This document shows, one piece after another, positions 1-64,000 of a stretch of 64,000 bases of DNA. The notes under the pieces are model-generated. The model was not told the DNA's origin. It did no database searches and saw only the letters and a list, made by a program, of their open reading frames with translations. The position numbers were made by a program, and so were the translations under genes. The stretch comes from an uncultured Planctomycetaceae bacterium. GTDB lineage: Bacteria > Planctomycetota > Planctomycetia > Gemmatales > Gemmataceae. The stretch spans positions 1,395,868-1,459,867 of the forward strand of contig CAWGKE010000001.1 of assembly GCA_963823075.1 (NCBI GenBank), given 5' to 3'. Position 1 is the first letter of the stretch, and every line of letters begins with the position of its first letter.

Positions 1-332
1 GCTTGCCGGTCGGCGGTTGCAGGGTCCGCCCCAGCTCGGCCATTTCGGTCGCGCCGCCGGGCACGTGGGCGGAGTCGGCGGCGGCGGGCGCCTGCGGCGG
101 CGGGGCGGTCTGATTGCCAAGGTTGTCGCGGTCGCGGCGTTCCTCGGTGTGGTGGCGGGTGGTGTTGTTCATGACGGCGTTTCCTGGGGGGAAAGGGCGA
201 ACCCGGGAGAAAAGGGGCGAAAGCCGTGCCGACCCGGCGCGATCGGAGAAGCCCGACGAGCCCGCAGCGCCAAGCAAGGGCGAAACGGCTGCTCGTCCTT
301 GCTTGGCGCTGCGGGCTCGCCGAAGAAGCTGC

Positions 333-1232
333 TCAGCTGGCGAACACCTTGTCCATCCGCTGCGACAGGTCCTTCAGCGCCTCGGCGTCCTTCGACTGCT
401 CGCCCGGCTGCTCGGAGATTCCCCATCCCTTATAGCCGACGTCGTCCAGCGCCTTCATGATGGCCGGCCAATTGTCGTCGCCCTCGAAAAAGCGGACGCT
501 GAATTTCTTGAGGGCGCTGTACTCCTTGATGTGCAGCTTGAGGATGCGTTTGCCGAGCTTCGGGATCCACTCCTCCGGCTTGCCGTAGCGCAGGACGTTG
601 CCGATGTCGAAGTGCCAGCCGACCATCGGGCTGTCGATGGCGGCGAGGAAATCCAGCGCCTGCTCCGGCTTGGTGATGAAATTGTTCCAGACGTTTTCGA
701 TCGCCAGCTTCACGTCCAGATCGTGGGCCAGCGGCAGGATCTTCTTGATCTCGACGACGGAACGGCTGAAGCACTCGTCGTAGGTAACCTTGTCGTTGAC
801 GATGCCGGGCACCAGCAGCACCGACGTGGCGCCGTAGCGCTTGGCGTCCTTGAGCGCCACCTCGACGCCCTCGCGGGCCTCCTGGCGGACGTTCTCGTCG
901 GGGTGCGACAGCGGTTTGCCCCAGTGGGTGCTGCAGCAGACGCTGGCCGGCTTCAGGCCGCTCTTGTCGAAGGCCTCCACCACCTCGTCCTGTCGCATGT
1001 GGCTCATCGGCTCGACGCCCTCGAAGCCGGCGGCCTTCACGGCCTGGAATTGCTCCAGGACCGACCCCTTGTAGGTCAGCGTGCCGTACATGATGGCCTT
1101 GTGAAGCTCGCGCTTGCTCGGCGGTTCGTCGGCCGCGGCGACGCGGCCCAGCGCGGCCGCCGCCACGGCGCCACCGCCGATCCGCAGGAAGTCGCGCCGG
1201 TGCAGGTTCTCGGTCATGGGTTCCCCCCTCAA
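333..1232 (-). CDS. Sugar phosphate isomerase/epimerase (xylose-isomerase-like TIM barrel), TAT-secreted
   Basis: 299-aa ORF. N-terminal twin-arginine signal RRDFLRIGGGAVAAAA. Xylose-isomerase-like TIM-barrel sequence features (WHFDIGN, LHIKE). Overlapping plus-strand ORFs are GC-rich off-frame artefacts. Confidence 0.8.
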   Translation of the reverse strand: MRGEPMTENLHRRDFLRIGGGAVAAAALGRVAAADEPPSKRELHKAIMYGTLTYKGSVLEQFQAVKAAGFEGVEPMSHMRQDEVVEAFDKSGLKPASVCCSTHWGKPLSHPDENVRQEAREGVEVALKDAKRYGATSVLLVPGIVNDKVTYDECFSRSVVEIKKILPLAHDLDVKLAIENVWNNFITKPEQALDFLAAIDSPMVGWHFDIGNVLRYGKPEEWIPKLGKRILKLHIKEYSALKKFSVRFFEGDDNWPAIMKALDDVGYKGWGISEQPGEQSKDAEALKDLSQRMDKVFAS

Positions 1233-1322
1233 TAATGGAGCCGGCGGCCGGGCCGCCGGGCGTGTGGTCTCTCCTGGAAAGGGATTCTATCCCGACCGTT
1301 TCGGAGGAGGCGGAAAATCGGG

Positions 1323-1351
1323 AAAAAATGATTGACAATTTGGAAAGGAAT
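1323..1351 (+). promoter_or_regulatory. Sigma70-like promoter candidate (TTGACA-17-TACGTT)
   Basis: TTGACAatttggaaaggaatggtTACGTT in the intergenic region upstream of the plus-strand genes that begin at 1573. Confidence 0.35.
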
Positions 1352-1572
1352 GGTTACGTTCTACCCCATCTTCGGCCTCTTCTCTGTTCCGGCCCCGCCG
1401 CTTCGCACCCGCGGACGGCGGGGTTTTTCCATTTCTCTCACTCGCCGCCATCAGCCGGCGCTCGCCGAATCCCCGCGACGAACTTGACCCGTTCGGGTAC
1501 AATGTCCTTTGCCTTTCGTGGGGTTCCCCACGGCGCCCCGAAGCCCTGTGGCCTGCCTCGAAGGAGTCCGTC

Positions 1573-1971
1573 ATGCTTTCCGCCGAATGCGCGCGAGAAT
1601 TGCGCACCGCCTGGCTGCCGAACCTGACCGACGCCGGCCTCGACCGGATCATCGAGCTGCTGGAAAAGGGAAGTCCGTTCCTCATCCACGGCTGCTTCAC
1701 CAAGGCCGCCCCGATGGGCTGCCTGGCGTCGCACGCCGCGTGGCACCACCCCCGCACCGCCCATCTCACCCAGGACGCCGGGATCACCTGGCTGCACCAT
1801 GTCGCCGGCCTCAACCCCGCCACGTCGGCCGTGCTGCGCGAGTGGGACGGCCGCGGCGCCAACGACCTCGACCTGCGGGGCGACCTGCTGAGCCTGTTCC
1901 GCACGGAACGCCAGGCGCGGCGGTCGCCGACGCCGGCCGCGGCGCGCGCGTCGGTCCTCGTCGGCGTTTGA
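1573..1971 (+). CDS. Hypothetical protein
   Basis: 132-aa ORF in a clean frame between a promoter-like site and the downstream methyltransferase. No recognisable domain. Confidence 0.45.
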   Translation: MLSAECARELRTAWLPNLTDAGLDRIIELLEKGSPFLIHGCFTKAAPMGCLASHAAWHHPRTAHLTQDAGITWLHHVAGLNPATSAVLREWDGRGANDLDLRGDLLSLFRTERQARRSPTPAAARASVLVGV

Positions 1972-1985
1972 GGGCGTCGCCCCCC

Positions 1986-2672
1986 ATGTTACCGCGCGTC
2001 CTCGAACCCGAGGTGATGGATTCCGCCGAGGAAGCCCGCGACTACGATGCGATGGACCATTCGACGGTCAACCGCGTCTTCGTCACGGACTTCCTCGCCG
2101 TCTGGGACGGGACCAACCCGATCCTCGACGTGGGCGCCGGAACCGCACAGATCCCGATCGAACTGTGCCGCCAAAGCTCCACGGCCATCGTCACCTGCGT
2201 CGATCTGGCGGAACACATGCTGGCGGTCGGCCGCGACAACGTGGACCGGGCCGGCCTGCACGACCGCATCCGCCTGGAGCGCTGCGACGCCAAGCGGCTG
2301 CCGCACACGACCGGCGCCTTCGGGGCCGTGATCTCCAACAGCATCGTGCATCACATCCCCGAGCCGGCCGAGGCGCTGGCGGAGATGGTGCGCGTCGCGG
2401 CGCCGGGCGGCGTCCTGTTCGTGCGCGACCTGCTGCGGCCCGACGACGAAACGACACTGCGCCGCCTCGTCGAGCAGTACGCCGGCGGCGCCAACGCCCA
2501 TCAGCAAAAAATGTTCGCCGACTCGCTGTACGCCGCCCTGTCGCTGGCGGAGGTCCGCGAACGCATCGCCGCGCTTGGATTCGACCCCGCCGAAGTCCGC
2601 CCGACCACCGATCGGCACTGGACCTGGAAAGCAGTGGCGAGTGGCGAGTGGCGAGTGGCGAGTGGTCGTTGA
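1986..2672 (+). CDS. Class I SAM-dependent methyltransferase
   Basis: ATG at 1986. Motif I LDVGAGTAQIP and post-motif AVISNSIVHH. The C-terminal residues WKAVASGEWRVASGEWRVASGR are encoded by the left arm of a tandem-heptamer hairpin. Confidence 0.8.
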   Translation: MLPRVLEPEVMDSAEEARDYDAMDHSTVNRVFVTDFLAVWDGTNPILDVGAGTAQIPIELCRQSSTAIVTCVDLAEHMLAVGRDNVDRAGLHDRIRLERCDAKRLPHTTGAFGAVISNSIVHHIPEPAEALAEMVRVAAPGGVLFVRDLLRPDDETTLRRLVEQYAGGANAHQQKMFADSLYAALSLAEVRERIAALGFDPAEVRPTTDRHWTWKAVASGEWRVASGR

Positions 2673-2745
2673 CACTATTCCAATTCGGAACAGAGGTGGG
2701 GCGGCCGGCGCCCTGTTTTCACTCGCCACTCGCCACTCGCCACTA
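2633..2745. repeat. Hairpin whose stems are tandem heptamers, (GTGGCGA)4 and (TCGCCAC)3, around a ~55-nt loop
   Basis: Left arm 2633-2665 is the exact reverse complement of right arm 2721-2745. It overlaps the methyltransferase stop and the mlaE-like start. Probable terminator or structured element. Confidence 0.85.
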
Positions 2746-3509
2746 TGCTTGAAACCCTCGGCCGTCTCTCCCACTTCGCCTGGCGCTCTCTGCTGGTGCT
2801 GCCGCACGCGCTGTTGCGGCCGCGCGAGCTGGCCGCTCAACTGTTCCACGTCCTGATGGGATCGCTGCCGCTGGCGCTCACCGCCGGGGCGGCCATCGGC
2901 GTCGTCGTGTGGCTGCACCTGCGCGGCGCCCTGGAAGCTGTCGCCGGGCCGGGGGCCGTCGTCTATCTGCCGCAGGCGCTCGCGCTGGCCGTCGTGCTGG
3001 AGCTGGCGCCGCTCGCCGCCGGACTCGTCGTGGCCGGACGCATGGGGGCCAGTCTCGGCGCCGGCCTCGGGGCCATGACCCTCACCGAACAAATCGACGC
3101 ACTGGAGGCGCAGGGCCTCTCCCCCATGCGCGAATTGACGGCCCCCCGCGTCCTCGCCTGCATGATCTCGCTGCCGCTGCTCACCGTGTTCATTTCCTTC
3201 ACCGCCCTCGCATCCGGCTGGCTGGCCGAGACGCTCGGCGGGACCCTCACCGGCCGGCAGTTCTTCAACGAGTCACTGCGCGTCCTCACGTTGCACGACG
3301 TCCTCCCGGCCGTGTTCAAGACGGTCGTGTTCGGCTGGCTGATCGGTGCGTCCGGCTGCTACTTCGGCATGAGCGCCCGCGGCGGCGCCGAGGGCGTCGG
3401 CAAGGCGGCCACCGCCGGCGTCGTGGCGTCGCTGTTCCTCGTGCTGGTTTCCGACGTGGCGCTCGTCAAGCTCATCCAGATCGTCACGGCCTGGGCGCCG
3501 CATCTGTGA
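2745..3509 (+). CDS. mlaE: MlaE-family ABC transporter permease
   Basis: 254-aa polytopic membrane protein with the MlaE/YrbE signature region (LTEQIDALEAQGLSPMRELTAPRVLA). Confidence 0.8.
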   Translation: MLETLGRLSHFAWRSLLVLPHALLRPRELAAQLFHVLMGSLPLALTAGAAIGVVVWLHLRGALEAVAGPGAVVYLPQALALAVVLELAPLAAGLVVAGRMGASLGAGLGAMTLTEQIDALEAQGLSPMRELTAPRVLACMISLPLLTVFISFTALASGWLAETLGGTLTGRQFFNESLRVLTLHDVLPAVFKTVVFGWLIGASGCYFGMSARGGAEGVGKAATAGVVASLFLVLVSDVALVKLIQIVTAWAPHL

Positions 3510-3819
3510 GACGGGCTTCTCCCTTCCTGCGAAATGGCGTGCGCATTTTTGGGCGGAGGAGCGGCGCCCGCGCGAGTGGCGCGGCGTCTGCCCGCCGGTG
3601 CTGCACGAAGTCAGCGACAAGATACTGCACTGGCGGGCTGACGCCGCGCCGCTCGCCGCTCGCACCGCCGAACGGCATGGATGTTGCCTAAAGGTTCTGC
3701 CGCTACCGGAGGCGGTTCCGGAATGCTTCCCGGACGCGCAAGGGTTTGCGATCCAACGGTTGGGCCGCGGCCCCCACCAGGGAAATCGACCTTCAGCCGC
3801 AAAAGAGGGAGTAGATCCA

Positions 3820-4272
3820 ATGGCGAACAATCCCGGTTCCGTTCACGACAAGAGCAAGGACTTCGCTTCCAGCGTCGGCCAAGCCGCGTCGGACGTCAAG
3901 AACAAGGCCCAAGACCTCGGCGCCGCCGCCATGCACCAGGCCAAGGACGCCGCGTCCAACCTGGCCGACAAGGCCAAGGGCGCTGCCAACTACGTCGGCC
4001 AGCGGGCGGAAGACGCCACCTCGGCCGCCGGCGGCGGGCTGAAATCGCTGGCCAGCCAGGTGCGCCAGAACGCCCCGCACGAAGGGATGCTCGGCTCGGC
4101 CGCCAGCGGCGTCGCCGGCGCCCTCGACCGCACGGGCGACTACCTGCGCGAGCAGGGCCTCAGCGGCATGGGCAGCGACTTCACGAACCTGATCCGGCGG
4201 AACCCGATCCCGGCCCTGCTGATCGGCGTCGCCGTCGGCTTCCTTCTCGCCCGGGTCACGTCGAGGAGCTGA
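3820..4272 (+). CDS. DUF883 (ElaB/YqjD-like) membrane-anchored stress protein
   Basis: ATG at 3820 with an upstream AGAGGGAG RBS. KDxA repeats and a C-terminal TM anchor (NPIPALLIGVAVGFLLARV). Confidence 0.7.
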   Translation: MANNPGSVHDKSKDFASSVGQAASDVKNKAQDLGAAAMHQAKDAASNLADKAKGAANYVGQRAEDATSAAGGGLKSLASQVRQNAPHEGMLGSAASGVAGALDRTGDYLREQGLSGMGSDFTNLIRRNPIPALLIGVAVGFLLARVTSRS

Positions 4273-4276
4273 GATC

Positions 4277-4690
4277 ATGGCCGACCGTTTGCAGACGACG
4301 CCGACCAGCGCCGAACCGTCGGTGACGACGCTGCTCAGCGGCATCGTCACCGACGCGCAAGAGCTGATTAATCAGCAGTTGCAGCTGTTCAAACACGAAC
4401 TCAAAGACGACATGAAACGGGCCCAGGAGGGGTTGCCCGTCCTGGGCATGGGCGTCAGCATCGCGGTGGCGGCCGTCTTCCTGCTTGGCATAACGGTCGC
4501 CCTCTTGCTCAGCTGGGCGATCCCGGCCCTCCCCTGGTGGGGGAGCTTTGCCATAGTAACGGTCGTCTTCGGCGTGGCGGGCTGCGTCCTGCTGTATTTC
4601 GCCAAGAAAAACCTGGAGTCGCTTCCCATGAGCCGTGAGGCCATGAAAGCGACTGAGGAGAACGTCGAATGGTTAACGAAACCGAAGTAA
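4277..4690 (+). CDS. YqjE/Holin-X-like (DUF1469 / Phage_holin_3_6 family) membrane protein
   Basis: 137 aa with two TM helices. This is the usual partner of DUF883 genes (the yqjD-yqjE-yqjK arrangement). Confidence 0.65.
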   Translation: MADRLQTTPTSAEPSVTTLLSGIVTDAQELINQQLQLFKHELKDDMKRAQEGLPVLGMGVSIAVAAVFLLGITVALLLSWAIPALPWWGSFAIVTVVFGVAGCVLLYFAKKNLESLPMSREAMKATEENVEWLTKPK

Positions 4691-5430
4691 TCCGAGAGAA
4701 AATGGAGGCGACGCGCGGCGAGCTGTCCGACAAGATCGAGAAGCTCGAACAGCAGGTCGTGGACACCGTTCAGGGGGCCACTTCCACCGTCGCCGATGCG
4801 GTTCAGGGCGCCAAGGAGATGGTCGAATCCGTGAAGGACACGATGGAAGGCGCCATGGGGACCGTGAAGGACACGGTGGACAGCGTCCGGGACACGATGG
4901 AGAACGTCACGGGCGCCGTGGGCGGCGCGGTGGACGACGTCAAGGAAACCTTCCAGGACGCCGCCGAGTGCGTCCGGCAAACGTTCGATCTGCCGCGACA
5001 GGTGGACCAGCATCCCTGGCTCATGATGGGCGGGGCGGTCGCCGTCGGCTTCGTGGCCGGCAAGCTGCTGCCGCACGCTCCCGAGGCGGCCCGCGCGGTC
5101 GGCCGCGCCGCCCAGGCGAGCGGCCGATTGGCCGGCTCGGCGCTGTCCGCGGCCGGCTCGGCGGCGTCCTCCGCCGGCAGCTGGTGGGGCACGCTGGAAA
5201 GCATGTTCGGTCCCGAATTGGGCCGGGTCAAGGAGCTGGCCCTCGGAACGTTGTTCGGCGTGATCCGCGACGTGGCAGTCCAGGCCGCCCCCGAGTCGAT
5301 TTCCCGCCAGGTGCGGGAGATCATCGACAGTGCTACGTCCAAAATAGGCGGCAAGCCGGTCGAAGGCGCCGTCCTCAGTCCGCGCCCGCCCGAGGAAGAG
5401 GCCCATAATGGGCCGGGGCGGCGGTTCTAG
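4669..5430 (+). CDS. DUF3618-like coiled-coil membrane protein (YqjD/YqjK-like)
   Basis: 253 aa. The N-terminal coiled coil has repeated DTV/DTM motifs, then a TM segment. It overlaps the preceding gene by 22 nt. Confidence 0.6.
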   Translation: MVNETEVIREKMEATRGELSDKIEKLEQQVVDTVQGATSTVADAVQGAKEMVESVKDTMEGAMGTVKDTVDSVRDTMENVTGAVGGAVDDVKETFQDAAECVRQTFDLPRQVDQHPWLMMGGAVAVGFVAGKLLPHAPEAARAVGRAAQASGRLAGSALSAAGSAASSAGSWWGTLESMFGPELGRVKELALGTLFGVIRDVAVQAAPESISRQVREIIDSATSKIGGKPVEGAVLSPRPPEEEAHNGPGRRF

Positions 5431-5453
5431 TTCACCTTCCGGTGAATCGTTTT

Positions 5454-5524
5454 GTTCAGCCGCGACCCGACAGGGGAGCGGGTCTCGATGACGCGCTTTC
5501 CTGTCGGGTCGCGGCTGAACTTTT
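5454..5524. terminator. Rho-independent, bidirectional terminator (21-bp perfect stem plus T-run)
   Basis: GTTCAGCCGCGACCCGACAGG ... CCTGTCGGGTCGCGGCTGAAC followed by TTTT. It lies between convergent genes. Confidence 0.8.
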
Positions 5525-7567
5525 CAAAACACTTCCGCCGCTCCATGCGCCTTGAGCAATAGCTGAAGTCGCGGATCCATTTCATCCGGTTCCGGGAACA
5601 GCTGCCGGAAGGCGTCGCCGTGGTCGGACAGGTCCACGCCGGCCGCCAGACAGCGCGGCAGCACCCAGGCGAACAGCACGGCGTCCAGCGCGTCCGGGGC
5701 GCCCGGCTCGGCCGGCCAGCCCGCCAACCGCCGGTCGGCCGCCAGCACGTTGCGGCGCCACAGCTCGTTCGGCGCCGGCTGCATCTGGTCCAGCAGGAAG
5801 CCCAGCGCGTCCTCGTCGGGGCCGTCGGGGTGCGGCCAGGGGCCGGCCGTCATCTGACCGGCCCGCGCCGGCCGGGCCTTCCAGCCGCGCTTCCACGCCA
5901 GGCAGTCCGTGTGCAGGATCGGCCCCAGGGCCGTCAGCACCGGGTCGGGCGGCGCGGCGCTGAATCCCTCGGACAGCACGCCCAGCACCATCAGCCCCGG
6001 CGCCGAATCCAGCCCGGCGGCGCGCTCAGCCAACAGGCGCACCAGATCGGCGCCGTAGGCGTCGATGCAGGAGCGGTTGGCGCCGTGCAGCAGCAGCGCC
6101 GCCGGCCCCTTCGCCGCGACCGATTCCAGAATCGGCCGAACCGCCGTCCCGTCCTTGAGGTCGCTCGGCACGTCCAGCTCGGACCAGCGCTCCCCCGACA
6201 GAGCCAGGGCGGCGGCCCGCGCCAGCACCGGCGCCAGCGACCCTTGAAAGAAAACCGCCTGGCCCAGCGACACGGCCGCCAGGGTCTCGCGCGCCACCGC
6301 CGACGCCGAACGCGGCTGGAGGCCGACGTTCTCCAACTGACTTTTCAGGTGCGCATAGGAGGCGATCCAGGCCGAGCAGCGGAACGGCCTCGCGCTCGTA
6401 GGTGAGGTGCGCCACGGCTGTCACAGCCGTGCCCGGCGCCGCGGCGGCGGCGCCGTCGGCCAGGAACGGCCGCAGCACGGCCACCTCGGCCAGAATCGCG
6501 TTGACCTCCTGTTGCGCCTGGCGGGCGCGGGCCACCACCGCCTCGGCCGTCGCCTCGGCCGTCTGCTCCTTCTTCGCCTCCTCGTCGGCCAGCCGCTGCC
6601 GCGCCGCCTCGATCTCCGCCTCGACGCCCTGCTTCTTCGCCCTCAATTCCTCCACCTCGTCGCCGAGCTGCGACTTCAGCTTTTCCAGCTCCTTGCGATG
6701 CTCCTCGCCGATCTGGTGCTTGTACTGCTCGATGGCCTCCTGCACCTTCGGGTCGGCGCGCAGCAGCGGCACGCACTCCTCCAGCCGCTTGCCGGTCTGC
6801 AGCGCCTCGTCGAGCAGCGTTTGCAGCCGGCGGCGGTGCAGCGGCGGGATGCGGGAGGCGTGGTCGATGGAGCCGAGCCGGCCGATCAGGTCGTCGTAGA
6901 GTTCCTGGCCGACGCCGATGCGCTGAAGGTTTTCGAGGACCTGTCGGGTGGAGGCGAGGTCGATGAACGAATCGGGTCGCGGCAGCGGCCAGACGAACCA
7001 GCGGATGGTCTGGCCCATGCTGACGAGGACGGGCTGGAGGGCGTGGCGGTTGGGCCAGGCGCCAAGCGGCTGGGCCAGCAGTTCGGGGTCGCAGCGGAAT
7101 CGGCCGTCGGCCTCGGCCGGTTCCAGGCGCACGGGGCCGGCCGTCACGCCGTCGGCGAACTCCAGCAGCAGGTCGCGGCCGTCCAGGCGATAAAACGACT
7201 CCAACCCTCGCTCCAGGAGGAATTGGCGGGCCTCGTCGGCGCGGTGGGAGGGGCAGTCAATGCGGAGCAGCTCGGCCGGCACGTCGGGGCGGAGGCGGAA
7301 GGCGCGGTACTTGGCGCCGCGGTTGCGCTCGCCGAAGCTGGGGTCTTCTTCCACGTCCCAGAAGCCGAGGTCGCGGAAGCGCACGGGGAGATGCGGGAAC
7401 AGGGAGCGCGGCACGTAGATGGAGCCTTGCGGCGGAAACATGCTGAAGTCGGCCTTGAGCAGCCGGCCCTCGTGGCCGGCCGCCATGACGTAGGCGAAGG
7501 TGTAATCCGTCGTGGCGATTTCCGCGCAGAAACCGAGGACAATGCGGGGGACCATGCGATACCTCAA
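5524..7567 (-). CDS. Hypothetical coiled-coil protein of about 680 aa, disrupted by a frameshift near 6340-6420
   Basis: Two overlapping minus-strand ORFs (6026..7567 and 5524..6336) both look protein-like right up to the junction. Beyond the junction the other frame is GC-rich garbage. Central coiled coil EEHRKELEKLKSQLGDEVEELRAKKQG. Confidence 0.55.
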
Positions 7568-7721
7568 AAATAGGAAGACCTAGCCGTCTAACCGTCGGCA
7601 ACAAGGCGAATGGTACGGTATCCTAGCAGAGCCTGGGGCCGGCCGCAAACGGCCGCGCCCTTTCATCCGCGCCGCCGGCGGGTTACGATGGGGCGAACTC
7701 GCCGCCCCCGGAGCATCCCCC

Positions 7722-8747
7722 ATGACCGCGTTCCTCCTCGCCGCGTTCCTCCTCGCCGACCCGCCACCGCAAACCGGCGTGGTGCGGTCGGAATTCATCT
7801 TCACCGACGCCCCGTTCACGGCGTGCCACGCTTCCACCATCGTCCAGACGCGGAAGGGGACGCTGCTGGCCGCCTGGTTCGGCGGGTCGCGCGAGGGTGC
7901 CGCCGACGTCGGGATCTGGCTGGCGCGACAGTCGGACGGCCAGTGGACGAAACCGGTGGAGGTCGCCGACGGCGCCCAGCCTGACGGCAAGCGATTCCCT
8001 TGCTGGAACCCCGTCCTCTTCCAGCCGAAAGACGGGCCGCTGATGCTGTTCTACAAGGTCGGCCCGAACCCGCGCGTCTGGCGCGCCATGCTGACCACCA
8101 GCGACGACGACGGTGTGACGTGGTCGGCGCCGCGGCCGCTGCCGGACGGCTTCCTCGGGCCGATCAAGGACAAGCCGGTCCAACTGGCCGACGGCGCCGT
8201 TCTCTGCCCCAGCAGCACGGAGGACGGCGGCTGGCGCGTCCACTTCGAGCGCACCGACGACCGCGGCCGCGACTGGTCGAAGACCGACCCCCTCAACGAC
8301 GGCAAGGAGATCGAAGCCATCCAGCCGACGATCCTGTCCCACGCCGACGGCCGCCTCCAGGCGCTGGGCCGCAGCCGCCAGGGCAAAATCTGGCAGGCGT
8401 GGTCGAAGGACGACGGCAAGACGTGGGGCGCGATGGAACTCACGGACTTGCCGAATCCCAATTCCGGCATCGACGCCGTGACGCTGGCCGACGGCCGCCA
8501 GCTGCTCGTCTGCAACCACACGACGAAAGACCGCAGCCCGCTCAATGTCGCCGTATCTGACGACGGCAAGACGTGGAAGTCCGCTCTGGTTCTGGAGACG
8601 GAAGCGGGCGAGTATTCGTATCCGGCCGTCGTCCAGGACCGCGACGGCCTCGTCCACATCACCTACACCTGGAAGCGGCAGCGCATCAAACATGTTGTCG
8701 TGGATCCGAAAAAGCTGACGCTCACCGACCTGCCGGCGTCGCCGTGA
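7722..8747 (+). CDS. Sialidase/BNR-repeat (exo-alpha-sialidase-like) glycoside hydrolase
   Basis: 341 aa with Asp-box-like motifs (SDDDGVTWS, SKDDGKTWG, SDDGKTWK). Typical bacterial sialidase-family architecture. Confidence 0.75.
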   Translation: MTAFLLAAFLLADPPPQTGVVRSEFIFTDAPFTACHASTIVQTRKGTLLAAWFGGSREGAADVGIWLARQSDGQWTKPVEVADGAQPDGKRFPCWNPVLFQPKDGPLMLFYKVGPNPRVWRAMLTTSDDDGVTWSAPRPLPDGFLGPIKDKPVQLADGAVLCPSSTEDGGWRVHFERTDDRGRDWSKTDPLNDGKEIEAIQPTILSHADGRLQALGRSRQGKIWQAWSKDDGKTWGAMELTDLPNPNSGIDAVTLADGRQLLVCNHTTKDRSPLNVAVSDDGKTWKSALVLETEAGEYSYPAVVQDRDGLVHITYTWKRQRIKHVVVDPKKLTLTDLPASP

Positions 8748-8786
8748 TCCGGCGGGAGCGCTGGGAACGCTGCGGCCGGCGCTCAT

Positions 8787-9075
8787 TTGCGCCAATTGGC
8801 CGCGGTGATGCGCCAAATGGTGCATGGTTTGGCGCACACTTAACTCCTTGGCAGCATTGACTTTTCCGGGCCTCGCGCCAATGCGCCAAACTTTCGGCGC
8901 CCGGCGTGCTTTCCTCATTTGCCGGCCAGAGCCATTCGACCGGCCGCCTGCTTCCCTGGGTGGATGGATGCTTCGCCATGACGCACCAGGATGTTGCGGG
9001 GACGCGGGCGGCGGTCGAGTGTACCGCGCGGAAGGGGCGTCTGGGCAGGGGAAGTGGAGGGGAAAAGAGTGGTCG
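8787..9075. repeat. Dispersed ~300-bp intergenic repeat, copy A (second copy at 47368-47700)
   Basis: Shared blocks TGCGCCAA..TTGGCGCACACTTAA(C/G)TCCTTGGC..CTTTTCCGGGCC..GCGCCAA, and further on GAGTGTACC..GCGGA.GGG.GTCTGGGCAG..GGGGAAA. Confidence 0.7.
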
Positions 9076-9146
9076 GTCCCAGTAAGGACGTGCAGGGTGG
9101 GTCATAAGACCCATCCTACAGGATTCCTCAACTCGGCCGTGGCAAG

Positions 9147-9623
9147 CTAGGCTTTGTGTGCCTCGGCGCCGGCCGATCCCTGCTCCAACAGCACTTTCAG
9201 CCGTTCCAGGCAGCGGCCGCCTTCCTCTCGGAGTTCATGTTCCCAGAACCGCAAAACGCGGACGGCGGCGCCTTTAAGCTCGGCATTATTCACGCGGTCC
9301 CGCTGCTGATTCCGCGCGATCTTCGCTTTCCAGAAGGGGCGGTTGACGGTCGGGAGGTGACCGCAACGTGGGCACCCATGCCAGTAACAACCGTCGAGGA
9401 ACACGGCGACCTTGTGGTCCGGGAAGAAAATGTCCGGCTTGCCGGCCAAGCCCGTGGTCTGGAGCGTCCACCCCCGGACGCCGGCGCGTACCAGCATCCC
9501 CCGGAATCGGGCCTCCGTCGTGCGGTTGCCCCGACCACGGATCGCCCCCATGCGGCGGGAGTGAGCGACGGGGACGCCCTCGAACTTGCCGCCGACCAGC
9601 TTCTCGCGGAGCGACCGTTCCAT
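9147..9623 (-). CDS. vsr: Very short patch repair endonuclease Vsr
   Basis: 158 aa. Motif FLDGCYWHGCPRCGH matches the Vsr catalytic region (FxDGCFWHGH). It lies immediately downstream of a Dcm-type MTase operon. Confidence 0.85.
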   Translation of the reverse strand: MERSLREKLVGGKFEGVPVAHSRRMGAIRGRGNRTTEARFRGMLVRAGVRGWTLQTTGLAGKPDIFFPDHKVAVFLDGCYWHGCPRCGHLPTVNRPFWKAKIARNQQRDRVNNAELKGAAVRVLRFWEHELREEGGRCLERLKVLLEQGSAGAEAHKA

Positions 9624-9665
9624 GTGGTCTCGATCCTGTCGGGGGGAGTTCGGCGACCCACGCGG

Positions 9666-10646
9666 CTACTCGTTGGCGATGGAGTCGCAAAAGTGCCGGG
9701 CAAAGAAGAAGAGCCATTCGAGCTGGCTGTGCTGCAAGATGCTAACGTTGAAATCGTCCGGGACCACATCCAACGAGATGATGGAATTCAAGTCGCGGAT
9801 GGTGAAGGCGCAATCCTCCGGCTCCGTATCGCTGGGGGAAACGCAGGCCCGGATCAGGGCGCAGGCCATTTCCAGGAACGCCAGGCCGTTGTCCGCGAGG
9901 TGGTTCCACAGTTCGATCCCGATTCGGACGGCCACCCGAACCGTCACCTTTTCCTTGACGAAGGTGCAATCCCACCTGCCGTCCGGCCGGACAATGACGG
10001 CCGCTTGGGGCAGCTTTTCACCAATGTTCCGCAGGATGTGCCAGTCCTTCTTGTTGGACTGCTTCTTCGTTCCATAGAGGACGCCGTAGGTGAAGTCCAC
10101 CTGGGTCGTCCCGGCTTGCCGCGCCCAGCCGCGGGCGTGGGCGATAATGGCGTCGGCGATGTTTTCGCTCATCTCGTCGTTGAGGCAACGGGGGCCGCTC
10201 TTGAGAGTGGCGACCCGGAAAGGGTCGCTTCCCGGCTGCCGGCCGTCGAGGACGGACTCGGCCGAGTGCATCCCACTGGCCACGCACTCCCAACCGTAGA
10301 TAGGCAGGACCACCGTTTCCACCATGCGCCCGGCCGAAGTTTCCATCGACGAGAAGAGCTTTGCCGGGAGAATGTCTTGCTCGATCTCATAGACGTGCCG
10401 GTAGGACTTTTTGAAGGTGTGGAATAGGAGGACGAACGGATTGGTGTTGAACTTGGCGAAGAGCGCGCTCTCCAACGGCAGCGACTCGACGTGGGCGGAG
10501 ATGCGCCGCCGGAAGTCCGTCTCCATTTTCAGCACGCGATTCACCGCATCCTGGTCCGCGTCGAGCGTTGCAAGCGACTCCAGGAGGCCGCTCTTTTTGA
10601 TTTCCAGGGCCTTTGGTCTTGGCATGCCGGCGTGCGAGCGAGCCAT
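9666..10646 (-). CDS. Putative type II restriction endonuclease (family unassigned), cognate to the adjacent C5-MTase
   Basis: ATG at 10646 overlaps the MTase stop (TGATG), consistent with translational coupling. It sits between dcm and vsr. No known domain is recognisable by eye. Confidence 0.5.
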   Translation of the reverse strand: MARSHAGMPRPKALEIKKSGLLESLATLDADQDAVNRVLKMETDFRRRISAHVESLPLESALFAKFNTNPFVLLFHTFKKSYRHVYEIEQDILPAKLFSSMETSAGRMVETVVLPIYGWECVASGMHSAESVLDGRQPGSDPFRVATLKSGPRCLNDEMSENIADAIIAHARGWARQAGTTQVDFTYGVLYGTKKQSNKKDWHILRNIGEKLPQAAVIVRPDGRWDCTFVKEKVTVRVAVRIGIELWNHLADNGLAFLEMACALIRACVSPSDTEPEDCAFTIRDLNSIISLDVVPDDFNVSILQHSQLEWLFFFARHFCDSIANE

Positions 10647-12001
10647 CACGGCCCCCCTTCGATTTCGCGGACCTTCCGCTGCGTTTTTGCGGCGCGGTAC
10701 GTGGGGTTGCCGTTCTCCTGGCCGTCCTTCCAGAGGAAGGTCTTGCCGTTCTTGAACCATTGCCGGGTACGGATGTGAGACTTCACATACACGACCCGAC
10801 AAGCCGGGTGTTCGCCCGTGGCGGCCGTCATGCCGGCCTCATAGATCGCATCCAGCTCCTGCGCGACCAGTTGGCCGCACACCTGGCCCAATCGCACGGG
10901 CACGGCGTTGCCCACCTGGGCGTACTGCTCCACGGTCTTGCCGGAGAACTCCCAATCGTCGGGGAATTCCTGCACGCGGGCGCACTCCCGTAAAGTCAGC
11001 GCTCGCGTTTCCGTGGGGTGGCAAAGGGAAGTGCTGGCGTGGTTCGGCATCGTCACGATGGTCGGGCAGGGCAGGTCGAACGTCAAGCGGCGCCACCAGC
11101 CGGATCGGCCCCCTTTCGCGCTGTACGCCTTACCCATCGACTCCTTGGCCACCTCGGCGGGCAACGATCTCCAGTTGCTGCCGGGCGGAATCATCGCCAG
11201 GTATTTCTTCTTCCGTGGGCTGAAATCCATGATAACGGGTTCGGCCTCGACCAGCCCGGCCAAGGCCTCGCCCAGGGTGCGGAAGGGCATGAAGCGCTCC
11301 GGCGGCTCCTCGAACAGAGACCGCTGCACCCCTTCGACGCCTCCCTCCATTCCATGCGTCGGCGCGGGGAATTCAACGAGCCGGTTAAAGCGGTTCCCGA
11401 CGAAGATGGCCCGCTCCCGCAGCTGCGGCGCGCCGTAGTTGACGGCGTTGACCTCGAAGGCGTCGATCCGATAGGCGTACCGGAGGTCAAGCAGGAACGA
11501 CTGTATCACGGAGCCGGGTTGCTCGTCGGGTTCCAGCGGCGGGCCGCCCTTGTCCGGCCGGTCCTTGATGGGGCGGTGCCGCAGGGCCGCCGACATCAAC
11601 CCACGGACGTTCTCCATCACGAACATCTTGGGTCGGAAGTGCTGAACGTAGCGAAGGAACTGCCACAGCAGCGTCCCCCGAGGGTCTTGGACCGTGGCCC
11701 GCTTGCCCGTGGTGCTGAAAGTCTGGCATGGCGGGCCGCCCACGATCAGGTCCAGTTGGCCGGGTTCGAGGCCAACGTCGTCCATGACCCGCTGGGGGTC
11801 CAGACCCCCGATGTCGCCCTCATAGACCTTGAAGTCGCGGTTGCTCACGCGGCCCGCGTCGCGGTTGCCCCGGATCGTCGCGCAGAATGCGGGCGCCTTC
11901 TCCACGCAAGCCAGCAGCTTGAACCTTCCCGTCTTAGCCAGGCCGATGTCGAAACCCATGCCGCCGCTGAACAGGGAAAGCACTGCGTACTGTCTAGTCA
12001 A
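10646..12001 (-). CDS. dcm: DNA (cytosine-5)-methyltransferase
   Basis: Motif I LFSGGMGFD, motif IV GGPPCQTFS, motif VI ENV and motif X QVGNAVPV. 451 aa with a short C-terminal extension. Confidence 0.9.
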   Translation of the reverse strand: MTRQYAVLSLFSGGMGFDIGLAKTGRFKLLACVEKAPAFCATIRGNRDAGRVSNRDFKVYEGDIGGLDPQRVMDDVGLEPGQLDLIVGGPPCQTFSTTGKRATVQDPRGTLLWQFLRYVQHFRPKMFVMENVRGLMSAALRHRPIKDRPDKGGPPLEPDEQPGSVIQSFLLDLRYAYRIDAFEVNAVNYGAPQLRERAIFVGNRFNRLVEFPAPTHGMEGGVEGVQRSLFEEPPERFMPFRTLGEALAGLVEAEPVIMDFSPRKKKYLAMIPPGSNWRSLPAEVAKESMGKAYSAKGGRSGWWRRLTFDLPCPTIVTMPNHASTSLCHPTETRALTLRECARVQEFPDDWEFSGKTVEQYAQVGNAVPVRLGQVCGQLVAQELDAIYEAGMTAATGEHPACRVVYVKSHIRTRQWFKNGKTFLWKDGQENGNPTYRAAKTQRKVREIEGGP

Positions 12002-12452
12002 TGGGAACGCTCCGTCGATGCCTGAGCTTGCCCGTCCGTACCGGGGCCGGCCCCAAAGGGCGACGACACCCGCTCACTGTACCGCCTTCGACCGCGCCGA
12101 CGCGAGGACCGTAGCAGGTTGGCCACGGAAAAAAGCCGTCCGGGATAGGGCCGCGTCGGTGGGGGCGCTTAAAGCGACTATCCGGGCGGATCGTGTTGCT
12201 TCCTCGGACGGCGGGGCCGCCGGCGGAGCCTCGCAGCGTCGTTGATCGGGATCGGGTCGGCGCCGGATGCGTCGGGCGATTCGTTCATCGAGCCGCTCCA
12301 GGTGGGTGTCTCCTCACGGGGCCGCGCTTCACCGCGCGATTATCCGCGCCGGAATGGTGGACCGCAAGAGCCGGGTTCGCCTTGTGTCAGGCAACCGTCT
12401 ATCGCCGCCGAAGGGCTTGGCATCCCCCCGCTCGCCGCGGTACCATCACGGA

Positions 12453-13088
12453 ATGAGCCAGAAACCCGTTCCAGGCGCGAAGAAGGGCCGCGGCGAGGCG
12501 AACCCCTTCCCGTTCGGCCAGGCCGAGGGCCGGCAAGCCGTCCCCGCGGCCCCGCCGCCGTCGCCTCCATTGCGCCCCACTTTTATAGACTATTTCCTGA
12601 TCGTGCTGGGATTCGCTCTGTCCGCCTATCTGGCGCGCATCGCCCCGCTGCCGGTCGAGGCCCGCGACGCCGCCGCCGATCCGCGCCTGCGAACAGCCAT
12701 CTCGTATCTCTCTGACTTCATGCGCCTGCCGGAGGGCGTGCTTCTGTTGGGGCCGTTGTTCCTCGTCGGCCAATGGGCGCGGGGCCGGAAGCAGGGGTTG
12801 ACCTCCCTCGAATGGTTGTGGGTGCTGTCGTGGTTCGGCGTGGCCATCCTCACCGGCCTGACGGCGTGGAGAAACGCCTTCCCCGGCCTGGCGCCGTCCG
12901 TGATCGGCCGCCTGCCGTGGCTGTGGTATCTGATCCTGGTCCCGTCGATGGCCGGCCTGGGCGTGGTGCTGCGGCTGCTGGGGATGTTCAGCCGGCGGCC
13001 GGCGCCGTGGACGCACGCGCTGGGCCTGGCGCTGCTCGTCTGGCCGGTGCTGCCGCTGGCCGGCGTGCTGACCGTGGGGAAGTTTTAG
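12453..13088 (+). CDS. Polytopic membrane protein, hypothetical
   Basis: ATG at 12453 (MSQKPVPG). About five predicted TM helices. No domain assignment. Confidence 0.5.
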   Translation: MSQKPVPGAKKGRGEANPFPFGQAEGRQAVPAAPPPSPPLRPTFIDYFLIVLGFALSAYLARIAPLPVEARDAAADPRLRTAISYLSDFMRLPEGVLLLGPLFLVGQWARGRKQGLTSLEWLWVLSWFGVAILTGLTAWRNAFPGLAPSVIGRLPWLWYLILVPSMAGLGVVLRLLGMFSRRPAPWTHALGLALLVWPVLPLAGVLTVGKF

Positions 13089-13103
13089 GATGGGAAAACG
13101 GAC

Positions 13104-14096
13104 ATGAATCGCGCCGTTCTCGGCCTCGACGTGGGCGGCGCCAACCTCAAGGCGGCCCACACCGACGGCGCCGCCCGCAGCCGGCCCTTCGCCCTGTGGA
13201 AGAACCCCGGCGGATTGGCGGACGCCTTGCGCGGCCTCATCGCCGAGACGCCGACCGCCGACGTGCTGGCCGTCACCATGACCGGCGAGCTGTGCGACTG
13301 CTTCGAGAGCAAACGGCAGGGCGTGCTGGCCATTCTCGACGCCGTGGCGGCAGCGGCGGCCGGCAAGACGATCCGCGTCTGGCGCATCGACGGCCGCTTC
13401 ACCGACCTGGCGGAGGCGCGGGCGGCGCCGCTGAAGGCGGCGGCGGCGAACTGGCTGGCGCTGGCGACGTTCGCGGGGCGGTTCGCGCCGGAGGGGACGG
13501 CGCTGCTGATCGACGTCGGCTCGACCACCACGGACCTCGTGCCGCTGCAAGACGGCCGACCCGTCCCGCAGGCCCGCACCGACCCGGAACGGCTGCGCTG
13601 CGGCGAGCTGGTTTACACCGGCGTTCGCCGCACGCCGCTCTGCGCCATCCTGGGATCGGAGGGGGCGGCGGAGCTGTTCGCCACGACGCTGGACGTGTAC
13701 CTGCATTTGGGTTGGATCGCGGAAGACCCTGCGAACTGCAACACCGCCGACGGGCGCCCCGCCACGAAGGCCGCCGCCGAGGCCCGGTTGGCGCGGATGC
13801 TCTGCGCCGACCTGGAGACGTGTACCGCTGAGGAGAGAAAGAAGCTCGTCAATCGAGTATTGCTTAAGCAGGTCCACACACTTCAATGGGCGGTTGAAGA
13901 GGTCGTCCGTCGCCGGCCGGAACCGCCCCGCATGGTCGTCACAGCCGGCGAGGGAGAGTTTCTGACGTGGCCCTTGCTGAAACAGCAGGAGGCGATCCCA
14001 CCCTGCGACGTGGTGCGTCTCGGCAACAACCTCAGCCCCGAAGTGTCCCGAGCGGCCTGCGCCTATGCCGTGGCCGTCCTTGCGGCGGAGGAGTGA
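13104..14096 (+). CDS. H4MPT-linked C1-transfer pathway protein (hydantoinase/oxoprolinase-like ATPase fold)
   Basis: N-terminal LGLDVGGANLKAA ASKHA-type motif. This family is typical of methylotroph and planctomycete H4MPT clusters. Confidence 0.6.
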   Translation: MNRAVLGLDVGGANLKAAHTDGAARSRPFALWKNPGGLADALRGLIAETPTADVLAVTMTGELCDCFESKRQGVLAILDAVAAAAAGKTIRVWRIDGRFTDLAEARAAPLKAAAANWLALATFAGRFAPEGTALLIDVGSTTTDLVPLQDGRPVPQARTDPERLRCGELVYTGVRRTPLCAILGSEGAAELFATTLDVYLHLGWIAEDPANCNTADGRPATKAAAEARLARMLCADLETCTAEERKKLVNRVLLKQVHTLQWAVEEVVRRRPEPPRMVVTAGEGEFLTWPLLKQQEAIPPCDVVRLGNNLSPEVSRAACAYAVAVLAAEE

Positions 14097-14105
14097 AACG
14101 CGCCC

Positions 14106-14960
14106 CTACCAGTCCAACCCCAGGACTTCGCCGCCCGCCGGCGTCACCGCCGACCAGTAGGTGGTCATCGACATGCTTGGCGAAAGCGTGCGGACACTGC
14201 CGTCGCCCAAGCTGACCAACATCCCGCTCCAGTGCGGCGTCTGGGCGATTGTGCGGTCACAATCGGCCGGACGGGGCGCGGTTTGGAATGTCCCAAACAC
14301 CCCCGTCGTCGTGGGCGGGTTCCCGCTGATGATTGGGTACTCGTCGCCGCAGTTAGCGGATTGATCGACGTTCGGCCCCCCGTCGGCGAAGGTCGCCCGG
14401 TGGACGCTCGGTATGTGGGCGACGAATTCACCGTAATAGAAATGACCTTGCGTCAAGTAACCTTTCGAGTTGCACTCCGCATAGTGCTCGCCGAAAGCGA
14501 TCGTATTAGAAGCGCCGTCGAGGTAAACGCCGGGAAGTCGGGGGCTGCCGATGAACACCTGGGCGTTCGCCGCGTAGCTGGCCTCTAACGGATCTTGGCC
14601 GGAGAACGTAAAGTCCGCCGGACTAACATAGGTTTTTACCTTTACAGCAGGCGTGGACGGATCAGCGGCGTATGCAGCATAAAGCGCGCTCTGATCGACA
14701 TAAGGGAGCAGGGCGACGAACAGGGACTGGCCCACGTTGGCGGTGCCTGGCTTACCGTCGATGCTGGGGATTCGGTCGTCGTTGGCGTCCGCGAAGTTCT
14801 GCACGGCCAGGCCGATCTGCCGCAAGTTGTTCATGCTTTCCAGGCGCAGGGCCGCTTCACGCACCTTCTGGACGGCGGGGAGCAGCAAGCCGATGAGGAT
14901 GGCGATGATCGCGATCACCACCAGCATTTCGAGCAGCGTCAGGCCAGACCGACGCTCCAT
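14106..14960 (-). CDS. DUF1559 protein with a prepilin-type N-terminal cleavage/methylation domain
   Basis: N-terminus [33 protein letters not shown], then the DUF1559 body. The family is massively expanded in Planctomycetes. Confidence 0.8.
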
Positions 14961-15098
14961 TTGTCGTCTTTTCATCCTTGTGCTCCCTTGAAGGAGGTTG
15001 CCGCGCGGGGCGACGCCTTTAATCTCCGGGGTCTGGGAATCGGTTGCTGAGAACGGCCCCTCCCCGGGGGGAGGGGCGAAAGACTCCCCGGCAGGTCG

Positions 15099-15476
15099 TC
15101 ACTTGACCGGCACGAGGACCGGAACCGTAGTGGTCATACTGTATATTCTCTGGATGCCTGTGCCCTTCACCTCTGTCAGAGTACTGTAGACATAATACGA
15201 TCCGGTCGGAAGCCCGACGATTAGGCCCGAAAAAGCAGGAGCGTTGACGGTGCATGGGTCGGTGTCGCTGGCCCCCCCATTCGCGTTGACGGCGGTGATC
15301 GTCAGGCTGTACAACGTCCAGCCGGGATCCACCATGAATGTTCCCGTGCCTGAAACCTGCCCCGCGGCGGGCGACGTCGGCTGCCCCTTGTCCCAGGTGA
15401 CGTTGCTTGCCCGTCCCTCAAGAGGAAGCAGGCCGGCCAGGGCGACGGCGACGACGACTGCGCTGATCTTCTTCAT
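15099..15476 (-). CDS. Small secreted protein, hypothetical
   Basis: ATG at 15476. Signal peptide MKKISAVVVAVALAGLLPLEGRA. 125 aa. The annotated upstream extension is off-frame noise. Confidence 0.5.
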   Translation of the reverse strand: MKKISAVVVAVALAGLLPLEGRASNVTWDKGQPTSPAAGQVSGTGTFMVDPGWTLYSLTITAVNANGGASDTDPCTVNAPAFSGLIVGLPTGSYYVYSTLTEVKGTGIQRIYSMTTTVPVLVPVK

Positions 15477-15755
15477 GGTGCATTCCTTCTGCGGCACCCT
15501 ACCGGCGGACGGCGGCGCGAGTCCAGAGCGCCCAAGCCCTTTGGCAAGAACGAAACAACGGTTTCTTCTTGGAATGCGAGCGGGCAGAGCGTCCGGCCCC
15601 TCTCGAACGGACTCCTTCCTTCCGCGCTTGTGCGCCGCGGCCCGGTAAGATGAGGTGAGGGGGGGTCTACCAGAACAGGGGGGGGGCGCGTCAAGAGACA
15701 TTTGCGGATTTTGATAGAAAAACATCTTCATATTTCCCAGTACTGAGGCAAGGCC

Positions 15756-16367
15756 TTGTCCATTCAGACTTTGGAACTCGCCGTCGTCAAGGTCGGCGGC
15801 AGCCTCTACGATCTGCCCGACCTCGGCCCGCGTCTGCAAGCCTGGCTGCCCCATGTCGGGCCAAACGTCTTGCTTGTTCCGGGCGGCGGCCCGACCGCCG
15901 ACGTGGTGCGCGATTTCGACCGCATCCACCGGCTCGGCGAGGAACGGGCGCACTGGCTGGCCCTCGGCGCCTTGCAGCTCAACGCCCACTTCCTGACGTG
16001 GCTGCTGCCGTCGGCGGCGGTCATCGACCATCCCGAACAGGCGGCCGGCGGCGTCGCCATCCTCAACGCCTTTTCGTTCCTCAGCCGCGAAAAGGCCGCC
16101 TGCCGCAAAGGGCGGCTGCCGCACTGCTGGGCCGTCACCAGCGACGCCATCGCCGCCCGCGCCGCCGTCGTCGCGGGGGCGGCGGAACTCATCCTGCTCA
16201 AGTCCGTCGCCATTCCCGAGGGCATGAGTTGGGAAGAGGCGGCCCGAAGCGGCTTCGTCGATGAGTGGTTCGCGCCGACGCTGCGCGAGGCCACGTCGTC
16301 GTTGCGGGTGCGGGCCGTCAACTTCCGCGAGTGGCAAAAGATACGCCCGTCGGAGCCGCGACCGTAA
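15756..16367 (+). CDS. Amino-acid kinase family protein (Asp/Glu/uridylate kinase fold), probably H4MPT-associated
   Basis: VVKVGGSL glycine-rich kinase motif. TTG start is uncertain. Ends ...SEPRP inside a palindrome. Confidence 0.55.
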   Translation: MSIQTLELAVVKVGGSLYDLPDLGPRLQAWLPHVGPNVLLVPGGGPTADVVRDFDRIHRLGEERAHWLALGALQLNAHFLTWLLPSAAVIDHPEQAAGGVAILNAFSFLSREKAACRKGRLPHCWAVTSDAIAARAAVVAGAAELILLKSVAIPEGMSWEEAARSGFVDEWFAPTLREATSSLRVRAVNFREWQKIRPSEPRP

Positions 16368-16415
16368 GGGAGCGGTTTTCGCTGACACCGCTCCCTTACG
16401 GTCGCGGCTCCGACG
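16348..16415. terminator. 29-bp perfect inverted repeat that holds the stop codons of both convergent genes
   Basis: CGTCGGAGCCGCGACCGTAAGGGAGCGGT / ACCGCTCCCTTACGGTCGCGGCTCCGACG. Because of it, both converging proteins end in the peptide SEPRP. Confidence 0.8.
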
Positions 16416-17136
16416 TGGCCTCGACCAGGCCGCGCACCTTCTCCGCATCCACGGCGGCGGTCCGCAGCAACCCCTGGCAGGCGGCGCCGCGCACCGCGAA
16501 CCAGTCGGGGTCCGTCGGCCTCAGCGTGCGGATCAGACTGCGGCTCAGCGATCCCGCCAGAGCGATCCGCACGCCAGCGTCGCGGCAGGCCCGGCACAGG
16601 CGGTCGATCTCGACGCGGCTCATCCAGTCCAGCAGCGTCAGGCCGTCCTTGCCCCAGGTGTCGAGCAGGAGGCCCCAGCCCGGCCGGCGGCTTACAAACG
16701 TACACACCTCGTCCGGCGTGGGCGCCCGCGCTCGCCGCCAGTCGGCGTAGGCGACGACGGCCACTTTGCAGAGGGGATTCGCCTTCCATACGGCCTCGGC
16801 CAGCGCCTCCAGCTGCGCCGGCCACGACGGCGATTCTTCCCCCGCGCTGCCGGCCAGGCCGCACTTGACGAAGGAGAGCGACCCGAGGCCGGCGGGCAGC
16901 GTCCTTACGGTTGCGGCACGGTCTGGAGACCGTGCCGCAACCTGGCGCAGCTCGCCCAGCGCGGCGCTGACCGGCGCCCGTCCGGCGACCGCCCGCACCA
17001 CGTCGGCGATCGCGGCGTCGTCGGCCCGGCCGAGCGCGCCGCGGGCCGGCTCCTTCACGTCGATCAGGGCCGCGCCGCCGGCCAGGGCCGCCTCCGCCTC
17101 CGCCGCTGAACGCACGCTCACTAACAGTGCCGTCAT
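16396..17136 (-). CDS. DUF556 / MfnB-like (5-formylfuran-3-yl)methyl phosphate synthase homolog (H4MPT biosynthesis)
   Basis: N-terminus MTALLVSVRSAAEAEAALAGGAALIDVKEP matches the MfnB/DUF556 aldolase-type TIM-barrel start. Confidence 0.65.
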   Translation of the reverse strand: MTALLVSVRSAAEAEAALAGGAALIDVKEPARGALGRADDAAIADVVRAVAGRAPVSAALGELRQVAARSPDRAATVRTLPAGLGSLSFVKCGLAGSAGEESPSWPAQLEALAEAVWKANPLCKVAVVAYADWRRARAPTPDEVCTFVSRRPGWGLLLDTWGKDGLTLLDWMSRVEIDRLCRACRDAGVRIALAGSLSRSLIRTLRPTDPDWFAVRGAACQGLLRTAAVDAEKVRGLVEATSEPRP

Positions 17137-17549
17137 GCCTGCTTCTCCGGCGCGTCATCGACGGTGAAGAAGCGGACGTTGCCGGGGTAGGGACGGAACG
17201 GCAGCGGCCGGGCGTTGGCGAAGACGAATCCGTACAGCCGCGGCAGCTGGAACCACGACGGGTCGTTGAGGTGCTTGGCACGGTCGGCGACGAACAGCTG
17301 CGGCGAGCGGTAGGCGACCACGCCGGTCAGGTCGGCGGCGCCGATCACGCCGCCGGCCAGCTGCGCCGCCGCGCGCAATTCCGGCGGCACCTGCGCCCAC
17401 GCTTCCGGCCGCGGGTCCGGAACGCGAGCGGCGTGGATCAGCACGGGGCCGCGGCGTTTCGTGGCCCAGCGGCGCACCTCGATCGTCTTGCGGCCATGCA
17501 CCAGCAGGGCCGCCCACGGCTGTTTCAGCGACAGAGCGTAATGCGTCAT
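17133..17549 (-). CDS. ASCH domain protein
   Basis: 138 aa. The LKQPWAALLVHGRKTIEVR beta-barrel start is typical of ASCH/PUA-like proteins. Confidence 0.65.
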   Translation of the reverse strand: MTHYALSLKQPWAALLVHGRKTIEVRRWATKRRGPVLIHAARVPDPRPEAWAQVPPELRAAAQLAGGVIGAADLTGVVAYRSPQLFVADRAKHLNDPSWFQLPRLYGFVFANARPLPFRPYPGNVRFFTVDDAPEKQA

Positions 17550-17562
17550 CGCTCAGGAGTCG

Positions 17563-17670
17563 GCAGGGTCAGGGGTCGGGAGGTCAGAGGACCGCATTGC
17601 ATTGTATGCCGGCTGCGTTCGGGCGGCGCCGCTGACCCCTGACCCCTGACTCCTGACCCCTGACTCCTGA
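17563..17670. repeat. Imperfect hairpin with heptamer-repeat stems, (CAGGAGT/CAGGGGT)n versus (TGACCCC/TGACTCC)n
   Basis: Lies directly upstream of the kinase gene. It shares the same repeat unit as the hairpin at 21413-21512. Confidence 0.8.
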
Positions 17671-17805
17671 TTCCCATTTGCGGCCCGCCGCGCCGCAAGC
17701 TATGGTTTGGTGCATAATGTCGGGAGGCCGGCGCACTCCCCCGGTCCAACGTCCGTCCCGTCCCGAGGACGGACGACCCGCGCCCGCGCCCCGCGAGACG
17801 TACTC

Positions 17806-20800
17806 ATGGCGGTCCGGATCGAAAGCCAGGCCGAGCCAATCCCAGGCTATAAGCTCATCGAGCGCCTGGGCGGCGGCGGCTTTGGCGAAGTCTGGAAATG
17901 CGAGGCGCCCGGCGGGCTGCACAAAGCCATCAAGTTCGTCTTCGGCGATCTGTCCGCCGCGGTCTCCGACTCCGTCACCGACCACGGCGACGACGGCCAC
18001 CGCGCCAAGCAGGAACTCAAGGCCCTCAGCCGCGTCAAGACGGTCCGCCATCCCTTCATCCTCTCGCTCGAACGCTACGACATCATCGACGGCCAGCTCA
18101 TCATCGTCATGGAGCTGGCCGACCGCAACCTCTGGGACCGCTTCAAGGAGTGCCGCGCCCGCGGCCTGCCCGGCATCCCGCGCGACGAGCTGCTCGGCTA
18201 CATGGAAGAGGCGGCCGAGGCGCTGGACCTGATGAACAACACGTACCAGCTGCAGCACCTCGACATCAAACCGCAGAACCTCTTCCTCGTCTACCAGCAC
18301 GTCAAGGTGGCCGACTTCGGCCTGGTCAAGGACCTCGAAGGCGTCCAGGCGTCCGTCACCGGCGGCGTCACGCCGGTCTACGCCGCCCCCGAAACCTTCG
18401 ACGGCTGGGTCAGCCGCTTCAGCGATCAATATAGTCTGGCCATCGTCTATCAGGAGCTGCTCACCGGCCGCCGGCCGTTCAACGGCGCCAACGTCCGCCA
18501 GCTGATCGTGCAGCACCTCCAGGCCGCGCCCGACGTCACGCCGCTGCCGCCGGCCGACCAGCCGGCCATCGCCCGGCGCTGGCCAAGAACCCGGACGAGC
18601 GCCACCCGACCTGCCAGGAAATGGTCCAGCTGCTGCGCCGGGCCGGCCGGCCTTCCGACGATGCGCAAGGCCCCTCCGAGCGCTTGCGCGAACCGGCTCG
18701 CCCGGCCGCGCCACTTCCGCCGCTCGACCCGATCCAGACGCTCGAGCGCGACGTTGGGCCGCCCAGCACGTTCCAGGAGGCCGCCACCGCCAGCATCCGT
18801 CGCGGGCCGGCCGACTCCCACCCCGGCCTGACGCTCTCCATCCGCGCCCTCGAAGGGGCCGTCCTCCAGGAGTCCGTCGCCTCGATCCGCAAGGCCCCGA
18901 CGGAGGTGCGCGGCGACGGCGCCCTGTTCCCCGCGCTGATCGTCGGCGTCGGCGCCGTGGGCATGACCGTTTTGCAGCGGCTGCGCGAGAGCCTGCATCG
19001 CCGCTTCGGCTCCGTGTCCCAGGCGCCGCACCTCCGCCTGCTGCTGCTCGACACCGACCCCGAGGTGGTGCGCTCGGCGACGGCCGGCCGGCCGGGCGCC
19101 GCCCTGGCCGGCGGCGACGTGCTGCTGACGCCGCTCAACCGGCCCAGCTACTACCTCCGGCCGCGCGACGGCCGGCCCAAGCTCGACGGCTGGCTCAACC
19201 CGCGGATGCTCTACCGCATCCCGCGCTCGCAGGTGACGACCGGCGTGCGGGCCCTGGGCCGCCTCGCCTTCTGCGACAACTACCGCGCCATCGTCCGCCG
19301 CCTCCAGACGGAGTTGGACGCCTGCCTGGAACCGAACGCCCTGCCGGGCGCCGCCCGCCAGTCGGGCCTCGGCCTCCGCACCAATCGGCCGCGCGTCTAC
19401 GTCGTCGCCAACCTGGCGGGCGGCACCGGCGGCGGCGTCTTCCTCGACCTGGCCTACACGCTCCGCGCCATGCTCCGCCAGATGGGCTACGCCCAGCCCG
19501 ACGTGGTCGGCCTCTTGCTGCTGCCGCCCGTGGACCGCCACCGCACTCGCGTCCTGCCGCTCGGCAACGCCTGCGCCGCCCTCACCGAATTGATCCATTA
19601 TTCCTCGCCCAAATCCGTCTTCACGGCCCGCTACCACGAGCGCGAGGCGCCGGTGCAGGACCCCGACCCGCCGTTCAGCCGCTGCTTCTTGCTGCAGATG
19701 CCGGACGAGGCCGACGAGACGGCGACGCGCGAGCTGGTCGATTCGGCCGGTCAGTTCCTCCACCGCGACCTCTGCTCGCCCCTGGGCCAGGCGGCCGACC
19801 TGGGCCGGGCCGGCCTGTCGGGGCCGCCGTGGGACCAGCGCGGCATGTTCTACCAGACGTTCGGCCTGTATCACCTGGCCTGGCCGCGGCACGCGCTGCT
19901 GCGCGAGGCCGGCCGCCGCCTCTGCCAGCGTCTCTTGCAGCGCTGGATAAGCAAGGACAGCAAGCCGCTGCGCGAGGCGGTGCAGGTTTGGGTCCAGGAA
20001 CAGTGGGCGCACCACGAGATGGGCGCCGACGCGATGATCGGCCGGCTGCGCGACGCTTGCCAGGACTTCCTGCGCCAGGCCCCCGAGGACGCCTTCGCCG
20101 CGATCGTCGAGCCGCTGGCCCGCTATCATGCGGCGGCCGGACGGGCCGGATCGCGTCCGCGCCCGGACGCGCCCCTCCCTCCCAACCCTCCCCCCGCGGG
20201 TGGGGGAGGGCAGGGTGGAGGGGCCCCCGACGCGGCGGCGGTGCTGGCGGAGCTGGAGGAGATGTTCGGCAGCCCGCGCGAGGAGGGCATGGGCGAGAAC
20301 GCCGGCGCCCTGGTGCGCCGGCTGCGCGAGGCGTCCGAGGAGGCGGTCGCCGATTGGGGGCAAAAGCTCGCGGAAATATCCGTTCATCTGATCGAGGAGC
20401 CGGAGTACCGGCTGGCCGGCGCCGAGGAGGCGGTGCGTCAGGTGGTGGCGACGATCGAGCAGATCCTGCAACGGCACGAGCCGCTGGGCGCGAGCTGGCG
20501 GCGAAGGCCGCGGAGGGGCACGCCCGGTTGCAGGCGGCGCTCGCGCCGGCGAAGCCCGGCGCCCGGCGCCCGGTCCTGCCGCCCGCCGAGGTCGCGGAAC
20601 TGCTGCGCGCCTACCCGAAATGGCGTTTCCAGAGCCTGGTAATGCAGCAGGCGTCGGCCGCGTTTTTGAGCCTGCGCGGCCACCTGTCCGACGAGCTGCG
20701 GGAAATCAACTTCTGCCGCGTGCGCCTGGCCGAGCTGCAACGGCTGCTGGAGGCGCCGTCCGACGCGGCCGAGACGGAAGCCCGGGCCGGCCGGCTCGTG

Positions 20801-21409
20801 CTGCCGGCGGGGTGCAAGGACATGGCGCAGGCCGTGGACGGCTTCCTGGCCGGCGTGACGCCGGAGGCGCTCTTGGAGCTGGACGTGCGGACGCAGACCG
20901 TCATCCGCGGGCAGTTCGTCGCGCTGGTCCACGTCTGCCTGGCCAGCGCCAACCTGCTGAAGAACGTCGAGACGGCGATGGTGGAGACGGCCCAGGCGTT
21001 CGCCGGCGAGCTGTTGGGCGAGACCAACGCGGCGGAGCTGTTCCTGCAACAGCACCCCGACCAGGAGGAGGCCATGGACGAGGCGGCGTCCTTCTTCAAC
21101 GAGGCCCATCCCGAGCTGGCGCCCGCCAAGGCCGCCCCCGCGTCCGAGATCTGCGTCCTGGCCGCGCCGCCGGGGCCGGCCGGCGACCGCTTCCGCGAGC
21201 TGACGCGAACCGCCCTGCCCGACGTCGAGTTCGCGCCGGCCGCCAGCGAGGACGACATCCTGTTTTACCGCGAGGTTTCCCATCTGCCGCTGGCCGAGCT
21301 GGAACAGCTCGGCCCGGCCGGCCTCGACGCCTACCGCCAGATGAGCGCCGCCGAGGACTTCACGCCGCACACTCGCATCGACGTGGACTTCGGCGCCCCT
21401 TCCCGCTGA
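17806..21409 (+). CDS. Ser/Thr protein kinase fused to a large C-terminal region that includes a tubulin/FtsZ-like GTPase domain. At least two frameshifts, near 18575 and 20480
   Basis: Kinase motifs GGGGFGEVWK, AIK, HLDIKPQNLF and ADFGL. The APE/ALAKNPDERHPT end of the kinase continues in the next frame after a missing G in CCCGGG near 18575. Downstream motifs are FtsZ-like: LIVGVGAVGMTVLQRL (T1-like) and VVANLAGGTGGGVFLDLAY (matching the tubulin signature [SAG]GGTG[SA]G). There is a third frame switch near 20480. Confidence 0.65.
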
Positions 21410-21412
21410 ATT

Positions 21413-21512
21413 CAGGAGTCAGGAGTCAGGAGCGGCAGCCGTGGCGTCCAAGGCGTCCGACGGCAGCTGACCCTATACAATTCCCTACTGACTCCTGACT
21501 CCTGACTCCTGA
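21413..21512. repeat. Hairpin whose stems are tandem heptamers, (CAGGAGT)3 and (TGACTCC)3
   Basis: Left arm 21413-21441 and right arm 21489-21512. It sits between the kinase stop and the M16 peptidase start. Confidence 0.85.
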
Positions 21513-21529
21513 TTGGAGAGGATGCTCCC

Positions 21530-24289
21530 ATGTCCCGATTGCTCCGCTCGCGTCTCGTCTGGACGCTTCTCGTGCTGGCGCCCGCCGCCCTGCTGACGAT
21601 GGCCCGCGCCGACGCCCCGAAGGAGGCGCCCGCCGAGGACGCCGCCCTCAAGGCCGCCTCCGCCCTCTACGACGGCGTTCGCGTCGAGACCCTCGACAAC
21701 GGCCTCAAGGTCTATCTCAAGCCGGTGCCCAAGTCGCCCGTCGTCACCACCATGGTCGCCTACAAGGTCGGCTCGGCCGACGAGGACCTCGACCACACCG
21801 GCCTGTCGCACTACCTCGAACATCTCATGTTCAAGGGCACCGACAAGATCCTGCCCGGCGACATCGACCGCATCACCTTCCGCAACGGCGGCGCCAATAA
21901 CGCCTATACCGATACGGATTACACCATATTCCACTTCGACTTCCCCTACGACCGCTGGGAGGCGGCCCTGGAGATCGAGGCCGACCGGATGCGCAACCTG
22001 CGCATCGACGACAAACACGAGTTCCAGCAGGAGAAGGGCGCCGTCATCAACGAGCTGCAGCGCGACGAGGACGAGCCGTGGGACCTGGAGGAGAAAACGA
22101 TCCTGCCGGCCCTGTTCGGCGCGGACGGCCCGTACGGCCATCCGGTCATCGGCCTGAAACAGCAGGTCCGCGACGCCACCGCCGAGGTCATCAAGGCCCA
22201 CTACGACAAGTGGTACCACCCCAACAACGCCTCGCTCGTCGTCTGCGGCGGCTTCGACCCCGACATGGCGCTGGCGAAGATCAAAGAGCTGTTCGGCCCC
22301 ATCCCGAAGGCGGAATTGCCGGAGCGCAAAAGGCTTTCGAGGGAGCAGCCGAAGCGGCCCGAGCGGGTCGCGATGGACTCGAAGTTCGCCGTGCCGCGGA
22401 TGCTGATGACCTGGAACACGGTGGACAGCAAGAGCGACGACTACCCGGCCCTGACCGTGCTGGAGGCGCTGTTGAACGGTCGCACCAGCCGGCTCTACAA
22501 GAAGCTGATCGAGGGCGAACAGGTCGCCTCGTCCGTCTCCGCCAGCCACAACGCCGGCCGCTACCCCGGCTGGTTCGAGATCGACCTGGAGCTGTACGAC
22601 AAGAAGGACGGCGACCGCACGGAGAAGCTGGTGCTGGACGAGCTGAAGAAGCTGGCCGACCAGCCGGTTTCGGACGCCGAGCTGGCGCGGGTGCGGCGGC
22701 AGCTTGTGGCCGGCGCCGTGTTCGGCCGCGAGAGCGTCCACGCCCTGGCCGACAGCATCGCCAAGGGCGTCACCACCAACGACCTCGACTGGCTCAAGAC
22801 CGTGCTGCCGCGCATGTTGGCCGTCACGCCCGCCGACCTCCAGCGCGTCGTCAAGACCTATCTCGATCCGGAAAAGCGCGTGGTCTTGTGGTCGGTCCCC
22901 AAGGGTGAAGGGGCGAGCGGCCGGCGTGAGCCGGCTGATGGGGTCTATCAGCCGGCTCACGCCGGCCGCTCGTCGCGCACCGCCGCGGTCGGCGGCGACT
23001 TCCCGCTCCAGGACGTGAAGCGCGTCGAGCTGCCCAACGGCCTGACGCTGCTCCTCTACGAGGACCACCGCCTGCCGATCATCACCGCCCAGGCGGAGCT
23101 GCACCGCGTCAACGCTTATGAGACGGACGACAAGCTCGGCGTGTCGGCGCTGACCGGCCTTCTGTTGCAGGAGTCCTCGAAGAAGCACAGCGGCCCGGAA
23201 ATCGCCGACCTGATCGAGGGCGTCGGCGGCTCGCTGGAGCTGGGCGCCGGCGGCGGCACGGTGCGCGTGCTGGCGCCGGATCGCTCGCTGGGCCTGGGGC
23301 TGCTGTTCGAGTGCCTGACGCAGCCGGCCTTCGCCAAGGAGGACTTCATGCGCCAGCAGCAGATTCTGCTCTCGACGCTCAAGGACATGGAGACGCAGCC
23401 GGAGTCGATGGCCGAGCGCACCTTCCAGGCGATGGTCTACGGCAAGCACCCGCGCGGCCGGCCGGCGATGGGCACGGTCAAGACGGTGGAGGCGCTGACG
23501 CCGGCCGACTGCGCCGCCTTCCATGAGAAGGTGTTCACGCCGTCCAACGTGACGCTGGCGATCGTCGGCGACTTCGACGCCAAGGAGGCGACGGAGGAGA
23601 TCGCAAAGCTGACGGCCGACTGGAAGAAGACGGACCTGGAAACGCCGCAATATCCGAAGGTGGAGATGCCCAAGGAGTTCACGCAGAAGATCATCTCCAT
23701 GCCGGAGTCGGCCCAGCTGCATTTCTACATCGGCCACGTCGGCGTCCGGCGCGACAACCCGGACTATTACAAGCTGCTGGTGATGGACTACGTTTTGGGC
23801 GTCGGCCCCGGCTTCACGGATCGGCTGTCGGCCCGGCTGCGCGACCGCGAGGGCCTGGCCTACACGGTGCGCGGCACGATCACGGGGTCGGCGGACCTGG
23901 AGCCGGGCGCGTTCACCGGCTACATCGGCACGGACAGCGACAATTTCGACCGCGTAAAGAAGGAGTTCCTGGAGGAGCTGAACCGCATCCGCGACACGGC
24001 GCCCAAGCCGCAGGAGGTGGAGGACGCGAAGACGTATCTGGTCGGCAGCCAGAGCCTGCGTTTTTCGACCTCGGCGGAGGTGGCCGGCCAGATGCTGTAC
24101 GTGGACCGCTACCACCTCGGCGCCGACTACCTGAGCGACTATCGCAAGGCGGTGATGGCGGTGACGCCGGAGGACGTGCAGGCCGTGGCGAAGAAGTACC
24201 TGGACCCGGACCACATGGTGATCGTGGCGGCCGGCGCCGTGGACGCGACGGGCAAGCCGACGAACAAGCTGCCGGCGCCGAAGCCGTGA
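21530..24289 (+). CDS. M16-family zinc metallopeptidase (pitrilysin/insulinase-like) with two tandem M16 units
   Basis: Signal peptide. Inverted zinc motif HYLEHLMFKGT (HxxEH). 919 aa, with a second inactive-type M16 repeat. Confidence 0.85.
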   Translation: MSRLLRSRLVWTLLVLAPAALLTMARADAPKEAPAEDAALKAASALYDGVRVETLDNGLKVYLKPVPKSPVVTTMVAYKVGSADEDLDHTGLSHYLEHLMFKGTDKILPGDIDRITFRNGGANNAYTDTDYTIFHFDFPYDRWEAALEIEADRMRNLRIDDKHEFQQEKGAVINELQRDEDEPWDLEEKTILPALFGADGPYGHPVIGLKQQVRDATAEVIKAHYDKWYHPNNASLVVCGGFDPDMALAKIKELFGPIPKAELPERKRLSREQPKRPERVAMDSKFAVPRMLMTWNTVDSKSDDYPALTVLEALLNGRTSRLYKKLIEGEQVASSVSASHNAGRYPGWFEIDLELYDKKDGDRTEKLVLDELKKLADQPVSDAELARVRRQLVAGAVFGRESVHALADSIAKGVTTNDLDWLKTVLPRMLAVTPADLQRVVKTYLDPEKRVVLWSVPKGEGASGRREPADGVYQPAHAGRSSRTAAVGGDFPLQDVKRVELPNGLTLLLYEDHRLPIITAQAELHRVNAYETDDKLGVSALTGLLLQESSKKHSGPEIADLIEGVGGSLELGAGGGTVRVLAPDRSLGLGLLFECLTQPAFAKEDFMRQQQILLSTLKDMETQPESMAERTFQAMVYGKHPRGRPAMGTVKTVEALTPADCAAFHEKVFTPSNVTLAIVGDFDAKEATEEIAKLTADWKKTDLETPQYPKVEMPKEFTQKIISMPESAQLHFYIGHVGVRRDNPDYYKLLVMDYVLGVGPGFTDRLSARLRDREGLAYTVRGTITGSADLEPGAFTGYIGTDSDNFDRVKKEFLEELNRIRDTAPKPQEVEDAKTYLVGSQSLRFSTSAEVAGQMLYVDRYHLGADYLSDYRKAVMAVTPEDVQAVAKKYLDPDHMVIVAAGAVDATGKPTNKLPAPKP

Positions 24290-24309
24290 CCGCGACCGCC
24301 CACTCCGTT

Positions 24310-24367
24310 TAGCCGCTCTTCGCAGAAGAGCGCGTCCGCGACGCGCTCTTCTGCGAAGAGCGGCTAA
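24310..24367. terminator. 25-bp perfect palindrome terminator
   Basis: TAGCCGCTCTTCGCAGAAGAGCGCG / CGCGCTCTTCTGCGAAGAGCGGCTA, just after the peptidase stop. Confidence 0.75.
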
Positions 24368-24447
24368 CCGAGTCGGAGCAAAACCGACGTTGCGGCCGCC
24401 CTCGAAAGACGGTATCTCCCCACCGGAATCCGCTCGGGGGAGAAACG

Positions 24448-25451
24448 ATGCGTCATTCGTGGCTGCTTTTCGCGGCGGTGCTGGTCCCAAGTCCGACGTG
24501 GTGCGCGGTCGGCCGGGCCGCGCTGGAGGGCGATCCGCCGGCGTTCGACGCCGGGACCGTCCACGCCGGCGCACCGCTGTCGCACCGCTTCGTCCTGTCA
24601 AATCGCGGATCGGAAATCGTAGAAATCATCGAAACCCGACCGAGTTGCGGCTGCGCGACGGCGACGCCGGATCGGCGGCGATTCGCGCCGGGCGAAACGG
24701 GATCGCTGCTGCTGGCGGTCAACACGCTGACGCGCCGGACGGCCCCTCGTCGTGGGGCGTGACGCTGCGCTGCCGCTGCGGCGACCGCGTCGAGGAGACG
24801 ACGCTGACGCTGACGGCGCACGTGCGGGCCGACCTGTCGCTGGAGCCGTCGGCCTTGGTCGTCGAGACGGCCGGGGCGGTGGACCGTACCATCACGCTGA
24901 CCGACCGGCGGCAAGCGGCGATGAGCGTCAAGGTGGAGACGACGTGCCCGCAGGTGCGGGCGTCGGTGGACGCGCCGACCCCCCCTCCCAACCCTCCCCC
25001 CGCGGGTGGGGGAGGGCGGGGGTGGACATATGCGATCCATCTGGAGGCGCCGGCCGACCTGCCCGAGGGCCGGTACGACGAGACGCTGCATCTCTACACA
25101 TCCGACCCGGAATATCCTGATTTGAAGCTGCCGTTCACAATCGTGAAGCACGGCCGCCAGCGCGTGAGCGCGACGCCGGCGGCGGTGGAACTGACGGCCG
25201 CCTCGCCGTCGCGGCTGGTGCTGCTGCGGGGCGGCGAGGGCGACGGCGACGAGGTGGAGATCGGCGGCGTGGACGCGGACGCGGCGGTGCGGTGCGAGTG
25301 GACGCCGGGCCCGCGGCCGACGGCGGCGGTGCGGCTGCGTCTCGACGCCGCGAAGCTGCCGGCCGACGGAGTGAAAACGGTCGTGCATGTCCATCTCATC
25401 AAGCCGGCGGAGCAGACGGTGGACGTGCCGGTGACGTGGGGGCCGCGGTGA
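24448..25451 (+). CDS. DUF1573-domain secreted protein (frameshift near 24735)
   Basis: Signal peptide, then the DUF1573 pattern FDAGTV..G....RFVLSNRGSEIVEIIETRPSCGCA. The ORF continues in the +1 frame (24390 frame) after LAVNTLT. It contains the 34-nt GC palindrome at 24984-25017. Confidence 0.6.
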
Positions 25452-25510
25452 GCGGGTGCAGGGGATGGACGACTCCTTTTTCGAGTTCCTCCACTTGCCG
25501 CGAATCCGAG

Positions 25511-27058
25511 TTATATCCCAAGCGCCCGGTCGATCCGCGCCAGGCAGCGCTCCTTGCCCAGCGTCGCCAGCGTCTCATAGGCGCCGAAGCCTACTTCCTT
25601 GCCCGTCACCGCGACGCGCAGCATCTGGCTGACCGGCCCGTGCTTGATTCCCTCTGCCTGTGCGAACTCCTCGACCCGTCCCTTGAGCGTCGCCGCGTCG
25701 AACGGCTCCGTCGCGGCCAGCACCGCCCGCGCCTTCCGCAGCAGGTCCGCCGCCTTGCGGACGTGCTTGTCGAAGGCCTTCTCGTCATACGGCAGCCGCT
25801 CGTCGGCCGTGAAGAAGTCGGCGTAGTTCAGAACGTCGCCCGCCACGGTGAACCGAGGCCCGGCGTCCGCGATGATTTTCGTCGCCAGGGCGCGGTCGGA
25901 CGTCGAAACCGGCTCGGGGACCAACCCGGCCCGCGTCAAATACGGCAGCGCCCGCTCCATTTTCTCCGCAATCGGCAGCTGCTGGAAGTAGCGCTCCTCG
26001 AACGCGAACAGCTTCTTCACGTCGAGGCTGGCCGGCCCCTTGTTGACGCGCTCCAGGGAGAACGCCGCAACCATCTCCTCCCGCGTAAAGAACTCCGTCT
26101 TGTCGTCCAAGGCCCAGCCGAGCAGCACGAGGTAATTGACGATCGCATCCGGCAGGTAGCCGACCTGTTCGTAGAAATCGACGATGACCGGGTTGAACGT
26201 GTCGGCCGTCGTCTTCAGGCCGAGTCGGTCGGCGATGGCCTTGCCGTGGTCGTAGACGCGCTTGAAGTCCGGGTTCTTGAGGTATTGCGGGATCTTGCGC
26301 TTGCTGAGCTTGTTCTTGCTGCCCGGCTCGGCGACGAACGGCAGATGCGCATACTCCGGCAAGGGGTAGCCGAGACTCTGGACAATGAAGATCTGTCGCG
26401 GCGTGTTCGACAAATGCTCCTCGGCCCGGATGACGTGGCTGATCTTCATGTCGAAGTCGTCCACGACGCTGGCCAGGTTGTACAGCACCGTGCCGTCGGC
26501 CCGCTGCACGACGCTGTCCTGCTCGCCGGCCCACTTCACCTCCATGTCGCCTCGGATATGATCGAAGAAGCGGCAGGCGCCCTCGCGCGGCATCTTGAGA
26601 CGGACGACGCCCTTGCGGCCCTCCGCCTCGAACTTCGCCCGCTGAGCCGGCGTCTCGGCCATCCAGCGGCGGCCGTAGAGGAACGGCCGTTTCTCCGCCT
26701 CGGCCGCGGCGCGCTCCGCCTTCACCTCGTCTTCGGTCGCGTAATCCCAGTAAGCATGGCCCCTCTCGACCAGCTCGCGCACGGCGGCCCGGTAGCGGTC
26801 GAGCTTCTGCGACTGGTAGTAGGGGCCGTGCGGCCCGCCGACCTCGGCGCCTTCGTCCCAGTGCAGGCCGAGCCAGCGGAAGCCTTCGAGGATGGGTTGC
26901 AGGGCCTCGGCCACGTTGCGCTGCTGATCGGTGTCGTCGATGCGCAGAATGAACTGGCCGCCGTGCTTGCGGGCGAATAGCCAGTTGAACAGGGCGGTGC
27001 GGACGCCGCCGATGTGGAGATAGCCGGTCGGGCTAGGGGCGAAACGGGTGCGGACCAT
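25511..27058 (-). CDS. gltX: Glutamate--tRNA ligase
   Basis: HIGH motif PSPTGYLHIGG and KMSKS-type KLSKR. 515 aa. Confidence 0.9.
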   Translation of the reverse strand: MVRTRFAPSPTGYLHIGGVRTALFNWLFARKHGGQFILRIDDTDQQRNVAEALQPILEGFRWLGLHWDEGAEVGGPHGPYYQSQKLDRYRAAVRELVERGHAYWDYATEDEVKAERAAAEAEKRPFLYGRRWMAETPAQRAKFEAEGRKGVVRLKMPREGACRFFDHIRGDMEVKWAGEQDSVVQRADGTVLYNLASVVDDFDMKISHVIRAEEHLSNTPRQIFIVQSLGYPLPEYAHLPFVAEPGSKNKLSKRKIPQYLKNPDFKRVYDHGKAIADRLGLKTTADTFNPVIVDFYEQVGYLPDAIVNYLVLLGWALDDKTEFFTREEMVAAFSLERVNKGPASLDVKKLFAFEERYFQQLPIAEKMERALPYLTRAGLVPEPVSTSDRALATKIIADAGPRFTVAGDVLNYADFFTADERLPYDEKAFDKHVRKAADLLRKARAVLAATEPFDAATLKGRVEEFAQAEGIKHGPVSQMLRVAVTGKEVGFGAYETLATLGKERCLARIDRALGI

Positions 27059-27226
27059 GAGCAGCGCTTCCGTGGCCAGGCGGGGAGGCGGGCGTCCTTC
27101 GCATTGGCGCCATTATAGGGACGGCGGCAGGCTCCGGGGATCGTCTGGAAACCAGAGAAGCGCCGGCGAGGGATTCGGACGGAATCCCTTGCCGGCGCTT
27201 GGGGCGGGTCGTCGAACGATGGTCAT

Positions 27227-27941
27227 TCCGGCGGGGCGGGGATGGGGGAGCCGATCGGCTCGGCCCGCGTGAAATCCACGTCGGTTCGCTCGTTGGAGTG
27301 GACGATCACAGTGCGCGTCTGATCGACCACCTTGCCGTTCGCCTTCCAGCGGGCGCGGATCTCGTACTGATAGTTGCGGCCGACGGGCAGGGTCGGCGTG
27401 ACGAACTCGCGCTGCTCGCCCTTCTGCTGGGTCGCGTCGCCGTTGAACCAGACCTCGGCGTCGGCGGGGACGACGACGCCGACCGCGGCCGTGCCGTCGG
27501 GCGGAGGGGGCTGTCCGGGTTGTTGCGGCGCCGGGCCCCGTCGTCCGGGCTGCCGCTGGAGTAGAGGGCCGCCGACGGCGCGGGGTAGGCGTAGGCCGGC
27601 GCGACGTAGGCGGGGCTGTAGTAGGCGCTGAGGCCGGGGTAGACGCCAAGGCTGCCGAAGTAGCCCGGAGCGTAGCCGCCGTAGTAGCGGCCGTAATACC
27701 CCGAGCGGTAGCCGCCGCCGTAGTAGCCCGAATGATAGCCGCTGTAATACCCGGAGTGGTAGCCGCCGGCGTAGCCGCCGTGGTAGCCGCCGCCGGCGTA
27801 GCCGCCGTGGTAGCCGCCGCCGGCGCCGCCGTGGTTGCCGCCTCCCTGGGCGGGCGCGGCGAGGGCCGACCCAACGGGCAAGCCGAGCAGGGCCGCCGTC
27901 AGCGTTGCGACCATCGGGGCGAAAAAGCGTGATCCGGACAT
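27227..27941 (-). CDS. Secreted Gly/Tyr-rich protein with a C-terminal TIGR03000 (planctomycete) domain (frameshift near 27550)
   Basis: Signal peptide, then GGYHGGYAGGYHSGYY repeats. The third minus-strand frame encodes AEVWFNGDATQQKGEQREFVTPTLPVGRNYQYEIRARWKANGKVVDQTRTVIVHSNERTDVDF, a TIGR03000-like sequence, and ends at the TGA at 27227. Confidence 0.6.
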
Positions 27942-28111
27942 GACATCACCTCATTGGGCCGGTCGATTGGAGAAATCGACCTGGCTTGTCTATTCTACGC
28001 GCTCCTCTTCCGCCAAGAAAGGGACGGAAACGGAAGTCGTCCACTGAAGTTCGCCGCCGACCCCGACCGAATGGAATCCGTATACGGAAGTGTACCTGTG
28101 AAGAGACGGCC

Positions 28112-28477
28112 ATGCGAATCGCCGACCGTGAATCCGACGTGCTGGCCGCGTGCCTGCAATACCTGGCCGTGAAGGGCGTCTTCGCCTGGCGGCAGAACCA
28201 GGGAGCCATTCCGCGGAAGGGCGGCGGTTATCGGCGTTTCGTCGGTCTGCGCGGCGTTTCCGACATCCTCGGCATTCTTCCCCAGCGCGCGGAGGTGGTC
28301 GGCGAGGGGATGGTGCGGTTCGGCAATCTGCTGGCCGTCGAGGTGAAGCGGCCGGGCGAAAAGCCGCGGCCGGAGCAGACGGCGTTCCTGGAGCGCGTCA
28401 ACGGGCTGGGCGGCGTCGGCCTGTGCGTCCATAGCGTCGGCGAGCTGGAGGCGCGACTGCGGCCGTTCCTGGTGTAG
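28112..28477 (+). CDS. VRR-NUC domain nuclease (PD-(D/E)xK)
   Basis: ATG at 28112 (MRIADRES). Motifs WRQNQG, DILGIL and LLAVEVKRPGEKPRPEQTAFLE are typical of VRR-NUC. Confidence 0.7.
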   Translation: MRIADRESDVLAACLQYLAVKGVFAWRQNQGAIPRKGGGYRRFVGLRGVSDILGILPQRAEVVGEGMVRFGNLLAVEVKRPGEKPRPEQTAFLERVNGLGGVGLCVHSVGELEARLRPFLV

Positions 28478-28503
28478 CGCCTCCCGCTCGCCGCCGATTT
28501 TCC

Positions 28504-28656
28504 CCTACAATTTCCGGCTGAAATTCGCCAGCAGCAGCGCCCGGCCGCGAAGGTGATCGATCGGAATCCCCAGGGCCAACTCTCGGGCCTGGTCGCACTG
28601 CCCCTGCTGCACGAGGTCCGCAACCCGACGGTACGTTTGGACGGCGATCTGGGTCA
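28504..28656 (-). CDS. Small ORF of 50 aa with a strong RBS
   Basis: GGAGACAGTTGCC precedes the ATG. Product MTQIAVQTYRRVADLVQQGQCDQARELALGIPIDHLRGRALLLANFSRKL. It is not in the ORF track because it is under 60 aa. Confidence 0.3.
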
Positions 28657-28870
28657 TGGCAACTGTCTCCCCGGTGAAAGTGCGCTGGTCCCCAAGGGAG
28701 TTTGCCCCGCGAATGTCCGCCGCGCCGGCCGCGCTTCATGGAAACCAGCGACGATCGGGGGCCGCTCGTCGTCGCCGGCCGCGTCTCGCTTGAAATGCCT
28801 ACAGCAACCCTCTCTTTCCTCGCCGGATCACTTTGCCGGCCCGCCCCATCTTCCGCCGGCCACGCCGTCT

Positions 28871-28937
28871 GGTTAGCCGCGACGCGCAGCGGAGCGCTTC
28901 GCCCCCCAAGCGCTCCGCTGGCGCGTCGCGGCTAACC
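28871..28937. terminator. Near-perfect 30-bp palindrome
   Basis: GGTTAGCCGCGACGCGCAGCGGAGCGCTTC with its reverse complement (one extra G), located downstream of the 28949 gene's stop. Confidence 0.7.
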
Positions 28938-28948
28938 GGCGTCCCCAA

Positions 28949-30001
28949 TCACTTCTTGAGCGTCCCCCGCCACTCGCCGTCGAGTTCCTGGAGCGTCTTG
29001 CCCGTGAGATCCTTGAAGAGGTCGTCGGAGTAATCCCCCTTCCGCATGTGGACGTTGAGCTTGCGGACCAACTCCTTGTCATACTTTTCGGACACGTAAT
29101 TCAGGAACGTCGCCGTGACGCGGTAGCTGCCGTCGTAGTGGGCCTTGTCGGGATCGACCGGCCCCGCCTTGCCCGGCTCGTACTTGAAGAAGCGCTCGTA
29201 GTCGGCGACGCCCTCGACCAGCCAGCCCGGGTTGCGGACGCCGCGGAGGCCCTGGATCGTGTGGACGGTTTCGTGGACCATCGCCCCGAAGTCGTCGGGG
29301 TGCGATTTGAAATACTTCACGGACCCCGTAATGTGGTCGCCGCCGGTCGCCGCAACGCCCCGGTAGCGGTTCTTGAGGGTCATGGTGACGACGCGGGACG
29401 GTTTCCAGCCGTCGCTCTTGAGGTCGTCGCAGAGCAGCGGATATTCGCGCTCGCAGATGCGGGCGGCCTTGTCCGCCCATTCCTTCATCTCCGGCGCGTC
29501 GGACACGTCCACCACGAACTCGACGGGGTACTGGAAGACCGTCACGGCCGGGTCCGAATCGACCGCGATCTCGTCGATCGCCAGCGGATGTTTGAGGTCT
29601 TCCGTGGGCCGAATGCGGATCGCCTGGATCATGCGGCCGTCGAACTTGGCGGTGGCGATGCCGTCCGCGAATATCCCGGCGTCCTCGAAGGATTTGCCGT
29701 CGGCGGAGACCTGGAGCGTCCCTGCCTCCAGCTCGTCGCCGCCCTTCGGTCGGCCGGTGGAGACGCAGACCGACTTCACGGCGACCGGCCTGTCGAAGAC
29801 GAGGCTGAAGTGGTCGGCGGCGGTCGGGTTTTTTTCCGACGCGAAATAGGTGTCAAGATCGCCGTCGAAGGCGAGCTGGCGAATCTGTTCGCCCGCCGTG
29901 GTCAGCGTGGTTTCGACGGTCGCGGCGACCGGCTCCGCGGCGCGCGACGCCGCGGCCCACAGCAGCGGCGCCGCGAGGATGAGGGGGGTCCAACGTCGCA
30001 T
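28949..30001 (-). CDS. Secreted protein with an N-terminal F5/8-type C (discoidin) domain and a C-terminal BSP-family putative zinc metallopeptidase
   Basis: Signal peptide. The discoidin region is inferred. The C-terminal module has an HExxH (HETVHTIQ) motif, as in the basic-secretory-protein / plant-and-bacterial peptidase family. Confidence 0.55.
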   Translation of the reverse strand: MRRWTPLILAAPLLWAAASRAAEPVAATVETTLTTAGEQIRQLAFDGDLDTYFASEKNPTAADHFSLVFDRPVAVKSVCVSTGRPKGGDELEAGTLQVSADGKSFEDAGIFADGIATAKFDGRMIQAIRIRPTEDLKHPLAIDEIAVDSDPAVTVFQYPVEFVVDVSDAPEMKEWADKAARICEREYPLLCDDLKSDGWKPSRVVTMTLKNRYRGVAATGGDHITGSVKYFKSHPDDFGAMVHETVHTIQGLRGVRNPGWLVEGVADYERFFKYEPGKAGPVDPDKAHYDGSYRVTATFLNYVSEKYDKELVRKLNVHMRKGDYSDDLFKDLTGKTLQELDGEWRGTLKK

Positions 30002-30019
30002 TCCGATCCTCCCAGAGAA

Positions 30020-30769
30020 TTAGACGGGGATTTGTGCCGAATGCGCCGCCTCGGCCGTGCTGATGACGCAGCGCAGCTCCCATTCGTCCTCGCGCGCCGA
30101 CCAGGCGGCCTCCTGCGAACGCGGCTCGGGAATCCGCCCTTCGGGGTCATAGATCAGGACGACGAGGGTGCGGCAATCGGGCCGGCCGCGGTAGTAGGCC
30201 GCGTCTTCCTTCAGCTGCTCCGTCAGCCGATCCCCGACGACGGGCGGCCGCACGACCTTGACCGCGACCGCGATCTGCTCCGGGGCGAGGCGGAAGTCGG
30301 TTCGCACGCCGGCGGCGTAGCGCGGCGTCCGTCCCTCCGGCCGCACGTCGTCGAAATGCAGCGGCAGAAGCGCCCTCAGAAGGTCTTCCAAATCTCTTTC
30401 ATCTTCCACGCGGAATGGCGGCCGATCGCCCTGCCGCCAGCGCAGCTGGCGGATCGCGCGCGGCAGGCGGCGGAGCAGCCGTTCCAGCGGGGCCGTCGGG
30501 TCCGCGGCGGGCGGCGCTTGCCGCGTCCACGGCAGGGCCGCCCCGCAGACGGAGCAGCAGCGCGCCGGCCGGCGCGTGCCGACCGGCGCCAGTCCCGGTA
30601 CAGGCGCGGCGCCGGGCAGTCCCGTGCCGCAGGTGGGGCAGCGGTCGATGGTCGCCGCCCCGCAGCGGTCGCAGGCGGTGCGGCGCCGCTCGGGATGGGT
30701 GCAGGCCAGGTCGGTGATGACGTGGCCGTTCAGGCAGACCTGCATCACGTCGCTGTCGGGGTGGGCCAT
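30020..30769 (-). CDS. Zinc-ribbon protein with a C-terminal PD-(D/E)xK-like region, hypothetical
   Basis: ATG at 30769 (MAHPDSDV). Cysteine clusters CLNGH..CDRCG..CPTCG..CCSVCG. The C-terminus FDDV...TDFRLAPEQIAVAVKV resembles an REase-fold core. The annotated N-terminal extension is a translation of the hairpin repeat. Confidence 0.45.
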   Translation of the reverse strand: MAHPDSDVMQVCLNGHVITDLACTHPERRRTACDRCGAATIDRCPTCGTGLPGAAPVPGLAPVGTRRPARCCSVCGAALPWTRQAPPAADPTAPLERLLRRLPRAIRQLRWRQGDRPPFRVEDERDLEDLLRALLPLHFDDVRPEGRTPRYAAGVRTDFRLAPEQIAVAVKVVRPPVVGDRLTEQLKEDAAYYRGRPDCRTLVVLIYDPEGRIPEPRSQEAAWSAREDEWELRCVISTAEAAHSAQIPV

Positions 30770-30785
30770 CGCTATCTCCCGTTGA

Positions 30786-30884
30786 GAGACAAGGAGAAGA
30801 GGAGACAAGGAGACAAGGAGCGGCTGAAACGGTTGTCGTTTCATCCCCTCTCCTTGTCTCCTCTTCTCCTTGTCTCCTTGTCTG
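30786..30884. repeat. Hairpin whose stems are tandem octamers, (GAGACAAG) and (CTTGTCTC), with 35-bp arms
   Basis: GAGACAAGGAGAAGAGGAGACAAGGAGACAAGGAG .. loop .. CTCCTTGTCTCCTCTTCTCCTTGTCTCCTTGTCT. Confidence 0.85.
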
Positions 30885-30886
30885 TT

Positions 30887-33115
30887 TTACTTCACCCCAT
30901 CGACCGCGACCGGCGCCGGCGCCGGCGCCGGCCGCAGCGACTCCGCCGCCTCGCGGGCCAGGCGCTCGCTCACCTCCTTGAGTCCCGCCAGCTCGCCGGA
31001 GTCCACGGGAAGAAATCCCGACTTTTCCGCCACCAGAAGGTTTAGCAATAGGCTCAACATGCCGCCCGCCCCGCCGGCCTGGCCGTCGCCGCCGGCCATG
31101 AACACGCGCTCCGGCACCAGCGGCTGCTCGCTGTGCGTCAGCTGCTCCGCCACGACCGACAGGGCGTACAGCCGCGGGTCGCCGAACGACGCGACCTTCC
31201 GCAGCAGCACCGACGCCTCGGACAGGCCGATCTGCATCACGCGCTGGGCCTCGCCGTGACCGGCCAGAACGCGCTGCTTGCCGTCGGCCTCGGCCGTCAG
31301 CACGGTTTGCTCGGCCTGCCGCCGCGACCGGGCCAGCTCGGCGTCGGCCGCCACCACGACCTGCTGGGCCTGACGCTTCGACCGCTCCAGCTCGGCCTCG
31401 GCGTTGACCACCGTTTGCTCGGCCTGCTTGCGGGCGCGGGCCAGGTCGGCCTCGCCCTGGCTCTCGGCGATCTGCGCCTGCACGCGGGCGTTGGTCAGCT
31501 GCGTCTGCATCGCCGACTGCGCCTGCGCCTCGTTGAGCGTCCGCAGCTTTTCCGCCGCCGTCTTCTGCCGCTCGTAGGTCTCCAGCTGCTCGATCGACAG
31601 TTGCCGGATGCGCAGCTGCTCCAGCAGCGTCTCGATCTTGCCGCCGGCCTCCGCCGTGTCCGGCTTGCCGATCAAGACATCCACACATTCGATATCGAAA
31701 TCGTGGAACTTCCGCTTCAGCTCCTCGCGCGCCTCCGCCTGGATGGTGTCGCGCTGGTGCAGCAATTCCAGCATCGTCTTTTTGTGGGCGATGTCGCGGA
31801 AGTAGGCGGAGAGCATCGGGTCGAGCGTCTGCGTAATCAGCTTTTTGACATCGCCGAAGCGCTGAATGACGCTCGGCGCCCGCTGGTAGTCGATGTGGAC
31901 GACCATCGACAGCGGCAGCATCGGCTCGTAGGCGTCCTTGGTGACGAGATCGATCGAGCGCAGCGTTTCGTCGTAGCGGTGCGACTCGGACTTGCCGGTG
32001 ATCCAGTGCAGCACGAAGTTGGTCGTCGGCACGAGGATGACGTTGCCGGCATAGGTGTTGAACGGGTACTTGCCGGGTCCGAGAGGTCGCTCCCAGACGC
32101 CGCGCTCGCCCTCGGCCACGCGCTCGCCGTGACGGAAGGCGTCGCCGGACAGGTCGCGGCCGGCCTTGCCGTGGTAGCTGACGACGACGCCGACGTAGCC
32201 GAGCGGCACAACCGTTTTGGCGATGATCTCGACGGTGGCGAACCAGCGGTTGATGAAGTAGGTGCCGTCGGTGAGCGGCACGTACTGCCGGCCGCGGCGC
32301 CCGCCGGCCCGGAGGAACGCCTCGGGGTCCTGGAAGTTGTTGTGGTAGTTGGGGTCGCCCGGCTCGACGCCGACGGCGGGGGCGATGATCTCGCCGGGCG
32401 GCAATGATGGGCCGTCCTGAACGGAGACGATGGCGATGCCGTCCACGCTGATAGTGGCGTTGGGCTGGAGCGGATCGGGCGCCTTGACGGGGGCGCCGAC
32501 GACGACGGGGCTGAAGCCGTCCACCTCGCCCAGCTGCTGCTGCCAGGAGGCGGCGGCCTCGGCCTCGCGCGTGCCGGACAGGTTGGGCAGGCGGTAGACG
32601 GCGTCCTCGGTGATGACGACAAACAGGGCGGGGTTGATGGCGTAGACGCCTTCGCGGAGGATGGCGCGCTGGCGGCCGCGCTGGCCGCGGACGGCCGGCG
32701 CCCCCTGCTCGGCCGGCTCGCCGAGGAAGGTGTGGGCGTCCTGGAAGTTGTTGCAGGCGACGACCTGGGCCAGGGTCTGGCTGGGCAGCAACGAGTCACC
32801 GTCGCGCGCGTAGACGTAGCCGATCTTGCCCTGCGGAATGGCGACAAGCGGGACTTTATGGATTCGGTATTGCCATCGCCACAGGCCGAAGTGGAGTCCG
32901 CCGCGCAGGAGGTCGGCCTGGAAGCCGGCCTCGCCGTTGAGCGCGATGATGCTGCCTTCGGGCACGGAGCCTTTCGGCGACCAGAGCTTTTCGACGACGC
33001 CGACCTGCTGGTTGGGGATGCTGCGCAGGGTCATCCAGGCGAGGAAGAGGGCGCCGAACACGGCGAGGCCGATGGCGACGGCGATCCAGACGAACAACTC
33101 GGGAGAGGCGGGCAT
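30887..33115 (-). CDS. Flotillin-family SPFH/band-7 protein with long insertions and tandem coiled-coil repeats (~742 aa)
   Basis: Start at MPASPELFVWIAVAIGL (a TM helix). SPFH core. Flotillin-type EA-rich repeats RARKQAEQTVVNAEAELERSKRQAQQ in three copies, encoded by ~42-bp tandem DNA repeats at 31250-31450. Confidence 0.7.
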   Translation of the reverse strand: MPASPELFVWIAVAIGLAVFGALFLAWMTLRSIPNQQVGVVEKLWSPKGSVPEGSIIALNGEAGFQADLLRGGLHFGLWRWQYRIHKVPLVAIPQGKIGYVYARDGDSLLPSQTLAQVVACNNFQDAHTFLGEPAEQGAPAVRGQRGRQRAILREGVYAINPALFVVITEDAVYRLPNLSGTREAEAAASWQQQLGEVDGFSPVVVGAPVKAPDPLQPNATISVDGIAIVSVQDGPSLPPGEIIAPAVGVEPGDPNYHNNFQDPEAFLRAGGRRGRQYVPLTDGTYFINRWFATVEIIAKTVVPLGYVGVVVSYHGKAGRDLSGDAFRHGERVAEGERGVWERPLGPGKYPFNTYAGNVILVPTTNFVLHWITGKSESHRYDETLRSIDLVTKDAYEPMLPLSMVVHIDYQRAPSVIQRFGDVKKLITQTLDPMLSAYFRDIAHKKTMLELLHQRDTIQAEAREELKRKFHDFDIECVDVLIGKPDTAEAGGKIETLLEQLRIRQLSIEQLETYERQKTAAEKLRTLNEAQAQSAMQTQLTNARVQAQIAESQGEADLARARKQAEQTVVNAEAELERSKRQAQQVVVAADAELARSRRQAEQTVLTAEADGKQRVLAGHGEAQRVMQIGLSEASVLLRKVASFGDPRLYALSVVAEQLTHSEQPLVPERVFMAGGDGQAGGAGGMLSLLLNLLVAEKSGFLPVDSGELAGLKEVSERLAREAAESLRPAPAPAPVAVDGVK

Positions 33116-33423
33116 GGCAGGAAGCACCTCCGGGCGATCGGTGGACGCGAGACGGGGCGGCGACGGCGACGCCCTTGCCGATCCGGCGCGGGGTACGCAC
33201 GCCAGGCCGTGTCGCGGCGATGGGGTTCCCCGGCGGCCGCGCCGGGGAGCGGGATCGGTCTCTATAAGAGTAATTCTATGTCGTGCGGCGGTTCTTGCAC
33301 AAAAAGAAGTGGGGGCTGGCGGCTGGGGATGGACCGTGGACGCCCTCCCAGGTGGAGCGGGAGGCGACGCAGCCGATTCGCGGGAAGTCTCCGTGCGCTT
33401 GAGAATTGCGTCGCCTCCGAGAC

Positions 33424-34587
33424 TCACACTCCCATCTCCTGCGGCGCCGCCACGCCCTGCGCCATCGCCTGCTGCGCCGCCGCCACGCCGGCCCCCACGT
33501 CGACCGGCCAGCCCAGCTCCAACAACACCAGCTCCAGCGCCGCGATCGCGCCCAGCACCTCGAAATAGTCAATGTATCCCATATGTCCCAGACGCACGAT
33601 CTTGCCCTTGAGGACGTCCTGGCCGCCGGCCAGCTTGAAGCCGTAGGCCTTCTCCAGCTTCTTCAAGAGCGCTTCGCCGTCGATCCCCTCCGGGACCTTG
33701 AACACCGTCAGGCCGTCCACCGGCTGCGCGGCGAACAGCTCCAGACCCAGCGCCGCAACTCCCGCCCGCGCCGCGGCGGCCACCCGCGCGTGCCGCGCCC
33801 AGACGTTCTCGATGCCTTCCACCCGCAGCCGCTTCAAGCTGGCCCGCAGCGCCCGCACCAGCGTGATGGCCGGCGTGAACGGCGTTTCGCCGGTCTTCAC
33901 GCCGTCGCGGTACTTTTTCAGATCGAAATAGAAGGCGTGCGGCGCCGGGTTCTGCTCGATCCGCCGCCACGCCTTGTCGCCGACAGAGACGAACGCCAGG
34001 CCCGGCGGCAGCATCAGCGCCTTTTGCGACCCGGTGACGCAGACATCGACGCGCCAGTCGTCGGTGCGGCATTCGACGACGCCCAGGCCGCTGACGGCGT
34101 CCACGATCAGCACGGCCGGCGTCGGCGCGACCAGCTTGCCGAAAGCCGCGATATCATTGCGGACGCCGGTGGCCGTCTCGCTGAGCGTGGCCGTGACGGC
34201 GGCCGCGTCGGGGTGCTTGGCCAGGGCCTCGGCGAGCTGTTCGGGCTGCACCGCCTGGCCGTAAGGAACGGTGACGCTGACCGGCTCGGCGCCGAACGCC
34301 TTGCACAGGTTGCGCCAGCGCTCGCCCCAGCGGCCGGCGATCAGGCAGATCACCTTGCCGCCCGGCGGGACGCAGTTGACCAGCGCCGCCTCCATGCCGC
34401 CGGTGCCGGAACAGGTCAGCGTCAGCACCGGGTTGTTCGTGCAAAAGACATATTTGAGGTCTTCCTGCACTTCCATCAGGAGATGCCGCGCCTGGGGGCT
34501 GCGGTGGTAGAAGACGGGCTTCGCCATCTCCAGGAGGGTGTCTTCGGGAACCGGCGTCGGGCCGGGGGTCAACATGCGGTGCTTCAT
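33424..34587 (-). CDS. Class V aminotransferase (alanine-glyoxylate / serine-pyruvate aminotransferase)
   Basis: Start MKHRMLTPGPTPVP, which is the AGXT-type start. The PLP lysine lies in the context VTGSQKALMLPPG. Confidence 0.8.
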   Translation of the reverse strand: MKHRMLTPGPTPVPEDTLLEMAKPVFYHRSPQARHLLMEVQEDLKYVFCTNNPVLTLTCSGTGGMEAALVNCVPPGGKVICLIAGRWGERWRNLCKAFGAEPVSVTVPYGQAVQPEQLAEALAKHPDAAAVTATLSETATGVRNDIAAFGKLVAPTPAVLIVDAVSGLGVVECRTDDWRVDVCVTGSQKALMLPPGLAFVSVGDKAWRRIEQNPAPHAFYFDLKKYRDGVKTGETPFTPAITLVRALRASLKRLRVEGIENVWARHARVAAAARAGVAALGLELFAAQPVDGLTVFKVPEGIDGEALLKKLEKAYGFKLAGGQDVLKGKIVRLGHMGYIDYFEVLGAIAALELVLLELGWPVDVGAGVAAAQQAMAQGVAAPQEMGV

Positions 34588-34804
34588 TCCGGTCGTCCTT
34601 CCACGGGTTTCGGTGGCGTTGGGCCCCGTAATCATGTTAGATATTCGGAAGAGCGGGAGCAGCCCCCGCGGCGGCCCGTGCTAAAGCACGGGCCTACAAG
34701 CAAAAGCCCCCGTAAACGGGGCTGAAATATGTTCTAGCCCCGTTTACGGGGCTTAGGCAAATAGGCCCGTCGTTCACGGCGGGCCGGCCTCCACGGAGTC
34801 GAAC

Positions 34805-36550
34805 ATGGCAAGCGACGGCTTCACCACCCGCCCCGTCTACATGGGCACGCACGGCGTCATCGCCGCCGGCCATTACCTGGCGGCCCGCGCCGGCCAGCTC
34901 ATGTTCGACCACGGCGGCAACGCCATCGACGCCGTCGTCGCGTCCGGCTTCGCCCTCAACCTCCTCAAGCCGCACCTCAACGGACTCGGCGGCGAGGTTC
35001 CGCTACTTGTTTACTCCGCCAAGGAGGAAAAAGTCTTCTCGATCTCCGGCCAGGGCTTCATCGGCAAGGCCGCGACCGTCGATTGGTTCAACAAGGAAGG
35101 CATCGACCTCATGCCCGGCGACGGCTTCCTTCCGGCGTGCGTGCCGGCCATGTTCGGATCGTGGGCGTTCGCCCTGATGCGCTTCGGCACGCGGACGCTC
35201 AAGGACGTGATGGGGCCGGCCATCGACTACGCCGAGTCCGGCTTCCCCGTCTACCCCGGCCTGCACAACGCCGTGGCCGGCCTGGCGAAGCGATTCCGCG
35301 AAGAGTGGCCCAGCTCGGCCGCCGTCTACCTGCCGAACGACCGGCCGCCGGCCGTCGGCGACGTGTTCAAGAACCCCGATTTCGCCGCGACGCTCAAGAA
35401 GGCGGTCGAGGTCGAGACGCGCGAGGCGAAGCGCGGCCGCGAGGGCGCCATCCAGGTCGTCATCGACTGGTGGTACAAGGGAGAAATCGCCTCCACGATC
35501 GTGGATTTCATGAAGAAGACGGAAATCCGCGACGCCAGCGGCAAGAAACACTCCGGCTTGCTGACGACCGACGACTTCGCCGCCTGGCAGCCGAAGCTGG
35601 AGGCGCCGGTAACGATCGACTACCACGGCCTGTCGGTCTACAAGTGCGGCCCGTGGACGCAGGGGCCGGTCTTCCTGCAACAGCTGCGGCTGCTGGACGG
35701 CTTCGACCTGCCGAAGATGGGCCACAACACGGCGACCTACATTCATACGGTGATCGAGGCGTCCAAACTGGCGTTCGCCGACCGCGAGAAGTATTACGGC
35801 GACCCGGATTTCGTGGACGTGCCGCTGAAGCTGCTGCTGTCGAAGGACTACGCGGCGGAGCGTCGGGAGTTGATCGATCCGAAAAAGGCGTCGATGGAGA
35901 TGCGGCCGGGCGCCGGGCCGAAGTCCACGCCGGAGGACGTGAAGGGCAAGCCGGAGACGTTCCGCGGCGACACGACGCACACCTGCGCCGTGGATGCGGC
36001 CGGCAACATGGTCGCGGCGACGTGCAGCGGCGGCTGGATTCCCTCGTCGCCGGTCGTTCCGGGCCTCGGCTTCCCGATGGGCACGCGCGGCCAGATGTTC
36101 CGGCTCGACCCGCACGAGGCCGGCGTGGTCGGCCCGCGCCGCCGGCCGCGCACGACGCTGACGCCGTCGCTGGTGCTGAAGGACGGCAAGCCGTTCATGG
36201 TGTTCGGCACGCCGGGCGGCGACCAGCAGGACCAATGGACGCTGCAATTCTTCCTCAACTACGTCGATTTCGGGATGAATCTGCAGGCGGCGATCGACGC
36301 GGCGAACTTCAACTCGACGCACTTCCCCAGCTCGTTCTACCCGCGCGACGCCCACGCCAGCGAGCTGGTCGTGGAGGGCCGCATCCCCGAGGCGACGCGG
36401 AAGGAGTTGGAGGCGCGGGGCCACATCATCAAGGTCGCCGGCGACTGGTCGGGCGGGATGGTCATGGCGGTGCAGACGGAGCGGAAAACGGGCGTAATCA
36501 GCGGGGCGGCGTCGCCGCGCGGGGAGCTGGCGTATGTGATGGGGTCGTGA
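34805..36550 (+). CDS. ggt: Gamma-glutamyltransferase
   Basis: GGT-family sequence features across the full 581-aa ORF (e.g. TTHTCAVDAAGNMVAATCSGG). Confidence 0.85.
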   Translation: MASDGFTTRPVYMGTHGVIAAGHYLAARAGQLMFDHGGNAIDAVVASGFALNLLKPHLNGLGGEVPLLVYSAKEEKVFSISGQGFIGKAATVDWFNKEGIDLMPGDGFLPACVPAMFGSWAFALMRFGTRTLKDVMGPAIDYAESGFPVYPGLHNAVAGLAKRFREEWPSSAAVYLPNDRPPAVGDVFKNPDFAATLKKAVEVETREAKRGREGAIQVVIDWWYKGEIASTIVDFMKKTEIRDASGKKHSGLLTTDDFAAWQPKLEAPVTIDYHGLSVYKCGPWTQGPVFLQQLRLLDGFDLPKMGHNTATYIHTVIEASKLAFADREKYYGDPDFVDVPLKLLLSKDYAAERRELIDPKKASMEMRPGAGPKSTPEDVKGKPETFRGDTTHTCAVDAAGNMVAATCSGGWIPSSPVVPGLGFPMGTRGQMFRLDPHEAGVVGPRRRPRTTLTPSLVLKDGKPFMVFGTPGGDQQDQWTLQFFLNYVDFGMNLQAAIDAANFNSTHFPSSFYPRDAHASELVVEGRIPEATRKELEARGHIIKVAGDWSGGMVMAVQTERKTGVISGAASPRGELAYVMGS

Positions 36551-36559
36551 GGCGAGAGG

Positions 36560-37216
36560 ATGACTGACGCGGAGTGGACGGCGTGCGATAATTCTGAGCG
36601 GATGCTAGAGTTTCTGCGCGGCCAGGTCAACGGCCGCAAGATACGTTTGTTCGGCTGCGCCTGTTGCCGTCGCATCTGGCGCCGGCTAACGGACGAGCGG
36701 AGCCGCAAGGCCGTCGAGGCAGCGGAATTATATGCCGACGGATTCATCGCTCACGCGGACCTGAAGCAAGCCTGGGCCGAGGCGTCGGGGGCGATCCAGG
36801 GTTCGCTTGTTACGCATTCCGGTCAGAGCATTGCGACGGTCGCGGCAAGGAGCGCCGCCGACCCCGCCCGTGCCTCCATTGCGGAAGCCGTTGCGCTTGC
36901 GGCCCGAGCAGGCGTCTATTCCCAGCAGCATTTTGAGGCTGAAAAGGCGGCGCAGGCAGCCTTCCTGCGCGATCTATTGGGCAACCCCTTCCGACCCGCT
37001 AACATCGACCTCTCCTGGTTGGCCTGGAACGACGGCGCAATCCCCAAGATGGCGCAGTCCATCTACGACGGGCGCTCCTTCGACCTCCTGCCGCTGCTCG
37101 CCGACGCCCTCGAAGACGCCGGCTGCACCGACGCCGCCATCCTCGGCCATTGCCGAGGCGGCGGCATACACGTCCGCGGCTGCTGGGTGGTGGATTTGTT
37201 GCTCGGGAAGGAGTGA
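36560..37216 (+). CDS. Hypothetical protein (Cys-rich N-terminus, family conserved in Planctomycetes)
   Basis: 218 aa. MTDAEWTACDN..RKIRLFGCACCRRIW. No firm domain assignment. Confidence 0.45.
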   Translation: MTDAEWTACDNSERMLEFLRGQVNGRKIRLFGCACCRRIWRRLTDERSRKAVEAAELYADGFIAHADLKQAWAEASGAIQGSLVTHSGQSIATVAARSAADPARASIAEAVALAARAGVYSQQHFEAEKAAQAAFLRDLLGNPFRPANIDLSWLAWNDGAIPKMAQSIYDGRSFDLLPLLADALEDAGCTDAAILGHCRGGGIHVRGCWVVDLLLGKE

Positions 37217-37222
37217 GGCCGT

Positions 37223-38470
37223 CTATTTGAGATGATGCAGATCGAGATCGAGGCGAAACGAGTCCAGCAGGTGCAGCGAGGCAGCGTCCACGGCGAAGAA
37301 TTCGCCCAGAAGCTCGGCGGCCGTGACCGTGAGACGCAAGAAGCCGTAGCAATGGTCGGCGTAGGCCATGACCCGCAGCTGGTGCTTGCGGGGCAGCACG
37401 TAACCGGGCGGCGGAGCGGCGTCGAAGGGCACGGTGCGCGGCGTCGTCTCCCGCCCGGCGGCGTCTTCCCACATGCCCTCCAGCGCGGTGTGACCGCCGC
37501 AGCCGGCGATCAGGTGCGGGATCTCCTAGCCGTCGTCGTAGCGGTACGTCAGCCGCTGGTAAAGGTGCGCGTGGGCGGACAGCACCGCGTCGGGCCGTCG
37601 GCCGGCCTCCTTGCAGGCGCGCCAGCACCTCCGCCAGCGGCCGCGCCGCCGCGGCGTTGCTCGTCGGACCCAGCGTCGGGTCACCCCGCACGGTGAAATT
37701 GGCCGCCCCGGAGAACGGCGGGTAATGCACCACGAGCAGCACGGCCCGCCGTGACGAACCCTTCCGGTCGCGTCCCCGCACGTCCTTGAGCTGGGCCGTC
37801 AGCCAATCGTATTGCGGCCGGCTGTCGGGGTGCGCCGGGTCGTCGAGAAGGCCGCCGTTGCAGACGTTCGCGTACAGGCCGATGAAGTAGGCCACGGGCG
37901 TGTCCAGCCGCCAGCAGACGTAGGGTTGGGTCACGGCCGGGCGGTCGTCCGTTTCGTTGTCCGGCGATTTATCCTTTTTCGGAGCGCAGAACTGGTCGAG
38001 AAAGTGGAGGATCGAGGAGCGGTCGCCGTGCAAGGACTGTTTGCCGCAGTGGTTGCCCGGCACGGCGAAGATCGACCGCGGGTAGGCGGTGTACGGGGCG
38101 AAGAACTGTTCGTTGTACATGCGCCGCTGGTCGGCGCGGGCCTGGTCGGCCCGGTTCTCGTCCTTGTAGGCGACGTCGCCGAGGTGGAAGAAAAACGACG
38201 CCTTGGCCGCCGGATCGCCGAGATGCCCCGGGTCGCGCGCCTGGGCCGCCATGGCGGCGGCGACGGCGTCCTGCGGCCGGTGGTCGGGGAAATCGCCGGT
38301 GCAGCCGACCGCGTGGAAGGTCAGGACGCCGGATCGCTTGACGCGGTCGTGCTCGCGGCGGTCCACGTCCTTCAGCCGGAGAATGAAATCCGCCGGCTTG
38401 CGGGGCGGCTCGCGCGGCACGTCGGTCCAGACGCCGTGTTCCACGCCCGGTTCGATGCTCGGGACGTCCG
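37223..38470 (-). pseudogene. Calcineurin-like metallophosphoesterase, disrupted (in-frame TAG at 37527-37529 plus a frameshift at about 37620-37700)
   Basis: Metallophosphoesterase motifs GDFPD, HLGDVAY and VPGNHCG lie in the 36999..38699 frame. The C-terminal end continues in ORF 37223..37474 after ...YDDG*EIPHLIAGCGG. Confidence 0.6.
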
Positions 38471-38592
38471 CCAATTGGTCCAAGCGATCACCCACCTTTC
38501 CGTGCGTCGGCGCCCGCGCACGTTCTACCGTGGATGATGCGGAGGGGCAAGTCGGCGGGGCGGCCCTCCTGGAAGAAGCGGCGCGGGCGCGT

Positions 38593-39021
38593 TCACTTGC
38601 CGGGATCGGCGGGTGGGCTCTTCTTATCGGCGTCGGCCGGTACAGCCGTGTCGTCTTTGGCGCCGGCCGCGATCCAGTCGCGCACTTTGGCGATCTCATC
38701 GGCCTTGGGTTGCGCCGCCTTGCCGGGAGGCATCGGCTTGCCGTGGCCGGTCATCACGCCGAGCAGCCGGCTGTCGTCGGGCTTCTCCGGCACGACCAGC
38801 GTGCCGCGCCGGCCTTTCTTCGTCAGGTCCGCGAACGTCTCCACGCTGACGCCGGCCCGGCCCCGGTTGTCGTTGTGACACTTCATGCAGTAGTTGGCCA
38901 GGAATGGCTTGACGTCCTTGCTGTAGGTCGGCGCCGGCGGCGGATCGTCCGCGGCCGACGCCGCGCCCGCCCACCCCAGCGACGCCAGCGCCGCCGCTAT
39001 ACCCGCCCATGCTCGCCGCAT
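38593..39021 (-). CDS. Planctomycete cytochrome c domain (PSCyt1) protein, secreted
   Basis: Start MRRAWAGIAAALASLGWAGAASA. Heme motif CMKCH embedded in the PSCyt1-like context VKPFLANYCMKCHN...LLGVMTGHGKPMPPGK. Confidence 0.7.
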   Translation of the reverse strand: MRRAWAGIAAALASLGWAGAASAADDPPPAPTYSKDVKPFLANYCMKCHNDNRGRAGVSVETFADLTKKGRRGTLVVPEKPDDSRLLGVMTGHGKPMPPGKAAQPKADEIAKVRDWIAAGAKDDTAVPADADKKSPPADPGK

Positions 39022-39232
39022 TCGCGTCTCCCTGGATCGCAGGAACCGTACACGCGGCGCAGGGCCGCTGATGGAATTTACCTCATGGAACCCCGAAAGC
39101 GGTTCCGGGTATCGGCCCCGGCCGGTGGATTCGTACAATGTCTGAGGCGTGCGCGGCCGGTTTTTTGCCAGAGCGGCAAAGGGCCGCTGCGTCATGATGC
39201 AAATTCTTTACAGGAAAGGGCCTACGCGAAAT

Positions 39233-39305
39233 GCGCCCGTAGCTCAGGGGATAGAGCATCGGTTTCCTAAACCGAGGGTCGCAGGTTCAAATCCTGCCGG
39301 GCGTA
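39233..39305 (+). tRNA. tRNA-Arg(CCT)
   Basis: Cloverleaf: acceptor GCGCCCG/CGGGCGT, D-arm GCTCAGGGGATAGAGC, anticodon loop TTCCTAA, T-arm GCAGGTTCAAATCCTGC. No encoded CCA. Confidence 0.85.
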
Positions 39306-39467
39306 GTGAAACCCACGAGCAGCGAAACCGGCTGCCCGCGGGTTTTCGTTTCATGCGCGCCTTTGTCCGCCCGCTTGCTCCGACAGATCGCGTTTTCCCA
39401 CAAGGTTTTGCGACTTCGCGGTCACCCTACCGCTCCTCTTCTGATACACAAACCCGGTAGTTCTGTC

Positions 39468-40069
39468 TCATTTCGCCTGGCGTGACAGTCGCTTTTCCAG
39501 CAGCGTTTTGACCTTGCCGCGCATGGTCTGGAAGTAGCAGAGGCTGGCCCGGAGCGACTGCTTGAGGTCGGCCAAGGTGTCGAACAGCCGGTTGTGCGTC
39601 GCCCGTCGCCGCAGCTTCTTCCAGAAACGCTCGATCGGGTTCAACGGGGGGCTATAACTGGGCAGACGCTTGAACTTCAGATGCGGGTACTCCGCCAGCG
39701 CCTGGTCCACCGGCTTGCCCCGGCGCCACGGCGCGGTGTCGATCCGCAGCACCACTTCCGGGTGCTTGTCCCGCGGGTACACCCGACCGACGTGGCGCAG
39801 GTGGTCCGCGAACGCCTCTTGCAGGCGCCGCGTCTTGCTCTGGCCCGTCCTCTTCTGGGCGGCCTTGGGGCTTTCCAGGGTGTTGCTGTGGACCGCCGCG
39901 CTGAGCAGGTTCACCACGGCGAAGACGTAGAGCAGGTCCTTGCAGTCGCGCGTCCCGACCGTCGGCCGGTGTCCTTTGACCCCCCGCGTTGCACCCAGCG
40001 TTGGCGCCATCGGGAAGCGGGCCTCGTCCTGACTCAGCAAGACGATTTCACCCGCCGTCGCTTTTTTTC
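39468..40069 (-). pseudogene. IS630-family transposase DDE-domain fragment (3' part of a copy split by later insertions)
   Basis: YSPPLNPIERFWKKLRRRA motif. The N-terminal residues of the annotated ORF read through the TIR of the adjacent intact IS630. It pairs with orfA at 41480-41992. Confidence 0.7.
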
Positions 40070-41239
40070 CTAGTGCAGGGCCAAGCAAGGTCTTGCCTGT
40101 GCGCAGCTGGAAGCGAACAATGAGGTATGAAACCACCCATCTTTGTTCGCACGCTCAGCGCCGCCGAACGGCTGCGGTTGCAGGCGGGGCGGCGCGCTGC
40201 CGACGCCTTTACCGTCCGCCGTTGCCAGATTCTCCTGGCCAGCGCCGCCGGTCTGCGGCCGCCGCAGATCGCCCGCAACTTGGGCTGCGCCGCGCGCACC
40301 GTTCACTACGCCCTGCACGCCTTCCGGCGCGAGGGACTGGACTGTCTCCAGGAGAAATCCTCTCGGCCGCATTCGGCCCGGCCGTTCCTGGACCAACGCC
40401 ACGCCGACGCCCTGAAGGACCTGCTGCATCACAGTCCCCGTCTGTTCGGCAAACCCACCGGCCTGTGGACCCTGGAGCTGCTCGCCGAGGTCTGCCACGG
40501 CAAGGGCTGGACCCCCCGGCGACTCAGCGGCGAAGCCGTTCGCCTGGCCCTGAAACGCCTGAACATCGGCTGGCGGCGTGCCAAGCACTGGATCACCAGC
40601 CCCGACCCGGCCTACGCGCGAAAGAAAGAAGCCCGCGATCGCTTGATCCGTCTGGTCGAGAGTCACCCGGACTGGGTCTTGGGTTTCCGGGACGAGACCT
40701 GGTGGAGCCGCCTCGCCCTGCCGCGTTGTCGCGCCTGGACCGGCGCCGAACCGCTCCGCCTGGTGGAACGGAACACCGACCGCACCGATCCGGACCCCAA
40801 GGCGCTGTGCTGCTACGGCTTGCTGCGGCAGGACACGGACCAGATGCTGCTGCGTTTCGTCGAGGGTCGGCCGGTGAGTCAGGTCACCGAGGACTACCTG
40901 GCCTGGGTGTGCGAGCAGCTGGCTGCGGAGGGCAAGAAGGCGCTGCTGCTGGTCTGGGACAACGCCTCCTGGCACGCCAGTAAGCGGGTGCGGTCCTGGA
41001 TCAAGGATCACAACCGACGGGCCAAGGCGGAGGGTGGGGTGCGGATCCTCGCCTGCCCGTTGCCGATCAAGGCGCCGTGGCTCAACGCGATCGAGCCGAA
41101 GTGGGTCCACGGCAAGAAGGCCATCGTGGAGCCGGATCGGAAGCTGACGGCGCAGGAGACCAAGGAGCGCGTCTGTCTGTATTACGGCTGCGAGCAAGTG
41201 GAACCCCTTGAGCAAAAGGCCGCTTGATCCTGCACTAGG
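40069..41239 (+). mobile_element. IS630-family insertion sequence, apparently intact
   Basis: TIRs CCTAGTGCAGGGCC... at 40069 and ...GATCCTGCACTAGG at 41239. It carries a 366-aa transposase. Inserted after a T7 run. Confidence 0.8.
40127..41227 (+). CDS. IS630-family transposase
   Basis: N-terminal HTH/wHTH. DDE region DETWWS...WDNASWH...LPIKAPWLNAIE. Confidence 0.85.
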   Translation: MKPPIFVRTLSAAERLRLQAGRRAADAFTVRRCQILLASAAGLRPPQIARNLGCAARTVHYALHAFRREGLDCLQEKSSRPHSARPFLDQRHADALKDLLHHSPRLFGKPTGLWTLELLAEVCHGKGWTPRRLSGEAVRLALKRLNIGWRRAKHWITSPDPAYARKKEARDRLIRLVESHPDWVLGFRDETWWSRLALPRCRAWTGAEPLRLVERNTDRTDPDPKALCCYGLLRQDTDQMLLRFVEGRPVSQVTEDYLAWVCEQLAAEGKKALLLVWDNASWHASKRVRSWIKDHNRRAKAEGGVRILACPLPIKAPWLNAIEPKWVHGKKAIVEPDRKLTAQETKERVCLYYGCEQVEPLEQKAA

Positions 41240-41483
41240 ATGGCAAACTTAACTTGAGAGGCCCCGAAAACGGCCTGTTCTTGAACTGGGCGGCCCAGGA
41301 AAACGCCAGAAATCGCTTGTCCGCCGAGGGTCTCAAGTTGAGTTTGCCGTCCTAGTTTTTTCCTAGGATGGCAAACTTAACTTGAGAGGCCCCGAAAACG
41401 GCCTGTTCTTGAACTGGGCGGCCCAGGAAAACGCCAGAAATCGCTTGTCCGCCGAGGGTCTCAAGTTGAGTTTGCCGTCCTAG
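41236..41483. mobile_element. Tandem pair of ~120-bp palindromic MITEs (TIR CTAGGAYGGCAAACTTAACTTGAGA)
   Basis: Copies at 41236-41355 and 41363-41483, each internally inverted-repeat and separated by a T-run. Two more copies at 43096-43340. Confidence 0.85.
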
Positions 41484-41992
41484 TTTTTTTTTAACTCGGC
41501 AATGTCTTGGCGGGCTTGGGCTTGTTTCTCGGGGTTGCCGCGCAGGTAGCGGTAGGTCGGGCGATACAGGCGGATATCGATCTTGGCACAGAAACGCTGC
41601 ACGGCGCTGCGGGATGTCTGGATGCCTCTGGTCTTGAGCAGATAGTCGGCCAACTCCTCATGGGTCCAGTTGACCCGGTCCAGACCGCACGCGGCCGGCC
41701 CGTTGATGACCCAGCGTTTGACCTCGCCGGCCAGGTGGGTCGGGATTTTGGCTGGCGCCCCCTTCGGTTTGCGGGGGCGCAGACCGTCCAGACCCCGATC
41801 GAGGTAGACGTTGAGCCAGCGTTGGACGGTGCGTGGGGTGATGGCCAGGTCCTGGGCGATGTCCTGGTGGGGTCGATGGCGGCAGGCCAAGCGGATGATG
41901 GGGATGCGATCGCGGTACTTCGGGTCGGTCTCGTGGCGGAAGGCCTGGTCGAGACGTTGGCTTTCCTCCTGGGGCAGTCGGATGCGAATCAC
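41480..41992 (-). pseudogene. IS630-family transposase N-terminal (HTH) fragment, truncated by the MITE insertion
   Basis: 170 aa, homologous to the N-terminal half of the intact IS630 transposase. The stop TAG lies within the MITE TIR. Confidence 0.7.
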
Positions 41993-42080
41993 GTCAGGTC
42001 TGGTTCCTCCTTCGGGTCACTCGACCCCATTCATTCTACGCAACCAGACAAGCCTATCGGGTTTGTGTATCAGTAGAAAG

Positions 42081-42168
42081 CGGAGAGGGAGGGATTCGAA
42101 CCCTCGGTAGACTTGTCGTCCTCACCGGTTTTCGAGACCGGCCCGATCGGCCGCTCCGGCACCTCTCC
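42081..42168 (-). tRNA. tRNA-Ser(CGA)
   Basis: Acceptor GGAGAGG/CCTCTCC. Anticodon loop CTCGAAA. Long variable arm. T-arm GAGGGTTCGAATCCCTC. Confidence 0.8.
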
Positions 42169-42521
42169 GAGAAACCGCACAAACCCGTCCTCCCCCGCAT
42201 TCTAGCAGCCCAGCCCCCTGCCGACAATTTCCCCTCCTCCCCGCCGCTTGCATCCGGCTCGAAGGACGTGGGACAGGATTCCGATCCTGTCCGGTTGGGT
42301 CAGGATTGGAATCCTGACCCACGGCCCAATAGTGTTCGGCACGGCGTTTGAGAGGGACGTAAGTGGCGATCCCCCCGTGGTTAACGGCAAATGAGCGGGT
42401 GAGCCTCGACCAATTGTTCCAATGGGCACCCATCAGCGCAACTCTCAATTGCCATTAGACTTATGCGCTTCCTCAAATCGTGTGCCGAACACTATTGCCC
42501 ACGGCCCCATGTCGTGCTCCT

Positions 42522-43906
42522 AAGCAAGTACGCAAAAGTGTTTTGACAAAGTTCATTTGAGCCAGAAGGTGTCGCTGAACACGCCGGACGTATGCAGAGC
42601 CTCTTGGTTCGACAAGCCGCCCAGGTAGTCGAGGAAGCGGTTCACCTGTTCCTCGATCGGCTCGTATTGCTTGTTGGCGCTGATCACGTCCTTGCCCTGG
42701 CCCCACAGCGTATCCATCGGGTTCAACTCCGGGGACCTCTTGGGCAGCCACAGCAGCGTCATCCCCTCCGCCTTGGCCAGCGATGCCTTGGCCGTGTGGC
42801 TGCGATTCTCATCCACGAGCATGGCCACGTGCCAGCCCCGGTAACGCCCGCGTACTTCCTCCAGGAACGCCTGGAAGTCGATGCTCTGCCCCTTCGCCCT
42901 CGGCAGGAAGAGCCGCGCCCCGGTGCGCAGGTTCATCGCCCCGAAGACGACCCGCCGCGCGTTCCAGCCGCTCAGCAGCACCGGCGCGGTTTCCCCTCGC
43001 CGCGCCCACCCCGCCCGCAGAGGCGGGAAGAGCAGCAGGTCGGTTTCGTCCTGGGCCAGCACCACGCTTCGCCTGGGCAAGGCCAGGATCTGCCGCTTGA
43101 TCCGCCGTTTTTTTCTAGGACGGCAAACTTAACTTGAGACCCCGGCGGAAAAGCGATTTCTGGCGTTTTCCTGGGCGGCCCAGTCAAGAAAAGGCCGTTT
43201 TCCCGGGGCTCTCAAGTTAAGTTTGCCATCCTAGTTTTTTTCTAGGATGGCAAACTTAACTTGAGACCCCGGCGGACAAGCGATTTCTGGCGTTTTCCTG
43301 GGCCGCCCAGTAAGAACAGGCCGTTTTCGGGGCCTCTCAAGTTGAGTTTGCCGTCCTAGTTTTTTCTCGCGCAGCGGGTCCGGCGCGAGGGCGTAACGCG
43401 GCCGCTTCCAAACGAAGTCCCACTCGGCCAGCTGCCGGCGGATGGTGTCGCAGGAGGCCTCCCGGCTCGTGGCGACGGCCAGGGCCTCGCGGAGCAGCGG
43501 CGCCGTCCAGCTTACGTGGGGGAAGCCGACGTCCGGGGGGGAGCAGTCCAGCAGCGACTCCAGCAGTTCCAGGTCGTCCTCGTCCAGCAGTCGGGGTCGC
43601 CCGGGGCGTTCGCCCTCCGCAAGAGTATCGGGCGGAGGCGTCGTGGCGAAGGCGGCCAGCCAGTTGTGGACCGTCTGGCGGGTCACGCCGAGCATCCGGG
43701 CGATGTCGGCGGCAGACCGGCCTTGGTCGAATTCGAGAACGGCCAGAGTGCGGCGGAAGAGGCGAACGTCGCAGGCCTCCCGCAGCTGTCGCCGCAATCG
43801 CCGCCGTTGCCAGGATGTCAGATGGAGTCGATCCATGGTACTTCCCCCTCTACCCGAGAGGATACCAATAAACCGGGTGTCAAATTACTTTTGCGTACCT
43901 GCTTAC
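42522..43906 (-). mobile_element. IS630-family element whose transposase gene is split by a tandem MITE pair
   Basis: TIRs AAGCA(A/G)GTACGCAAAAGT..TTTGAC at both ends. orfA 43380-43836 (HTH) and orfB 42553-43080 (DDE: SQDE.., LPKRSPELNPMD) are separated by the MITEs at 43096-43340. Confidence 0.7.
43096..43340. mobile_element. Tandem pair of ~120-bp palindromic MITEs (same family as 41236-41483, opposite orientation)
   Basis: Copies at 43096-43215 and 43223-43340, flanked and separated by T-runs. Confidence 0.85.
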
Positions 43907-44819
43907 AGGCTCTGACAAAACCTACTTTTGGCATGGAATTTGCGCTATGGCACAATGGCCCTTCTTTCTCAGAGGTTGGTGTCATGGCGAATGCACATTT
44001 ACCCGATGCCTTCTATGACCTGGTTTCGCACCATCTGCCCCCCGAAAAGCCTGTCGGTCCCAAGGGCGGTCGCCCACCAATCCCCCACCGCATAGCCCTG
44101 AAAGTGATCTGGTTCGTCCTCGTCTCCGGCTGCCGGTGGGAAGACGTGCCGCACGAGATGGGCTGCTCCGGACGCACCGCCCACCGGCGGCTGCCTTGTG
44201 GGAGGAACTGGGCGTCTGGGACCGTCTGCACGCCGATCTGCTCCGCCTGCTGCGGCAGGACGACAAGCTCGACCCCGCTCTGGTCATCGTAGACGGCGTG
44301 ATCGTGCGGGCCTTCGGCGGCGGCGAGGACACCGGCCCCAGCCCCGTGGACCGGGCGAAAAAAGGCTCCAAACACACCTTGATGGTGGATCGACACGGTG
44401 TGCCGCTGGCCATCCACACGGTGGCAGCCAACGCCAGCGATCACGGGCAGATCATCCCCATCGTGCTGGACTTCCCGCAGGTCGGCGGCAAAGTGGGCCG
44501 ACCGAAGGAACTACCCGACGAGTTGTACGCCGATGCGGGTTACGACAGCGAGGCGACCCGCTGGCTGCTGGCCTGGCTGGGGATCGAGGCCAAGATCAAC
44601 AAGCGGCGGTCGGTGCACGGGAGCGGGTTGGGCAAGGTACGCTGGGTAGTGGAGCGGACCATCAGTTGGCTCAAGGGACTGAGGCGAATGCGCATCCGCT
44701 ACGACCGCCTCAAGGTGGTCCAGGAGGCGTGGAATACGCTGGCAGCGAGTGTCATTTGCTTTCGCATTTGGCATCATGACTTCGCTGTTGCCTCATAGGG
44801 TTTTGTCAGAGCCTGTTAG
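43907..44819 (+). mobile_element. IS5-family (IS427/ISL2-like) insertion sequence
   Basis: TIRs ACAGGCTCTGACAAAACC / GGTTTTGTCAGAGCCTGT. The transposase is split over two frames (43985 to about 44195, then 44136-44798) with the DDE region DGVIVRA...YADAGYDSE. Confidence 0.75.
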
Positions 44820-46318
44820 TATTACAGCGCAGGGCGCTTTGCTCTTCTACGCGAAGGGAGAAAACGGTACAAGACGAACTCCTTCGCCCGCAGTCCGCCG
44901 TAGGAGGGACCGTTCATGGACGGGCAACAATTGCGGGCGCTCAAGCCTGAGTTGGATCGTTTTTTGGACCGGTACGCGCCCCTGTTCGGCCGTGACGAGA
45001 ATCAGGCCCATGCACGCCGCTTCGTTCAAGGACTGCTGCACAAGGGTGAACGTCGCAACATCGAGAACATCGCCGAGGCTCTCGACGGCGGTCCCGTGCG
45101 TTCCTTGCAGGCGTTTGTGACCACCGGCGCCTGGCACGACCAGGCCCTGCTGGCCGAGTTGCGCCGGGACGTGCTGGCGGTTCTCGCGGACGAGGACGCC
45201 GTCTGGAACTCGGACGAGACCGGCTTCCCCAAGAAGGGCGCCAAGTCGGTGGGGGTCAAGCGGCAATACTCCGGCACGCTCGGTCGCACGGATAATTGTC
45301 AGATCGGCGTGTTCGCCAACTACTGCTCGTCCAAGGGGCACACCTTCATGGACCGCCGCTTATTCCTGCCGGAGGAGTGGGCCGACGACGCGGGGCGACG
45401 CGCCGAGGCGGGCGTCCCCGAGGACGTGCTCTTTCGCACCAAACCAGCGTTGGCGCTGGAGATGGCAGCCAGGCCGTCGCCGAAGGCATCCCCTTCCGCT
45501 GGGTCGGCGGCGACAGTGTCTACGGCGACAACCCGACCTTCGTGCAGGGCGTGCGTGCGTTGGGCAAGTGGTATGTGTTGGACATCGCCTGCGACACGCG
45601 GGTATGGACCGAGCCACCCCAGGTCATCCCGGCGGCAGAGCGGCCGCGTCCGCGGCGTGGCCGTCCACCCACCACGCCGTTGGTGGTCGGCGAGCGGCGA
45701 CGTGTGGACGAGATCGCGGCGGCCCTTGCCGGCGACGGCCTGGCGACGCGTCGTCGTGGGCGAAGGCAGTCAGGGGCCGCGAATGTACGAATACGCTGAG
45801 GTGGCCGTGTGGTTGTGTGAGGACGAGTTGCCGGGACCGCCCGAGCGTTTGTTGGTGCGGCGTTCGCTGGGGCAGTCGGCGGAGTGGAAGTACCACCGCG
45901 CTCACGCGGCGGCGACCGTGTCGCTGGAGAAGCTGGCGCAGGTGCGTGGCACGCGCTGGACGATCGAGGAAGACATCCAGTGTGGCAAGGGGGAGTGTGG
46001 CCTGGACGAGTACGAGACGCGTGGCTGGGTGGGCTGGCACCATCACACGGCGTTGTCGCTGTTGGCGTTGGCGTTCTTGGTGCTCCAGAAGCAGCGGTTG
46101 GGGGAAAAAAAGAGCCGCAGATGACCGTCCCGGAAGTGCGCGCGTTGCTGACGCATCTGCTGGAAGTGCGCGTGTGGGACGACGACGACATCCTGGGGTG
46201 GTCGGAGTGGCGGCGCGAACGCAACCGCCGGGCCTCGGAAAGTCATCGCAAGCGGCGGCTCGCCGAACTGCGGCCGCCGCGAAGTAAGAAAAAGAAGCCT
46301 GCGCTGTAATATTAGTTC
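44820..46318 (+). mobile_element. IS701-family insertion sequence; transposase carries three frameshifts
   Basis: TIRs TAGTATTACAGCGCAGG / CCTGCGCTGTAATATTAG. Transposase 44916-46309 with RQYSGTLGRTDNCQIGVF and WTIEEDIQCGKGECGLDEY. Frame switches near 45470 and 45740, and at the A7 run near 46115. Confidence 0.75.
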
Positions 46319-47238
46319 GCTTGCCTATTTGACCCCATAAACTGCTCCAAATACCGCTTGCTCTGCCGCAGCGCCCGCTGCCGATCCGCCAGCGACCTTT
46401 CATACGCCCGGTCCTCCACTTCAATGCACACCGCTCCGCGGTAGTCGGCGTCCGTCAGCGCGGAGAACAACGATCCCCATTGTACGTCTCCCAGCCCCGG
46501 CAGCTTCGCCGTGTGCCAGCCCAGGCCCAGCACGCCCACCGCGTACAGCGTGTCGGCGTCGATGCGCGCGTCCTTGGCGTGGAAGTGGACGATGCGGCGG
46601 CCGAACTCGCGGATGCACCGCGCGGAATCGATGTGCTGCCAGACCAGATGCGACGGGTCGAAATTCAACCCCAGGGTGGAGCTGGGCAGCGCCTCGAACA
46701 GCGCCCGCCAGATTTCCGGCGTCGTCGCCAGGTTCTTGCCGCCCGGCCATTCGTCCTTCGAGAACAGCATCGGACAGTTTTCGATCCCGATGTGGACCCG
46801 CGACTCCTCCGCATGGCGCAGCAGGTCCGGCCACACCGTCCGCACCATCGGCCAGTTCGCCTCCACGGACCGCGACGGGTCGCGGCCGATGAACGTGTTC
46901 ACCACCGAAACGCCCAGCCGCGACGCCGCGGTCATCACCTTTTTCAGATGCTCCGCCACGAGGCTCCGATGCTCCGGGTCGGGGTCGAGCGGGTTCGGGT
47001 AGTAGCCCAGGCCGGAGATGGCCACGCCGTACCGCTGCGTCAGGTCGCGCACGCGGCCGGCGTCGTCGGCGCCGAAGTGCGTCGCGTCCAGGTGCGTCAC
47101 GCCGGCGTAGCGGCGGTCGGCCCCGCCCGGAGGCCAGCACATCAGCTCCACGCAGGAGAAACCCTCGTCCCGCGCGAAGCCGAGGACCTGTTCCAAAGTG
47201 AGGTCGCCTAAAATGGCGCTGACGAAACCGAGCTGCAT
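46312..47238 (-). CDS. Sugar phosphate isomerase/epimerase (xylose-isomerase-like TIM barrel)
   Basis: 308 aa. Xylose-isomerase-like TIM-barrel sequence features (HIGIENC, FHAKD). Its 3' end abuts the IS701 TIR. Confidence 0.75.
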   Translation of the reverse strand: MQLGFVSAILGDLTLEQVLGFARDEGFSCVELMCWPPGGADRRYAGVTHLDATHFGADDAGRVRDLTQRYGVAISGLGYYPNPLDPDPEHRSLVAEHLKKVMTAASRLGVSVVNTFIGRDPSRSVEANWPMVRTVWPDLLRHAEESRVHIGIENCPMLFSKDEWPGGKNLATTPEIWRALFEALPSSTLGLNFDPSHLVWQHIDSARCIREFGRRIVHFHAKDARIDADTLYAVGVLGLGWHTAKLPGLGDVQWGSLFSALTDADYRGAVCIEVEDRAYERSLADRQRALRQSKRYLEQFMGSNRQAN

Positions 47239-47367
47239 GGGAGCGGTCCTCCAGGTGTCCCGGCGAACGGCCGGCGCGAGCCGGCGGGTGCGTCCCTCCG
47301 TCTGAGGCCCTATGCTATGCCAGCCGCCTCACGCCGGCCGTTCGCCGGGGACTTCGCCTTCGGCGCC

Positions 47368-47700
47368 TGCGCCAAACCGTGCGCCAAACGGGCGCCCCTT
47401 GGCGCACACTTAAGTCCTTGGCGGGCCTGGCTTTTCCGGGCCTTGCGCCATTGCGCCAAGGGTCCGGGGGCCCCTGAATAATGGCCGCCGTTGGGCGACG
47501 ATGAAGGCGAAGCAAGGCGGCGAGCGGCGACCGGCCGGCCGAGCCTTGATATCGCTCATCAGTCGCCGGCGGGACTCGGCGGACGGACGCTTCGACATGG
47601 CGCACCTCGACGTTCCGGGGACGCTGGGCGACGCCGAGTGTACCATGCGGAGGGTGCGTCTGGGCAGATCAACGCGGAGGGGAAATGGGTGCGAATGAGG
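47368..47700. repeat. Dispersed ~300-bp intergenic repeat, copy B (copy A at 8787-9075)
   Basis: Same conserved blocks as copy A. The overlapping ORFs share the peptide RVY(R/H)AEGASGQ only because the nucleotide sequence is conserved. Confidence 0.7.
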
Positions 47701-47816
47701 GCCGATGGGCGACGGCGGCCGTGTTCGCCGCCGGAGGGGACAGCCGGCGGTCTGCGCTCCGAGGCAGCGAAGGTTCCGAACGTCTCTTCGGTCCTGACGC
47801 CTTTTCGGCCCGCGTC

Positions 47817-48033
47817 ACTTATCCTTCTCCTTGCCGCTCTTGTCGGGAAGTTGGATCTCCTTTTGATCGGCGAGGAAGCGGGCGTACTCCATAACCGCCT
47901 TGAGCGGCTCGACGGTATCGACCGGCTTGACCAGCGTGGGGTCGTAGTCGTGCCGCTGGACGGTTTCGTCGAGTTCCCAGTACAAGTGCTTGCCGACGCT
48001 GTCGCCCTTGCGGGCCTTGCCGAAGGAGATTAA
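47817..48033 (-). pseudogene. 3' fragment of a host gene, truncated at the low-GC island boundary
   Basis: The minus-strand frame reads ...LISFGKARKGDSVGKHLYWELDETVQRHDYDPTLVKPVDTVEPLKAVMEYARFLADQKEIQLPDKSGKEKDK* with no upstream continuation beyond 48033. Confidence 0.5.
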
Positions 48034-48036
48034 TGG

Positions 48037-48078
48037 TGTCAGATCATATTTATACTATATATTATGATCTTACACCAG
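48037..48078. repeat. AT-rich palindrome at the island junction
   Basis: GTGTCAGATCATAT..ATTATGATCTTACAC. A local GC drop in otherwise ~70% GC DNA. Confidence 0.6.
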
Positions 48079-48349
48079 TTTCCCGGACCGACGCCGCCCC
48101 TGATTGCCCTGGATGGCGAGGGCCAGCCGTAGGAATTGGCTTCGTTCGGCAAAACCATCCGTCGGGGCCGGACGAACGCCGTTGCAACCCCCGGCCGGAC
48201 GGCGGTAAGCGGGAAACGGCAAGAAAACCGCATGTTTTCCCGTGACGGGCGCCCGGAGGCGGCCGCCGGCCTCGGCGGCGGGATCGCCGGAAAATGTCCA
48301 AAATGCTGATGATTTAGGAAAAAAATGCACGGGTCGGAGGTCACACGTC

Positions 48350-48877
48350 ATGGGCGGGACGCTCTCGACACGGTGGAACGGACACACGAAACGCGACACC
48401 GTGGAGGACGGCCGGACGCTGGACCTCGGGGAAATGGCGCGGAAGGGTTGCTTCGTGCCCTGGTATAGCGGCCGGTGTACCTGGTACAGCGGCGAGACGG
48501 AAACCGCCTCGATCGGTTACACGGTTCGCCCGGCGGACGTGGGCCTCGTCCTCGTGCTGTCCTACAACATGGTTCGGACCAAGCAGGAAGTGGAGGTCCG
48601 CATCCCCCTCGAAACGACGCGCCCGCACTTCGGCGGGGTCCGTTGGTGGGGTCGCTGCCCGTGCGGCCGGCGGGTGAGGAAGCTATACCTCCCGCCCGGA
48701 GCTGGTCGTTTCGCGTGCCGAACGTGCCACGGTCTGACCTACGAATCCGTTCAGTCTCACGACAAGCGCGTGGACGCCTTGCGGCGGAACCCGGACCTGA
48801 TCGAGCGCATCCTGGATGACGCTGCGGCGAATCCTCTTTGCTCCAAGCTGCTCATCGCGCTCAAGGCGTTGCGATGA
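48350..48877 (+). CDS. Hypothetical protein with a C4 zinc-finger-like motif
   Basis: ATG at 48350 (MGGTLSTRW). CPCG...CRTCH motif. About 175 aa. Confidence 0.45.
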   Translation: MGGTLSTRWNGHTKRDTVEDGRTLDLGEMARKGCFVPWYSGRCTWYSGETETASIGYTVRPADVGLVLVLSYNMVRTKQEVEVRIPLETTRPHFGGVRWWGRCPCGRRVRKLYLPPGAGRFACRTCHGLTYESVQSHDKRVDALRRNPDLIERILDDAAANPLCSKLLIALKALR

Positions 48878-49002
48878 GGGCCAGGACCGCGCGCCGCCGT
48901 GCGTCGCCGGGTGGGCCGCGGCGTGGCCGGTTGGCGCGGCGCCAACAGGCCGCTCCACGGCACCGAGAGCCGGTATTCAAGGGCATGGACGACGCGCCGA
49001 GG

Positions 49003-49062
49003 CGGGGGAATTCCGGAACCTATTTCGTGCTTGCAAACCGCCAGAATTTCGGCGAGGATGAC
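49003..49062 (+). repeat. Island repeat R1 (GGAATTCCGGAAC...AAACCGCCAGAATTTCGGCG)
   Basis: Nearly identical to the reverse complement of R4 (50939-51000). Related to R2 (49852-49912, reverse complement) and R3 (50402-50464). Confidence 0.75.
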
Positions 49063-49297
49063 AATACTACGGGCCCTATGCAAATGAGGCTGAGGTTCTC
49101 GCGCCCTACGAAATACCGCTGGAGGACATCGCTGGCTATCAACAAGTTGGCCCGGGAGAGAACCTTACGGGCCCCGTCACACCATTCCCATATTTCAACC
49201 CATGAAGACTTCGCATTCACTAGAGTTGGTCAGCCCTGAAGGGTCTAGTCGATGCGAACTTCAGCATACGACGAAACCTCCTTGGCGCTTACTGTTC

Positions 49298-49801
49298 ATG
49301 CACAAGACGCTAGGAAACCTACTTTGCGAGTCTAGCGATCTATTTGACGCACTCTGTAAGTTGCGTTTGGTCCTAGAGAGGCACAATTATAAGATTCTGT
49401 GCAACGGCGGCCGCATCGACGCCTGGCCATCAAACATGGCCAGGGACATGGGAGGCGGGAAAAAGGTCTATATTACTCAGATTGGTAAGCGTGCCCAGTT
49501 TGACGACTTGGTGCCATTATTTGGACCGACAGAAGGCGTGCTAGTTGCCACTGTGCAGGTACAGATCGCGCACCATCGGGAGTGGATAAGAAGCATCATG
49601 AGCGAATTGAATACTCCACCGCCAGAAGCGCTTAAGGAAGCGAAGCTCCGTCCCAACGGATGGGTCTATAAGATTGAGGGTGACTACGGGCCGCAAGACA
49701 GCGTGCCTGTCGAAGCGATTGTTGGAGCATGGAAAGTCGATTTCGAAGGCAACATTGTTGGAGACTTTGTCCCCAACCCAAAGTATAAACCGAGACAGTA
49801 A
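49298..49801 (+). CDS. Hypothetical protein in low-GC (~48%) DNA, likely horizontally acquired
   Basis: ATG at 49298 (MHKTLGNLL). Clean codon structure. Flanked by the R1/R2 repeats. Confidence 0.5.
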   Translation: MHKTLGNLLCESSDLFDALCKLRLVLERHNYKILCNGGRIDAWPSNMARDMGGGKKVYITQIGKRAQFDDLVPLFGPTEGVLVATVQVQIAHHREWIRSIMSELNTPPPEALKEAKLRPNGWVYKIEGDYGPQDSVPVEAIVGAWKVDFEGNIVGDFVPNPKYKPRQ

Positions 49802-49851
49802 TCTTCCGCGGGTTTCTTCAGATGCCCATCTGCGGTGCGTTGCAAGCCTGT

Positions 49852-49912
49852 TGTGGCCTCTACGATATTTTGGCGGTTTTCCCGGCCGAAATCGGTTCCG
49901 GAATTCGGCCCG
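49852..49912 (-). repeat. Island repeat R2 (reverse orientation)
   Basis: Its reverse complement, CCGGGCCGAATTCCGGAACCGATTTCGGCC..AAAACCGCCAAAATATCGTAGAGGCCACAA, matches R3. Confidence 0.7.
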
Positions 49913-50401
49913 GGTACGCTTGGCGCCGGGGCCGCCCGCGCTCACCGGCTCCGCCCCCTCGACGCCTTCCGAAGCGCCGCCCTGCCCCCTTCCCTTCGCC
50001 CGCCGCGGCCCGCGCCGCGCCGCCGGACCCGGCCGCGTCCGGCGCTGATTCTACCCGGCCGCCGACGGCGGGGATAGCAGAATCGGCGACCCTGCGCGCA
50101 GGCCCCTGAACGGGCGTCGAGGCGCCGCTCGGGATCGCAACGCCCGACGACCGAACGGCAGGCCGACGCCGCGCCCGATCCGTCGCCCGGTGGCGGCTGA
50201 AGAAAGGGACGCGGCGTCCGATTTTTCGCTGGCAAAGGCGCAGTGGCGGACCTATAATGGCGGTCACCCTCATGGCCGGCCTCGCGTGCGCCGGAACCCT
50301 CCACGAGCGACAGGGCGCACGGCTGGGCCGGCCAAAGCCGCGGCGCATCCAGCGGCCGCGGGCGCGTGACCCGCGGCGTGTTCTCTTTGTACCCGGAGGG
50401 A

Positions 50402-50464
50402 GGCGAATTCCGGAACCAATTACGCGGAAAAAGGCCGCCAGAATTTTGTAGAGGCCACAGCATG
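50402..50464 (+). repeat. Island repeat R3
   Basis: GGCGAATTCCGGAACCAATTACGCGG..GCCGCCAGAATTTTGTAGAGGCCACAG. Confidence 0.7.
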
Positions 50465-50594
50465 TGCGAGAACTGGGCAAAGGTGTACCAGTACATGGAG
50501 AGCGTGGGAAAAGGGGGAGCAAGCGCGGGCCCGCGCCAACCTCATGGTGAAAATCGCCGGGTTGCTGAAATGAAATACAAAGAAAGGGTGTCAA

Positions 50595-50855
50595 ATGGAC
50601 CAGCTTGTTAGGCAGCGATTTCTTGTCAAGAATGCCTTCGCGCAGTCAATTGAGCTGCGAATCGAGCCGATAACCGAGAAAGTACTTATGCCGGCGGGCG
50701 CGGTGTTTCAATTGGAAGCGGATTATGACGGCCGAGTTCTGCCCAGAATCGACTTCGCCGACGGATCAGTCACCGTCTACGCTATCGTGCATTTAATTTC
50801 ATCTGTTGCGGACGATAATTCTCTTACTCTTCTGTGGTCGCTTGATCCCCCGTAA
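50595..50855 (+). CDS. Small hypothetical protein in low-GC DNA
   Basis: 86 aa, ~50% GC, located between R3 and R4. Confidence 0.35.
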   Translation: MDQLVRQRFLVKNAFAQSIELRIEPITEKVLMPAGAVFQLEADYDGRVLPRIDFADGSVTVYAIVHLISSVADDNSLTLLWSLDPP

Positions 50856-50938
50856 ACAGAGATAAGAAGTAGGGATAAGCGGGGATAAGGTCGGGGCTGT
50901 GGGTCCCGAAAAACTCGTCGTCCGGTTCGACGCAGGCG

Positions 50939-51000
50939 ATGTCATCCTCGCCGAAATTCTGGCGGTTTACAAGCACGAAATAGGTTCCGGAATTCCCTCC
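50939..51000 (-). repeat. Island repeat R4 (reverse orientation; inverted partner of R1)
   Basis: TGTCATCCTCGCCGAAATTCTGGCGGTTTACAAGCACGAAATAGGTTCCGGAATTCC. Confidence 0.75.
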
Positions 51001-51039
51001 CTTCGGACGGCGGGCTGAACCCCGCCGGAAGGAGGAGTC

Positions 51040-52700
51040 ATGTCCGTTTCCTTCCGCCCGCCCGACCCCCCGGGCCGCCACGTCCCCGCCGGGACGGCCG
51101 ACCCGACCTACCCCGCCCCCGACCCGCCGCAGCCCTGCGGCGGGCCGCCCCCCGCCCCGCCGGCCTTCGCCGAAGGGGGGCCGGAATGCGACGACTGCCC
51201 GGCCGATGACGACCTCGACGGGCCGCCCCCGGAAGCCCCTGGGCTGTCGGGACGTGTTCGCCCACCCGACCGCCGACCCGGACGCCGCCTGGCGCGGCCG
51301 CCGGAGGCCCCCGCCCCGCCCCTGACCGCCGAACAGCGTCTGCTGCTGCTGGACGCCTGGCGGCGCAGCGGCCTGCCCGCCGGCGACTTCGCCCCCCTCG
51401 TCGGCGTCTCCAAACACACCCTCTACGACTGGAAACGCCGCTTCGAGGCCGAGGGGCCGGCGGGCCTGCAAGACAAGCCCCGCGGCTCCCCGCGCGGCAG
51501 CCGCCTGCCCGAGGTCACCAAGCGCGCCATCCTGATGATGAAGCAGGACAACCCGGATTGGGGCTGCGAGCGCATCAGCGCCCTGCTGCTCCGCGGCCCC
51601 GCACTGCCCGCCAGCCCCCAGGCCGTCGCCCACGTCCTGCACGAGGCCGGGTACGAGACCGAGGAAGCGCCCACGCACCCTCACGCGCCGCCCGTGCATC
51701 ATTTCGAGCGCGCCCGTCCCAACCAGTTGTGGCAGACCGACTTGTTCACCTTCGTCCTGAAGCGGCAGAACCGGCGCGTCTACCTCGTCGCCTTCCTGGA
51801 CGACCACAGCCGCTTCCTGGTCGGCTACGGCCTGCACGCCAGCCAGTCGGCCGCCCTGGTGCTGGAGGTCTTCCGCGCCGCCCTGGCGAGCTACGGGGCG
51901 CCGGAGGAGGTGCTGACCGACAACGGCAGCCAGTACGTGACCTGGCGCGGCAAGAGCGCCTTCAGCAAGGAGCTGGAGAAGCGGGGGGTGCGCCAGGTGG
52001 TCGCCGCGCCGCGGCACCCGCAGACGCTGGGCAAGATCGAGCGGTTCTGGGGGACGCTGTGGCGGGAGTGCGTCGAGGCGGCGGTGTTCCTCGACCTGGG
52101 GGACGCCCAGCGCCGCATCGGCCTGTTCATCGACCATTACAACTTCCAACGGCCGCACCGGGGGATCGGTGGTCTGGTCCCGGCCGACCGCTTCTTCGGG
52201 GCGGCCCCCGAGGTGCTGCGGACGCTGCAGGCGCGGGTGGCGGGCAACGCCCTGGCGCTGGCGCGGCACGGCACGCCGCGGGAGCCGTTCTACCTGACGG
52301 GGCAGGTGGGGGGCAAGCCGTTCAGCCTGCACGCCGAGGGGGAGCGGGTGATTCTGACGGGGGCGGAGGGGACGCGGAAGGAGATCGACCTGACTCCGCC
52401 CGCGCCGGCGGCCGCTGCCCCGCCGCCTCCCGCGGCACCGCCGGCCGTGGAGCAACGTTCCGCGCCGGCGGCGGCCGGGCCGTCGGCGTTGCCGCAGCCG
52501 GTCTGTCCGCAGGGCGTGGTCGCGGGCATCCACCCCGGCGACGTTCAGGACCCTCCGCCGCCGCTCGACTCTACTCCCCTTGGGGAGATCACGGACTTCG
52601 AGCAGCTCCAGCATGGGCCTGAGGGTCGCCGGCTTGCGCACCGCTGTAGAGACATTGGGGGGGGCTTTCGTGGCTTTCTTGCGCGGCGCCATGGGGCGAT
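51040..52700 (+). CDS. IS481-family (rve integrase-core) transposase; no stop codon before the next gene
   Basis: HTH region LLLLDAWRRSGLPAGDFAPLVGVSKHTLYDWKRRF. DDE core WQTDLFTF...LDDHSRFLV...TDNGSQY. The frame stays open until 53727. Confidence 0.7.
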
Positions 52701-52857
52701 CTCCGGTTGCGGACTCGGCGAAGGGACTGAGAGAGGAAGCTGCCCGACCCGCCGGGCGGACGCAAGCGAAATCCGAAAAATCAGGCCCTCCCTCGCTCTT
52801 GCGATCCGGTATAATCGCCGATTGGAGGTCGGCGCATCCGGCGAAGGGGGACGACTC

Positions 52858-53727
52858 ATGCGACGCAGCATCGGCGTGGGCGCGGCGGTCCTGGCGTTGA
52901 CCGCGGCCCTGGTTCGGGCGGACGATCCCGCGGACAAGGCGGCCGCGCGCAAGCAGGCGGCGGAGGCCGCCTGGACGACGGCAGGCGGCGGCGAATTCTC
53001 TACTTTGGAGACGGACCACCTGCTGATCTACGCCCCCAAGGACTGGGACAAGCGACTCAAGGAGTTGGGGACGCTGCTGGAAAAGCAGTACGCCCAGGCG
53101 AAGTCGGCGCTGGGTTACGACGACAAAACGGACCCGTTGCCGGCCAAAGCGACGGTCTTCGTCTTTGGGGAGCGCGAGCAGTTCACCGCGTTCGTGCGGC
53201 GGGTCGATAAGCAGCGGCTGGACTCCGACGACGCGGCCAGCTTCAACGGAGAGGACGACGCGCTGCACGTCGCGGCCGGCCCGGCGCGGGCGAAGTCGGA
53301 CCTCGGTCAGGAGGGCGAGACGGCGGAGCAGCTGGCGGCGCTGATGCTGGCCCGCAAGGCCGGCCTCAAGACCATCCTGCCCGGCTGGCTGTCGGACGGC
53401 TTCGGGCGGGCCACCTACTACCACGCCGTCGGCGGGCCGAAAACGGCGGCGGATCGACGCGAGGCGGCCGCCTGGGCCGCCAAGGGCAGCGCCAAGGACG
53501 TGTGGAACGGCAACATCGACGCGGACAAGTCGGTGGTTCTGGAGGGCAGCCTGGCGGACTACTTCGCCTACGGACCCGGCGCCAGCAAGTTTGGGGAGCT
53601 GCTCAAGGGCTTCATGCCCGAGGAGAACGTCGCCCGGCAAACCACGGAGCACGCGCTGGACGCGGCCGGCCTGACGCCGGATCGCATCGAGAAGTCGTGG
53701 AAAGTCTGGGCGGCGGCGGCGAGGTAA
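52858..53727 (+). CDS. Secreted hypothetical protein
   Basis: Internal ATG at 52858, with the signal peptide MRRSIGVGAAVLALTAALVRA. About 289 aa. Confidence 0.5.
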   Translation: MRRSIGVGAAVLALTAALVRADDPADKAAARKQAAEAAWTTAGGGEFSTLETDHLLIYAPKDWDKRLKELGTLLEKQYAQAKSALGYDDKTDPLPAKATVFVFGEREQFTAFVRRVDKQRLDSDDAASFNGEDDALHVAAGPARAKSDLGQEGETAEQLAALMLARKAGLKTILPGWLSDGFGRATYYHAVGGPKTAADRREAAAWAAKGSAKDVWNGNIDADKSVVLEGSLADYFAYGPGASKFGELLKGFMPEENVARQTTEHALDAAGLTPDRIEKSWKVWAAAAR

Positions 53728-54882
53728 TCAGCCGACGATTTCCGCCAGCGCCGCGGCCAGGGCGTCCACGTCTTCGGCGGTGTTGAACGGCCCGGTGCTG
53801 ACGCGGACGGTCCCGTCCTTGTCGCTGTCCTTGACGTAGGCGCCGAGGGCGCGGTGGATGTACGGGGAGCAGTGCAGTCCGGGCCGGACGGCGATGCCGA
53901 ACTGGGAGTCGAAGATCGCGCCAGCTCCAGCGCCGGCATCGCCTCGGCCCGGAAGCTCAGCGTGCTGACCCGCCGCGCGGCGTCGCCGCCGCCGTACACC
54001 GTGACGCCGGCCATCTCCTCCAGCCGCCGGCGCAGGCGCTCGATCAGCTCCATTTCCCGAGCGTGAATGCGTTCGATTCCCTGCTCCTGCACCCAGCGGA
54101 CGCCGGCCGCCAGCCCCGCCACGCCGAGGACGTTGGGCGTGCCGCCTTCGAGGAAATGGGGGAATTCGACCGGCTGCGTCTCGCTGGACGAGTCGCCGCC
54201 GGTGCCGCCCTCGCGCCAGGCCCGCAGCACGGCGCGGGGACCGACGTACAAAGCCCCGGTGCCGGTCGGCCCCATCAGCGACTTGTGGCCGGGGAAAGCG
54301 AGCAGGTCGATGTTCATTTGCCGCACGTCGATCGGCACGACCCCCGCCGTCTGCGCCGCATCCACGAGAAACAGCAGATCGTGTTCGCGCACGATGCGGC
54401 CGACCTCGCCGACCGGCTGGACCGTGCCGAGGACGTTGCTGGCGTGGGTCAGGGCGACAAGGCGCGTGCGCGGCATGATCGCCCGGCGCACGTCGTCGGG
54501 ACTGACGTAGCCGTCGCCGTCGGCCCGGAGACGTGTGAGAGTTATGCGACCGTCTTTCTCCATCGCGCGCAGCGGACGGCTGACGCTGTTGTGTTCGAGG
54601 TCGGTGGTGACGACGTGATCGCCCGCGTTGAGGACGCCTTTGAAGGCCATGTTGAGGGCGTCGGTGCAGTTGAGGGTGAAGACGAAGCGCTTGGCCCCCT
54701 CGCCGTGGAAGAACTGGTTGAGGAGGTGCCGGCCGTTGTTGAGGGCGTCCTCGGCCTCGCGGGCCATCTTGTGGCCGGCGCGGCCGGGGTTGGCGAGGCT
54801 CTTGCGCGAAGGCGTCGAGGGCCTGGTAGACAGACTCCGGTTTGGGATAACTGGTAGCGGCGTTGTCGAGATAGATCATCAC
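53728..54882 (-). CDS. Cysteine desulfurase-family class V aminotransferase (at least two frameshifts)
   Basis: N-terminus MMIYLDNAATSYPKPESVYQAL. PLP region FPGHKSLMGPTGTGALY in the 53568..54767 frame. C-terminal end GLHCSPYIHRALGAY..VRVSTGPFNTAEDVDAL returns to the first frame. Confidence 0.65.
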   Translation of the reverse strand: MMIYLDNAATSYPKPESVYQALDAFAQEPRQPRPRRPQDGPRGRGRPQQRPAPPQPVLPRRGGQALRLHPQLHRRPQHGLQRRPQRGRSRRHHRPRTQQRQPSAARDGERRSHNSHTSPGRRRRLRQSRRRAPGDHAAHAPCRPDPRQQRPRHGPAGRRGRPHRARTRSAVSRGCGADGGGRADRRAANEHRPARFPRPQVADGADRHRGFVRRSPRRAAGLARGRHRRRLVQRDAAGRIPPFPRRRHAQRPRRGGAGGRRPLGAGAGNRTHSRSGNGADRAPAPAAGGDGRRHGVRRRRRRAAGQHAELPGRGDAGAGAGAIFDSQFGIAVRPGLHCSPYIHRALGAYVKDSDKDGTVRVSTGPFNTAEDVDALAAALAEIVG

Positions 54883-54903
54883 AGGCTCTCACTTCATCCG
54901 CGC

Positions 54904-55512
54904 TCACGGCAAGATTTCACGGACGGGGATGCGGGCGATCTCGCTGCCATCGAGGACGAGGGGGATGGATTCATCGACGGTGAAGTCGCGGCGGGTGCGG
55001 TAGGACGGTGAACGACCCGTCTTCGGCTCGGTGTAAACCTCCACGCGCCGGTTGACCAAATTGACGATCCAGTACACCGCAATGCGGGCCTGGGCGTACA
55101 GGGGGCCTTTGGCGTCTCGGTCGTATGCCACGGTGGCGTCGGCTACCTCAACGAGCAAAGCGATGTCCTTTGGGCCGGGATGCCGCCGGTCGTAGGTTTC
55201 CTCGGAGCCTATCGCAATTACGATGTCGGGTTCCGGCTCGCTGTCCTTTAGCGTGATCGCGCTTTGAACACGGACGCTCCATTCCTCGGAAAGGAGGCGG
55301 TACAGGCGTCGTGTGAGCCGAGCGACGGCAGAGTCATGGGGCGGCTTGTGTGTCATTTTGCGAACAATCCAGCCCTTGAACAGTTCGACCCGGACATCGG
55401 GCTTGAAGATTCCCAGATCGATCATGCGGTGATACTGATCGACCGTGAAGCGGTGATAGCGAACGGCTTCCGCCGCCGTTTGGGTCGGCGGCGCGGCAAC
55501 GGCGACGTTCAT
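54904..55512 (-). CDS. Uma2-family (DUF820) PD-(D/E)xK endonuclease
   Basis: 202 aa. YELIDG-like EL..G motif and a PD-(D/E)xK core (PDIVIA...EVAD), characteristic of Uma2. Confidence 0.6.
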   Translation of the reverse strand: MNVAVAAPPTQTAAEAVRYHRFTVDQYHRMIDLGIFKPDVRVELFKGWIVRKMTHKPPHDSAVARLTRRLYRLLSEEWSVRVQSAITLKDSEPEPDIVIAIGSEETYDRRHPGPKDIALLVEVADATVAYDRDAKGPLYAQARIAVYWIVNLVNRRVEVYTEPKTGRSPSYRTRRDFTVDESIPLVLDGSEIARIPVREILP

Positions 55513-55536
55513 GGCTCTGCTCCCTTGATACTTTCA

Positions 55537-56571
55537 TCAATGCCCGACGTATTTAGCATACAGCGTCCGCGCCCGCTCCACGTCGCTGGTGCCCTTGATG
55601 ATGGCCCGGCCGTCGGGGAAGACCGTGAACTCGCAGCTTTCCGCGTTGAATTTCAGGAGAAAGCGGTTGTAATGCACCTCGCCGAGCGGCCCCAGTTGCC
55701 GGGCCATGTCCTCGAAGTTCAGGCGCGACGGCGCCCGCTGCGACACCTGCACGGCGTTGCGGCCGCACAGGCTCGTCGTCTGCGAGCCGTGTTCGCCGTC
55801 CAGCCACTCGAACCGCCGACGCCGGCAGCACGGGCAATCGACCTTGCCCAACAGCGGCGCCATCTTGATGCGCCGCTGCACGTTCTCCCACACGTCGAAA
55901 TACAGCAGCTCACGGTTGATCTGGTCGCGCTTGCCGACGAGGATTTTGATGGCCTCGGCCGCCTGATAGCTGGCGATGATGTTGACGATCGGCCCCAGGA
56001 CGCCGGTCGTCTCGCAGGTGCCGGCCTCGCCGGGGGCCGGCGCCGCCTCGAAGACGCAGCGCAAACACGGCGTCTCGTTCGGCAGGATCGTCATCGTCTG
56101 GCCGTGGCTGCCGATGCAGCCGCCGTAAACCCACGGCTTGTTCAGCTTCACCGCGGCGTCGTTGATGAGATATCGGACCTCGAAATTGTCGCTGCCGTCG
56201 AGGATCAGGTCGGCGTCCTGCACCAGCTCCAGAATGTTCGTGCGGTCGATGTCCGCCACCACCGGCTCGACGTGGACGCTGGAGTTGATCGCCCCCAGCT
56301 TGCGGGCGGCGGCCTCCGCCTTGGGCAGTCTCTCCGCCACGTCGTGTTCATCGAACAGCACCTGGCGCTGGAGATTGCTCGTCTCGATGAAGTCGCGGTC
56401 GATGAGCCGCAGATGGCCGACGCCGGCGCGGACCAGCGCGTTGGCCAGCACCGTGCCGAGGGCGCCGCAGCCGCACAGCGTCACCCGCGCGTCCAGCAGC
56501 TTGCGCTGGCCGACCTCGCCGACGCCGTAGAAGCGCATCTGCCGGCTGTACCGCTCCAGGGATTCGTCCAT
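55537..56571 (-). CDS. ThiF/MoeB/MoeZ-type E1-like sulfur-carrier adenylyltransferase
   Basis: Start MDESLERYSRQMRF. Glycine-rich nucleotide loop GCGALGTVLANAL. Region CxxC CLRC...CPCC. C-terminal ~100-aa extra domain. Confidence 0.8.
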   Translation of the reverse strand: MDESLERYSRQMRFYGVGEVGQRKLLDARVTLCGCGALGTVLANALVRAGVGHLRLIDRDFIETSNLQRQVLFDEHDVAERLPKAEAAARKLGAINSSVHVEPVVADIDRTNILELVQDADLILDGSDNFEVRYLINDAAVKLNKPWVYGGCIGSHGQTMTILPNETPCLRCVFEAAPAPGEAGTCETTGVLGPIVNIIASYQAAEAIKILVGKRDQINRELLYFDVWENVQRRIKMAPLLGKVDCPCCRRRRFEWLDGEHGSQTTSLCGRNAVQVSQRAPSRLNFEDMARQLGPLGEVHYNRFLLKFNAESCEFTVFPDGRAIIKGTSDVERARTLYAKYVGH

Positions 56572-56573
56572 TG

Positions 56574-56912
56574 CTACGCTTCGCCTCCGTCGCCGACGCC
56601 GAAGTCCGTGAGAAACGTCTTGAGGAACTGGGTCAGCTGTTTGGGCCATTTCTCGCTCCGGCCGAAGGCGGCGAGGCAAGTCATGTCCTCGCGCACCCTT
56701 CGCAGCCGGTCCCCGTCGAGCCGCTGGAGATAGCCTGCCACGTACTCCAGCGCCTCCTCGGCGGCGGCGGGGTGGACGACGTTTTCATCCGAACCGGAGA
56801 GGAAAACGGCGGAATGAAGCACAGCCAGCAGCAGCGGATCGGCGCCCAGCTCCGCCGGGATGAGCGGAAAAACGGCGGCGCCGTCGGGGGCCTCGTCGGG
56901 TCGGTCAGCCAC
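56574..56912 (-). CDS. Hypothetical protein (possible operon member)
   Basis: 112-aa ORF. Overlaps the moaD end by 8 nt and the E1 start by 4 nt. No domain recognised. Confidence 0.3.
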   Translation of the reverse strand: MADRPDEAPDGAAVFPLIPAELGADPLLLAVLHSAVFLSGSDENVVHPAAAEEALEYVAGYLQRLDGDRLRRVREDMTCLAAFGRSEKWPKQLTQFLKTFLTDFGVGDGGEA

Positions 56913-57177
56913 CGGCCACCGCGGGGATGATCGCCACCTCGTCGCCGTCCTTGACCGGCGTGGCGAGGTTGTCCAGATAGCGCACGTCCTCGTTGTTGAC
57001 GTAGAGGTTGATGAACGGCCGCACCTTGCCGTTCTGGAAGATGCGCTCGGCGAGGGCGGGGTACTTGGCGCCCAGGTCGGCCAGCGCCGCCTGCACCGTG
57101 CCGCCGGACACCTCCACCGTCGTCTTGCCGTCGGTGTGTTGCCGCATGGGCGTCGGAATCTGAACTTTGATCGCCAT
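56905..57177 (-). CDS. MoaD/ThiS-family sulfur carrier protein
   Basis: 90 aa with C-terminal GG. Beta-grasp length. Confidence 0.8.
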   Translation of the reverse strand: MAIKVQIPTPMRQHTDGKTTVEVSGGTVQAALADLGAKYPALAERIFQNGKVRPFINLYVNNEDVRYLDNLATPVKDGDEVAIIPAVAGG

Positions 57178-57240
57178 GAAGACTCCTTTTCGGTCGAAAA
57201 TAGGTCTTATGGGTCCTATGAGTCCTATAAGACGCCCCCG

Positions 57241-58533
57241 TCACGCCAGCGCCGGTTCACGGCTGCCTTCCACCAACGGCTCGAACTCCTCCAGCCTCGG
57301 CCCGATCACCGCCGGCTGTTCCAGCAGGTCGGCCACCGCCTCCTGCGTCTTCAGGCCGTTGCCGGTGATGCACACCACGATCTCCTCGTCGCGGCCGATG
57401 CGGCCCTGCTCGAGCAGCTTGCGCGTCACCGCCAGCGTCACGCCGCCGGCCGTCTCCGCGAAGATGCCTTCGGTGCGGCCCAGCAGCGCCATCGCCTCGG
57501 CGATCTCCGCGTCGCTCACGTCCTCGGCCCAGCCGCCCGAGTCGCGGATCACCTTGGCCGCGAAGTAGCCGTCGGCCGGGTCGCCGATCGCCAGCGACTT
57601 GGCGATGGTGTTCGGCCTGCCGCACCGGCTTGTGCGCCTCCCAGCCGTTCTTGACCATCGTGCTGATCGGGCTGCAACCGCTCGGCTGGGCGCCGTGGAA
57701 CTTGCACTGCGGCTTCGCCGATCAGGCCGGTCTTGTGCAGCTCGCGGAACGCCTTGTCGATCTTGCCGATCAGGCTGCCGCCGGCCATCGGGCAGACGAC
57801 GTGCCGCGGCGTCCGCCAGCCGAGCTGCTCGGCGATCTCGAAGCCGAACGTCTTCGACCCCTCGGCGTAGTACGGCCGCAGGTTGATGTTGACGAAGCCC
57901 CAGCCGTACTTGAACGCCACCTGCGTACAGAGACGATTGACCTCGTCATAGGTGCCCCTGACGCCGACGACCTTCGCCCCGTAGACGCTGGTGCCGAGAA
58001 TCTTGGCCCGCTCCAGGTCGGCCGGCACGAAGATGTAGGCGTTCGAGGCCGGCCGCGGCGGCTTGGCGGCGACGCTGTTGGCGAGGTTGCCGGTCGAGGC
58101 GCAGCCGACGGTCGTGAAGCCGAACTCGCGGGCCTTGCTCAGGGCCACCGCCACGACGCGGTCCTTGAACGACAGCGTCGGGTAGTTGACGGCGTCGTTC
58201 TTGAGCCAGAGACGCTCGACGCCCAGCTCCGCGGCCAGGCGGTCGGCCCGGACCAGCGGCGTGCCGCCGACCTGGCGGCCGACGGTCGGCTCGCCGTCCA
58301 GCGGCAGGAACTCCGCGTAGCGCCACATATTGATTGTAGCGGGATTCGATCTTGCCGCGGCTGACGGCCTCGGCGATGGCGTCGTAGTCGTAATCGACTT
58401 CGAGCGGGCCGAAATCCTCGGTGCAGAAGTTGAGGGGGGAGGCCGGGTAGGCGTGGCCGCACAGGCGGCACTTCAGGCCGCGAACGAACGGGGAAGACAC
58501 GGAGCATACCCTCCAAACGACGGATGAACCCAT
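57241..58533 (-). CDS. Threonine synthase-like PLP enzyme (ThrC family; candidate MetM-type O-phosphohomoserine sulfhydrylase). Two frameshifts
   Basis: N-terminal Zn-ribbon-like CRLCGH..FC. PLP-lysine motif LSFKDR. Three frames join at about 58325 and about 57560-57700. Confidence 0.65.
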
Positions 58534-58650
58534 CACGCGCGGAGGTGCGTATCGTCCAGAGGAGGGATTGTGTAGCACAAGCTTAAGCTTGTGCCACAAC
58601 GAGAGAAGAAGAGGCGTGCGGGGCACACGATCTTATCTCTCCCGGCCGCG

Positions 58651-58739
58651 GCCGGGTAGGAGGTAGCACCAGCGTTTCCCTTGCGGAAAACCGGTTGCTG
58701 TGGCTTCACAGGGCCCAGTCCCTCAGCCACTCTGGATAA
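58651..58739 (-). ncRNA. SAM-I (S-box) riboswitch
   Basis: On the minus strand: CTTATCCAGAGTGGCTGAGGGACTGGCCCTGTGAAGCCACAGCAACC...GCTGGTGCTACCTCC...AGAGATAAG. P1 is CTTATC/GATAAG, and the conserved GAGGGA, GCAACC and GGTGC cores are present. It lies in the leader of the thrC-like gene. Confidence 0.85.
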
Positions 58740-58946
58740 GATACCCACCAAGTTGTCCTTAGAATCTTAGAAAGGCCGGCCGCGAAGGGCAATGGCGCTC
58801 CCGGAGATTTTGCCGAAATGCGGCCGCCGCGTCCCGCAAAATCGTTTTTGGCGCGGACCGTCGGCCCCGCCTATTCTTGCGGCAGCGCCCCCTCCGCCGT
58901 AAAATGATCTCGGTGAGCCTCATCCTTCGCCCCCCAGGAGCGCCGC

Positions 58947-59372
58947 ATGACCCGCAAGCCGCCGAAGACCGCGGTGGTCGCGTTCAAGGTGGAACGAGAG
59001 CTGGCCGACCTGCTCAATAAACTTCCTAACAAGAGCGCCTTCATCCGCAAAGCCATCGCCGCCCAGCTCGGCGTCGCCTGCCCGCTCTGCAAGGGCCAGG
59101 GCGTCCTGTCGCGCGGCGTCCACGACCATTTCGCCCCGCTCCTGGCCCGCTTCAGCTCGTACAACTGCGACGGCTGCGGCGACGAGCTGAACCTGCCGCT
59201 CGACGCCGGCGACCTCGCCGACGACCACCGCACCCGCCTCGAACAGTTCTTCCTCGGCGGACCGCTCTTCTGCGACGGCTGCTACGACAAGGCCCCGACC
59301 TGCGACGACTGCGGCTGGCACATCCCGCCCGACCGCGTCGCCGAGCATCACCAAAAGGTCCATCCCGATTGA
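58947..59372 (+). CDS. Ribbon-helix-helix (CopG-like) protein with a Cys-rich C-terminal domain
   Basis: N-terminal RHH AVVAFKVERELADLLNKLPNKSAFIRKAIAAQL. The C-terminus has CPLCKG, CDGCGD, CDGCYD and CDDCGWH. Confidence 0.55.
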   Translation: MTRKPPKTAVVAFKVERELADLLNKLPNKSAFIRKAIAAQLGVACPLCKGQGVLSRGVHDHFAPLLARFSSYNCDGCGDELNLPLDAGDLADDHRTRLEQFFLGGPLFCDGCYDKAPTCDDCGWHIPPDRVAEHHQKVHPD

Positions 59373-59493
59373 CGCCAGCCGACTCGACGCCCTCCGCCGC
59401 GACCTCGCCGCGCCGCTGCCGCACCCCGGCCCCGATGCGCTGCGCGCCTCCGGCCTCCAGGCGCTGGACTGGCTGCTGAATCACCACGCCACA

Positions 59494-60839
59494 TTGCCGG
59501 ATCAGCCCATCGGCCGCTCCGCCTCGCGGGCCGAGATGGAACGCCTCCTCCGCGAGCCGCCGCCGGAAGAGGGCCGCGACTTCGCCGCCGTCCTCGCCGA
59601 GTTCGCCGACAAGGTCGCCCCCTTCGCGATCCGCGTCAACCACCCGCGCTTCCTGGCCTTCGTGCCGGGGGCGCCGACCTTCCTTTCCGTTATAGGCGAT
59701 CTTCTTTGTGCTGGAACTAACTTCTTCGCCGGCGTCTGGCTGGAAGCGGCCGGGCCGACGGAAGTGGAATTGGTCGTCCTCGACTGGTTCCGCGAGTTCC
59801 TCGACATGCCGCCGGGGACGATGGGGATTCTCACCGGCGGCGGTTCCGAGGCCAACCTGACCGCCCTGGTCGTGGCCCGCGAACGGCTGTCCGAGGAGGA
59901 GCGCGGCCGGGCCGTCCTGTACGTCGCCGAGCAGCGGCACTGGTCCGTCGATCGGGCCGCGAAGATCATGGGCCTTCGGCCGAACCAGCTGCGGCCCGTG
60001 CCGGCCGACGACGACTTCCGCCTGACGCCGGCCGCCCTGGCGCGGGCGGTCGTCCGGGACCGGCGGGAGGGGCTGCGGCCGTGGGCCGTCGTCGCCAACG
60101 CCGGCACGACCAACACCGGGGCCGTCGATCCGCTCGGGCCGCTGGCCGACCTGTGCGCCGCGGAGCGGCTGTGGCTGCACGTCGATGCGGCCTACGGCTG
60201 GACGGCGGTGCTGACGCCGGAGGGCCGCGACGAGCTGGCCGGCATCGGCCGGGCCGACTCGGTGACGCTGGACCCGCACAAGACGCTGGCCCAGACCTTC
60301 GAGGCAGGCTGCGTGCTGGTGCGCGACGGCCGGCTGCTGCGGCAGGCGTTCACGCTGCGGCCGGAGTACATGCAGGACGTGGCGCCGGCCGACGACGAGG
60401 TGAACTTCGCCGACCACGGGATCGCCCTGACGCGGCGGTTCCGGGCGCTGAAGATCTGGCTGTCGATGAAGGTGCTGGGCGTCGGCTGGTTCCGGGCGCT
60501 GGCGGAGCGCTGCCGACGGCTGGCGGAGTATGCGCAGGCGCTGCTGGAACGGGACGGCCGTTTCGAGATGCTGTCGCCGCGGCGGCTGAGCATCGTCTGT
60601 TTCCGCTTTGCACCGCCGCGGGTCGCGCGTCGAAGAGCCGGACTCTGGATCGTCTGAATCTGGCACTGATCGATGCGGTGCGGGCGACGGGGCGGGCGTT
60701 CCTGTCCTCGACGCGGCTGCGGGGACGGACGGCGATCCGCTTCTGCTTCGTCAACTGGCGGACCACAGCGGCCGACGTGGAAGAGGTGGTGCGGCTGCTG
60801 GCGGCGCTGGGGGAGGAACTGGCGAGCCGGGTCGCGTAG
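59494..60839 (+). CDS. Group II PLP-dependent decarboxylase (aromatic-L-amino-acid/glutamate decarboxylase family), frameshift near 60625
   Basis: LTGGGSEANL, HVDAAYGW and LDPHKTL motifs. The true N-terminus probably extends upstream into about 59370 in the same frame. The C-terminal 60 aa continue in the 60081..60839 frame. Confidence 0.65.
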
Positions 60840-60865
60840 CGCCGGAGATGGTTTCAGTCGCGGGG

Positions 60866-62608
60866 GTCCATTCCCGTTATTGCGGCGCGGCGGCCGGTCG
60901 GCGCAAGCGGCCGCTGCCCGCCGCGCGGGGATGCGGCCGCGGTCGCGCCCAGTACCGCTCCGCCCGTTCGTCCTCGCTCAAGTAGGCTGCACGCACCTGG
61001 AGGACGGTCTCGGCCCGCGCGCAGCCAGAACTTCTCGCTCCCCTACACCCGACGGTTCAACTGCTTGATGACGCTCTCCACCGGCGCACTACTGATCGGC
61101 GGCAGCCGCGTACTCGGGGTAGTTAAGGCGGCCCCGGTTGTTCTCCACGTAGCCCAGCGTGTCCGCCGCCACCCGCCGTGGCTCGTCCTCCGCCGCATTC
61201 GCCGGCGGCTCCCCCAGACGCTTGCACACCGCCCGCAGCCCGCCCAGCAACAGCAGCACCTTCCCTGACCAGGCCCAGCACAGCCATTGCGTGTACAACG
61301 CCCACGCCGCCTCCGTGCCCTTGCCCTCCGCCGCGCACGCCCCCGCATACAGATGCGCTAACAGGTGTAAAAAGGCCAAAATGCCGAGGAACCCAGCCGC
61401 CAGCAGATGAAACTCGCTCACTGCCCAGACCGTTTCAGCCGTCGCCCAGGCAAGCCTTCCCTTGACCCGATCCAGACCACGCCGGTGAACCTCGGCCGCC
61501 ACGTGCCAGCCGAACGGCTCGTGTCCGCCGAGGTCGGCAACCGTTCGCACCAACCGCTGCGGTCGCCTGGTCCGACCCGGCCGCCGCCGCCGACGCTTCT
61601 TGGGAGGCGGCGGCGAGGGCCGGTCGGCACGGCCCACGCTTTTGCCGCTTGCGACCGCAATTCCGCCGCCAGTCGCGCCACCCGTTGGCGGTCCAGGAAC
61701 TTCGGCGGCGGCTGCGGTTGCGGATCGCTCCGAGCTTCCCGGGAAGCGTAGGTCTGACAACAGGCCACCTTGTCCTCGCGCCAGGCCGGGTCGGTTACCC
61801 CGCGTCCCGCCTCCGCGGCGCGCGTTTGATAGCGACCCCCATCCAGCATCACAGCCGCGACCACGGGCGCCTTCCCGTAGTCGCGTGCCAGACGGTTCTC
61901 CTGCAACGCCCGGACGTCGGCGTCTCGCTGTTGTTCCCACTCCCCGCCGATCCGTTCGGTCAGACGCTGCAGATGCGTCGGACTGATCGCCCACTTGGCC
62001 AGTGCCCGAAGGTCCTCGCTGGCGTCCTTAAACGAGGCCGCCTTGGCGGCCTGACGAACCGCCTGGCGAAGCAGGGTGGGACTATAGCCTTCCGTCCCCA
62101 ACGCCAGTTTGTGGTCCAGAGGGAAAAAAAGAGACCCGACAGGTCTGGCAGTGCCACTGTTCGCGGCTGAAGGTCACTTCCCCCGCGTCGCTGTGCAGTT
62201 GCCGCCGCGGCAGGGGTTCCCCCGCAGGAGTATGCCGCCGAGCCGGTCGGCCGCACCGCGGACAAAGGATCGGTTGGCCGTCCTCCGGTCGCACGGCCGG
62301 GTCGTCCGCGATGTCCTGCTCCAGGAGCCAGGCGGCCAGCTCACGGGTAAGAGAGCAGGCGCGGCCTTCCCGCTGAGAGAACGTGACCGGGGGTGGATTC
62401 GGCCCGCCGTCGAAATAGAGATCGAAGGCGGCTCCCGCCTGTTCGAGCCACTGCTGGCGGAGTTGTTCGCGGCCGGTGTTCACGCTGCGTGAAGATTCGT
62501 TCATAGCTGCCTGCCGGGGATTAAGGAACAACGTGTCTCGCTTTCCTGGTTATCTCATACCGGAGGCGCAGCTGCAATAACGGGAATGGACCCCAGTCGC
62601 GGTCGGTT
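60866..62608 (-). mobile_element. ISKra4-like insertion sequence with a frameshifted transposase
   Basis: TIRs GGGGTCCATTCCCGTTATTGC / GCAATAACGGGAATGGACCCC. The transposase spans three frames (62531 down to 61089). N-terminal zinc finger CPRCG..CQTCR. Confidence 0.65.
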
Positions 62609-62757
62609 CTTGACGGCGGCTGACGGCTGTGGTTTATTTAGGGATCGCAATAGGCTGACTGACAGGCGTGGTACGCTGACCGGCGCCTCTGATTTGCTGA
62701 CCGGGCCGGTCAGCATACTCACCAGTTCGGCGAAGAGATGTTGGTGCGGAGGTTGCC

Positions 62758-63430
62758 ATGGACCGATCCATCCGCCGAGCCGTCCTACAACGTGATCGGT
62801 TTACCTGTCAAGCCTGCCGTAGGAGTACCAAAGGCCAAGTGCATCACATCCTGCCACGCAACTGCGGCGGGACGGATGCGTTGAATAACCTGATGACCTT
62901 ATGCGGCCGCTGTCACATGCTTGCGAGCACTATTCCAGATCTGATTCTATGCGAGGTACTCCGGATTCGACCGCAAGATCTCCCCGCCGAAAAAGTAAAG
63001 GTGGCAACGGCGATCCAGCAGTACGAGTTCACGAAACGACAAGAGCGGCAAACGGGAGTCGGCCCAGACATGGACATCGCACACGTCGTGACGATCATCG
63101 AAGCCTTGGCAGAAGGCGTCGATCCGCTAACCGGACAAGCGTTCCCTGAAGGCAGTCCGTACCAACAGCCCACGGTAATCCGCGCTCTGTACACCGCCGT
63201 CAGAGAATTACGACAACTCAAGGTAGGCGGCGCCTCGCCGGGCGGCGCACTTGCAAACGCCGGCAAACCGTGGGGAGCCTCGAGGAGGAGCAGTTGCGTC
63301 AAGAGTTCTCGAAGCAACTCGCGATCCCAGAGATCGCGCGGCGGCACGGTCGCACGCGGGTCGCCATGCTTGGACGGCTGATGCGGCTTGGGCTGCTGAA
63401 CGGCAGTATAGAGTTGCCCGACAAGGGATG
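62758..63430 (+). CDS. HNH endonuclease domain protein (frameshift near 63275)
   Basis: HNH motif CQAC..HHILPRNCGGTDALNNLMTLCGRCH. The C-terminus continues in the +2 frame (EEEQLRQEFSKQLAIPEIARRHGRTRVAMLGRLMRLGLLNGSIELPDKG*). Confidence 0.6.
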
Positions 63431-63566
63431 ACGAAGACGCCGAACAAGACGCCGCAGGAGACGGCGGCCGCGAAACTGGTCTTGACGCTTTTCGCATCGC
63501 TCATAGCTGCGGCCCGGAGGAAGTACTCCCCTCCGGGTCGCGGCTAAACTACAGACATTTCACCGC

Positions 63567-63875
63567 TCAGAACTGGTCGAGCCAGAAATGGAAGCCGCGG
63601 TAGTGCTTCTGCGGCGTGAGGTACTCGTAGCGCCAGTGCGGCTCGTTGAACGGCGGGTAGGCCATGTAGGCCGGCGGCGCCATGTACGGCGCGCCCGTCG
63701 GTTCCGGCCACTGCGGGCCTTGGCTCGGCCAGTAGTTGGCGGGGAAGTAGTAGTAGGGGTAGTAGAAGAAGCGGTTGAGCGTCGGGTCCACCTGTTGGGC
63801 GTGGGCCGGTGCGGCCGTCAACCCCAGGCCCGCCGCCACAAGCGCCGCCAGCAGAATCCGCCGAATGCGTGTCAT
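63567..63875 (-). CDS. Small secreted Tyr/Pro-rich protein
   Basis: Signal peptide MTRIRRILLAALVAAGLGLTAAPAHA, then YYPYYYFPANYWP. Confidence 0.5.
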   Translation of the reverse strand: MTRIRRILLAALVAAGLGLTAAPAHAQQVDPTLNRFFYYPYYYFPANYWPSQGPQWPEPTGAPYMAPPAYMAYPPFNEPHWRYEYLTPQKHYRGFHFWLDQF

Positions 63876-64000
63876 CGTCGCAGCCCTCCTGACGTGGCGG
63901 GGCGTCGTGCCCCAAGCCCTCCATCTCCCTTCACTCTACCCGGTGAATCCCTGCCGTGCGGCGACGCGGCGCCGCGCCGCCGATAAAAAAACGACGCCGA

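Follow-up and report, generated by a model that had tools for sequence, protein, structure and literature searches.

Our results show that a 64-kb stretch of a high-GC Gemmataceae genome (hereafter the window) contains four hairpins, E1 to E4, whose arms are themselves tandem arrays of a 7- to 8-nt unit. They form one architectural class and are best read as Gemmataceae equivalents of the inverted pairs of heptamer repeats known from Xanthomonas (Rehm et al. 2015, PMC4692102). The elements are genuine: their arrays are paired far more often than expected by chance and show strong self-complementarity. In 100 dinucleotide-preserving shuffles of the window there were on average 0.81 arrays with a period of 6 to 9, and no paired arrays. 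The real window holds seven paired arrays, which together form the four elements. An assembly artefact can be rejected because independent assemblies (L001, L004, L011/L034, L017, L051, and L052) carry equivalent elements at the corresponding intergenic sites.

All four elements lie where an earlier, sequence-only reading of the window had placed them, except that the start it gave for E2, 17563, is 10 nt too far in. The 5' arm of E1, (AGTGGCG)x4.7 at 2633–2665, falls within the final 13 codons of a methyltransferase ORF (1509–2672) and encodes its last ~13 residues, as had been proposed. A 54-nt spacer (2666–2719) contains the methyltransferase stop codon (2670–2672) and, ahead of TGTTTT, a small GC hairpin. 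The 3' arm, (CACTCGC)x3.6 at 2720–2744, had been thought to overlap the start codon of the next gene, but it only abuts the MlaE ATG at 2745. E2 is located between divergent genes. Its left arm, a degenerate TCAGGRG array with indels (17553–17591), lies beside an ASCH-domain gene on the minus strand (start codon 17549) and constitutes, on that strand, the gene's pyrimidine-rich leader; the 3' arm is (CTGACYC)x5.6 at 17632–17674. E3 begins 2 nt past the stop codon of a tubulin-like gene (21407–21409) with a (TCAGGAG)x3 arm at 21412–21432. After a 55-nt spacer comes (CTGACTC)x3.6 at 21488–21512, the predicted 5' leader of an M16 peptidase mRNA, and then the Shine-Dalgarno sequence GGAGAGGA and the ATG at 21530. 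As had been noted, two of the elements bracket one gene: E2 and E3 stand on either side of the kinase plus tubulin-like gene (~17900–21409). In E4 the unit is an 8-mer in two variants, GAGACAAG and GAGAAGAG, which make up one arm (30786–30820) 16 nt from the start codon of a DUF2321/DpnII-like gene (30769, minus strand). The other arm (30849–30883), made of TCTCCTTG / TCTCCTCT units, lies 3 nt from an SPFH/Band7 stop codon (30887–30889, minus strand), and the 28-nt loop holds a further 7-bp stem.

The arms had also been described as perfect reverse complements of each other. This is true for E1 (25/25 positions) and E4 (28/28, with the variant unit mirrored across the arms), but not for E2, because its left arm carries indels. 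TRF assigns a period of 7 to E1–E3 (3.0–5.6 copies) and of 8 to E4. There are 3–5 units per arm, spacers measure 28–62 nt in the window and 21–71 nt across all elements, and the arms lie 0–3 nt from stop codons and 0–17 nt from start codons. RNA folding of E1–E4 yields −67.9 to −81.1 kcal/mol; relative to shuffles, the z-scores range from −4.8 to −8.7. The G-rich arm is the 5' arm in 9/9 heptamer hairpins (positive G-C skew), and this polarity, with a G/purine-rich 5' arm, holds on both strands. Seven is the modal period among short arrays (24 of 45 in 540 kb of high-GC Planctomycetota loci). We found no heptamer arrays in 314 kb of low-GC loci and no heptamer hairpins in the roughly 60 kb of L053–L055. 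The comparative sample amounts to about 13 elements from about 0.5 Mb, and the window to 64 kb of its source genome.

At orthologous sites in relatives (83–96% protein identity) there is a hairpin with a different unit, a REP-like palindrome, or nothing. The units are AGTGGCG, TCAGGRG, and GAGACAAG in the window, and TCAGTAG, GAATGAT, CAGTGGT, GAGGAGT, AATGCGG, and CAGATGA in relatives. The arms evolve in concert: at the E3 site, TCAGGAG/CTCCTGA in the window is replaced by TCAGTAG/CTACTGA in L001 (94% aa identity) and L004, and almost every unit in either arm has changed. E4, L013 (30/30), and the E2 site of L017 each carry variant units at mirror positions in the two arms. The E4 site shows five states among relatives of 85–96% identity. 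In L056 it holds a single-unit hairpin (CCTATGGGAC/GTCCCATAGG) and in L052 a two-unit form of the same motif, and in these two states growth from a simple palindrome is visible. One of the five states lacks any element: the E4 site is empty in L051 and L054. Hence, a function at this site is not required.

The window also contains REP-like palindromes. Family A is found at 5454–5520 and, downstream of the M16 gene, at 24306–24370, with a variant at 28869–28939; family C is found at 16346–16417 and family B at 3572–3663. The sequence-only reading had listed plain palindromes at 5454, 16348, 24310, and 28871 for comparison. These exist, with starts of 24306 and 28869 for the last two, but they are not a mere contrast, because such REP-like families replace heptamer hairpins at orthologous sites. 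L001 has a (CAGTGGT)n heptamer hairpin instead of the 24306–24370 palindrome, and this site downstream of M16 likewise exchanges REP-like and heptamer elements among relatives. The E1 site in L053 is occupied by a REP-B palindrome. The E1 unit, written as GGCGAGT, is the outer heptamer of the REP-B family: the outer end of the family B palindrome in the window, GCGAGTGGCG, matches it, and the right end of this palindrome shows an incipient heptamer duplication (CGCTCGC x2.4 at 3647–3663). Palindromic elements are also nested inside heptamer hairpins of L001 and L004. The elements are dispensable or interchangeable with REP-like palindromes, and they are subject to quick turnover.

We hold with moderate confidence that the elements are microsatellite pairs that have grown in place, that the hairpin keeps them self-complementary, that they are tolerated where genes meet, and that they would become REP-like stem-loops if transcribed from upstream. 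Growth would start from a short palindrome or other local sequence at a gene boundary and would proceed as slipped-strand events amplify a unit of 7 nt, or rarely of 8 or 9 nt. Exact inverted copies would be upheld either by quasi-palindrome template switching across the folded hairpin or by selection for pairing. We infer template switching between the arms from the pattern of change; selection for pairing predicts an equal pattern. Array expansion would stop at constrained sequence. One limit would be the stop codon or the C-terminal tail, and the opposite limit the ribosome-binding site or the start codon. The sole orientation to persist would be the one with the G/purine-rich arm after the stop codon and the C/pyrimidine-rich arm before the start codon.

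One could also argue that the elements are neutral by-products, which originate through slippage and template switching and whose influence on expression, if any, is of no consequence to the cell. Their position and polarity would then only mark where such arrays do no harm. We consider this possible but doubtful. It would fit the fast turnover and the presence/absence variation at orthologous sites. It would also fit the invasion of a C-terminal coding tail by E1, and the heptamer hairpin of L013, which is located in frame within a linker of the M16 protein, inside the ORF. The density is lineage specific (none in L053–L055, ~60 kb, nor in low-GC loci), and Xanthomonas pairs have been tested and no function was found. 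Three observations are at odds with neutrality. First, despite the change of unit, five or six lineages have kept a heptamer array in the M16 leader, the most distant at 78% aa identity. Second, complementarity is still perfect after the unit has changed. Third, stems of such stability are physically unlikely to leave the RNA unaffected.

We infer that the pairs act on RNA. RNA entering from upstream would fold into a stem-loop of −68 to −81 kcal/mol. This REP-like structure would impede read-through, slow 3' exonucleases, and sequester the next gene's leader. Like Rho-independent terminators, the elements are GC-rich stem-loops 3' of stop codons. Terminators have short stems and loops of 3–8 nt, whereas the arms here measure 21–33 nt and the loops 21–71 nt; one element lies between divergent genes and one inside an ORF. 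The view that these are not ordinary terminators stands up well, and a terminator consensus scan did not report the elements. The long loops and the missing U-tract argue against efficient termination: on the sense strand, E1 and E3 have no T-run after the 3' arm, and the T-run of E4 is on the antisense strand only. A simple terminator role for all elements is unlikely, because E2 lies between divergent genes, the loops of E2 and E3 contain a −10-like box, the hairpin of a relative is in frame within an ORF, and Xanthomonas pairs occur between groES and groEL and between atp genes. Together with the purL pair of Xanthomonas, the in-frame hairpin of L013 and these groES-groEL and atp pairs suggest that transcription usually passes through.

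The loops of E2 and E3 may harbour the promoter of the gene downstream. Both loops contain the −10-like hexamer TACAAT, at 17601–17606 on the minus strand in E2 (57 nt upstream of the ASCH start codon) and at 21476–21481 on the plus strand in E3 (54 nt upstream of the M16 peptidase ATG). Boxes of the TAnnAT type in intergenic parts of the window, those of E2 and E3 included, are typically found 46–59 nt before start codons. In the E3 loop TATACAAT is conserved in L011 and L017, and the remaining loop has diverged. With a promoter in the loop, the leader of the downstream mRNA would consist of the unstructured pyrimidine-rich arm alone. If confirmed, this would be a compact natural insulator design. 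The loops of E1 and E4 lack a −10-like box, and a search of the E1 spacer (2666–2719) for TAnnAT found none. Hence, the promoter-in-loop picture is limited to two of the four elements.

It is improbable that the elements are mobile, that is, REPIN- or MITE-like sequences inserted by a transposase, with the heptamer arrays as terminal inverted repeats and possibly with a promoter on board. Their overall dimensions are REPIN-like, and CAGGAGT-type arms occur at three unrelated sites (E2, E3, and L051 6994–7081). Furthermore, E2 in the window differs from its counterpart in L001/L017 throughout, in the spacer as well as in the arms. REP-like palindromes re-use the sites, and other palindromic elements are nested in the hairpins of L001 and L004. 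However, elements with the same unit have no common loop sequence; with 64 kb of this genome searched, no two heptamer hairpins share a loop, and only the unit CAGGAGT recurs. The flanks of E1–E4, read directly, show no target-site duplication, and on these two grounds MITEs are rejected. The putative promoter in the E2 loop seems to match the native ASCH promoter of L055, which is devoid of arms and has TACAATG...TCCTCT at the corresponding place, although the alignment behind this correspondence is weak. The short (L056) and long (L052) versions of one hairpin also indicate growth in place. No RAYT (Y1 transposase) domain was found among the scanned flanking genes of the 64-kb window.

It is quite improbable, too, that the elements serve as a tuning or contingency switch, in which slippage alters leader length or hairpin strength, or in which the promoter loop inverts (an inverton). 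The arrays of E2 and E3 do lie between a −10-like box and a start codon, copy number varies between arms and among relatives, and a promoter-like loop is flanked by inverted repeats. But the flanking genes are of housekeeping types (MlaE, M16 peptidase, ASCH, SPFH) and not surface or contingency genes, the window, L011, and L017 share one loop orientation, and the genes next to the elements include no recombinase. The spacers in the window (28–62 bp) are shorter than invertible promoter segments are known to be, which counts against an inverton.

Sequence-specific binding arrays (iteron-like sites for a regulator) and G-quadruplex elements, for which it could be said that tandem heptamers serve as sites elsewhere (for SARP regulators and ToxR at ctx) and that the GGGGTCA units of E2 and L051 could in principle form a quadruplex, as proposed for Xanthomonas and Nostoc, are very unlikely and already largely refuted by unit diversity: the unit differs at nearly every site and so could be read by no single protein, most units (AGTGGCG, CAGTAGT, GAATGAT, GAGACAAG) lack G-tracts, and the unit changes between close relatives while the architecture stays constant.

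Heptamer repeats are over-represented in some bacterial genomes. It is conceivable, if rather unlikely, that growth in place reflects a general bacterial process in which the hairpin templates its own growth, with amplification and homogenisation of a 7-nt unit occurring in the two arms simultaneously, and in which REP-like palindromes turn into heptamer-armed hairpins. If true, this would account jointly for the heptamer excess, the inverted pairing, and the G-rich-first polarity. It would span Planctomycetota, Xanthomonas (Gammaproteobacteria), and Cyanobacteria, and it would yield insulated promoter modules that consist of a promoter in the loop and a pyrimidine-rich leader. Because the unit differs by site, accounts that depend on its sequence, such as a binding protein or a G-quadruplex, drop out. 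The snapshots from close relatives (a unit change in two arms, single- and two-unit versions of a hairpin, exchange with REP-like palindromes, and survival in a protein linker) open arm amplification and the upkeep of complementarity to experiment.

A CRISPR array consists of several direct repeats of 23–50 nt with unique spacers of similar length between them. CRISPR is rejected here, in agreement with the sequence-only reading, since each element consists of contiguous 7- to 8-nt units in two inverted arrays and spaced direct repeats are absent. REP sequences and REPINs are closer. They are long intergenic hairpins at gene boundaries, they occupy heptamer-hairpin sites in relatives, and a REPIN has two inverted arms of ~25 nt and a spacer. 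However, a REP sequence is present in many nearly identical copies and has no tandem arrays in its arms, whereas the heptamer hairpins are individually different and have unrelated loops. Near-identical dispersed copies of the REP/REPIN type were not found in the 64 kb of the source genome.

Cyanobacterial STRRs share with our elements the intergenic 7-bp tandem units able to form hairpins (e.g., between hupS and hupL), and roles in transcript stability, translational coupling, or termination have been proposed for them. They differ in having few unit sequences genome-wide, mostly single arrays with few inverted pairs in Nostoc, and low-GC hosts. The TAACTGA repeats of Beggiatoaceae and some cyanobacteria (MacGregor 2015, PMC4679880) also end a few nucleotides before a start codon. 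A Shine-Dalgarno sequence is often missing there, as it is in E1 and E2. The repeats may reach into the upstream ORF's end and differ between strains by indels in 7-nt steps. Our proximal arms show the same placement, at 0–17 nt. In contrast, TAACTGA repeats have a single unit and are almost all direct only (inverted in 1/170), whereas the unit here is not TAACTGA, is not uniform, and has a partner array. Regulator binding has been proposed for TAACTGA (PMC4679880); unit diversity excludes such binding for the Gemmataceae elements.

The architecture itself already has a precedent in Xanthomonas. In X. campestris and X. axonopodis, each genome has 70–75 inverted pairs of arrays of the heptamer GGGAATC (Rehm et al. 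2015, PMC4692102). Their arms typically have about four units (28 nt), and the arrays are convergent. In the first part of S2 Table A of that paper the distances between them are 21–67 nt, and 7/7 pairs have the G-rich array as 5' arm. Pairs are found between groES and groEL, between atp genes, and inside purL (PMC4692102). In the window we likewise find period-7 arrays (E1–E3; 8 in E4) with an inverted partner nearby and a position at ORF ends. Both systems have tandem heptamers in convergent arrays with similar arm sizes and spacer lengths and a G-rich 5' arm. In both, the arrays lie a few nucleotides from ORF ends or overlap them, mostly between co-directional and rarely between divergent genes, and are occasionally intragenic (purL; the M16 linker of L013). 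Sites are conserved in both, and length and sequence vary between related genomes. They differ in that Xanthomonas has a single consensus unit, GGGANTN, with G-quadruplex formation as its authors' focus (PMC4692102), whereas no single unit of this type recurs across the window, where units differ by site. Most Gemmataceae units are unable to form a G-quadruplex, the arms are often perfectly complementary, the elements exchange with REP-like palindromes at orthologous sites, and the phylum is Planctomycetota. What is new here are the site-specific units, the replacement at orthologous sites, the unit change in both arms, the mirrored variants, the in-frame hairpin of a relative, and, in the loops of two window elements, a conserved −10-like box. 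With the Gemmataceae, a third and distant phylum shows an equal architecture and an equal polarity.

Our results confirm that the four intergenic elements E1 to E4, proposed by a sequence-only reading, exist. Each consists of two inverted tandem arrays of a 7-8-nt unit (the 5' and 3' arms) around a spacer, or loop. Tandem Repeats Finder and an inverted-repeat search resolve E1 into (AGTGGCG)x4.7 at 2633-2665 and (CACTCGC)x3.6 at 2720-2744, E2 into a degenerate TCAGGRG array from 17553 and (CTGACYC)x5.6 at 17632-17674, E3 into (TCAGGAG)x3 at 21412-21432 and (CTGACTC)x3.6 at 21488-21512, and E4 into an 8-mer array, GAGACAAG with the variant GAGAAGAG, at 30786-30820 and its complement at 30849-30883. 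The arms are complementary at 25 of 25 positions in E1 and at 28 of 28 in E4. Confirmation comes from this direct reading, from RNA folds of -67.9 to -81.1 kcal/mol (z -4.8 to -8.7, with no shuffle as stable), and from 100 dinucleotide-preserving shuffles of the window, which held a mean of 0.81 arrays of period 6-9 and not one paired array; the real window holds seven paired arrays. Some details had to be corrected. E2 begins 10 nt earlier than the 17563 first proposed, and its arms are not perfect reverse complements, since the left arm carries indels. E1 does not overlap the start codon of the next gene but abuts it (arm end 2744, ATG 2745).

The genes flanking the elements are ordinary ones. 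The window has a G+C content of 63-72%, and the closest relatives of its proteins come from Gemmataceae metagenome-assembled genomes. E1 is flanked by the genes of a methyltransferase and an MlaE permease, and it does supply the C-terminal residues of the methyltransferase, as had been claimed: the final ~13 codons of the ORF fall in its left arm, and the stop codon lies within the spacer. E2 separates an ASCH-domain gene (- strand), from whose start codon it begins 3 nt away, from a kinase/tubulin-like gene (+ strand). E3 starts 2 nt past the stop codon of the tubulin-like gene and ends 17 nt short of the ATG of an M16 peptidase gene, so that E2 and E3 indeed bracket one gene. E4, between an SPFH/Band7 and a DUF2321/DpnII-like gene (both - strand), begins 3 nt past a stop codon and ends 16 nt short of the next ATG. 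The bracketed gene (~17900-21409) aligns with a single 1145-aa protein of the related locus L002, yet it is distributed among three frames; the shifts, near 18600 and near 20489, reflect either assembly indels or a pseudogene. The methyltransferase gene of L053 is likewise frameshifted; indel errors are therefore present in these assemblies.

No Rfam family matches the elements at gathering thresholds. At relaxed thresholds they hit sub-threshold eukaryotic miRNA-precursor models only, which is generic hairpin noise. Elsewhere in the window, a SAM riboswitch (RF00162, 85 bits) occupies 58630-58742 (- strand), upstream of the gene ending at 58328. E1-E4 are not among the sites reported by sigma-70 and terminator consensus scans, and the number of canonical intrinsic terminators in the window is near shuffle expectation (19 versus 12.8±3.9 and 14 versus 12.1±3.1).

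To judge from the orthologous regions that we retrieved via three flanking proteins, the sites are conserved among relatives and the elements themselves are not. At the E3 site, upstream of the M16 gene, L001 (94% protein identity to the window) carries (TCAGTAG)x4 and (CTACTGA)x3.7; the unit differs from that of the window by one base, in nearly every copy and in both arms. The TCAGTAG unit of L001 recurs in L004 (78%), whose loop has received a palindromic element of ~200 nt. The arms are degenerate in L011 (84%), L017 (89%) retains the proximal array only, and in L002 (78%) a lone array with another unit, ACGGACT/AAGGACT, abuts the ATG. No element is present at this site in L003, L005 and L055. 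At the E2 site, the arms of L001 and L017 are built of GAATGAT/GAACGAT units around a spacer that differs from that of the window. The E4 site exists in five states: the 8-mer hairpin of the window; a hairpin in L052 (96%) with two copies of the 9-mer GGTCCTATG in each arm; a single-unit version of this hairpin in L056 (92%); a REP-like palindrome in L050 (95%); and no element in L051 (91%) and L054 (85%), where the genes are 11-21 nt apart. At the E1 site, L053 (83%) has a REP-like palindrome of family B, and the ORF likewise enters the palindrome and stops inside it. Downstream of the M16 gene, a family A palindrome is found in the window and five relatives, and a (CAGTGGT)n heptamer hairpin in L001.

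Heptamer hairpins also occur at further sites, two in L051 and one each in L032 (Isosphaeraceae), L013 and L049. There are none in 314 kb of low-GC Planctomycetota loci and none in L053-L055, and a metagenome scan with the M16 protein, which returned 16 loci, revealed no further close relative with an array. Our sample amounts to about 13 elements in about 0.5 Mb.

The REP-like palindromes, which are long and lack tandem-array arms, fall into at least four families in the window, all of which recur in related Gemmataceae loci. They are located at 254-322, 3572-3656, 5454-5520, 16346-16417, 22910-22976, 24306-24370, 28869-28939 and 47259-47349. Family A reads GTT(T/C)AGCCGCGACC..GGGGAGCGCG, family B GGCGAGCGGC(G)CGGCGT(G/C)AGCC... 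and family C CGTCGGAGCCGCGACCGTAAGGGAGCGG; family D is the copy at 254-322. The family B palindrome at 22910-22976 (L001 11390-11456) lies in frame in the ORF of the M16 peptidase, where it falls within a hypervariable linker that joins the protein halves. In L003 the linker contains another palindrome, and in L013 (4582-4706) a heptamer hairpin, in frame and translated. Hence, palindromic DNA elements can be translated as part of a protein.

Other repeats share the window. Tandem doublets of 127-128-nt palindromic units (MITE-like, arms CTAGGATGGCAAACTTAACTTGAGA...) at 41235-41489 and 43107-43365 flank a tRNA-Ser gene (42080-42168). A long imperfect repeat with a 12/27/51-nt period (GTAGCCGCC...) at 27672-27842, within the ORF 27113-27874 (- strand), probably encodes a Gly/Tyr-rich repetitive protein. 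The motif GGTCCTATG of the E4-site hairpins in L052 and L056 also forms a 9-mer array (x2.9) at 57203-57228, where 63 nt separate two genes of the same direction.

How these elements arise is better supported than what they do. Both arms evolve together: the changed unit of L001 is found in both arms, and where variant units occur, in E4, L013 (30/30 complementary) and the E2 site of L017, each has its mirror image at the symmetric position of the other arm. The pair L056 and L052 shows that arms may grow in place from a simple palindrome. The E1 unit GGCGAGT is the outer heptamer of REP family B, and a family B copy at a distance of 900 nt (3572-3656) carries GCGAGTGGCG terminally, with a nascent heptamer duplication at 3647-3663. 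Period 7 is modal among the short arrays of these loci (24/45). Together with the translated hairpin of L013 and the palindromic elements inserted within L001 and L004 hairpins, these sequence comparisons point to DNA-level elements that would arise and grow by slippage, keep their self-complementarity through the hairpin itself (whether one arm templates the other or selection favours pairing) and persist wherever they are tolerated. A 7-nt unit would be amplified in place, the arms would be kept as inverted copies, and the arrays would expand until they meet coding or ribosome-binding sequence, subject to a filter on orientation. In one L001 hairpin, a 48-nt direct duplication of loop and arm (5831-5878 and 6107-6154) surrounds a palindromic insertion of ~228 nt; comparable nested insertions at L001 12866-12990 and L004 9725-9930 suggest that the hairpins are targets of other palindromic elements.

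The filter is suggested by polarity. All nine heptamer hairpins of our systematic list have a G/purine-rich 5' arm and a C/pyrimidine-rich 3' arm; by eye, the same holds for L017 and two more L001 hairpins. As this is true on both strands, the G-rich arm follows stop codons and the C-rich arm precedes start codons in any gene orientation. Plain palindromes show a weaker G-rich-first bias (62 versus 25), in counts that are not independent because they come from few families. Two copies of a palindrome with the opposite, C-rich-first polarity (CCCTCCCAACCCTCCCCCCGC / GGGTGGGGGAGGGCRGGG) lie at 20165-20223 and 24975-25030, both inside long ORFs. The simplest account of polarity would be a filter on the transcript: purine-rich arrays in a 5' leader would mimic Shine-Dalgarno sequences or form G4 structures, and a C-rich stretch left free in front of the hairpin would be a further disadvantage.

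Some transcripts may start inside the elements. The E3 loop contains TATACAAT 6 nt ahead of the 3' arm, an octamer that is identical in L011 and L017, whereas the loop has otherwise diverged; in L004 and L002, TATTAT takes its place. Intergenic TAnnAT hexamers that face a gene in the window are typically 46-59 nt ahead of the start codon, and the boxes of E3 (54 nt) and E2 (57 nt, - strand, toward the ASCH gene) are similarly placed. We infer that the M16 and ASCH mRNAs probably start in the loop, with a leader containing the pyrimidine-rich arm only. The loops of E1 and E4 have no TAnnAT box, and there is no -35 consensus. The rather constant spacing of TAnnAT hexamers in this 68% G+C genome (for example at 1289, 7615, 27117, 34639, 42038 and 58900) might offer a way into the promoter architecture of Gemmataceae.

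We give about even chances to a reading that combines a slippage origin with a REP-like action on RNA that enters from upstream. Such RNA must be expected to fold into a very stable stem-loop, which could impede read-through, obstruct exonucleases and sequester the leader of the next gene; transcripts initiated within the E2 or E3 loop would escape folding. Any function is dispensable and efficient termination is unlikely, because some relatives lack the element, one hairpin lies within an ORF, and Xanthomonas has array pairs at groES-groEL, atpA-atpG and atpD-atpC, with one inside purL (first part of S2 Table A, PMC4692102). A distinctly less probable, though still credible, alternative is that the elements have the same origin and no meaningful effect on expression.

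Other explanations carry smaller weight. A copy-and-paste mobile element is unlikely, since elements with the same unit have unrelated loops and no target-site duplication is visible. Similarly small weight goes to a tuning or inverting switch, and to a binding site or G4 structure, which is ruled out as a general explanation because the unit changes from site to site. ATACAAT occurs in the E2 loop as well as in the E3 loop, and the arms of both elements are of the CTGAC type, so E2 may be a paralogue of E3 in inverted orientation. A 7-mer common to two loops does not exceed chance expectation, and the E2 box appears to match instead the promoter of the ASCH gene in the armless L055 (TACAATG...TCCTCT), although this match is weak. 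The observed polarity would be predicted if G-rich repeats were added, as at telomeres, to both 3' ends of a break; we reject this as the main reading because the unit is not the same at every site and because E2 and E3 have native promoter-like sequence in their loops. A heptamer containing TGA or TAG places stops in all frames, and such a stop function is not general, as the units AGTGGCG, CACTCGC, CTCCTTGT and TCAGGAG contain no stop codon.

The literature attributes the excess of heptamers to polymerase slippage. Xanthomonas genomes contain 183-186 arrays of GGGAATC each, in 70-75 cases as two convergent arrays (Rehm et al. 2015, PMC4692102), with the same architecture as the window elements. 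In the seven pairs in the first part of S2 Table A (PMC4692102), each arm measures about 28 nt (4 units), 21-67 nt separate the arms, and the 5' arm is G-rich in 7/7; the pairs lie a few nt from neighbouring ORFs or overlap them. The sites of these arrays are conserved, their length and sequence are variable, and no function has been found (PMC4692102). Cyanobacterial STRR heptamers can form hairpins between hupS and hupL, and TAACTGA repeats lie just upstream of start codons in Beggiatoaceae. Our literature search found no report of such repeats for Gemmataceae. Given these precedents, the window elements, real and well described by the sequence-only reading, belong to a known, poorly understood kind and are not a new category. 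They differ from these precedents in that the unit varies between sites, that arm complementarity is often perfect, that they are demonstrably exchanged with REP-like palindromes, and that their host belongs to a different phylum.

What the first reader, a model, noticed from the sequence alone, without database searches (positions are those of the whole stretch)
17553..21515. Ser/Thr kinase fused to a tubulin/FtsZ-like GTPase domain, bracketed by matching tandem-heptamer hairpins
The 3.6-kb gene starts with a canonical Hanks kinase. It continues into a region with a glycine-rich T1-like loop (LIVGVGAVGMTVLQRL) and a tubulin-signature-like T4 loop (VVANLAGGTGGGVFLD). That makes it a eukaryote-like kinase coupled to a cytoskeletal-type GTPase in one polypeptide. 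Both flanks carry hairpins built from the same CAGGAGT/ACTCCTG heptamer unit (17563-17670 and 21413-21512). This could mark a mobile or recombination-delimited module, or paired terminators. Two frame switches, at ~18575 (missing G in CCCGGG) and ~20480, must be resolved to read the full protein.
Basis: partly seen in the sequence, partly recalled or inferred. Interest (0 to 1): 0.78.

Follow-up and report, generated by a model that had tools for sequence, protein, structure and literature searches.

The report
Known planctomycete kinase–tubulin-like fusion gene
This is an ordinary chromosomal copy of a fusion protein already described in Gemmata-type planctomycetes, a protein kinase joined to a distant FtsZ/tubulin relative; its two frame breaks look like sequencing errors, and the flanking hairpins are a common feature between genes in this genome, not the ends of a mobile unit.

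Summary
Three + strand ORFs (17806-21409) join into one 1,201-aa protein once a single base is restored at 18575/6 and at ~20487.

The protein has four parts:
- an active-looking Hanks kinase
- a disordered linker
- a helical C-terminal region with no structural match

The fusion is not new. More than 100 full-length homologues with the same architecture exist in Gemmataceae. Three papers (2010, 2023, 2024) already describe an N-terminal kinase on planctomycete FtsZ-like proteins. Its function has not been tested experimentally.

The frameshifts are most likely long-read assembly errors. A relative that is 94% identical and 48-64 orthologous reading frames read straight through both sites. All three frame segments show purifying selection. 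Another gene in the window is broken in the same way.

Both hairpins are real (z about -6.7). Similar hairpins built from inverted tandem 7-9-nt units occur elsewhere in the window and in related genomes, with different units. The gene sits in conserved synteny with its own conserved promoter-like motif. A mobile module is therefore not supported.

The orthologous downstream hairpin has changed its unit on both arms in a compensating way (CAGGAGT versus CAGTAGT). That is the most interesting side observation.

The parts
17553..17670 (.). Upstream hairpin. A degenerate left arm of (T)CAGG(A/G)G-type heptamers and a right arm of CTGAC(C/T)C x5.6 flank a loop of about 44 nt. It lies between the start codon of the divergent ASCH gene (17549, minus strand) and the kinase promoter-like motif.
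   Evidence: TRF and inverted-repeat scans. RNA fold -78 kcal/mol, z -6.7 on the + strand; -72.8, z -5.7 on the - strand. At the same site, L080 and L069 carry GAATGAT/GAACGAT units, and L001, L015, L007, L014 and L009 carry non-tandem palindromes.
17678..17706 (+). Conserved promoter-like motif TTGCGG, 17 nt, TATGGT. The block GCTATGGTT at 17699-17707 is invariant. It would give a 5' UTR of about 93 nt.
   Evidence: Alignment of 12 orthologous upstream regions: GCTATGGTT is invariant in 12 of 12 and ATTTGCG lies 16-17 nt upstream in most. The consensus scan did not flag it because the -35 hexamer matches only 3 of 6 positions. Promoter function is inferred.
17806..21409 (+). Gene for the 1,201-aa kinase-FtsZl1 (Tubulin_2) fusion protein. 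As assembled, it is split into three frames.
   Evidence: More than 100 full-length homologues of 1,150-1,230 aa cover 100% of the reconstructed protein and have Pkinase + PF13809.
17848..18602 (+). Hanks-type Ser/Thr kinase domain (aa 15-266). It has the G-loop GGGGFGEV (22-29), K43, E70, the non-RD catalytic loop HLDIKPQN (151-158), DFG (170-172) and APE (194-196).
   Evidence: Pfam PF00069 E 1.8e-26, 93.5 bits against a cutoff of 31.7. PDB kinases match down to E 1.4e-31. These residues are nearly invariant in 73 homologues.
18575..18576 (+). Frame break 1: one G missing from CCCGGG. The correct reading is IARALAKNPDERH, kinase subdomain XI.
   Evidence: L080 has CCCGGGCG. 64 orthologous reading frames run through the site. 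P0018, 92% identical, reads IARALAKNPDDRH.
18603..18935 (+). Low-complexity, predicted disordered linker (about aa 267-377).
   Evidence: AF2 pLDDT below 50 for residues 10-75 of the modelled segment. The consensus is poorly conserved here.
18936..19934 (+). FtsZl1 / Tubulin_2 nucleotide-binding domain (aa 378-710). It has a T1-like GVGAVG (381-386), a T2-like DTDPE (416-420), a T3-like TTGVRALGRLAF (478-489) and a T4 signature AGGTGGG (538-544).
19935..20486 (+). Helical middle region with a Pro/Gly-rich disordered insert (about aa 711-893).
   Evidence: AF2 secondary structure is all-helical after strand S6, with a low-pLDDT insert at model residues 526-533.
20487..20488 (+). Frame break 2: one base missing in a GC-repeat context. 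The correct reading is HEPLARELAAK.
   Evidence: L080 has CTGGCGCGCGAG. 48 orthologous reading frames run through the site. The family consensus here is HHEPLAREL.
20489..21406 (+). Conserved C-terminal domain (aa 896-1201): a long helix, a helical bundle and a small terminal alpha/beta unit. It has no known fold match.
21412..21512 (.). Downstream hairpin: (TCAGGAG)x3, a 55-nt loop, then CTACTGA + (CTCCTGA)x3. It lies between the kinase stop codon (21407-21409) and the SD/ATG of the M16 peptidase gene (ATG at 21530).
   Evidence: Fold -62.6 kcal/mol, z -6.7. Orthologous hairpins occur in L080 and L015 with unit CAGTAG(T/C) and in L001 with CAGGAGT/CAGGGGC.

Best explanation
The locus is a vertically inherited, single-gene chromosomal locus of a Gemmataceae planctomycete. 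It encodes a cytoplasmic protein of about 1,200 aa belonging to the kinase-fused subgroup of the FtsZ-like-1 (FtsZl1, Pfam Tubulin_2) family.

Shown:
- Domain order: a Hanks kinase with all catalytic residues (non-RD type, HLD), a disordered linker, a tubulin/FtsZ-fold nucleotide-binding domain with conserved T1 and T4 glycine loops, a helical region, and a conserved C-terminal domain of unassigned fold.
- The family is large and conserved.
- The gene sits in conserved synteny behind its own conserved promoter-like motif.

Inferred mechanism: the tubulin-like domain binds GTP and drives nucleotide-dependent self-association, probably helped by the helical and C-terminal regions. This concentrates or positions the kinase domains so that they phosphorylate each other, the tubulin-like module or nearby substrates. 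The fusion would thus hard-wire the kinase-to-FtsZ regulatory link that exists between separate proteins in other bacteria, and would act in membrane or cell-envelope remodelling in these FtsZ-less cells.

The two frame breaks are consensus errors of a long-read assembly, not biology.

The two hairpins belong to a class of intergenic hairpins found across the genome, built from inverted arrays of tandem 7-9-nt units. They most likely act on the transcript, as a 3'-end, stability or insulation structure between neighbouring genes. They evolve by slippage plus arm-to-arm correction and do not delimit a mobile element.

For: Motif conservation: G381, G383, G386 and AGGTG(S/G)G are invariant or nearly invariant.

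Family and literature:
- 120 of the 120 best hits listed carry PF13809, nearly all with Pkinase at full length.
- 3,218 clusters at 50% identity match the domain. Most of the top 150 place it at residues ~320-400 of proteins of ~1,150-1,250 aa.
- PMC9871819 and PMC11032199 say the same.

Synteny and promoter.

Frameshifts as artefacts:
- Both are 1-nt deletions relative to L080, and L080 has its own, different frame break in the same gene plus a split 4HFCP_synth gene.
- Orthologues read through both sites.
- pN/pS against L080 is 0.16 for the kinase segment, 0.43 and 0.53 for the middle segments and 0.23 for the C-terminal segment, across all three frames.
- A PLP-enzyme gene at 57241-58328(-) is broken into three frames.

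Hairpins as a general class:
- Other pairs lie at 2633-2744 (AGTGGCG units, just before the mlaE gene) and 30786-30883 (GAGACAAG units, between two minus-strand genes).
- 25 such pairs were found in 1.38 Mb of Gemmataceae loci.
- The window holds many further long intergenic palindromes.
- The unit changes in a compensating way at the orthologous site.
Against: No member of the FtsZl1 family has been characterised biochemically, so GTP binding, hydrolysis and polymerisation are all inferred.

The vWA-gene association typical of FtsZl1 operons is not seen next to this gene.

Without reads, a very recent real pseudogenisation cannot be excluded.

No transcript data exist for the hairpins. The upstream hairpin abuts the ASCH start codon, which fits a 5'-UTR or DNA-level role as well as any other.
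Confidence: 0.8

Rival explanations
1. The gene is a real, recently inactivated pseudogene: the two single-base deletions exist in the organism.
For: The sequence as given has two frame breaks, and no reads are available to check them. The close relative L080 also has a broken copy, at a different place.
Against: There is no stop codon or further damage anywhere in 3.6 kb once two bases are restored. pN/pS is 0.16-0.53 in all segments, including those downstream of the breaks. Another conserved gene in the window (PALP) and other genes in L080 are broken in the same way, as expected for long-read indel errors. Both sites lie in G/C runs.
Confidence: 0.12
2. The tubulin-like domain does not polymerise. 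It acts as a monomeric or dimeric nucleotide-binding switch or sensor that regulates the attached kinase in cis.
Against: The tubulin signature GGTG(S/G)G and a T3-like loop are strongly conserved. All closest structural relatives form filaments. The long conserved helical and C-terminal regions are typical of assembly or scaffold proteins.
Confidence: 0.35
3. The matching hairpins are the ends of a mobile or recombination-delimited cassette that carries the kinase gene.
For: Both flanks in this window use the same CAGG(A/G)GT unit. Hairpins at this site turn over between relatives.
Against: Upstream synteny is conserved across genomes 61-94% identical. A conserved promoter-like motif lies inside the 'cassette' in all 12 orthologues, whichever hairpin they carry. 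L080 has unrelated units at the two flanks. The two loops share no similarity. No transposase or integrase gene is adjacent. The same kind of hairpin flanks unrelated genes.
Confidence: 0.03
4. The frame changes are programmed recoding events: two -1 ribosomal frameshifts.
For: Both shifts are -1 in direction, and a -1 slip at each site would reproduce the orthologous protein sequence.
Against: Neither site has an X XXY YYZ slippery heptamer in frame. None of the more than 100 orthologues needs recoding. The 94%-identical relative has the extra base at both sites.
Confidence: 0.01
5. The hairpins are classical paired Rho-independent terminators that insulate the kinase gene.
For: The stems are very stable. 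The downstream hairpin starts 3 nt after the stop codon and is kept at that position in four related genomes.
Against: There is no U-tract, the loops are 44-55 nt and the arms 21-39 nt, so the terminator scan does not call them. The upstream hairpin lies between divergent genes, where no + strand transcript needs terminating. More distant orthologues lack a hairpin downstream.
Confidence: 0.2

Closest known systems
FtsZ-like 1 (FtsZl1) family, Pfam Tubulin_2 PF13809, in its planctomycete kinase-fused subgroup (Makarova & Koonin 2010, PMC2875224; Santana-Molina et al. 2023, PMC9871819; planctomycete STK survey 2024, PMC11032199)
   Same: The same Pfam domain matches at full length. The layout is the same: FtsZ-like domain, then a helical/coiled region, then an alpha-helical C-terminal domain. 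The N-terminal protein kinase domain is the one reported for Planctomycetes. NCBI already names the homologues 'tubulin-like domain-containing protein'.
   Different: Nothing essential differs. This copy shows no adjacent vWA, OmpA or GTPase operon partners, and the T4 loop reads GGTGGG instead of the family consensus GGTGSG.
Canonical FtsZ / CetZ / tubulin / TubZ / PhuZ filament-forming GTPases
   Different: No FtsZ_C or Tubulin_C domain and no recognisable T7 loop were found. Sequence similarity is too low for an HMM-to-PDB match or a confident profile alignment to E. coli FtsZ. There are large family-specific inserts between T1 and T4. Polymerisation has not been demonstrated.
Ser/Thr-kinase regulation of FtsZ by separate proteins (for example mycobacterial PknA phosphorylating FtsZ; cited from my own knowledge, not checked here)
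   Same: A Hanks kinase is functionally coupled to a tubulin-superfamily protein. Makarova & Koonin found FtsZl1 while studying kinases 'implicated in FtsZ phosphorylation'.
   Different: Here the two are one polypeptide, and the tubulin-like partner is FtsZl1, not FtsZ. No phosphorylation data exist.
Intergenic heptamer tandem repeats of other bacteria: cyanobacterial STRR-type heptamers and Beggiatoaceae TAACTGA repeats (PMC4679880)
   Same: Tandem 7-nt units lie in intergenic DNA, often within a few nucleotides of a start codon. Here the hairpins end 1-17 nt from start codons.
   Different: Those are mostly direct arrays of one genome-wide unit. Here each site has its own unit, and the arrays come as inverted pairs that form long hairpins.
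REP/BIME-type extragenic palindromes (PMC3733652)
   Same: Stable stem-loops between genes, proposed to act in mRNA stabilisation, termination and supercoiling. REP families are reported in Planctomycetes.
   Different: REPs are 20-40-bp near-identical copies spread by RAYT transposases. The tandem-unit hairpins here differ in sequence from site to site and are internally repetitive.

Membership tests
Hanks-type (eukaryote-like) Ser/Thr protein kinase, Pfam PF00069 | Profile match above the curated threshold over the whole catalytic domain | tested here: met
   93.5 bits against a cutoff of 31.7, residues 15-266 on profile positions 1-251 of 263. PDB bacterial STKs match down to E 1.4e-31.
Hanks-type (eukaryote-like) Ser/Thr protein kinase, Pfam PF00069 | Catalytic residues: G-loop, VAIK Lys, alphaC Glu, HRD Asp with K..N, DFG and APE | tested here: met
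   GGGGFGEV 22-29, K43, E70, HLDIKPQN 151-158 (the Asp is present; Arg is replaced by Leu, so this is a non-RD kinase), DFG 170-172, APE 194-196. These residues are nearly invariant in 73 homologues.
FtsZl1 / Tubulin_2 (PF13809) | Full-length profile match above threshold | tested here: met
   134.9 bits against a cutoff of 27, residues 378-710 on profile positions 1-354 of 356.
FtsZl1 / Tubulin_2 (PF13809) | Layout: FtsZ-like domain followed by an extended helical/coiled region and an alpha-helical C-terminal domain, with an N-terminal kinase in the planctomycete subgroup | tested here: met
   AF2 secondary structure of both models. Literature description. Homologue architectures.
FtsZl1 / Tubulin_2 (PF13809) | Operon association with vWA-domain, OmpA-like, GTPase or kinase genes | tested here: inconclusive
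   The kinase partner is fused. No vWA gene is adjacent in the window, where the neighbours are ASCH upstream and an M16 peptidase downstream. A VIT/VWA gene lies about 4 kb downstream on the opposite strand in L080. DUF58/VWA_2-BatA genes lie directly downstream in one 75%-identical homologue's locus only.
FtsZ/tubulin superfamily (canonical filament-forming GTPases) | Fold of the N-terminal GTP-binding domain | tested here: met
FtsZ/tubulin superfamily (canonical filament-forming GTPases) | Signature loops: T1 (glycine-rich) and T4 (GGGTG[ST]G) | tested here: met
   GVGAVG (381-386) and AGGTGGG (538-544). The family consensus is AGGTGSG. The glycines are invariant or nearly invariant.
FtsZ/tubulin superfamily (canonical filament-forming GTPases) | C-terminal activation domain with the T7 loop that completes the neighbour's GTPase site | tested here: not met
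FtsZ/tubulin superfamily (canonical filament-forming GTPases) | GTP binding and hydrolysis, and polymerisation | not testable with these tools
   This needs biochemistry. No solved structure of any family member is detectable by sequence.
Intrinsic (Rho-independent) terminator | Short GC-rich stem, 3-8-nt loop and a U-tract | tested here: not met
   The terminator scan does not call either hairpin. Loops are 44-55 nt and no T-run follows.
REP / MITE-type dispersed repeat | Many near-identical copies at unrelated sites | tested here: not met
   The CAGGAGT-type unit occurs only at the two flanks within the window. Other tandem-unit hairpins use unrelated units. The whole genome was not available to search.
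Known anti-phage defence systems (PADLOC) | Match of the non-kinase parts to a defence protein model | tested here: not met
   Only the kinase domain matches generic kinase models. The tubulin-like and C-terminal segments have no hits.

The most novel reading that the evidence does not exclude
The kinase-FtsZl1 fusion is a true filament- or lattice-forming, self-phosphorylating cytoskeletal element. It takes part in FtsZ-independent (budding) division or in the internal membrane remodelling of Gemmataceae. Assembly uses the helical and C-terminal regions in place of the missing T7 loop and C-terminal domain. Separately, the inverted tandem-heptamer hairpins could be an undescribed class of self-homogenising RNA-level regulatory elements between genes.
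Probability: 0.15. Interest if true: 0.7.

Novelty: already known. Interest (0 to 1): 0.25.

Why it matters
The protein family is of real interest. Gemmata-type planctomycetes lack FtsZ, divide by budding and have elaborate internal membranes. A conserved, multi-copy protein that welds a eukaryote-like kinase to a tubulin-superfamily domain is an obvious candidate for their unexplained cell biology, and nobody has tested it.

That case was made in 2010 and repeated in 2023 and 2024, so this window adds one more orthologue, and one damaged by assembly errors. Its practical value is threefold:
- It shows that the contig needs polishing.
- It provides confident structural models showing that only the N-terminal half of the tubulin fold is present.
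- It gives a clean example of an intergenic hairpin whose repeat unit has been replaced on both arms at once between close relatives.

Tried and rejected
- A profile built from kinase-less relatives, searched against PDB sequences, found only coiled-coil noise. No solved relative is detectable by sequence.
This is not usable as evidence.
- Rfam gave only sub-threshold eukaryotic miRNA-precursor models on the hairpins, which reflects generic hairpin resemblance.
- The sigma-70 consensus scan found no promoter in the region. The promoter-like motif rests on conservation only.
- PADLOC showed no defence-system membership beyond generic kinase similarity.
- A metagenome scan for (TCAGGAG)x3 returned at least 120 contigs with GC from 35 to 67%. 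Only 12 of 54 matches more than about 300 nt from a contig end have an inverted partner nearby. The unit itself is therefore not diagnostic of anything, and I did not pursue it.
- A GC3 frame plot of the window was too noisy to list frameshifts. I replaced it with tblastn of orthologous reading frames.
- I considered a link between the frameshift sites and the window's m5C methyltransferase / EcoO109I-like system, through methylation-induced basecalling errors. Neither site contains RGGNCCY, so I dropped the idea.


Full report
**What is in the sequence.** The + strand between 17707 and 21409 carries three overlapping ORFs in three different frames. The first ends in the sequence expected for kinase subdomain XI only if a base is added: the window reads ATCGCCCGGCGCTGGCCAAG. 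Inserting one G after 18576 gives IARALAKNPDERHPTC. The second switch lies near 20487. With one base restored at each place, the region from the ATG at 17806 to the TGA at 21407-21409 is a single 1,201-codon ORF with no stop.

**Are the frameshifts real?** A metagenomic contig, L080, is 93-94% identical in DNA to window 15774-25451 and has the same gene order.
- Aligned to it, the window lacks one base at each of the two sites: CCCGGGCG becomes CCCGGCG, and CTGGCGCGCGAG becomes CTGGGCGCGAG.
- L080 reads through both sites but has its own frame break in a low-complexity stretch of the same gene, and its 4HFCP_synth gene is split in two.
- Stop-free reading frames taken from 80 related loci and compared with the window by tblastn switch frame at ~18576 in 64 cases and at ~20487 in 48. 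The orthologues are therefore continuous there.
- Differences between the window and L080 give pN/pS of 0.16 (kinase), 0.43 and 0.53 (middle) and 0.23 (C-terminal). All three frame segments have evolved under purifying selection.
- A PLP-dependent enzyme gene at 57241-58516 on the minus strand is cut into pieces. Two of them hold Pfam profile positions 4-189 and 234-295, and the stretch between them matches the orthologue in a third frame.

Private single-base indels in conserved genes of two closely related contigs are the pattern expected from long-read consensus errors. I put this at about 0.85, a real recent pseudogene at about 0.12, and programmed recoding at about 0.01. Recoding is unlikely because there is no slippery site and no orthologue needs it.

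**What the protein is.** Pfam gives Pkinase (residues 15-266, E 1.8e-26) and Tubulin_2 PF13809 (residues 378-710, E 5.2e-39, profile positions 1-354 of 356). NCBIfam adds only generic kinase similarity.

The kinase has the G-loop, K43, E70, the catalytic loop HLDIKPQN, DFG and APE. The HRD arginine is replaced by leucine throughout the family, which makes this a non-RD kinase.

I modelled window residues 18621-20486 (622 aa) with an alignment of 72 homologues. The core is confident, with 228 residues at pLDDT 90 or more. The linker before it is disordered.
- Foldseek against the PDB returns CetZ, FtsZ, tubulins and TubZ at the top, all at probability 1.00, with a best E of 3.5e-5.
- Only 189-226 residues align, and the model is all-helical after the sixth strand.

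So the N-terminal nucleotide-binding half of the tubulin fold is present, but the C-terminal activation domain with the T7 loop is not. This agrees with Makarova & Koonin, who could not find T6-H7 in this family, and with PMC9871819, which notes the lack of FtsZ_C and Tubulin_C.

The glycines of GVGAVG and of AGGTG(S/G)G are invariant or nearly so in 73 close homologues and in 20 more distant ones.

**How common and how known.**
- The 120 best database hits all carry PF13809, almost all with Pkinase and 100% coverage, at 54-78% identity. They come from Gemmataceae, and NCBI names them 'tubulin-like domain-containing protein'.
- An exhaustive search of representatives at 50% identity finds 3,218 related clusters. 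Most of the top 150 place the domain at residues ~320-400 of proteins of ~1,150-1,250 aa, which is the kinase-fused form.
- Several MAGs hold two or more paralogues.
- Santana-Molina et al. (2023) repeat this.
- A 2024 survey of planctomycete kinases found the tubulin-like domain to be the commonest partner among domains found only in cytoplasmic kinases.

The fusion is therefore already known, though only from sequence analysis.

**Context.** Upstream, the order AA_kinase, 4HFCP_synth, ASCH (minus strand), then the kinase gene is kept in L080, L082 (61% identical protein) and L083 (63%, where no separate ASCH gene was called). The downstream neighbour varies: an M16 peptidase here and in L080, ScpA in L082, and others elsewhere.

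An alignment of 12 orthologous upstream regions shows an invariant GCTATGGTT, with ATTTGCG 16-17 nt before it, and a conserved CGAGACG..TCATGG at the start codon. I read the first pair as a TTGCGG-17-TATGGT promoter (17678-17706). That is an inference from conservation. The gene thus looks like a stable, separately transcribed chromosomal gene.

**The hairpins.** Both are real and far more stable than shuffled controls. They are not specific to this gene.
- The window has further inverted arrays of tandem units at 2633-2744 (AGTGGCG, ending 1 nt before the mlaE ORF) and at 30786-30883 (GAGACAAG, between two minus-strand genes).
- A strict scan of 1.38 Mb of Gemmataceae loci finds 25 such pairs with many different 7-9-nt units.
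- The window also holds more than ten other intergenic palindromes of 25-37 bp.

At the two sites flanking this gene, relatives carry hairpins of other kinds.
- Upstream, L080 and L069 have GAATGAT/GAACGAT units, and L001, L015, L007, L014 and L009 have long non-tandem palindromes.
- Downstream, the four genomes that keep the kinase-to-M16 arrangement all have a tandem-heptamer hairpin, but the unit is CAGGAGT here, CAGGAGT/CAGGGGC in L001, and CAGTAG(T/C) in L080 and L015.
- The G-to-T difference on the left arm is matched by C-to-A on the right arm in every unit. The window keeps one CTACTGA unit of the other type at 21485-21491.

This points to homogenisation within and between arms, and to selection or a mechanism that preserves pairing. 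Neither hairpin has terminator features, and neither matches an Rfam family. I favour a transcript-level role in stability, 3'-end formation or insulation, without direct evidence. The mobile-module idea is not supported.

**Mechanism.** Shown: the domain composition, the conservation of the catalytic and nucleotide-loop residues, the tubulin-type fold of the N-terminal half-domain, the absence of the canonical activation domain, and the conserved C-terminal domain.

Inferred: GTP binding; nucleotide-dependent self-association that positions or activates the kinase; and a role in membrane or division-related remodelling. This last role was suggested for FtsZl1 by its operon partners in other phyla. 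A plausible rival is a non-polymerising nucleotide switch that controls the kinase in cis.

**Verdict.** The hairpin interpretation is wrong and the novelty is low. The gene is an orthologue of a family described in 2010, in a contig that needs polishing.

Noticed in passing
window 2633-2744 and 30786-30883; loci L009, L011, L018, L021, L035, L052, L053, L056, L059, L061, L070, L079: There is a recurrent class of intergenic hairpins in Gemmataceae. Two inverted arrays of tandem 7-9-nt units flank a loop of 2-110 nt. Each site has its own unit, and several units share a TCAGNNG core. In the window they end 1-17 nt from a start codon. Fold z-scores are -8.7 and -9.9. My literature searches found no description of them in planctomycetes.
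   Followed up: partly
window 21412-21512 compared with L080 9578-9685, L015 13538-13816 and L001 6912-6982: The orthologous hairpin after the kinase stop codon has swapped its unit on both arms together. It is CAGGAGT/ACTCCTG here, CAGTAGT/ACTACTG in L080 and L015, and a mixed form with G-T pairs in L001. One unit of the other type (CTACTGA) remains in the window at 21485-21491. This suggests concerted evolution of all units on both arms.
   Followed up: partly
L080 5575-5800 and L015 13585-13745: In two relatives the loop or body of the orthologous hairpin is interrupted by a further long palindromic element. In L080 the hairpin's loop and right arm are duplicated on both sides of an insert of about 240 nt. 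In L015 a nested palindrome of about 150 nt sits in the loop. Hairpin loops may be preferred insertion sites for other palindromic elements.
   Followed up: no
window 17678-17707 (and 17792-17811): The promoter-like motif TTGCGG-17 nt-TATGGT has GCTATGGTT invariant in 12 orthologous loci. A conserved CGAGACG..TCATGG lies at the start codon. The motif also forms a small stem, TTTGCGGC...GCCGCAAG.
   Followed up: partly
window 57241-58516 (minus strand): A PLP-dependent enzyme gene next to ThiS and ThiF/MoeB genes is split over three frames. Pfam PALP positions 4-189 and 234-295 lie in two different ORFs, and the stretch between them matches the orthologue in a third frame. These are probably further assembly indels.
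   Followed up: partly
window 22914-22972: A perfect 26-bp palindrome (CGAGCGGCCGGCGTGAGCCGGCTGAT, 7 nt, then its complement) lies inside the M16 peptidase ORF, in the linker between its two halves. The same sequence type forms the intergenic hairpin upstream of the kinase gene in L007. It looks like a palindromic element inserted in frame.
   Followed up: no
window 254-322, 3572-3656, 5454-5520, 16348-16415, 24306-24370, 47259-47349: Long (29-31 bp) near-perfect intergenic palindromes with short loops lie at many gene ends, for example between the convergent AA_kinase and 4HFCP_synth genes and just after the M16 peptidase stop. They may be this genome's usual gene-end structures.
   Followed up: no
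window 41234-43378: An insertion sequence with a transposase split into an HTH ORF (41480-41992) and a DDE_3 ORF (42553-43080), both on the minus strand. Two tandem copies of a 127-128-nt palindromic unit flank it at each end, in inverted orientation.
   Followed up: partly
window 9666-12001 (minus strand): A restriction-modification pair: a C-5 cytosine methyltransferase (10646-12001) and an EcoO109I-like endonuclease (9666-10802). The two ORFs overlap by 157 nt in different frames.
   Followed up: no
metagenome loci L084-L163: Exact (TCAGGAG)x3 arrays occur in at least 120 metagenome contigs with GC from 35 to 67%. Only 12 of 54 matches more than about 300 nt from a contig end have an inverted partner within 300 nt, mostly in contigs with GC near 0.6 or higher. 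The unit itself is widespread and not specific to planctomycetes.
   Followed up: partly
loci L004/L040, L005/L044, L013/L042, L024/L075, L011/L056, L026/L070: Single MAGs carry two kinase-Tubulin_2 genes at very different identity to the query, for example 57% and 34%. The fusion has therefore diversified into paralogues within Gemmataceae genomes.
   Followed up: no

Follow-up and report, generated by a model that had tools for sequence, protein, structure and literature searches.

The two identical palindromic sequences present in the 64-kb window (the whole stretch of DNA analyzed here) very likely arose secondarily, by insertion of a short repeat element that is discrete, imperfectly palindromic, and similar to selfish DNA. 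This element belongs to an uncultured soil lineage of Gemmataceae. The 34-mer CCTCCCAACCCTCCCCCCGCGGGTGGGGGAGGGC occurred exactly twice in the window, both times on the plus strand, at positions 20178 to 20211 and 24984 to 25017. A previous sequence-only reading had placed the second copy correctly, but the first one nucleotide too early, at 20177. Its view that the identity of the copies was not due to chance held, with no occurrence expected and none of 100 dinucleotide-preserving shuffles giving a match, even when up to 3 mismatches were allowed. The start coordinates of both copies are divisible by 3 and, as had been proposed, both are read in frame as PPNPPPAGGGG, within open reading frames (ORFs) at 18621 to 20642 and 24390 to 25451, respectively. 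Each copy contains the predicted 9-bp stem, CCCTCCCCC/GGGGGAGGG, with a 7-nt loop, CGCGGGT. This core hairpin spans 20186 to 20210 in copy 1 and, in identical form, 24992 to 25016 in copy 2 (both plus strand). The 34-mer proved to be the core of a larger unit, which, measured against empty sites, comprises 49 nt in copy 1 (CCTCCCTCCCAACCCTCCCCCCGCGGGTGGGGGAGGGCAGGGTGGAGGG, 20174 to 20222, plus strand) and 44 nt in copy 2 (ACCCCCCCTCCCAACCCTCCCCCCGCGGGTGGGGGAGGGCGGGG, 24978 to 25021, plus strand). An nhmmer family profile matched the window at these 2 places, 20172 to 20222 (E = 1.7e-13) and 24977 to 25027 (E = 3.1e-13).

The extended two-tier hairpin of copy 1 had a DNA folding energy of -23.2 kcal/mol (z = -2.8). 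The right outer arm of copy 2 is truncated, with 6 nt less than its counterpart in contig L132, and this copy folded no better than shuffles (z = 0.1). The G-rich halves of both copies fitted the canonical G-quadruplex (G4) pattern suggested previously (G4Hunter scores of +1.86 and +2.55), and the C-rich halves scored -2.58 and -2.92; the predicted G4 and i-motif signatures of the element are strong. No Rfam family reached its gathering score at either copy, and only generic hairpins (miRNA precursors, Pab91) appeared below the threshold. An intrinsic (rho-independent) terminator was considered and rejected, as neither copy is followed by a T-run and the host ORFs run on for 139 and 143 codons.

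The host gene of copy 1 (17707 to 21409, plus strand) encodes a Ser/Thr kinase-Tubulin_2 fusion (Pfam Pkinase, 4e-27; Tubulin_2, 2e-39). In this assembly it is split over three frames (17707 to 18831, which is the Pkinase ORF; 18621 to ∼20515; and ∼20520 to 21409); its orthologs are single proteins of 1170 to 1200 amino acids with Pkinase and Tubulin_2 together. The host gene of copy 2 (24448 to 25451, plus strand, with an ATG at 24448) encodes a DUF1573 protein, the orthologs of which carry PF07610/PF22544. Here, a 1-nt gap near 24735, one G absent compared to L132, moves reading into the frame of the ORF at 24390 to 25451, and the same gap was present in L010 and L133. Both host identities, which had been assigned without database searches, were thereby substantiated by Pfam domains and by the domains of orthologs. 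Frameshifts break up both genes in this assembly, and at least one of these shifts looks like a systematic assembly error common to other long-read-style assemblies.

Alignment of filled and empty sites identified both copies as secondary insertions. In the syntenic relative L010 (93 to 94% nucleotide identity), both units were absent. At the site of copy 1, L010 (94% nucleotide identity) and L011 contained 13 nt of unrelated sequence in its place; this copy was missing from 118 of the 119 kinase-tubulin orthologs listed, with the window and P0060 (96% identity) as its sole carriers among them. At the site of copy 2, L010 had 20 nt of native sequence instead. Among DUF1573 orthologs, only the window, P0001, P0002, and P0027 carried copy 2, and ∼20 other aligned orthologs lacked it; at the nucleotide level, the same site was filled in L133 (98% identity) and L132 (86%). 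No ortholog encoded the same peptide with divergent nucleotides, which the sequence-only reading had named as the sign of ancestral coding sequence, and its preference for an insertion was thus upheld.

A third filled/empty pair was provided by MutS, with a net gain of 33 nt. The target-site duplications for which a search had been suggested were absent from all three comparisons (kinase-tubulin, DUF1573, and MutS). Instead, the element had inserted with replacement of 13 to 20 nt of the target, and the replaced native segments were GC-rich linkers coding for Pro, Gly, and Ala. Net length changes were +36 (kinase-tubulin), +24/+30 (DUF1573), and +33 nt (MutS), all divisible by 3. The earlier statement that the element preserves the reading frame therefore applies to the net result of each surviving event, but not to the unit itself, whose lengths of 44, 49, and ∼50 nt are not multiples of 3. 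Since the net changes are, frame preservation looks like a selection filter. The additional proposal of a recombination or homing target found no specific evidence in its support.

The two copies belong to a dispersed family. An identical 25-nt core was found at ∼21 distinct sites, all in Gemmataceae/Planctomycetaceae metagenome-assembled genomes (MAGs) or unlabelled metagenome contigs: a search of 185,579 species genomes gave 9 exact matches in only 3 MAGs, and metagenome contigs gave 12 further matches. At least 19 of the ∼21 sites were inside coding-type ORFs. Host genes elsewhere encoded an aspartate kinase, Hsp70 (twice), MutS, an S9-like peptidase, and a GH94 protein, and the full 34-mer was also present within a different gene in L137. 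Since copies occurred in either orientation and made use of four of the six possible reading frames, we regard the family as an element defined at the DNA level rather than by a conserved peptide; together with its absence from close relatives and its identical nucleotide core in unrelated genes, this agrees well with the small palindromic insertion element postulated before. By site, the copies were read as PPPAGGGG (7 sites), PPPPAGGG (4), LPHPRGEGREGG (7), and LPSPTRGGR (1). Frame usage was non-uniform (p of about 0.01), as might be expected if the encoded peptide is under selection. The family consensus of ∼52 to 56 nt, C6-8 TCCCT nn CCCTCCCCC CGCGGGT GGGGGAGGG nn GGGGTGGGGG, is free of stop codons in all six frames. 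Its ends were uniform at ∼20 unrelated sites (left, C6-8 TCCCT; right, GGG(G)[T/A]GGGGG). Pairing of the outer arms revealed no copy-specific compensation (permutation p = 0.81), and thus no covariation support for selection on the hairpin itself. Copy number looks low, with no MAG containing more than 5 exact cores and the 64-kb window only 2 copies, although diverged copies are underrepresented in such counts.

In the host proteins, the insertions are located in loops and linkers. Copy 1 encodes ...LPPNPPPAGGGGQGGG... in a variable, indel-rich linker past the Tubulin_2 domain, and copy 2 contributes ...TPPPNPPPAGGGGRG... to a loop of the DUF1573 protein. In an AlphaFold model of the DUF1573 protein P0001 (mean pLDDT of 88), the residue block holding the insert was coil with a pLDDT of 60, between strands 171 to 174 and 195 to 203, and the encoded peptide is thus predicted to form a low-confidence surface loop. 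Further copies interrupt an Hsp70 loop or the boundary of domains I and II of MutS, or adjoin ACT domains. The element would land, or be copied, regardless of coding status, and could persist within genes for three reasons: all six of its frames lack stop codons, its flexible Pro/Gly-rich peptides may be tolerated by surface loops and interdomain linkers, and selection would spare only events that change the net length by a multiple of three. It is not necessary to invoke a host function.

The element is probably mobile as a unit, now or recently, and its sharply defined ends point to a hairpin-recognizing activity, or to hairpin-primed break repair, provided in trans. The window ORFs tested include transposases of the IS630-like DDE_3 and DDE_5 types; these are expected to leave target duplications, none of which was present at the element copies. 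Classical cut-and-paste and IS200/IS605-type insertion do not replace target bases. No transposase or other gene mobilizing the element was found among the window ORFs tested, nor among the genes between paired hairpin copies in phage contigs, which were structural genes. Homologous recombination might contribute as well: 8 of the 32 sites at which the window agreed with L132 and not with L010 were located in a stretch of 50 columns immediately 3' of copy 2. This recombination tract adjoining the DUF1573 copy suggests that element-bearing alleles, once formed, would also spread between related lineages by this route. Presence and absence at the DUF1573 and MutS sites were patchy among close relatives and not tree-like, so that part of the spread may reflect allelic recombination and not transposition.

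The same observations leave room for spread without any dedicated enzyme: copies could arise when replication switches templates, or when ectopic gene conversion takes place, between C-run/G-run sequences able to form hairpins, and whole alleles could then pass from one lineage to another by homologous recombination. We consider this possible, although clearly the less likely account. It fits the loss of target bases without duplication in all three filled/empty pairs, the similar GC-rich composition of the replaced linkers, the tract beside copy 2, the patchy distribution, and the lack of a transposase in the genes inspected. However, sharp and uniform ends at ∼20 unrelated sites are not obvious from ragged microhomology switching, and conservation of the asymmetric loop CGCGGGT argues for a unit that is copied. 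This alternative concerns the mechanism of spread, not the nature of the element.

Unnamed hairpin repeats of similar two-tier C/G architecture, CCCCC[T/A]CCC - 2-3 nt - CCCTCCCCC - loop - GGGGGAGGG - 2-3 nt - GGG[A/T]GGGGG, were found in replicons of Azospirillum, Rhizobium, and Sinorhizobium and in phage contigs, including roughly a third of viral-contig matches. Copy 1 folds exactly in this manner (compare the Azospirillum copies in L148, L149, and L150). In contrast to the CGCGGGT loop of the Gemmataceae element, the loops of the look-alikes differ (GCAAGC, GCTTGC, and others); they are also mostly intergenic, for example 19 nt past the pobA stop codon or directly after capsid genes, and can occupy as many as 30 places per Azospirillum replicon. 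A blastn search of PLSDB with the window element gave no match, and the stems are of low complexity. That the Gemmataceae element and the Azospirillum, rhizobial, and phage-contig hairpins (contigs of 34 to 74% GC) form one horizontally spreading superfamily with a novel mobilization mechanism appears doubtful. If so, a hairpin or G4/i-motif would be recognized and inserted, with a short stretch of the target deleted but none of it duplicated, and the coding-neutral design (six-frame stop-free, Pro/Gly output) would open genes to insertion where intergenic space is scarce.

A further explanation is that the hairpin, G4, or i-motif is a structure selected by the host at domain boundaries, possibly as a translational pause for cotranslational folding, for mRNA stability, or as a recombination or replication signal, with coding compatibility being secondary. 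The strong predicted G4 and i-motif signatures are in line with such a role, as are the location of look-alikes in terminator- or stabilizer-type positions after phage capsid genes and Azospirillum pobA and the insertion at loops and domain junctions, the last of which would equally remain after purifying selection on random insertions. We judge this explanation improbable: the closest relatives do well with the same sites empty, the host genes are unrelated, compensatory covariation was not detected, and copy 2, its outer arm partly lost, folds like shuffles. Still less credible is a purely local event, in which ectopic gene conversion carried one linker into a gene 4.8 kb away and no family exists. 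The two copies do share a subfamily signature ("AA" left bulge and C[A/G]GGG right side) and are both preceded by native GGACGCGCC, but the ∼19 further sites with this core, in different genes and genomes, and the full 34-mer in L137 contradict it. Least probable is an ancestral or convergent low-complexity Pro/Gly linker, or an artifact of homopolymer-rich long-read assembly, since the variable nature of the host linkers and the indel-type frameshifts in the window are outweighed by nucleotide identity across frames and orientations, by absence of the segment from the closest orthologs, by the filled DUF1573 site in the independent JGI metagenome contig L132, and by carrier assemblies whose contig names (NODE_, k141_) suggest short-read assemblers.

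Secondary insertion of a repeat element, the favored reading, has parallels in known repeat systems. As summarized in PMC10969869 (after Ogata et al. 2000), Rickettsia palindromic elements (RPEs) are palindromic repeats of ∼100 to 150 bp, each with a conserved peptide, that reside in frame in many unrelated, often housekeeping, genes and are translated within the host protein at fold-compatible positions; some copies are intergenic, and ∼44 are reported in the alphaproteobacterium R. conorii. The Gemmataceae element is likewise in frame inside multiple unrelated coding genes. It differs in size (44 to 56 nt) and in being read in at least 4 frames as 15 to 18 Pro/Gly residues, whereas RPEs yield a peptide of 30 to 50 amino acids in one frame, and also in its C-runs and G-runs, seemingly low copy number, and occurrence in Planctomycetota. 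RPEs are AT-rich; given the C-run/G-run composition of the element, sequence similarity is unlikely, and the two are likened by description only. Of the GTAG/CGTC superfamilies, intragenic REPs are known in Opitutus terrae and R. conorii (Di Nocera et al. 2013, PMC3733652); CGTC REPs have no known transposase, and some REPs are inside the DNA repair genes uvrA/uvrB (PMC3733652). Both groups comprise short, GC-rich, dispersed imperfect palindromes, some of them in known genes (uvrA/uvrB for REPs, mutS here), and both occur in the PVC superphylum. However, the Gemmataceae unit has two stems and a bulge, exceeds REPs in length, and is mostly intragenic with few exact cores per MAG, whereas REPs are predominantly extragenic and of high copy number. 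Neither the GTAG nor the CGTC tag was constant at either end of ∼20 oriented copies, and CGTC occurred near the L006 copy only. REPIN-RAYT systems are associated with a RAYT (Y1/HUH) transposase gene flanked by REPs. The Gemmataceae element is not known to have such a partner, and the transposases seen among the window ORFs tested were of DDE type only.

Intragenic MITEs (ERIC/RU elements and Correia/NEMIS) are small nonautonomous repeats that can fuse in frame with host ORFs, as the element does, but carry terminal inverted repeats from a parent insertion sequence and generate target-site duplications (PMC2759123, PMC2229807, PMC10969869). The Gemmataceae unit, in contrast, is as a whole a single hairpin, and its three filled/empty pairs show loss of target bases without duplication. 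The Cod-2 family (Petrillo et al. 2008, PMC2267715), from a stem-loop survey of a different organism, is likened by description only. Coding palindromes of Nematomorpha mitochondrial genes (PMC6649704) are also hairpin inverted repeats with both arms translated, but these are long, perfect animal-mitochondrial repeats (up to 284 bp) and not a dispersed family of shared sequence. Overall, the Gemmataceae element behaves like RPEs and intragenic REPs without their defining tags.

In-frame palindromic repeats in housekeeping genes are best known from Rickettsia, with few intragenic REPs elsewhere. The same phenomenon is now seen in free-living Planctomycetota with large genomes, in the form of a far smaller C-run/G-run element that we consider unrelated in sequence to RPEs, which were compared by description. 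The element supplies Pro/Gly loop insertions to MutS, Hsp70, aspartate kinase, and similar proteins, and the corresponding mRNAs thereby carry sequence predicted to be capable of hairpin, G-quadruplex, and i-motif formation. Its distribution does not follow a tree, which makes the element a potential source of error in annotation, alignment, and phylogeny. The signature at filled sites (short target loss, sharp ends, and no duplication) departs from standard transposition models and, together with the look-alikes in Alphaproteobacteria and phage, offers a concrete system for studying how REP-like hairpins multiply without a known transposase.

The window has exactly two occurrences of the 34-mer CCTCCCAACCCTCCCCCCGCGGGTGGGGGAGGGC, one at 20178-20211 and the other at 24984-25017, each on the + strand; allowing up to three mismatches gave no further match there. 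The sequence-only reading, which proposed a palindromic insertion element, had placed the second copy exactly but the first start one base too low. Chance or low-complexity coincidence was dismissed, since the 34-mer matched in 0 of 100 dinucleotide-preserving shuffles. Both copies start at positions divisible by three and are translated in the same frame as the predicted PPNPPPAGGGG, within ORF 18621-20642 and ORF 24390-25451. Pfam assignments and orthologue domains identified the host genes as the kinase fusion and DUF1573 genes originally named: Pkinase was found in ORF 17707-18831 and Tubulin_2 in ORF 18621-20642, kinase-tubulin orthologues being single proteins of ~1170-1200 aa with both domains, and orthologues of the second gene contain DUF1573 (PF07610). 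Both genes are broken in the window assembly. The kinase-tubulin gene uses three frames, with apparent frameshifts at ~18.6-18.8 kb and ~20.52 kb, and the ATG of the DUF1573 gene (24448) lies in another frame, with a shift near 24735. At this shift one G is missing relative to the JGI contig L132. Two further loci, L010 and L133, have the same gap, and their record names (contig_N, _np1212) point to long-read assemblies; the gap therefore probably reflects a systematic assembly error and not a pseudogene.

The proposed hairpin with a 9-bp stem, CCCTCCCCC/GGGGGAGGG, was found in both copies with the loop CGCGGGT. Folding of 86-nt stretches revealed a two-tier hairpin, in which a small bulge separates an outer stem (CCCCTCC.../...GGAGGGG) from the inner 9-bp stem with its loop; the repeat unit exceeds 34 nt. 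As DNA, copy 1 folded with -23.2 kcal/mol (z = -2.8); copy 2 has a shortened right arm, and its fold was no better than that of shuffles (z = 0.1). Native left and right arm pairs of the outer stem folded no better than swapped ones (p = 0.81), and thus compensatory covariation gave no support for a selected structure. In agreement with the predicted G4 and i-motif capacity, the G-rich halves, with G4Hunter scores of +1.86 and +2.55, fit the canonical G-quadruplex pattern, mirrored by the C-rich halves. In the whole window, five canonical G4 motifs lie on the + strand, and there are five C-rich mirror motifs; in each set, two belong to the two copies of this short GC-rich palindromic repeat, termed the C/G element. 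Diverged additional copies were detected in the window neither by hairpin scan nor by nhmmer profile. The only extra match in the window scan was a simple palindrome, GCCCCTCCCC GG GGGGAGGGGC, at 15056-15077, in a stretch without coding-type ORFs by the ORF filter; this palindrome may represent a minimal relative of the C/G element.

Comparison with relatives revealed filled and empty sites. L010 (ENA ERZ25039465) is syntenic with window positions 17164-25451 at 90-94% nucleotide identity across aligned blocks and lacks both copies. At the kinase-tubulin site, 49 nt in the window (20174-20222) correspond to 13 nt in L010 (GCCCGAGTCGCCC) and to a different 13 nt in a further locus, L011 (net +36); at the DUF1573 site, 44 nt (24978-25021) correspond to 20 nt in L010 (CCCCGCCCCGCCGGCGGCCC; net +24). 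Among 119 aligned kinase-tubulin homologues, only the window and P0060, a protein 96% identical, carry LPPNPPPAGGGGQGGG, and orthologues at 81-84% identity continue across the site without an insert. In the DUF1573 family the insert is present only in the window and in the orthologous proteins P0001, P0002, and P0027, with DAP-xxxxDGxW in ~20 other aligned orthologues. The absence of both copies from syntenic L010 and from most orthologues bears out the proposed palindromic insertion element. An ancestral coding sequence had been the alternative, with the same peptide expected in relatives at the same position but encoded by divergent nucleotides; the outcome was the opposite, as the L010 and orthologue alignments show relatives without the segment.

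A third comparison was possible in MutS, where ~50 nt of the element stand in place of ~17 nt of native sequence; the net gain is +33 nt, and no duplication was seen. Three MutS orthologues, P0163, P0165 (85% identity), and P0167 (84%), carry the element, and it is absent from P0164 (88%) and six others at 81-86% identity. More distant Gemmataceae orthologues (P0179, P0192, P0199, P0243, and P0263) have other, different Pro/Gly-rich inserts in the same MutS loop between domains I and II, e.g., PHPQPLSPAGRGAGVRG and FPSPLGGGEGRVRG, which suggests that related hairpin families have colonized this loop repeatedly. Short direct repeats flanking the two window copies were considered as target-site duplications, but the empty sites of L010 and L011 already contain both of them (GACGCG and GGTGGAC), which are therefore native. 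The 5' junction GCGCC was common to all three compared sites (kinase-tubulin, DUF1573, and MutS), with GGACGCGCC at both window sites; because this motif is absent from the other ~18 copies, GCGCC as a target is only an unconfirmed lead.

Among 185,579 species-representative genomes, a 25-nt core of the element had nine matches, all in three MAGs labeled Gemmataceae/Planctomycetaceae (MFD09286.bin.1.1, five; CTOTU41487, two; SMAG_U14588, two). Metagenome contigs contained 12 more, two of them duplicating earlier sites, and including the window ~21 distinct sites were obtained. Copies aligned at their loops have sharp common ends (left, C6-8 TCCCT; right, GGG(G)[T/A]GGGGG) and a conserved asymmetry, which argues that a unit of ~52-56 nt is being copied. 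An "AA" left bulge marks the subfamily of the two window copies, to which copies in the loci L008, L132, L136, and L137 also belong, and the full 34-mer recurs in a different gene of L137. A profile built from 21 copies recovered only the two known ones in the window and had no match in L010 or L011.

Of the 21 sites, at least 19 fall inside long ORFs whose codon-position GC is of the coding type. The C/G element is a DNA entity: both orientations were seen, and four of the six possible frames were used, with PPPAGGGG and LPHPRGEGREGG at seven sites each, PPPPAGGG at four, and LPSPTRGGR at one, while PSPRGWGR and LPPRVGE were used at none. The consensus contains no stop codons in any frame. 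Frame use was not uniform (p about 0.01), which fits selection at the peptide level. The coding share of the copies would be approximately that expected from the coding density of such genomes; if this expectation holds, insertion occurs without bias away from genes. Pfam confirmed genuine genes as hosts. In an aspartate kinase the element lies downstream of an ACT domain, at residue 453, and in MutS it separates domains I and II. Further hosts are a GH94-type protein, an S9-like peptidase, and two members of the Hsp70 family, one of which carries two adjacent copies. The aspartate kinase of L001 (CAWFBG010000023.1) has a second Pro/Gly-rich insert, HDPTPRPSPPGEEGEGVRGNGD, in its kinase domain (~L001:1798-1840), which matched the family profile weakly (E = 0.09). 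In an Hsp70 gene (L005:3050-3138; DAIPWT010000088.1), two inner hairpins with CGCGGGT-type and CTTGC-type loops share one outer stem and are read as PHPNPPPQGGREQDPNPPPPAGGGQGGG, either a nested or a tandem insertion. The AlphaFold2 model of P0001 (mean pLDDT 88) places the insert-bearing block in a coil (pLDDT 60) between strands 171-174 and 195-203, and the kinase-tubulin insert site is a linker rich in indels among orthologues.

The distribution of the element does not follow a tree. In DUF1573, L010 matches the window at 92.6% identity and has no element, whereas L132, with only 86% identity, has one at the same site, and its right arm is fuller. Positions at which the window agrees with L132 and not with L010 cluster just 3' of copy 2 (8 within 50 columns versus 32 in ~960 columns). 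Because of this cluster, homologous recombination of an element-bearing tract would account for the DUF1573 site more simply than independent insertion in two lineages, which was also considered. No mobilizing gene was found. As candidates, the window transposases comprised only IS630-like and DDE_5 types. IS630-like genes or fragments (HTH + DDE_3) lie at 39471-40154 (-), 40127-41227 (+), 41483-42016 (-), and 42556-43128 (-), in a cluster (39471-43378) framed by 128-nt tandem repeats (41235-41490) and inverted copies at 43107-43378; the DDE_5 transposase is at 44916-46124. Enzymes of both types would be expected to leave target duplications, and none were present at C/G element sites in three filled/empty pairs. 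Between paired copies in multi-copy phage contigs, only capsid and tail genes were found. The element's identity has good support; for its movement we infer that a discrete unit may be copied by trans-mobilization or hairpin priming, after which selection would keep in-frame, loop-located survivors.

The window also contains other repeats. An unrelated intragenic palindrome at 22912-22975, with a perfect 29-bp stem (GGCGAGCGGCCGGCGTGAGCCGGCTGAT/ATCAGCCGGCTCACGCCGGCCGCTCG), is read in frame inside the M16 peptidase ORF 21530-24289 and folds as DNA with -47.3 kcal/mol (z = -11); it is shared with L010, and L011 has a different, nonpalindromic linker there. Related to it is a palindrome at 47269-47339. 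Intergenic palindromes that are long and near-perfect, with 29- to 31-bp arms (254-322, 5454-5520, 16348-16415, and, in the M16/DUF1573 spacer, 24306-24370, with a fold z of -10.5), appear to form a REP-like family separate from the C/G element. Tandem heptamers (TGACCCC/TGACTCC) are located just upstream of the kinase-tubulin (17614-17688) and M16 peptidase (21463-21509) genes. An ORF at 27113-27874 (-) consists of 12-nt periodic repeats, with reported units such as GCCGCCGTAGTA on the + strand, which suggests a repetitive low-complexity protein.

The observation is thus real, and its main interpretation as an insertion element holds. An Rfam search with both copies gave nothing above threshold, and no description of the C/G element was found in the literature searched. 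Among the closest known systems, it works like the Rickettsia palindromic elements, but differs in their defining length and single peptide, and like Cod-2, a small repeat read in different frames (Petrillo et al. 2008, PMC2267715). It also works like another close system, the intragenic GTAG/CGTC REPs, reported as well from Opitutus terrae, a PVC bacterium, and from genes for DNA repair (Di Nocera et al. 2013, PMC3733652); the C/G element, however, lacks the REP tag and the extragenic location. It likewise lacks the target duplication that defines MITEs.

Look-alike hairpins were found in phages and Alphaproteobacteria. The degenerate stem pattern CCCTCCCCC-N3-9-GGGGGAGGG matched at least 120 IMG/VR contigs of 34-74% GC. 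The search pattern did not require outer stems, yet the same ones were partly present in roughly a third of the matches listed, and both arms in about a dozen; in lower-GC contigs the hairpins lie outside long ORFs. In two phage-like contigs (L017:6850-9205 and L060:671-1882), C/G hairpins with the same inner stem separate structural genes, and one of the positions is immediately downstream of the major capsid gene, as expected of terminator or mRNA-stabilizer hairpins. The look-alike consensus matched 391 places on 58 PLSDB replicons. Azospirillum accounts for 44 of these replicons, which have as many as 30 places each, and almost none of the matches has an annotated gene beneath it. In A. 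lipoferum, for example, the pobA stop is followed 19 nt later by a copy, and in A. oryzae a copy falls within the final codons of xdhB. The C/G element may resemble the "boxC" repeats of E. coli. Because the window's own element had no blastn match in PLSDB and no similar sequence was found in E. coli genomes, its link to the look-alikes is architectural, and homology is unproven. The finding would gain in significance if the look-alikes from different phyla turned out to form a single mobile superfamily that inserts by a new mechanism.
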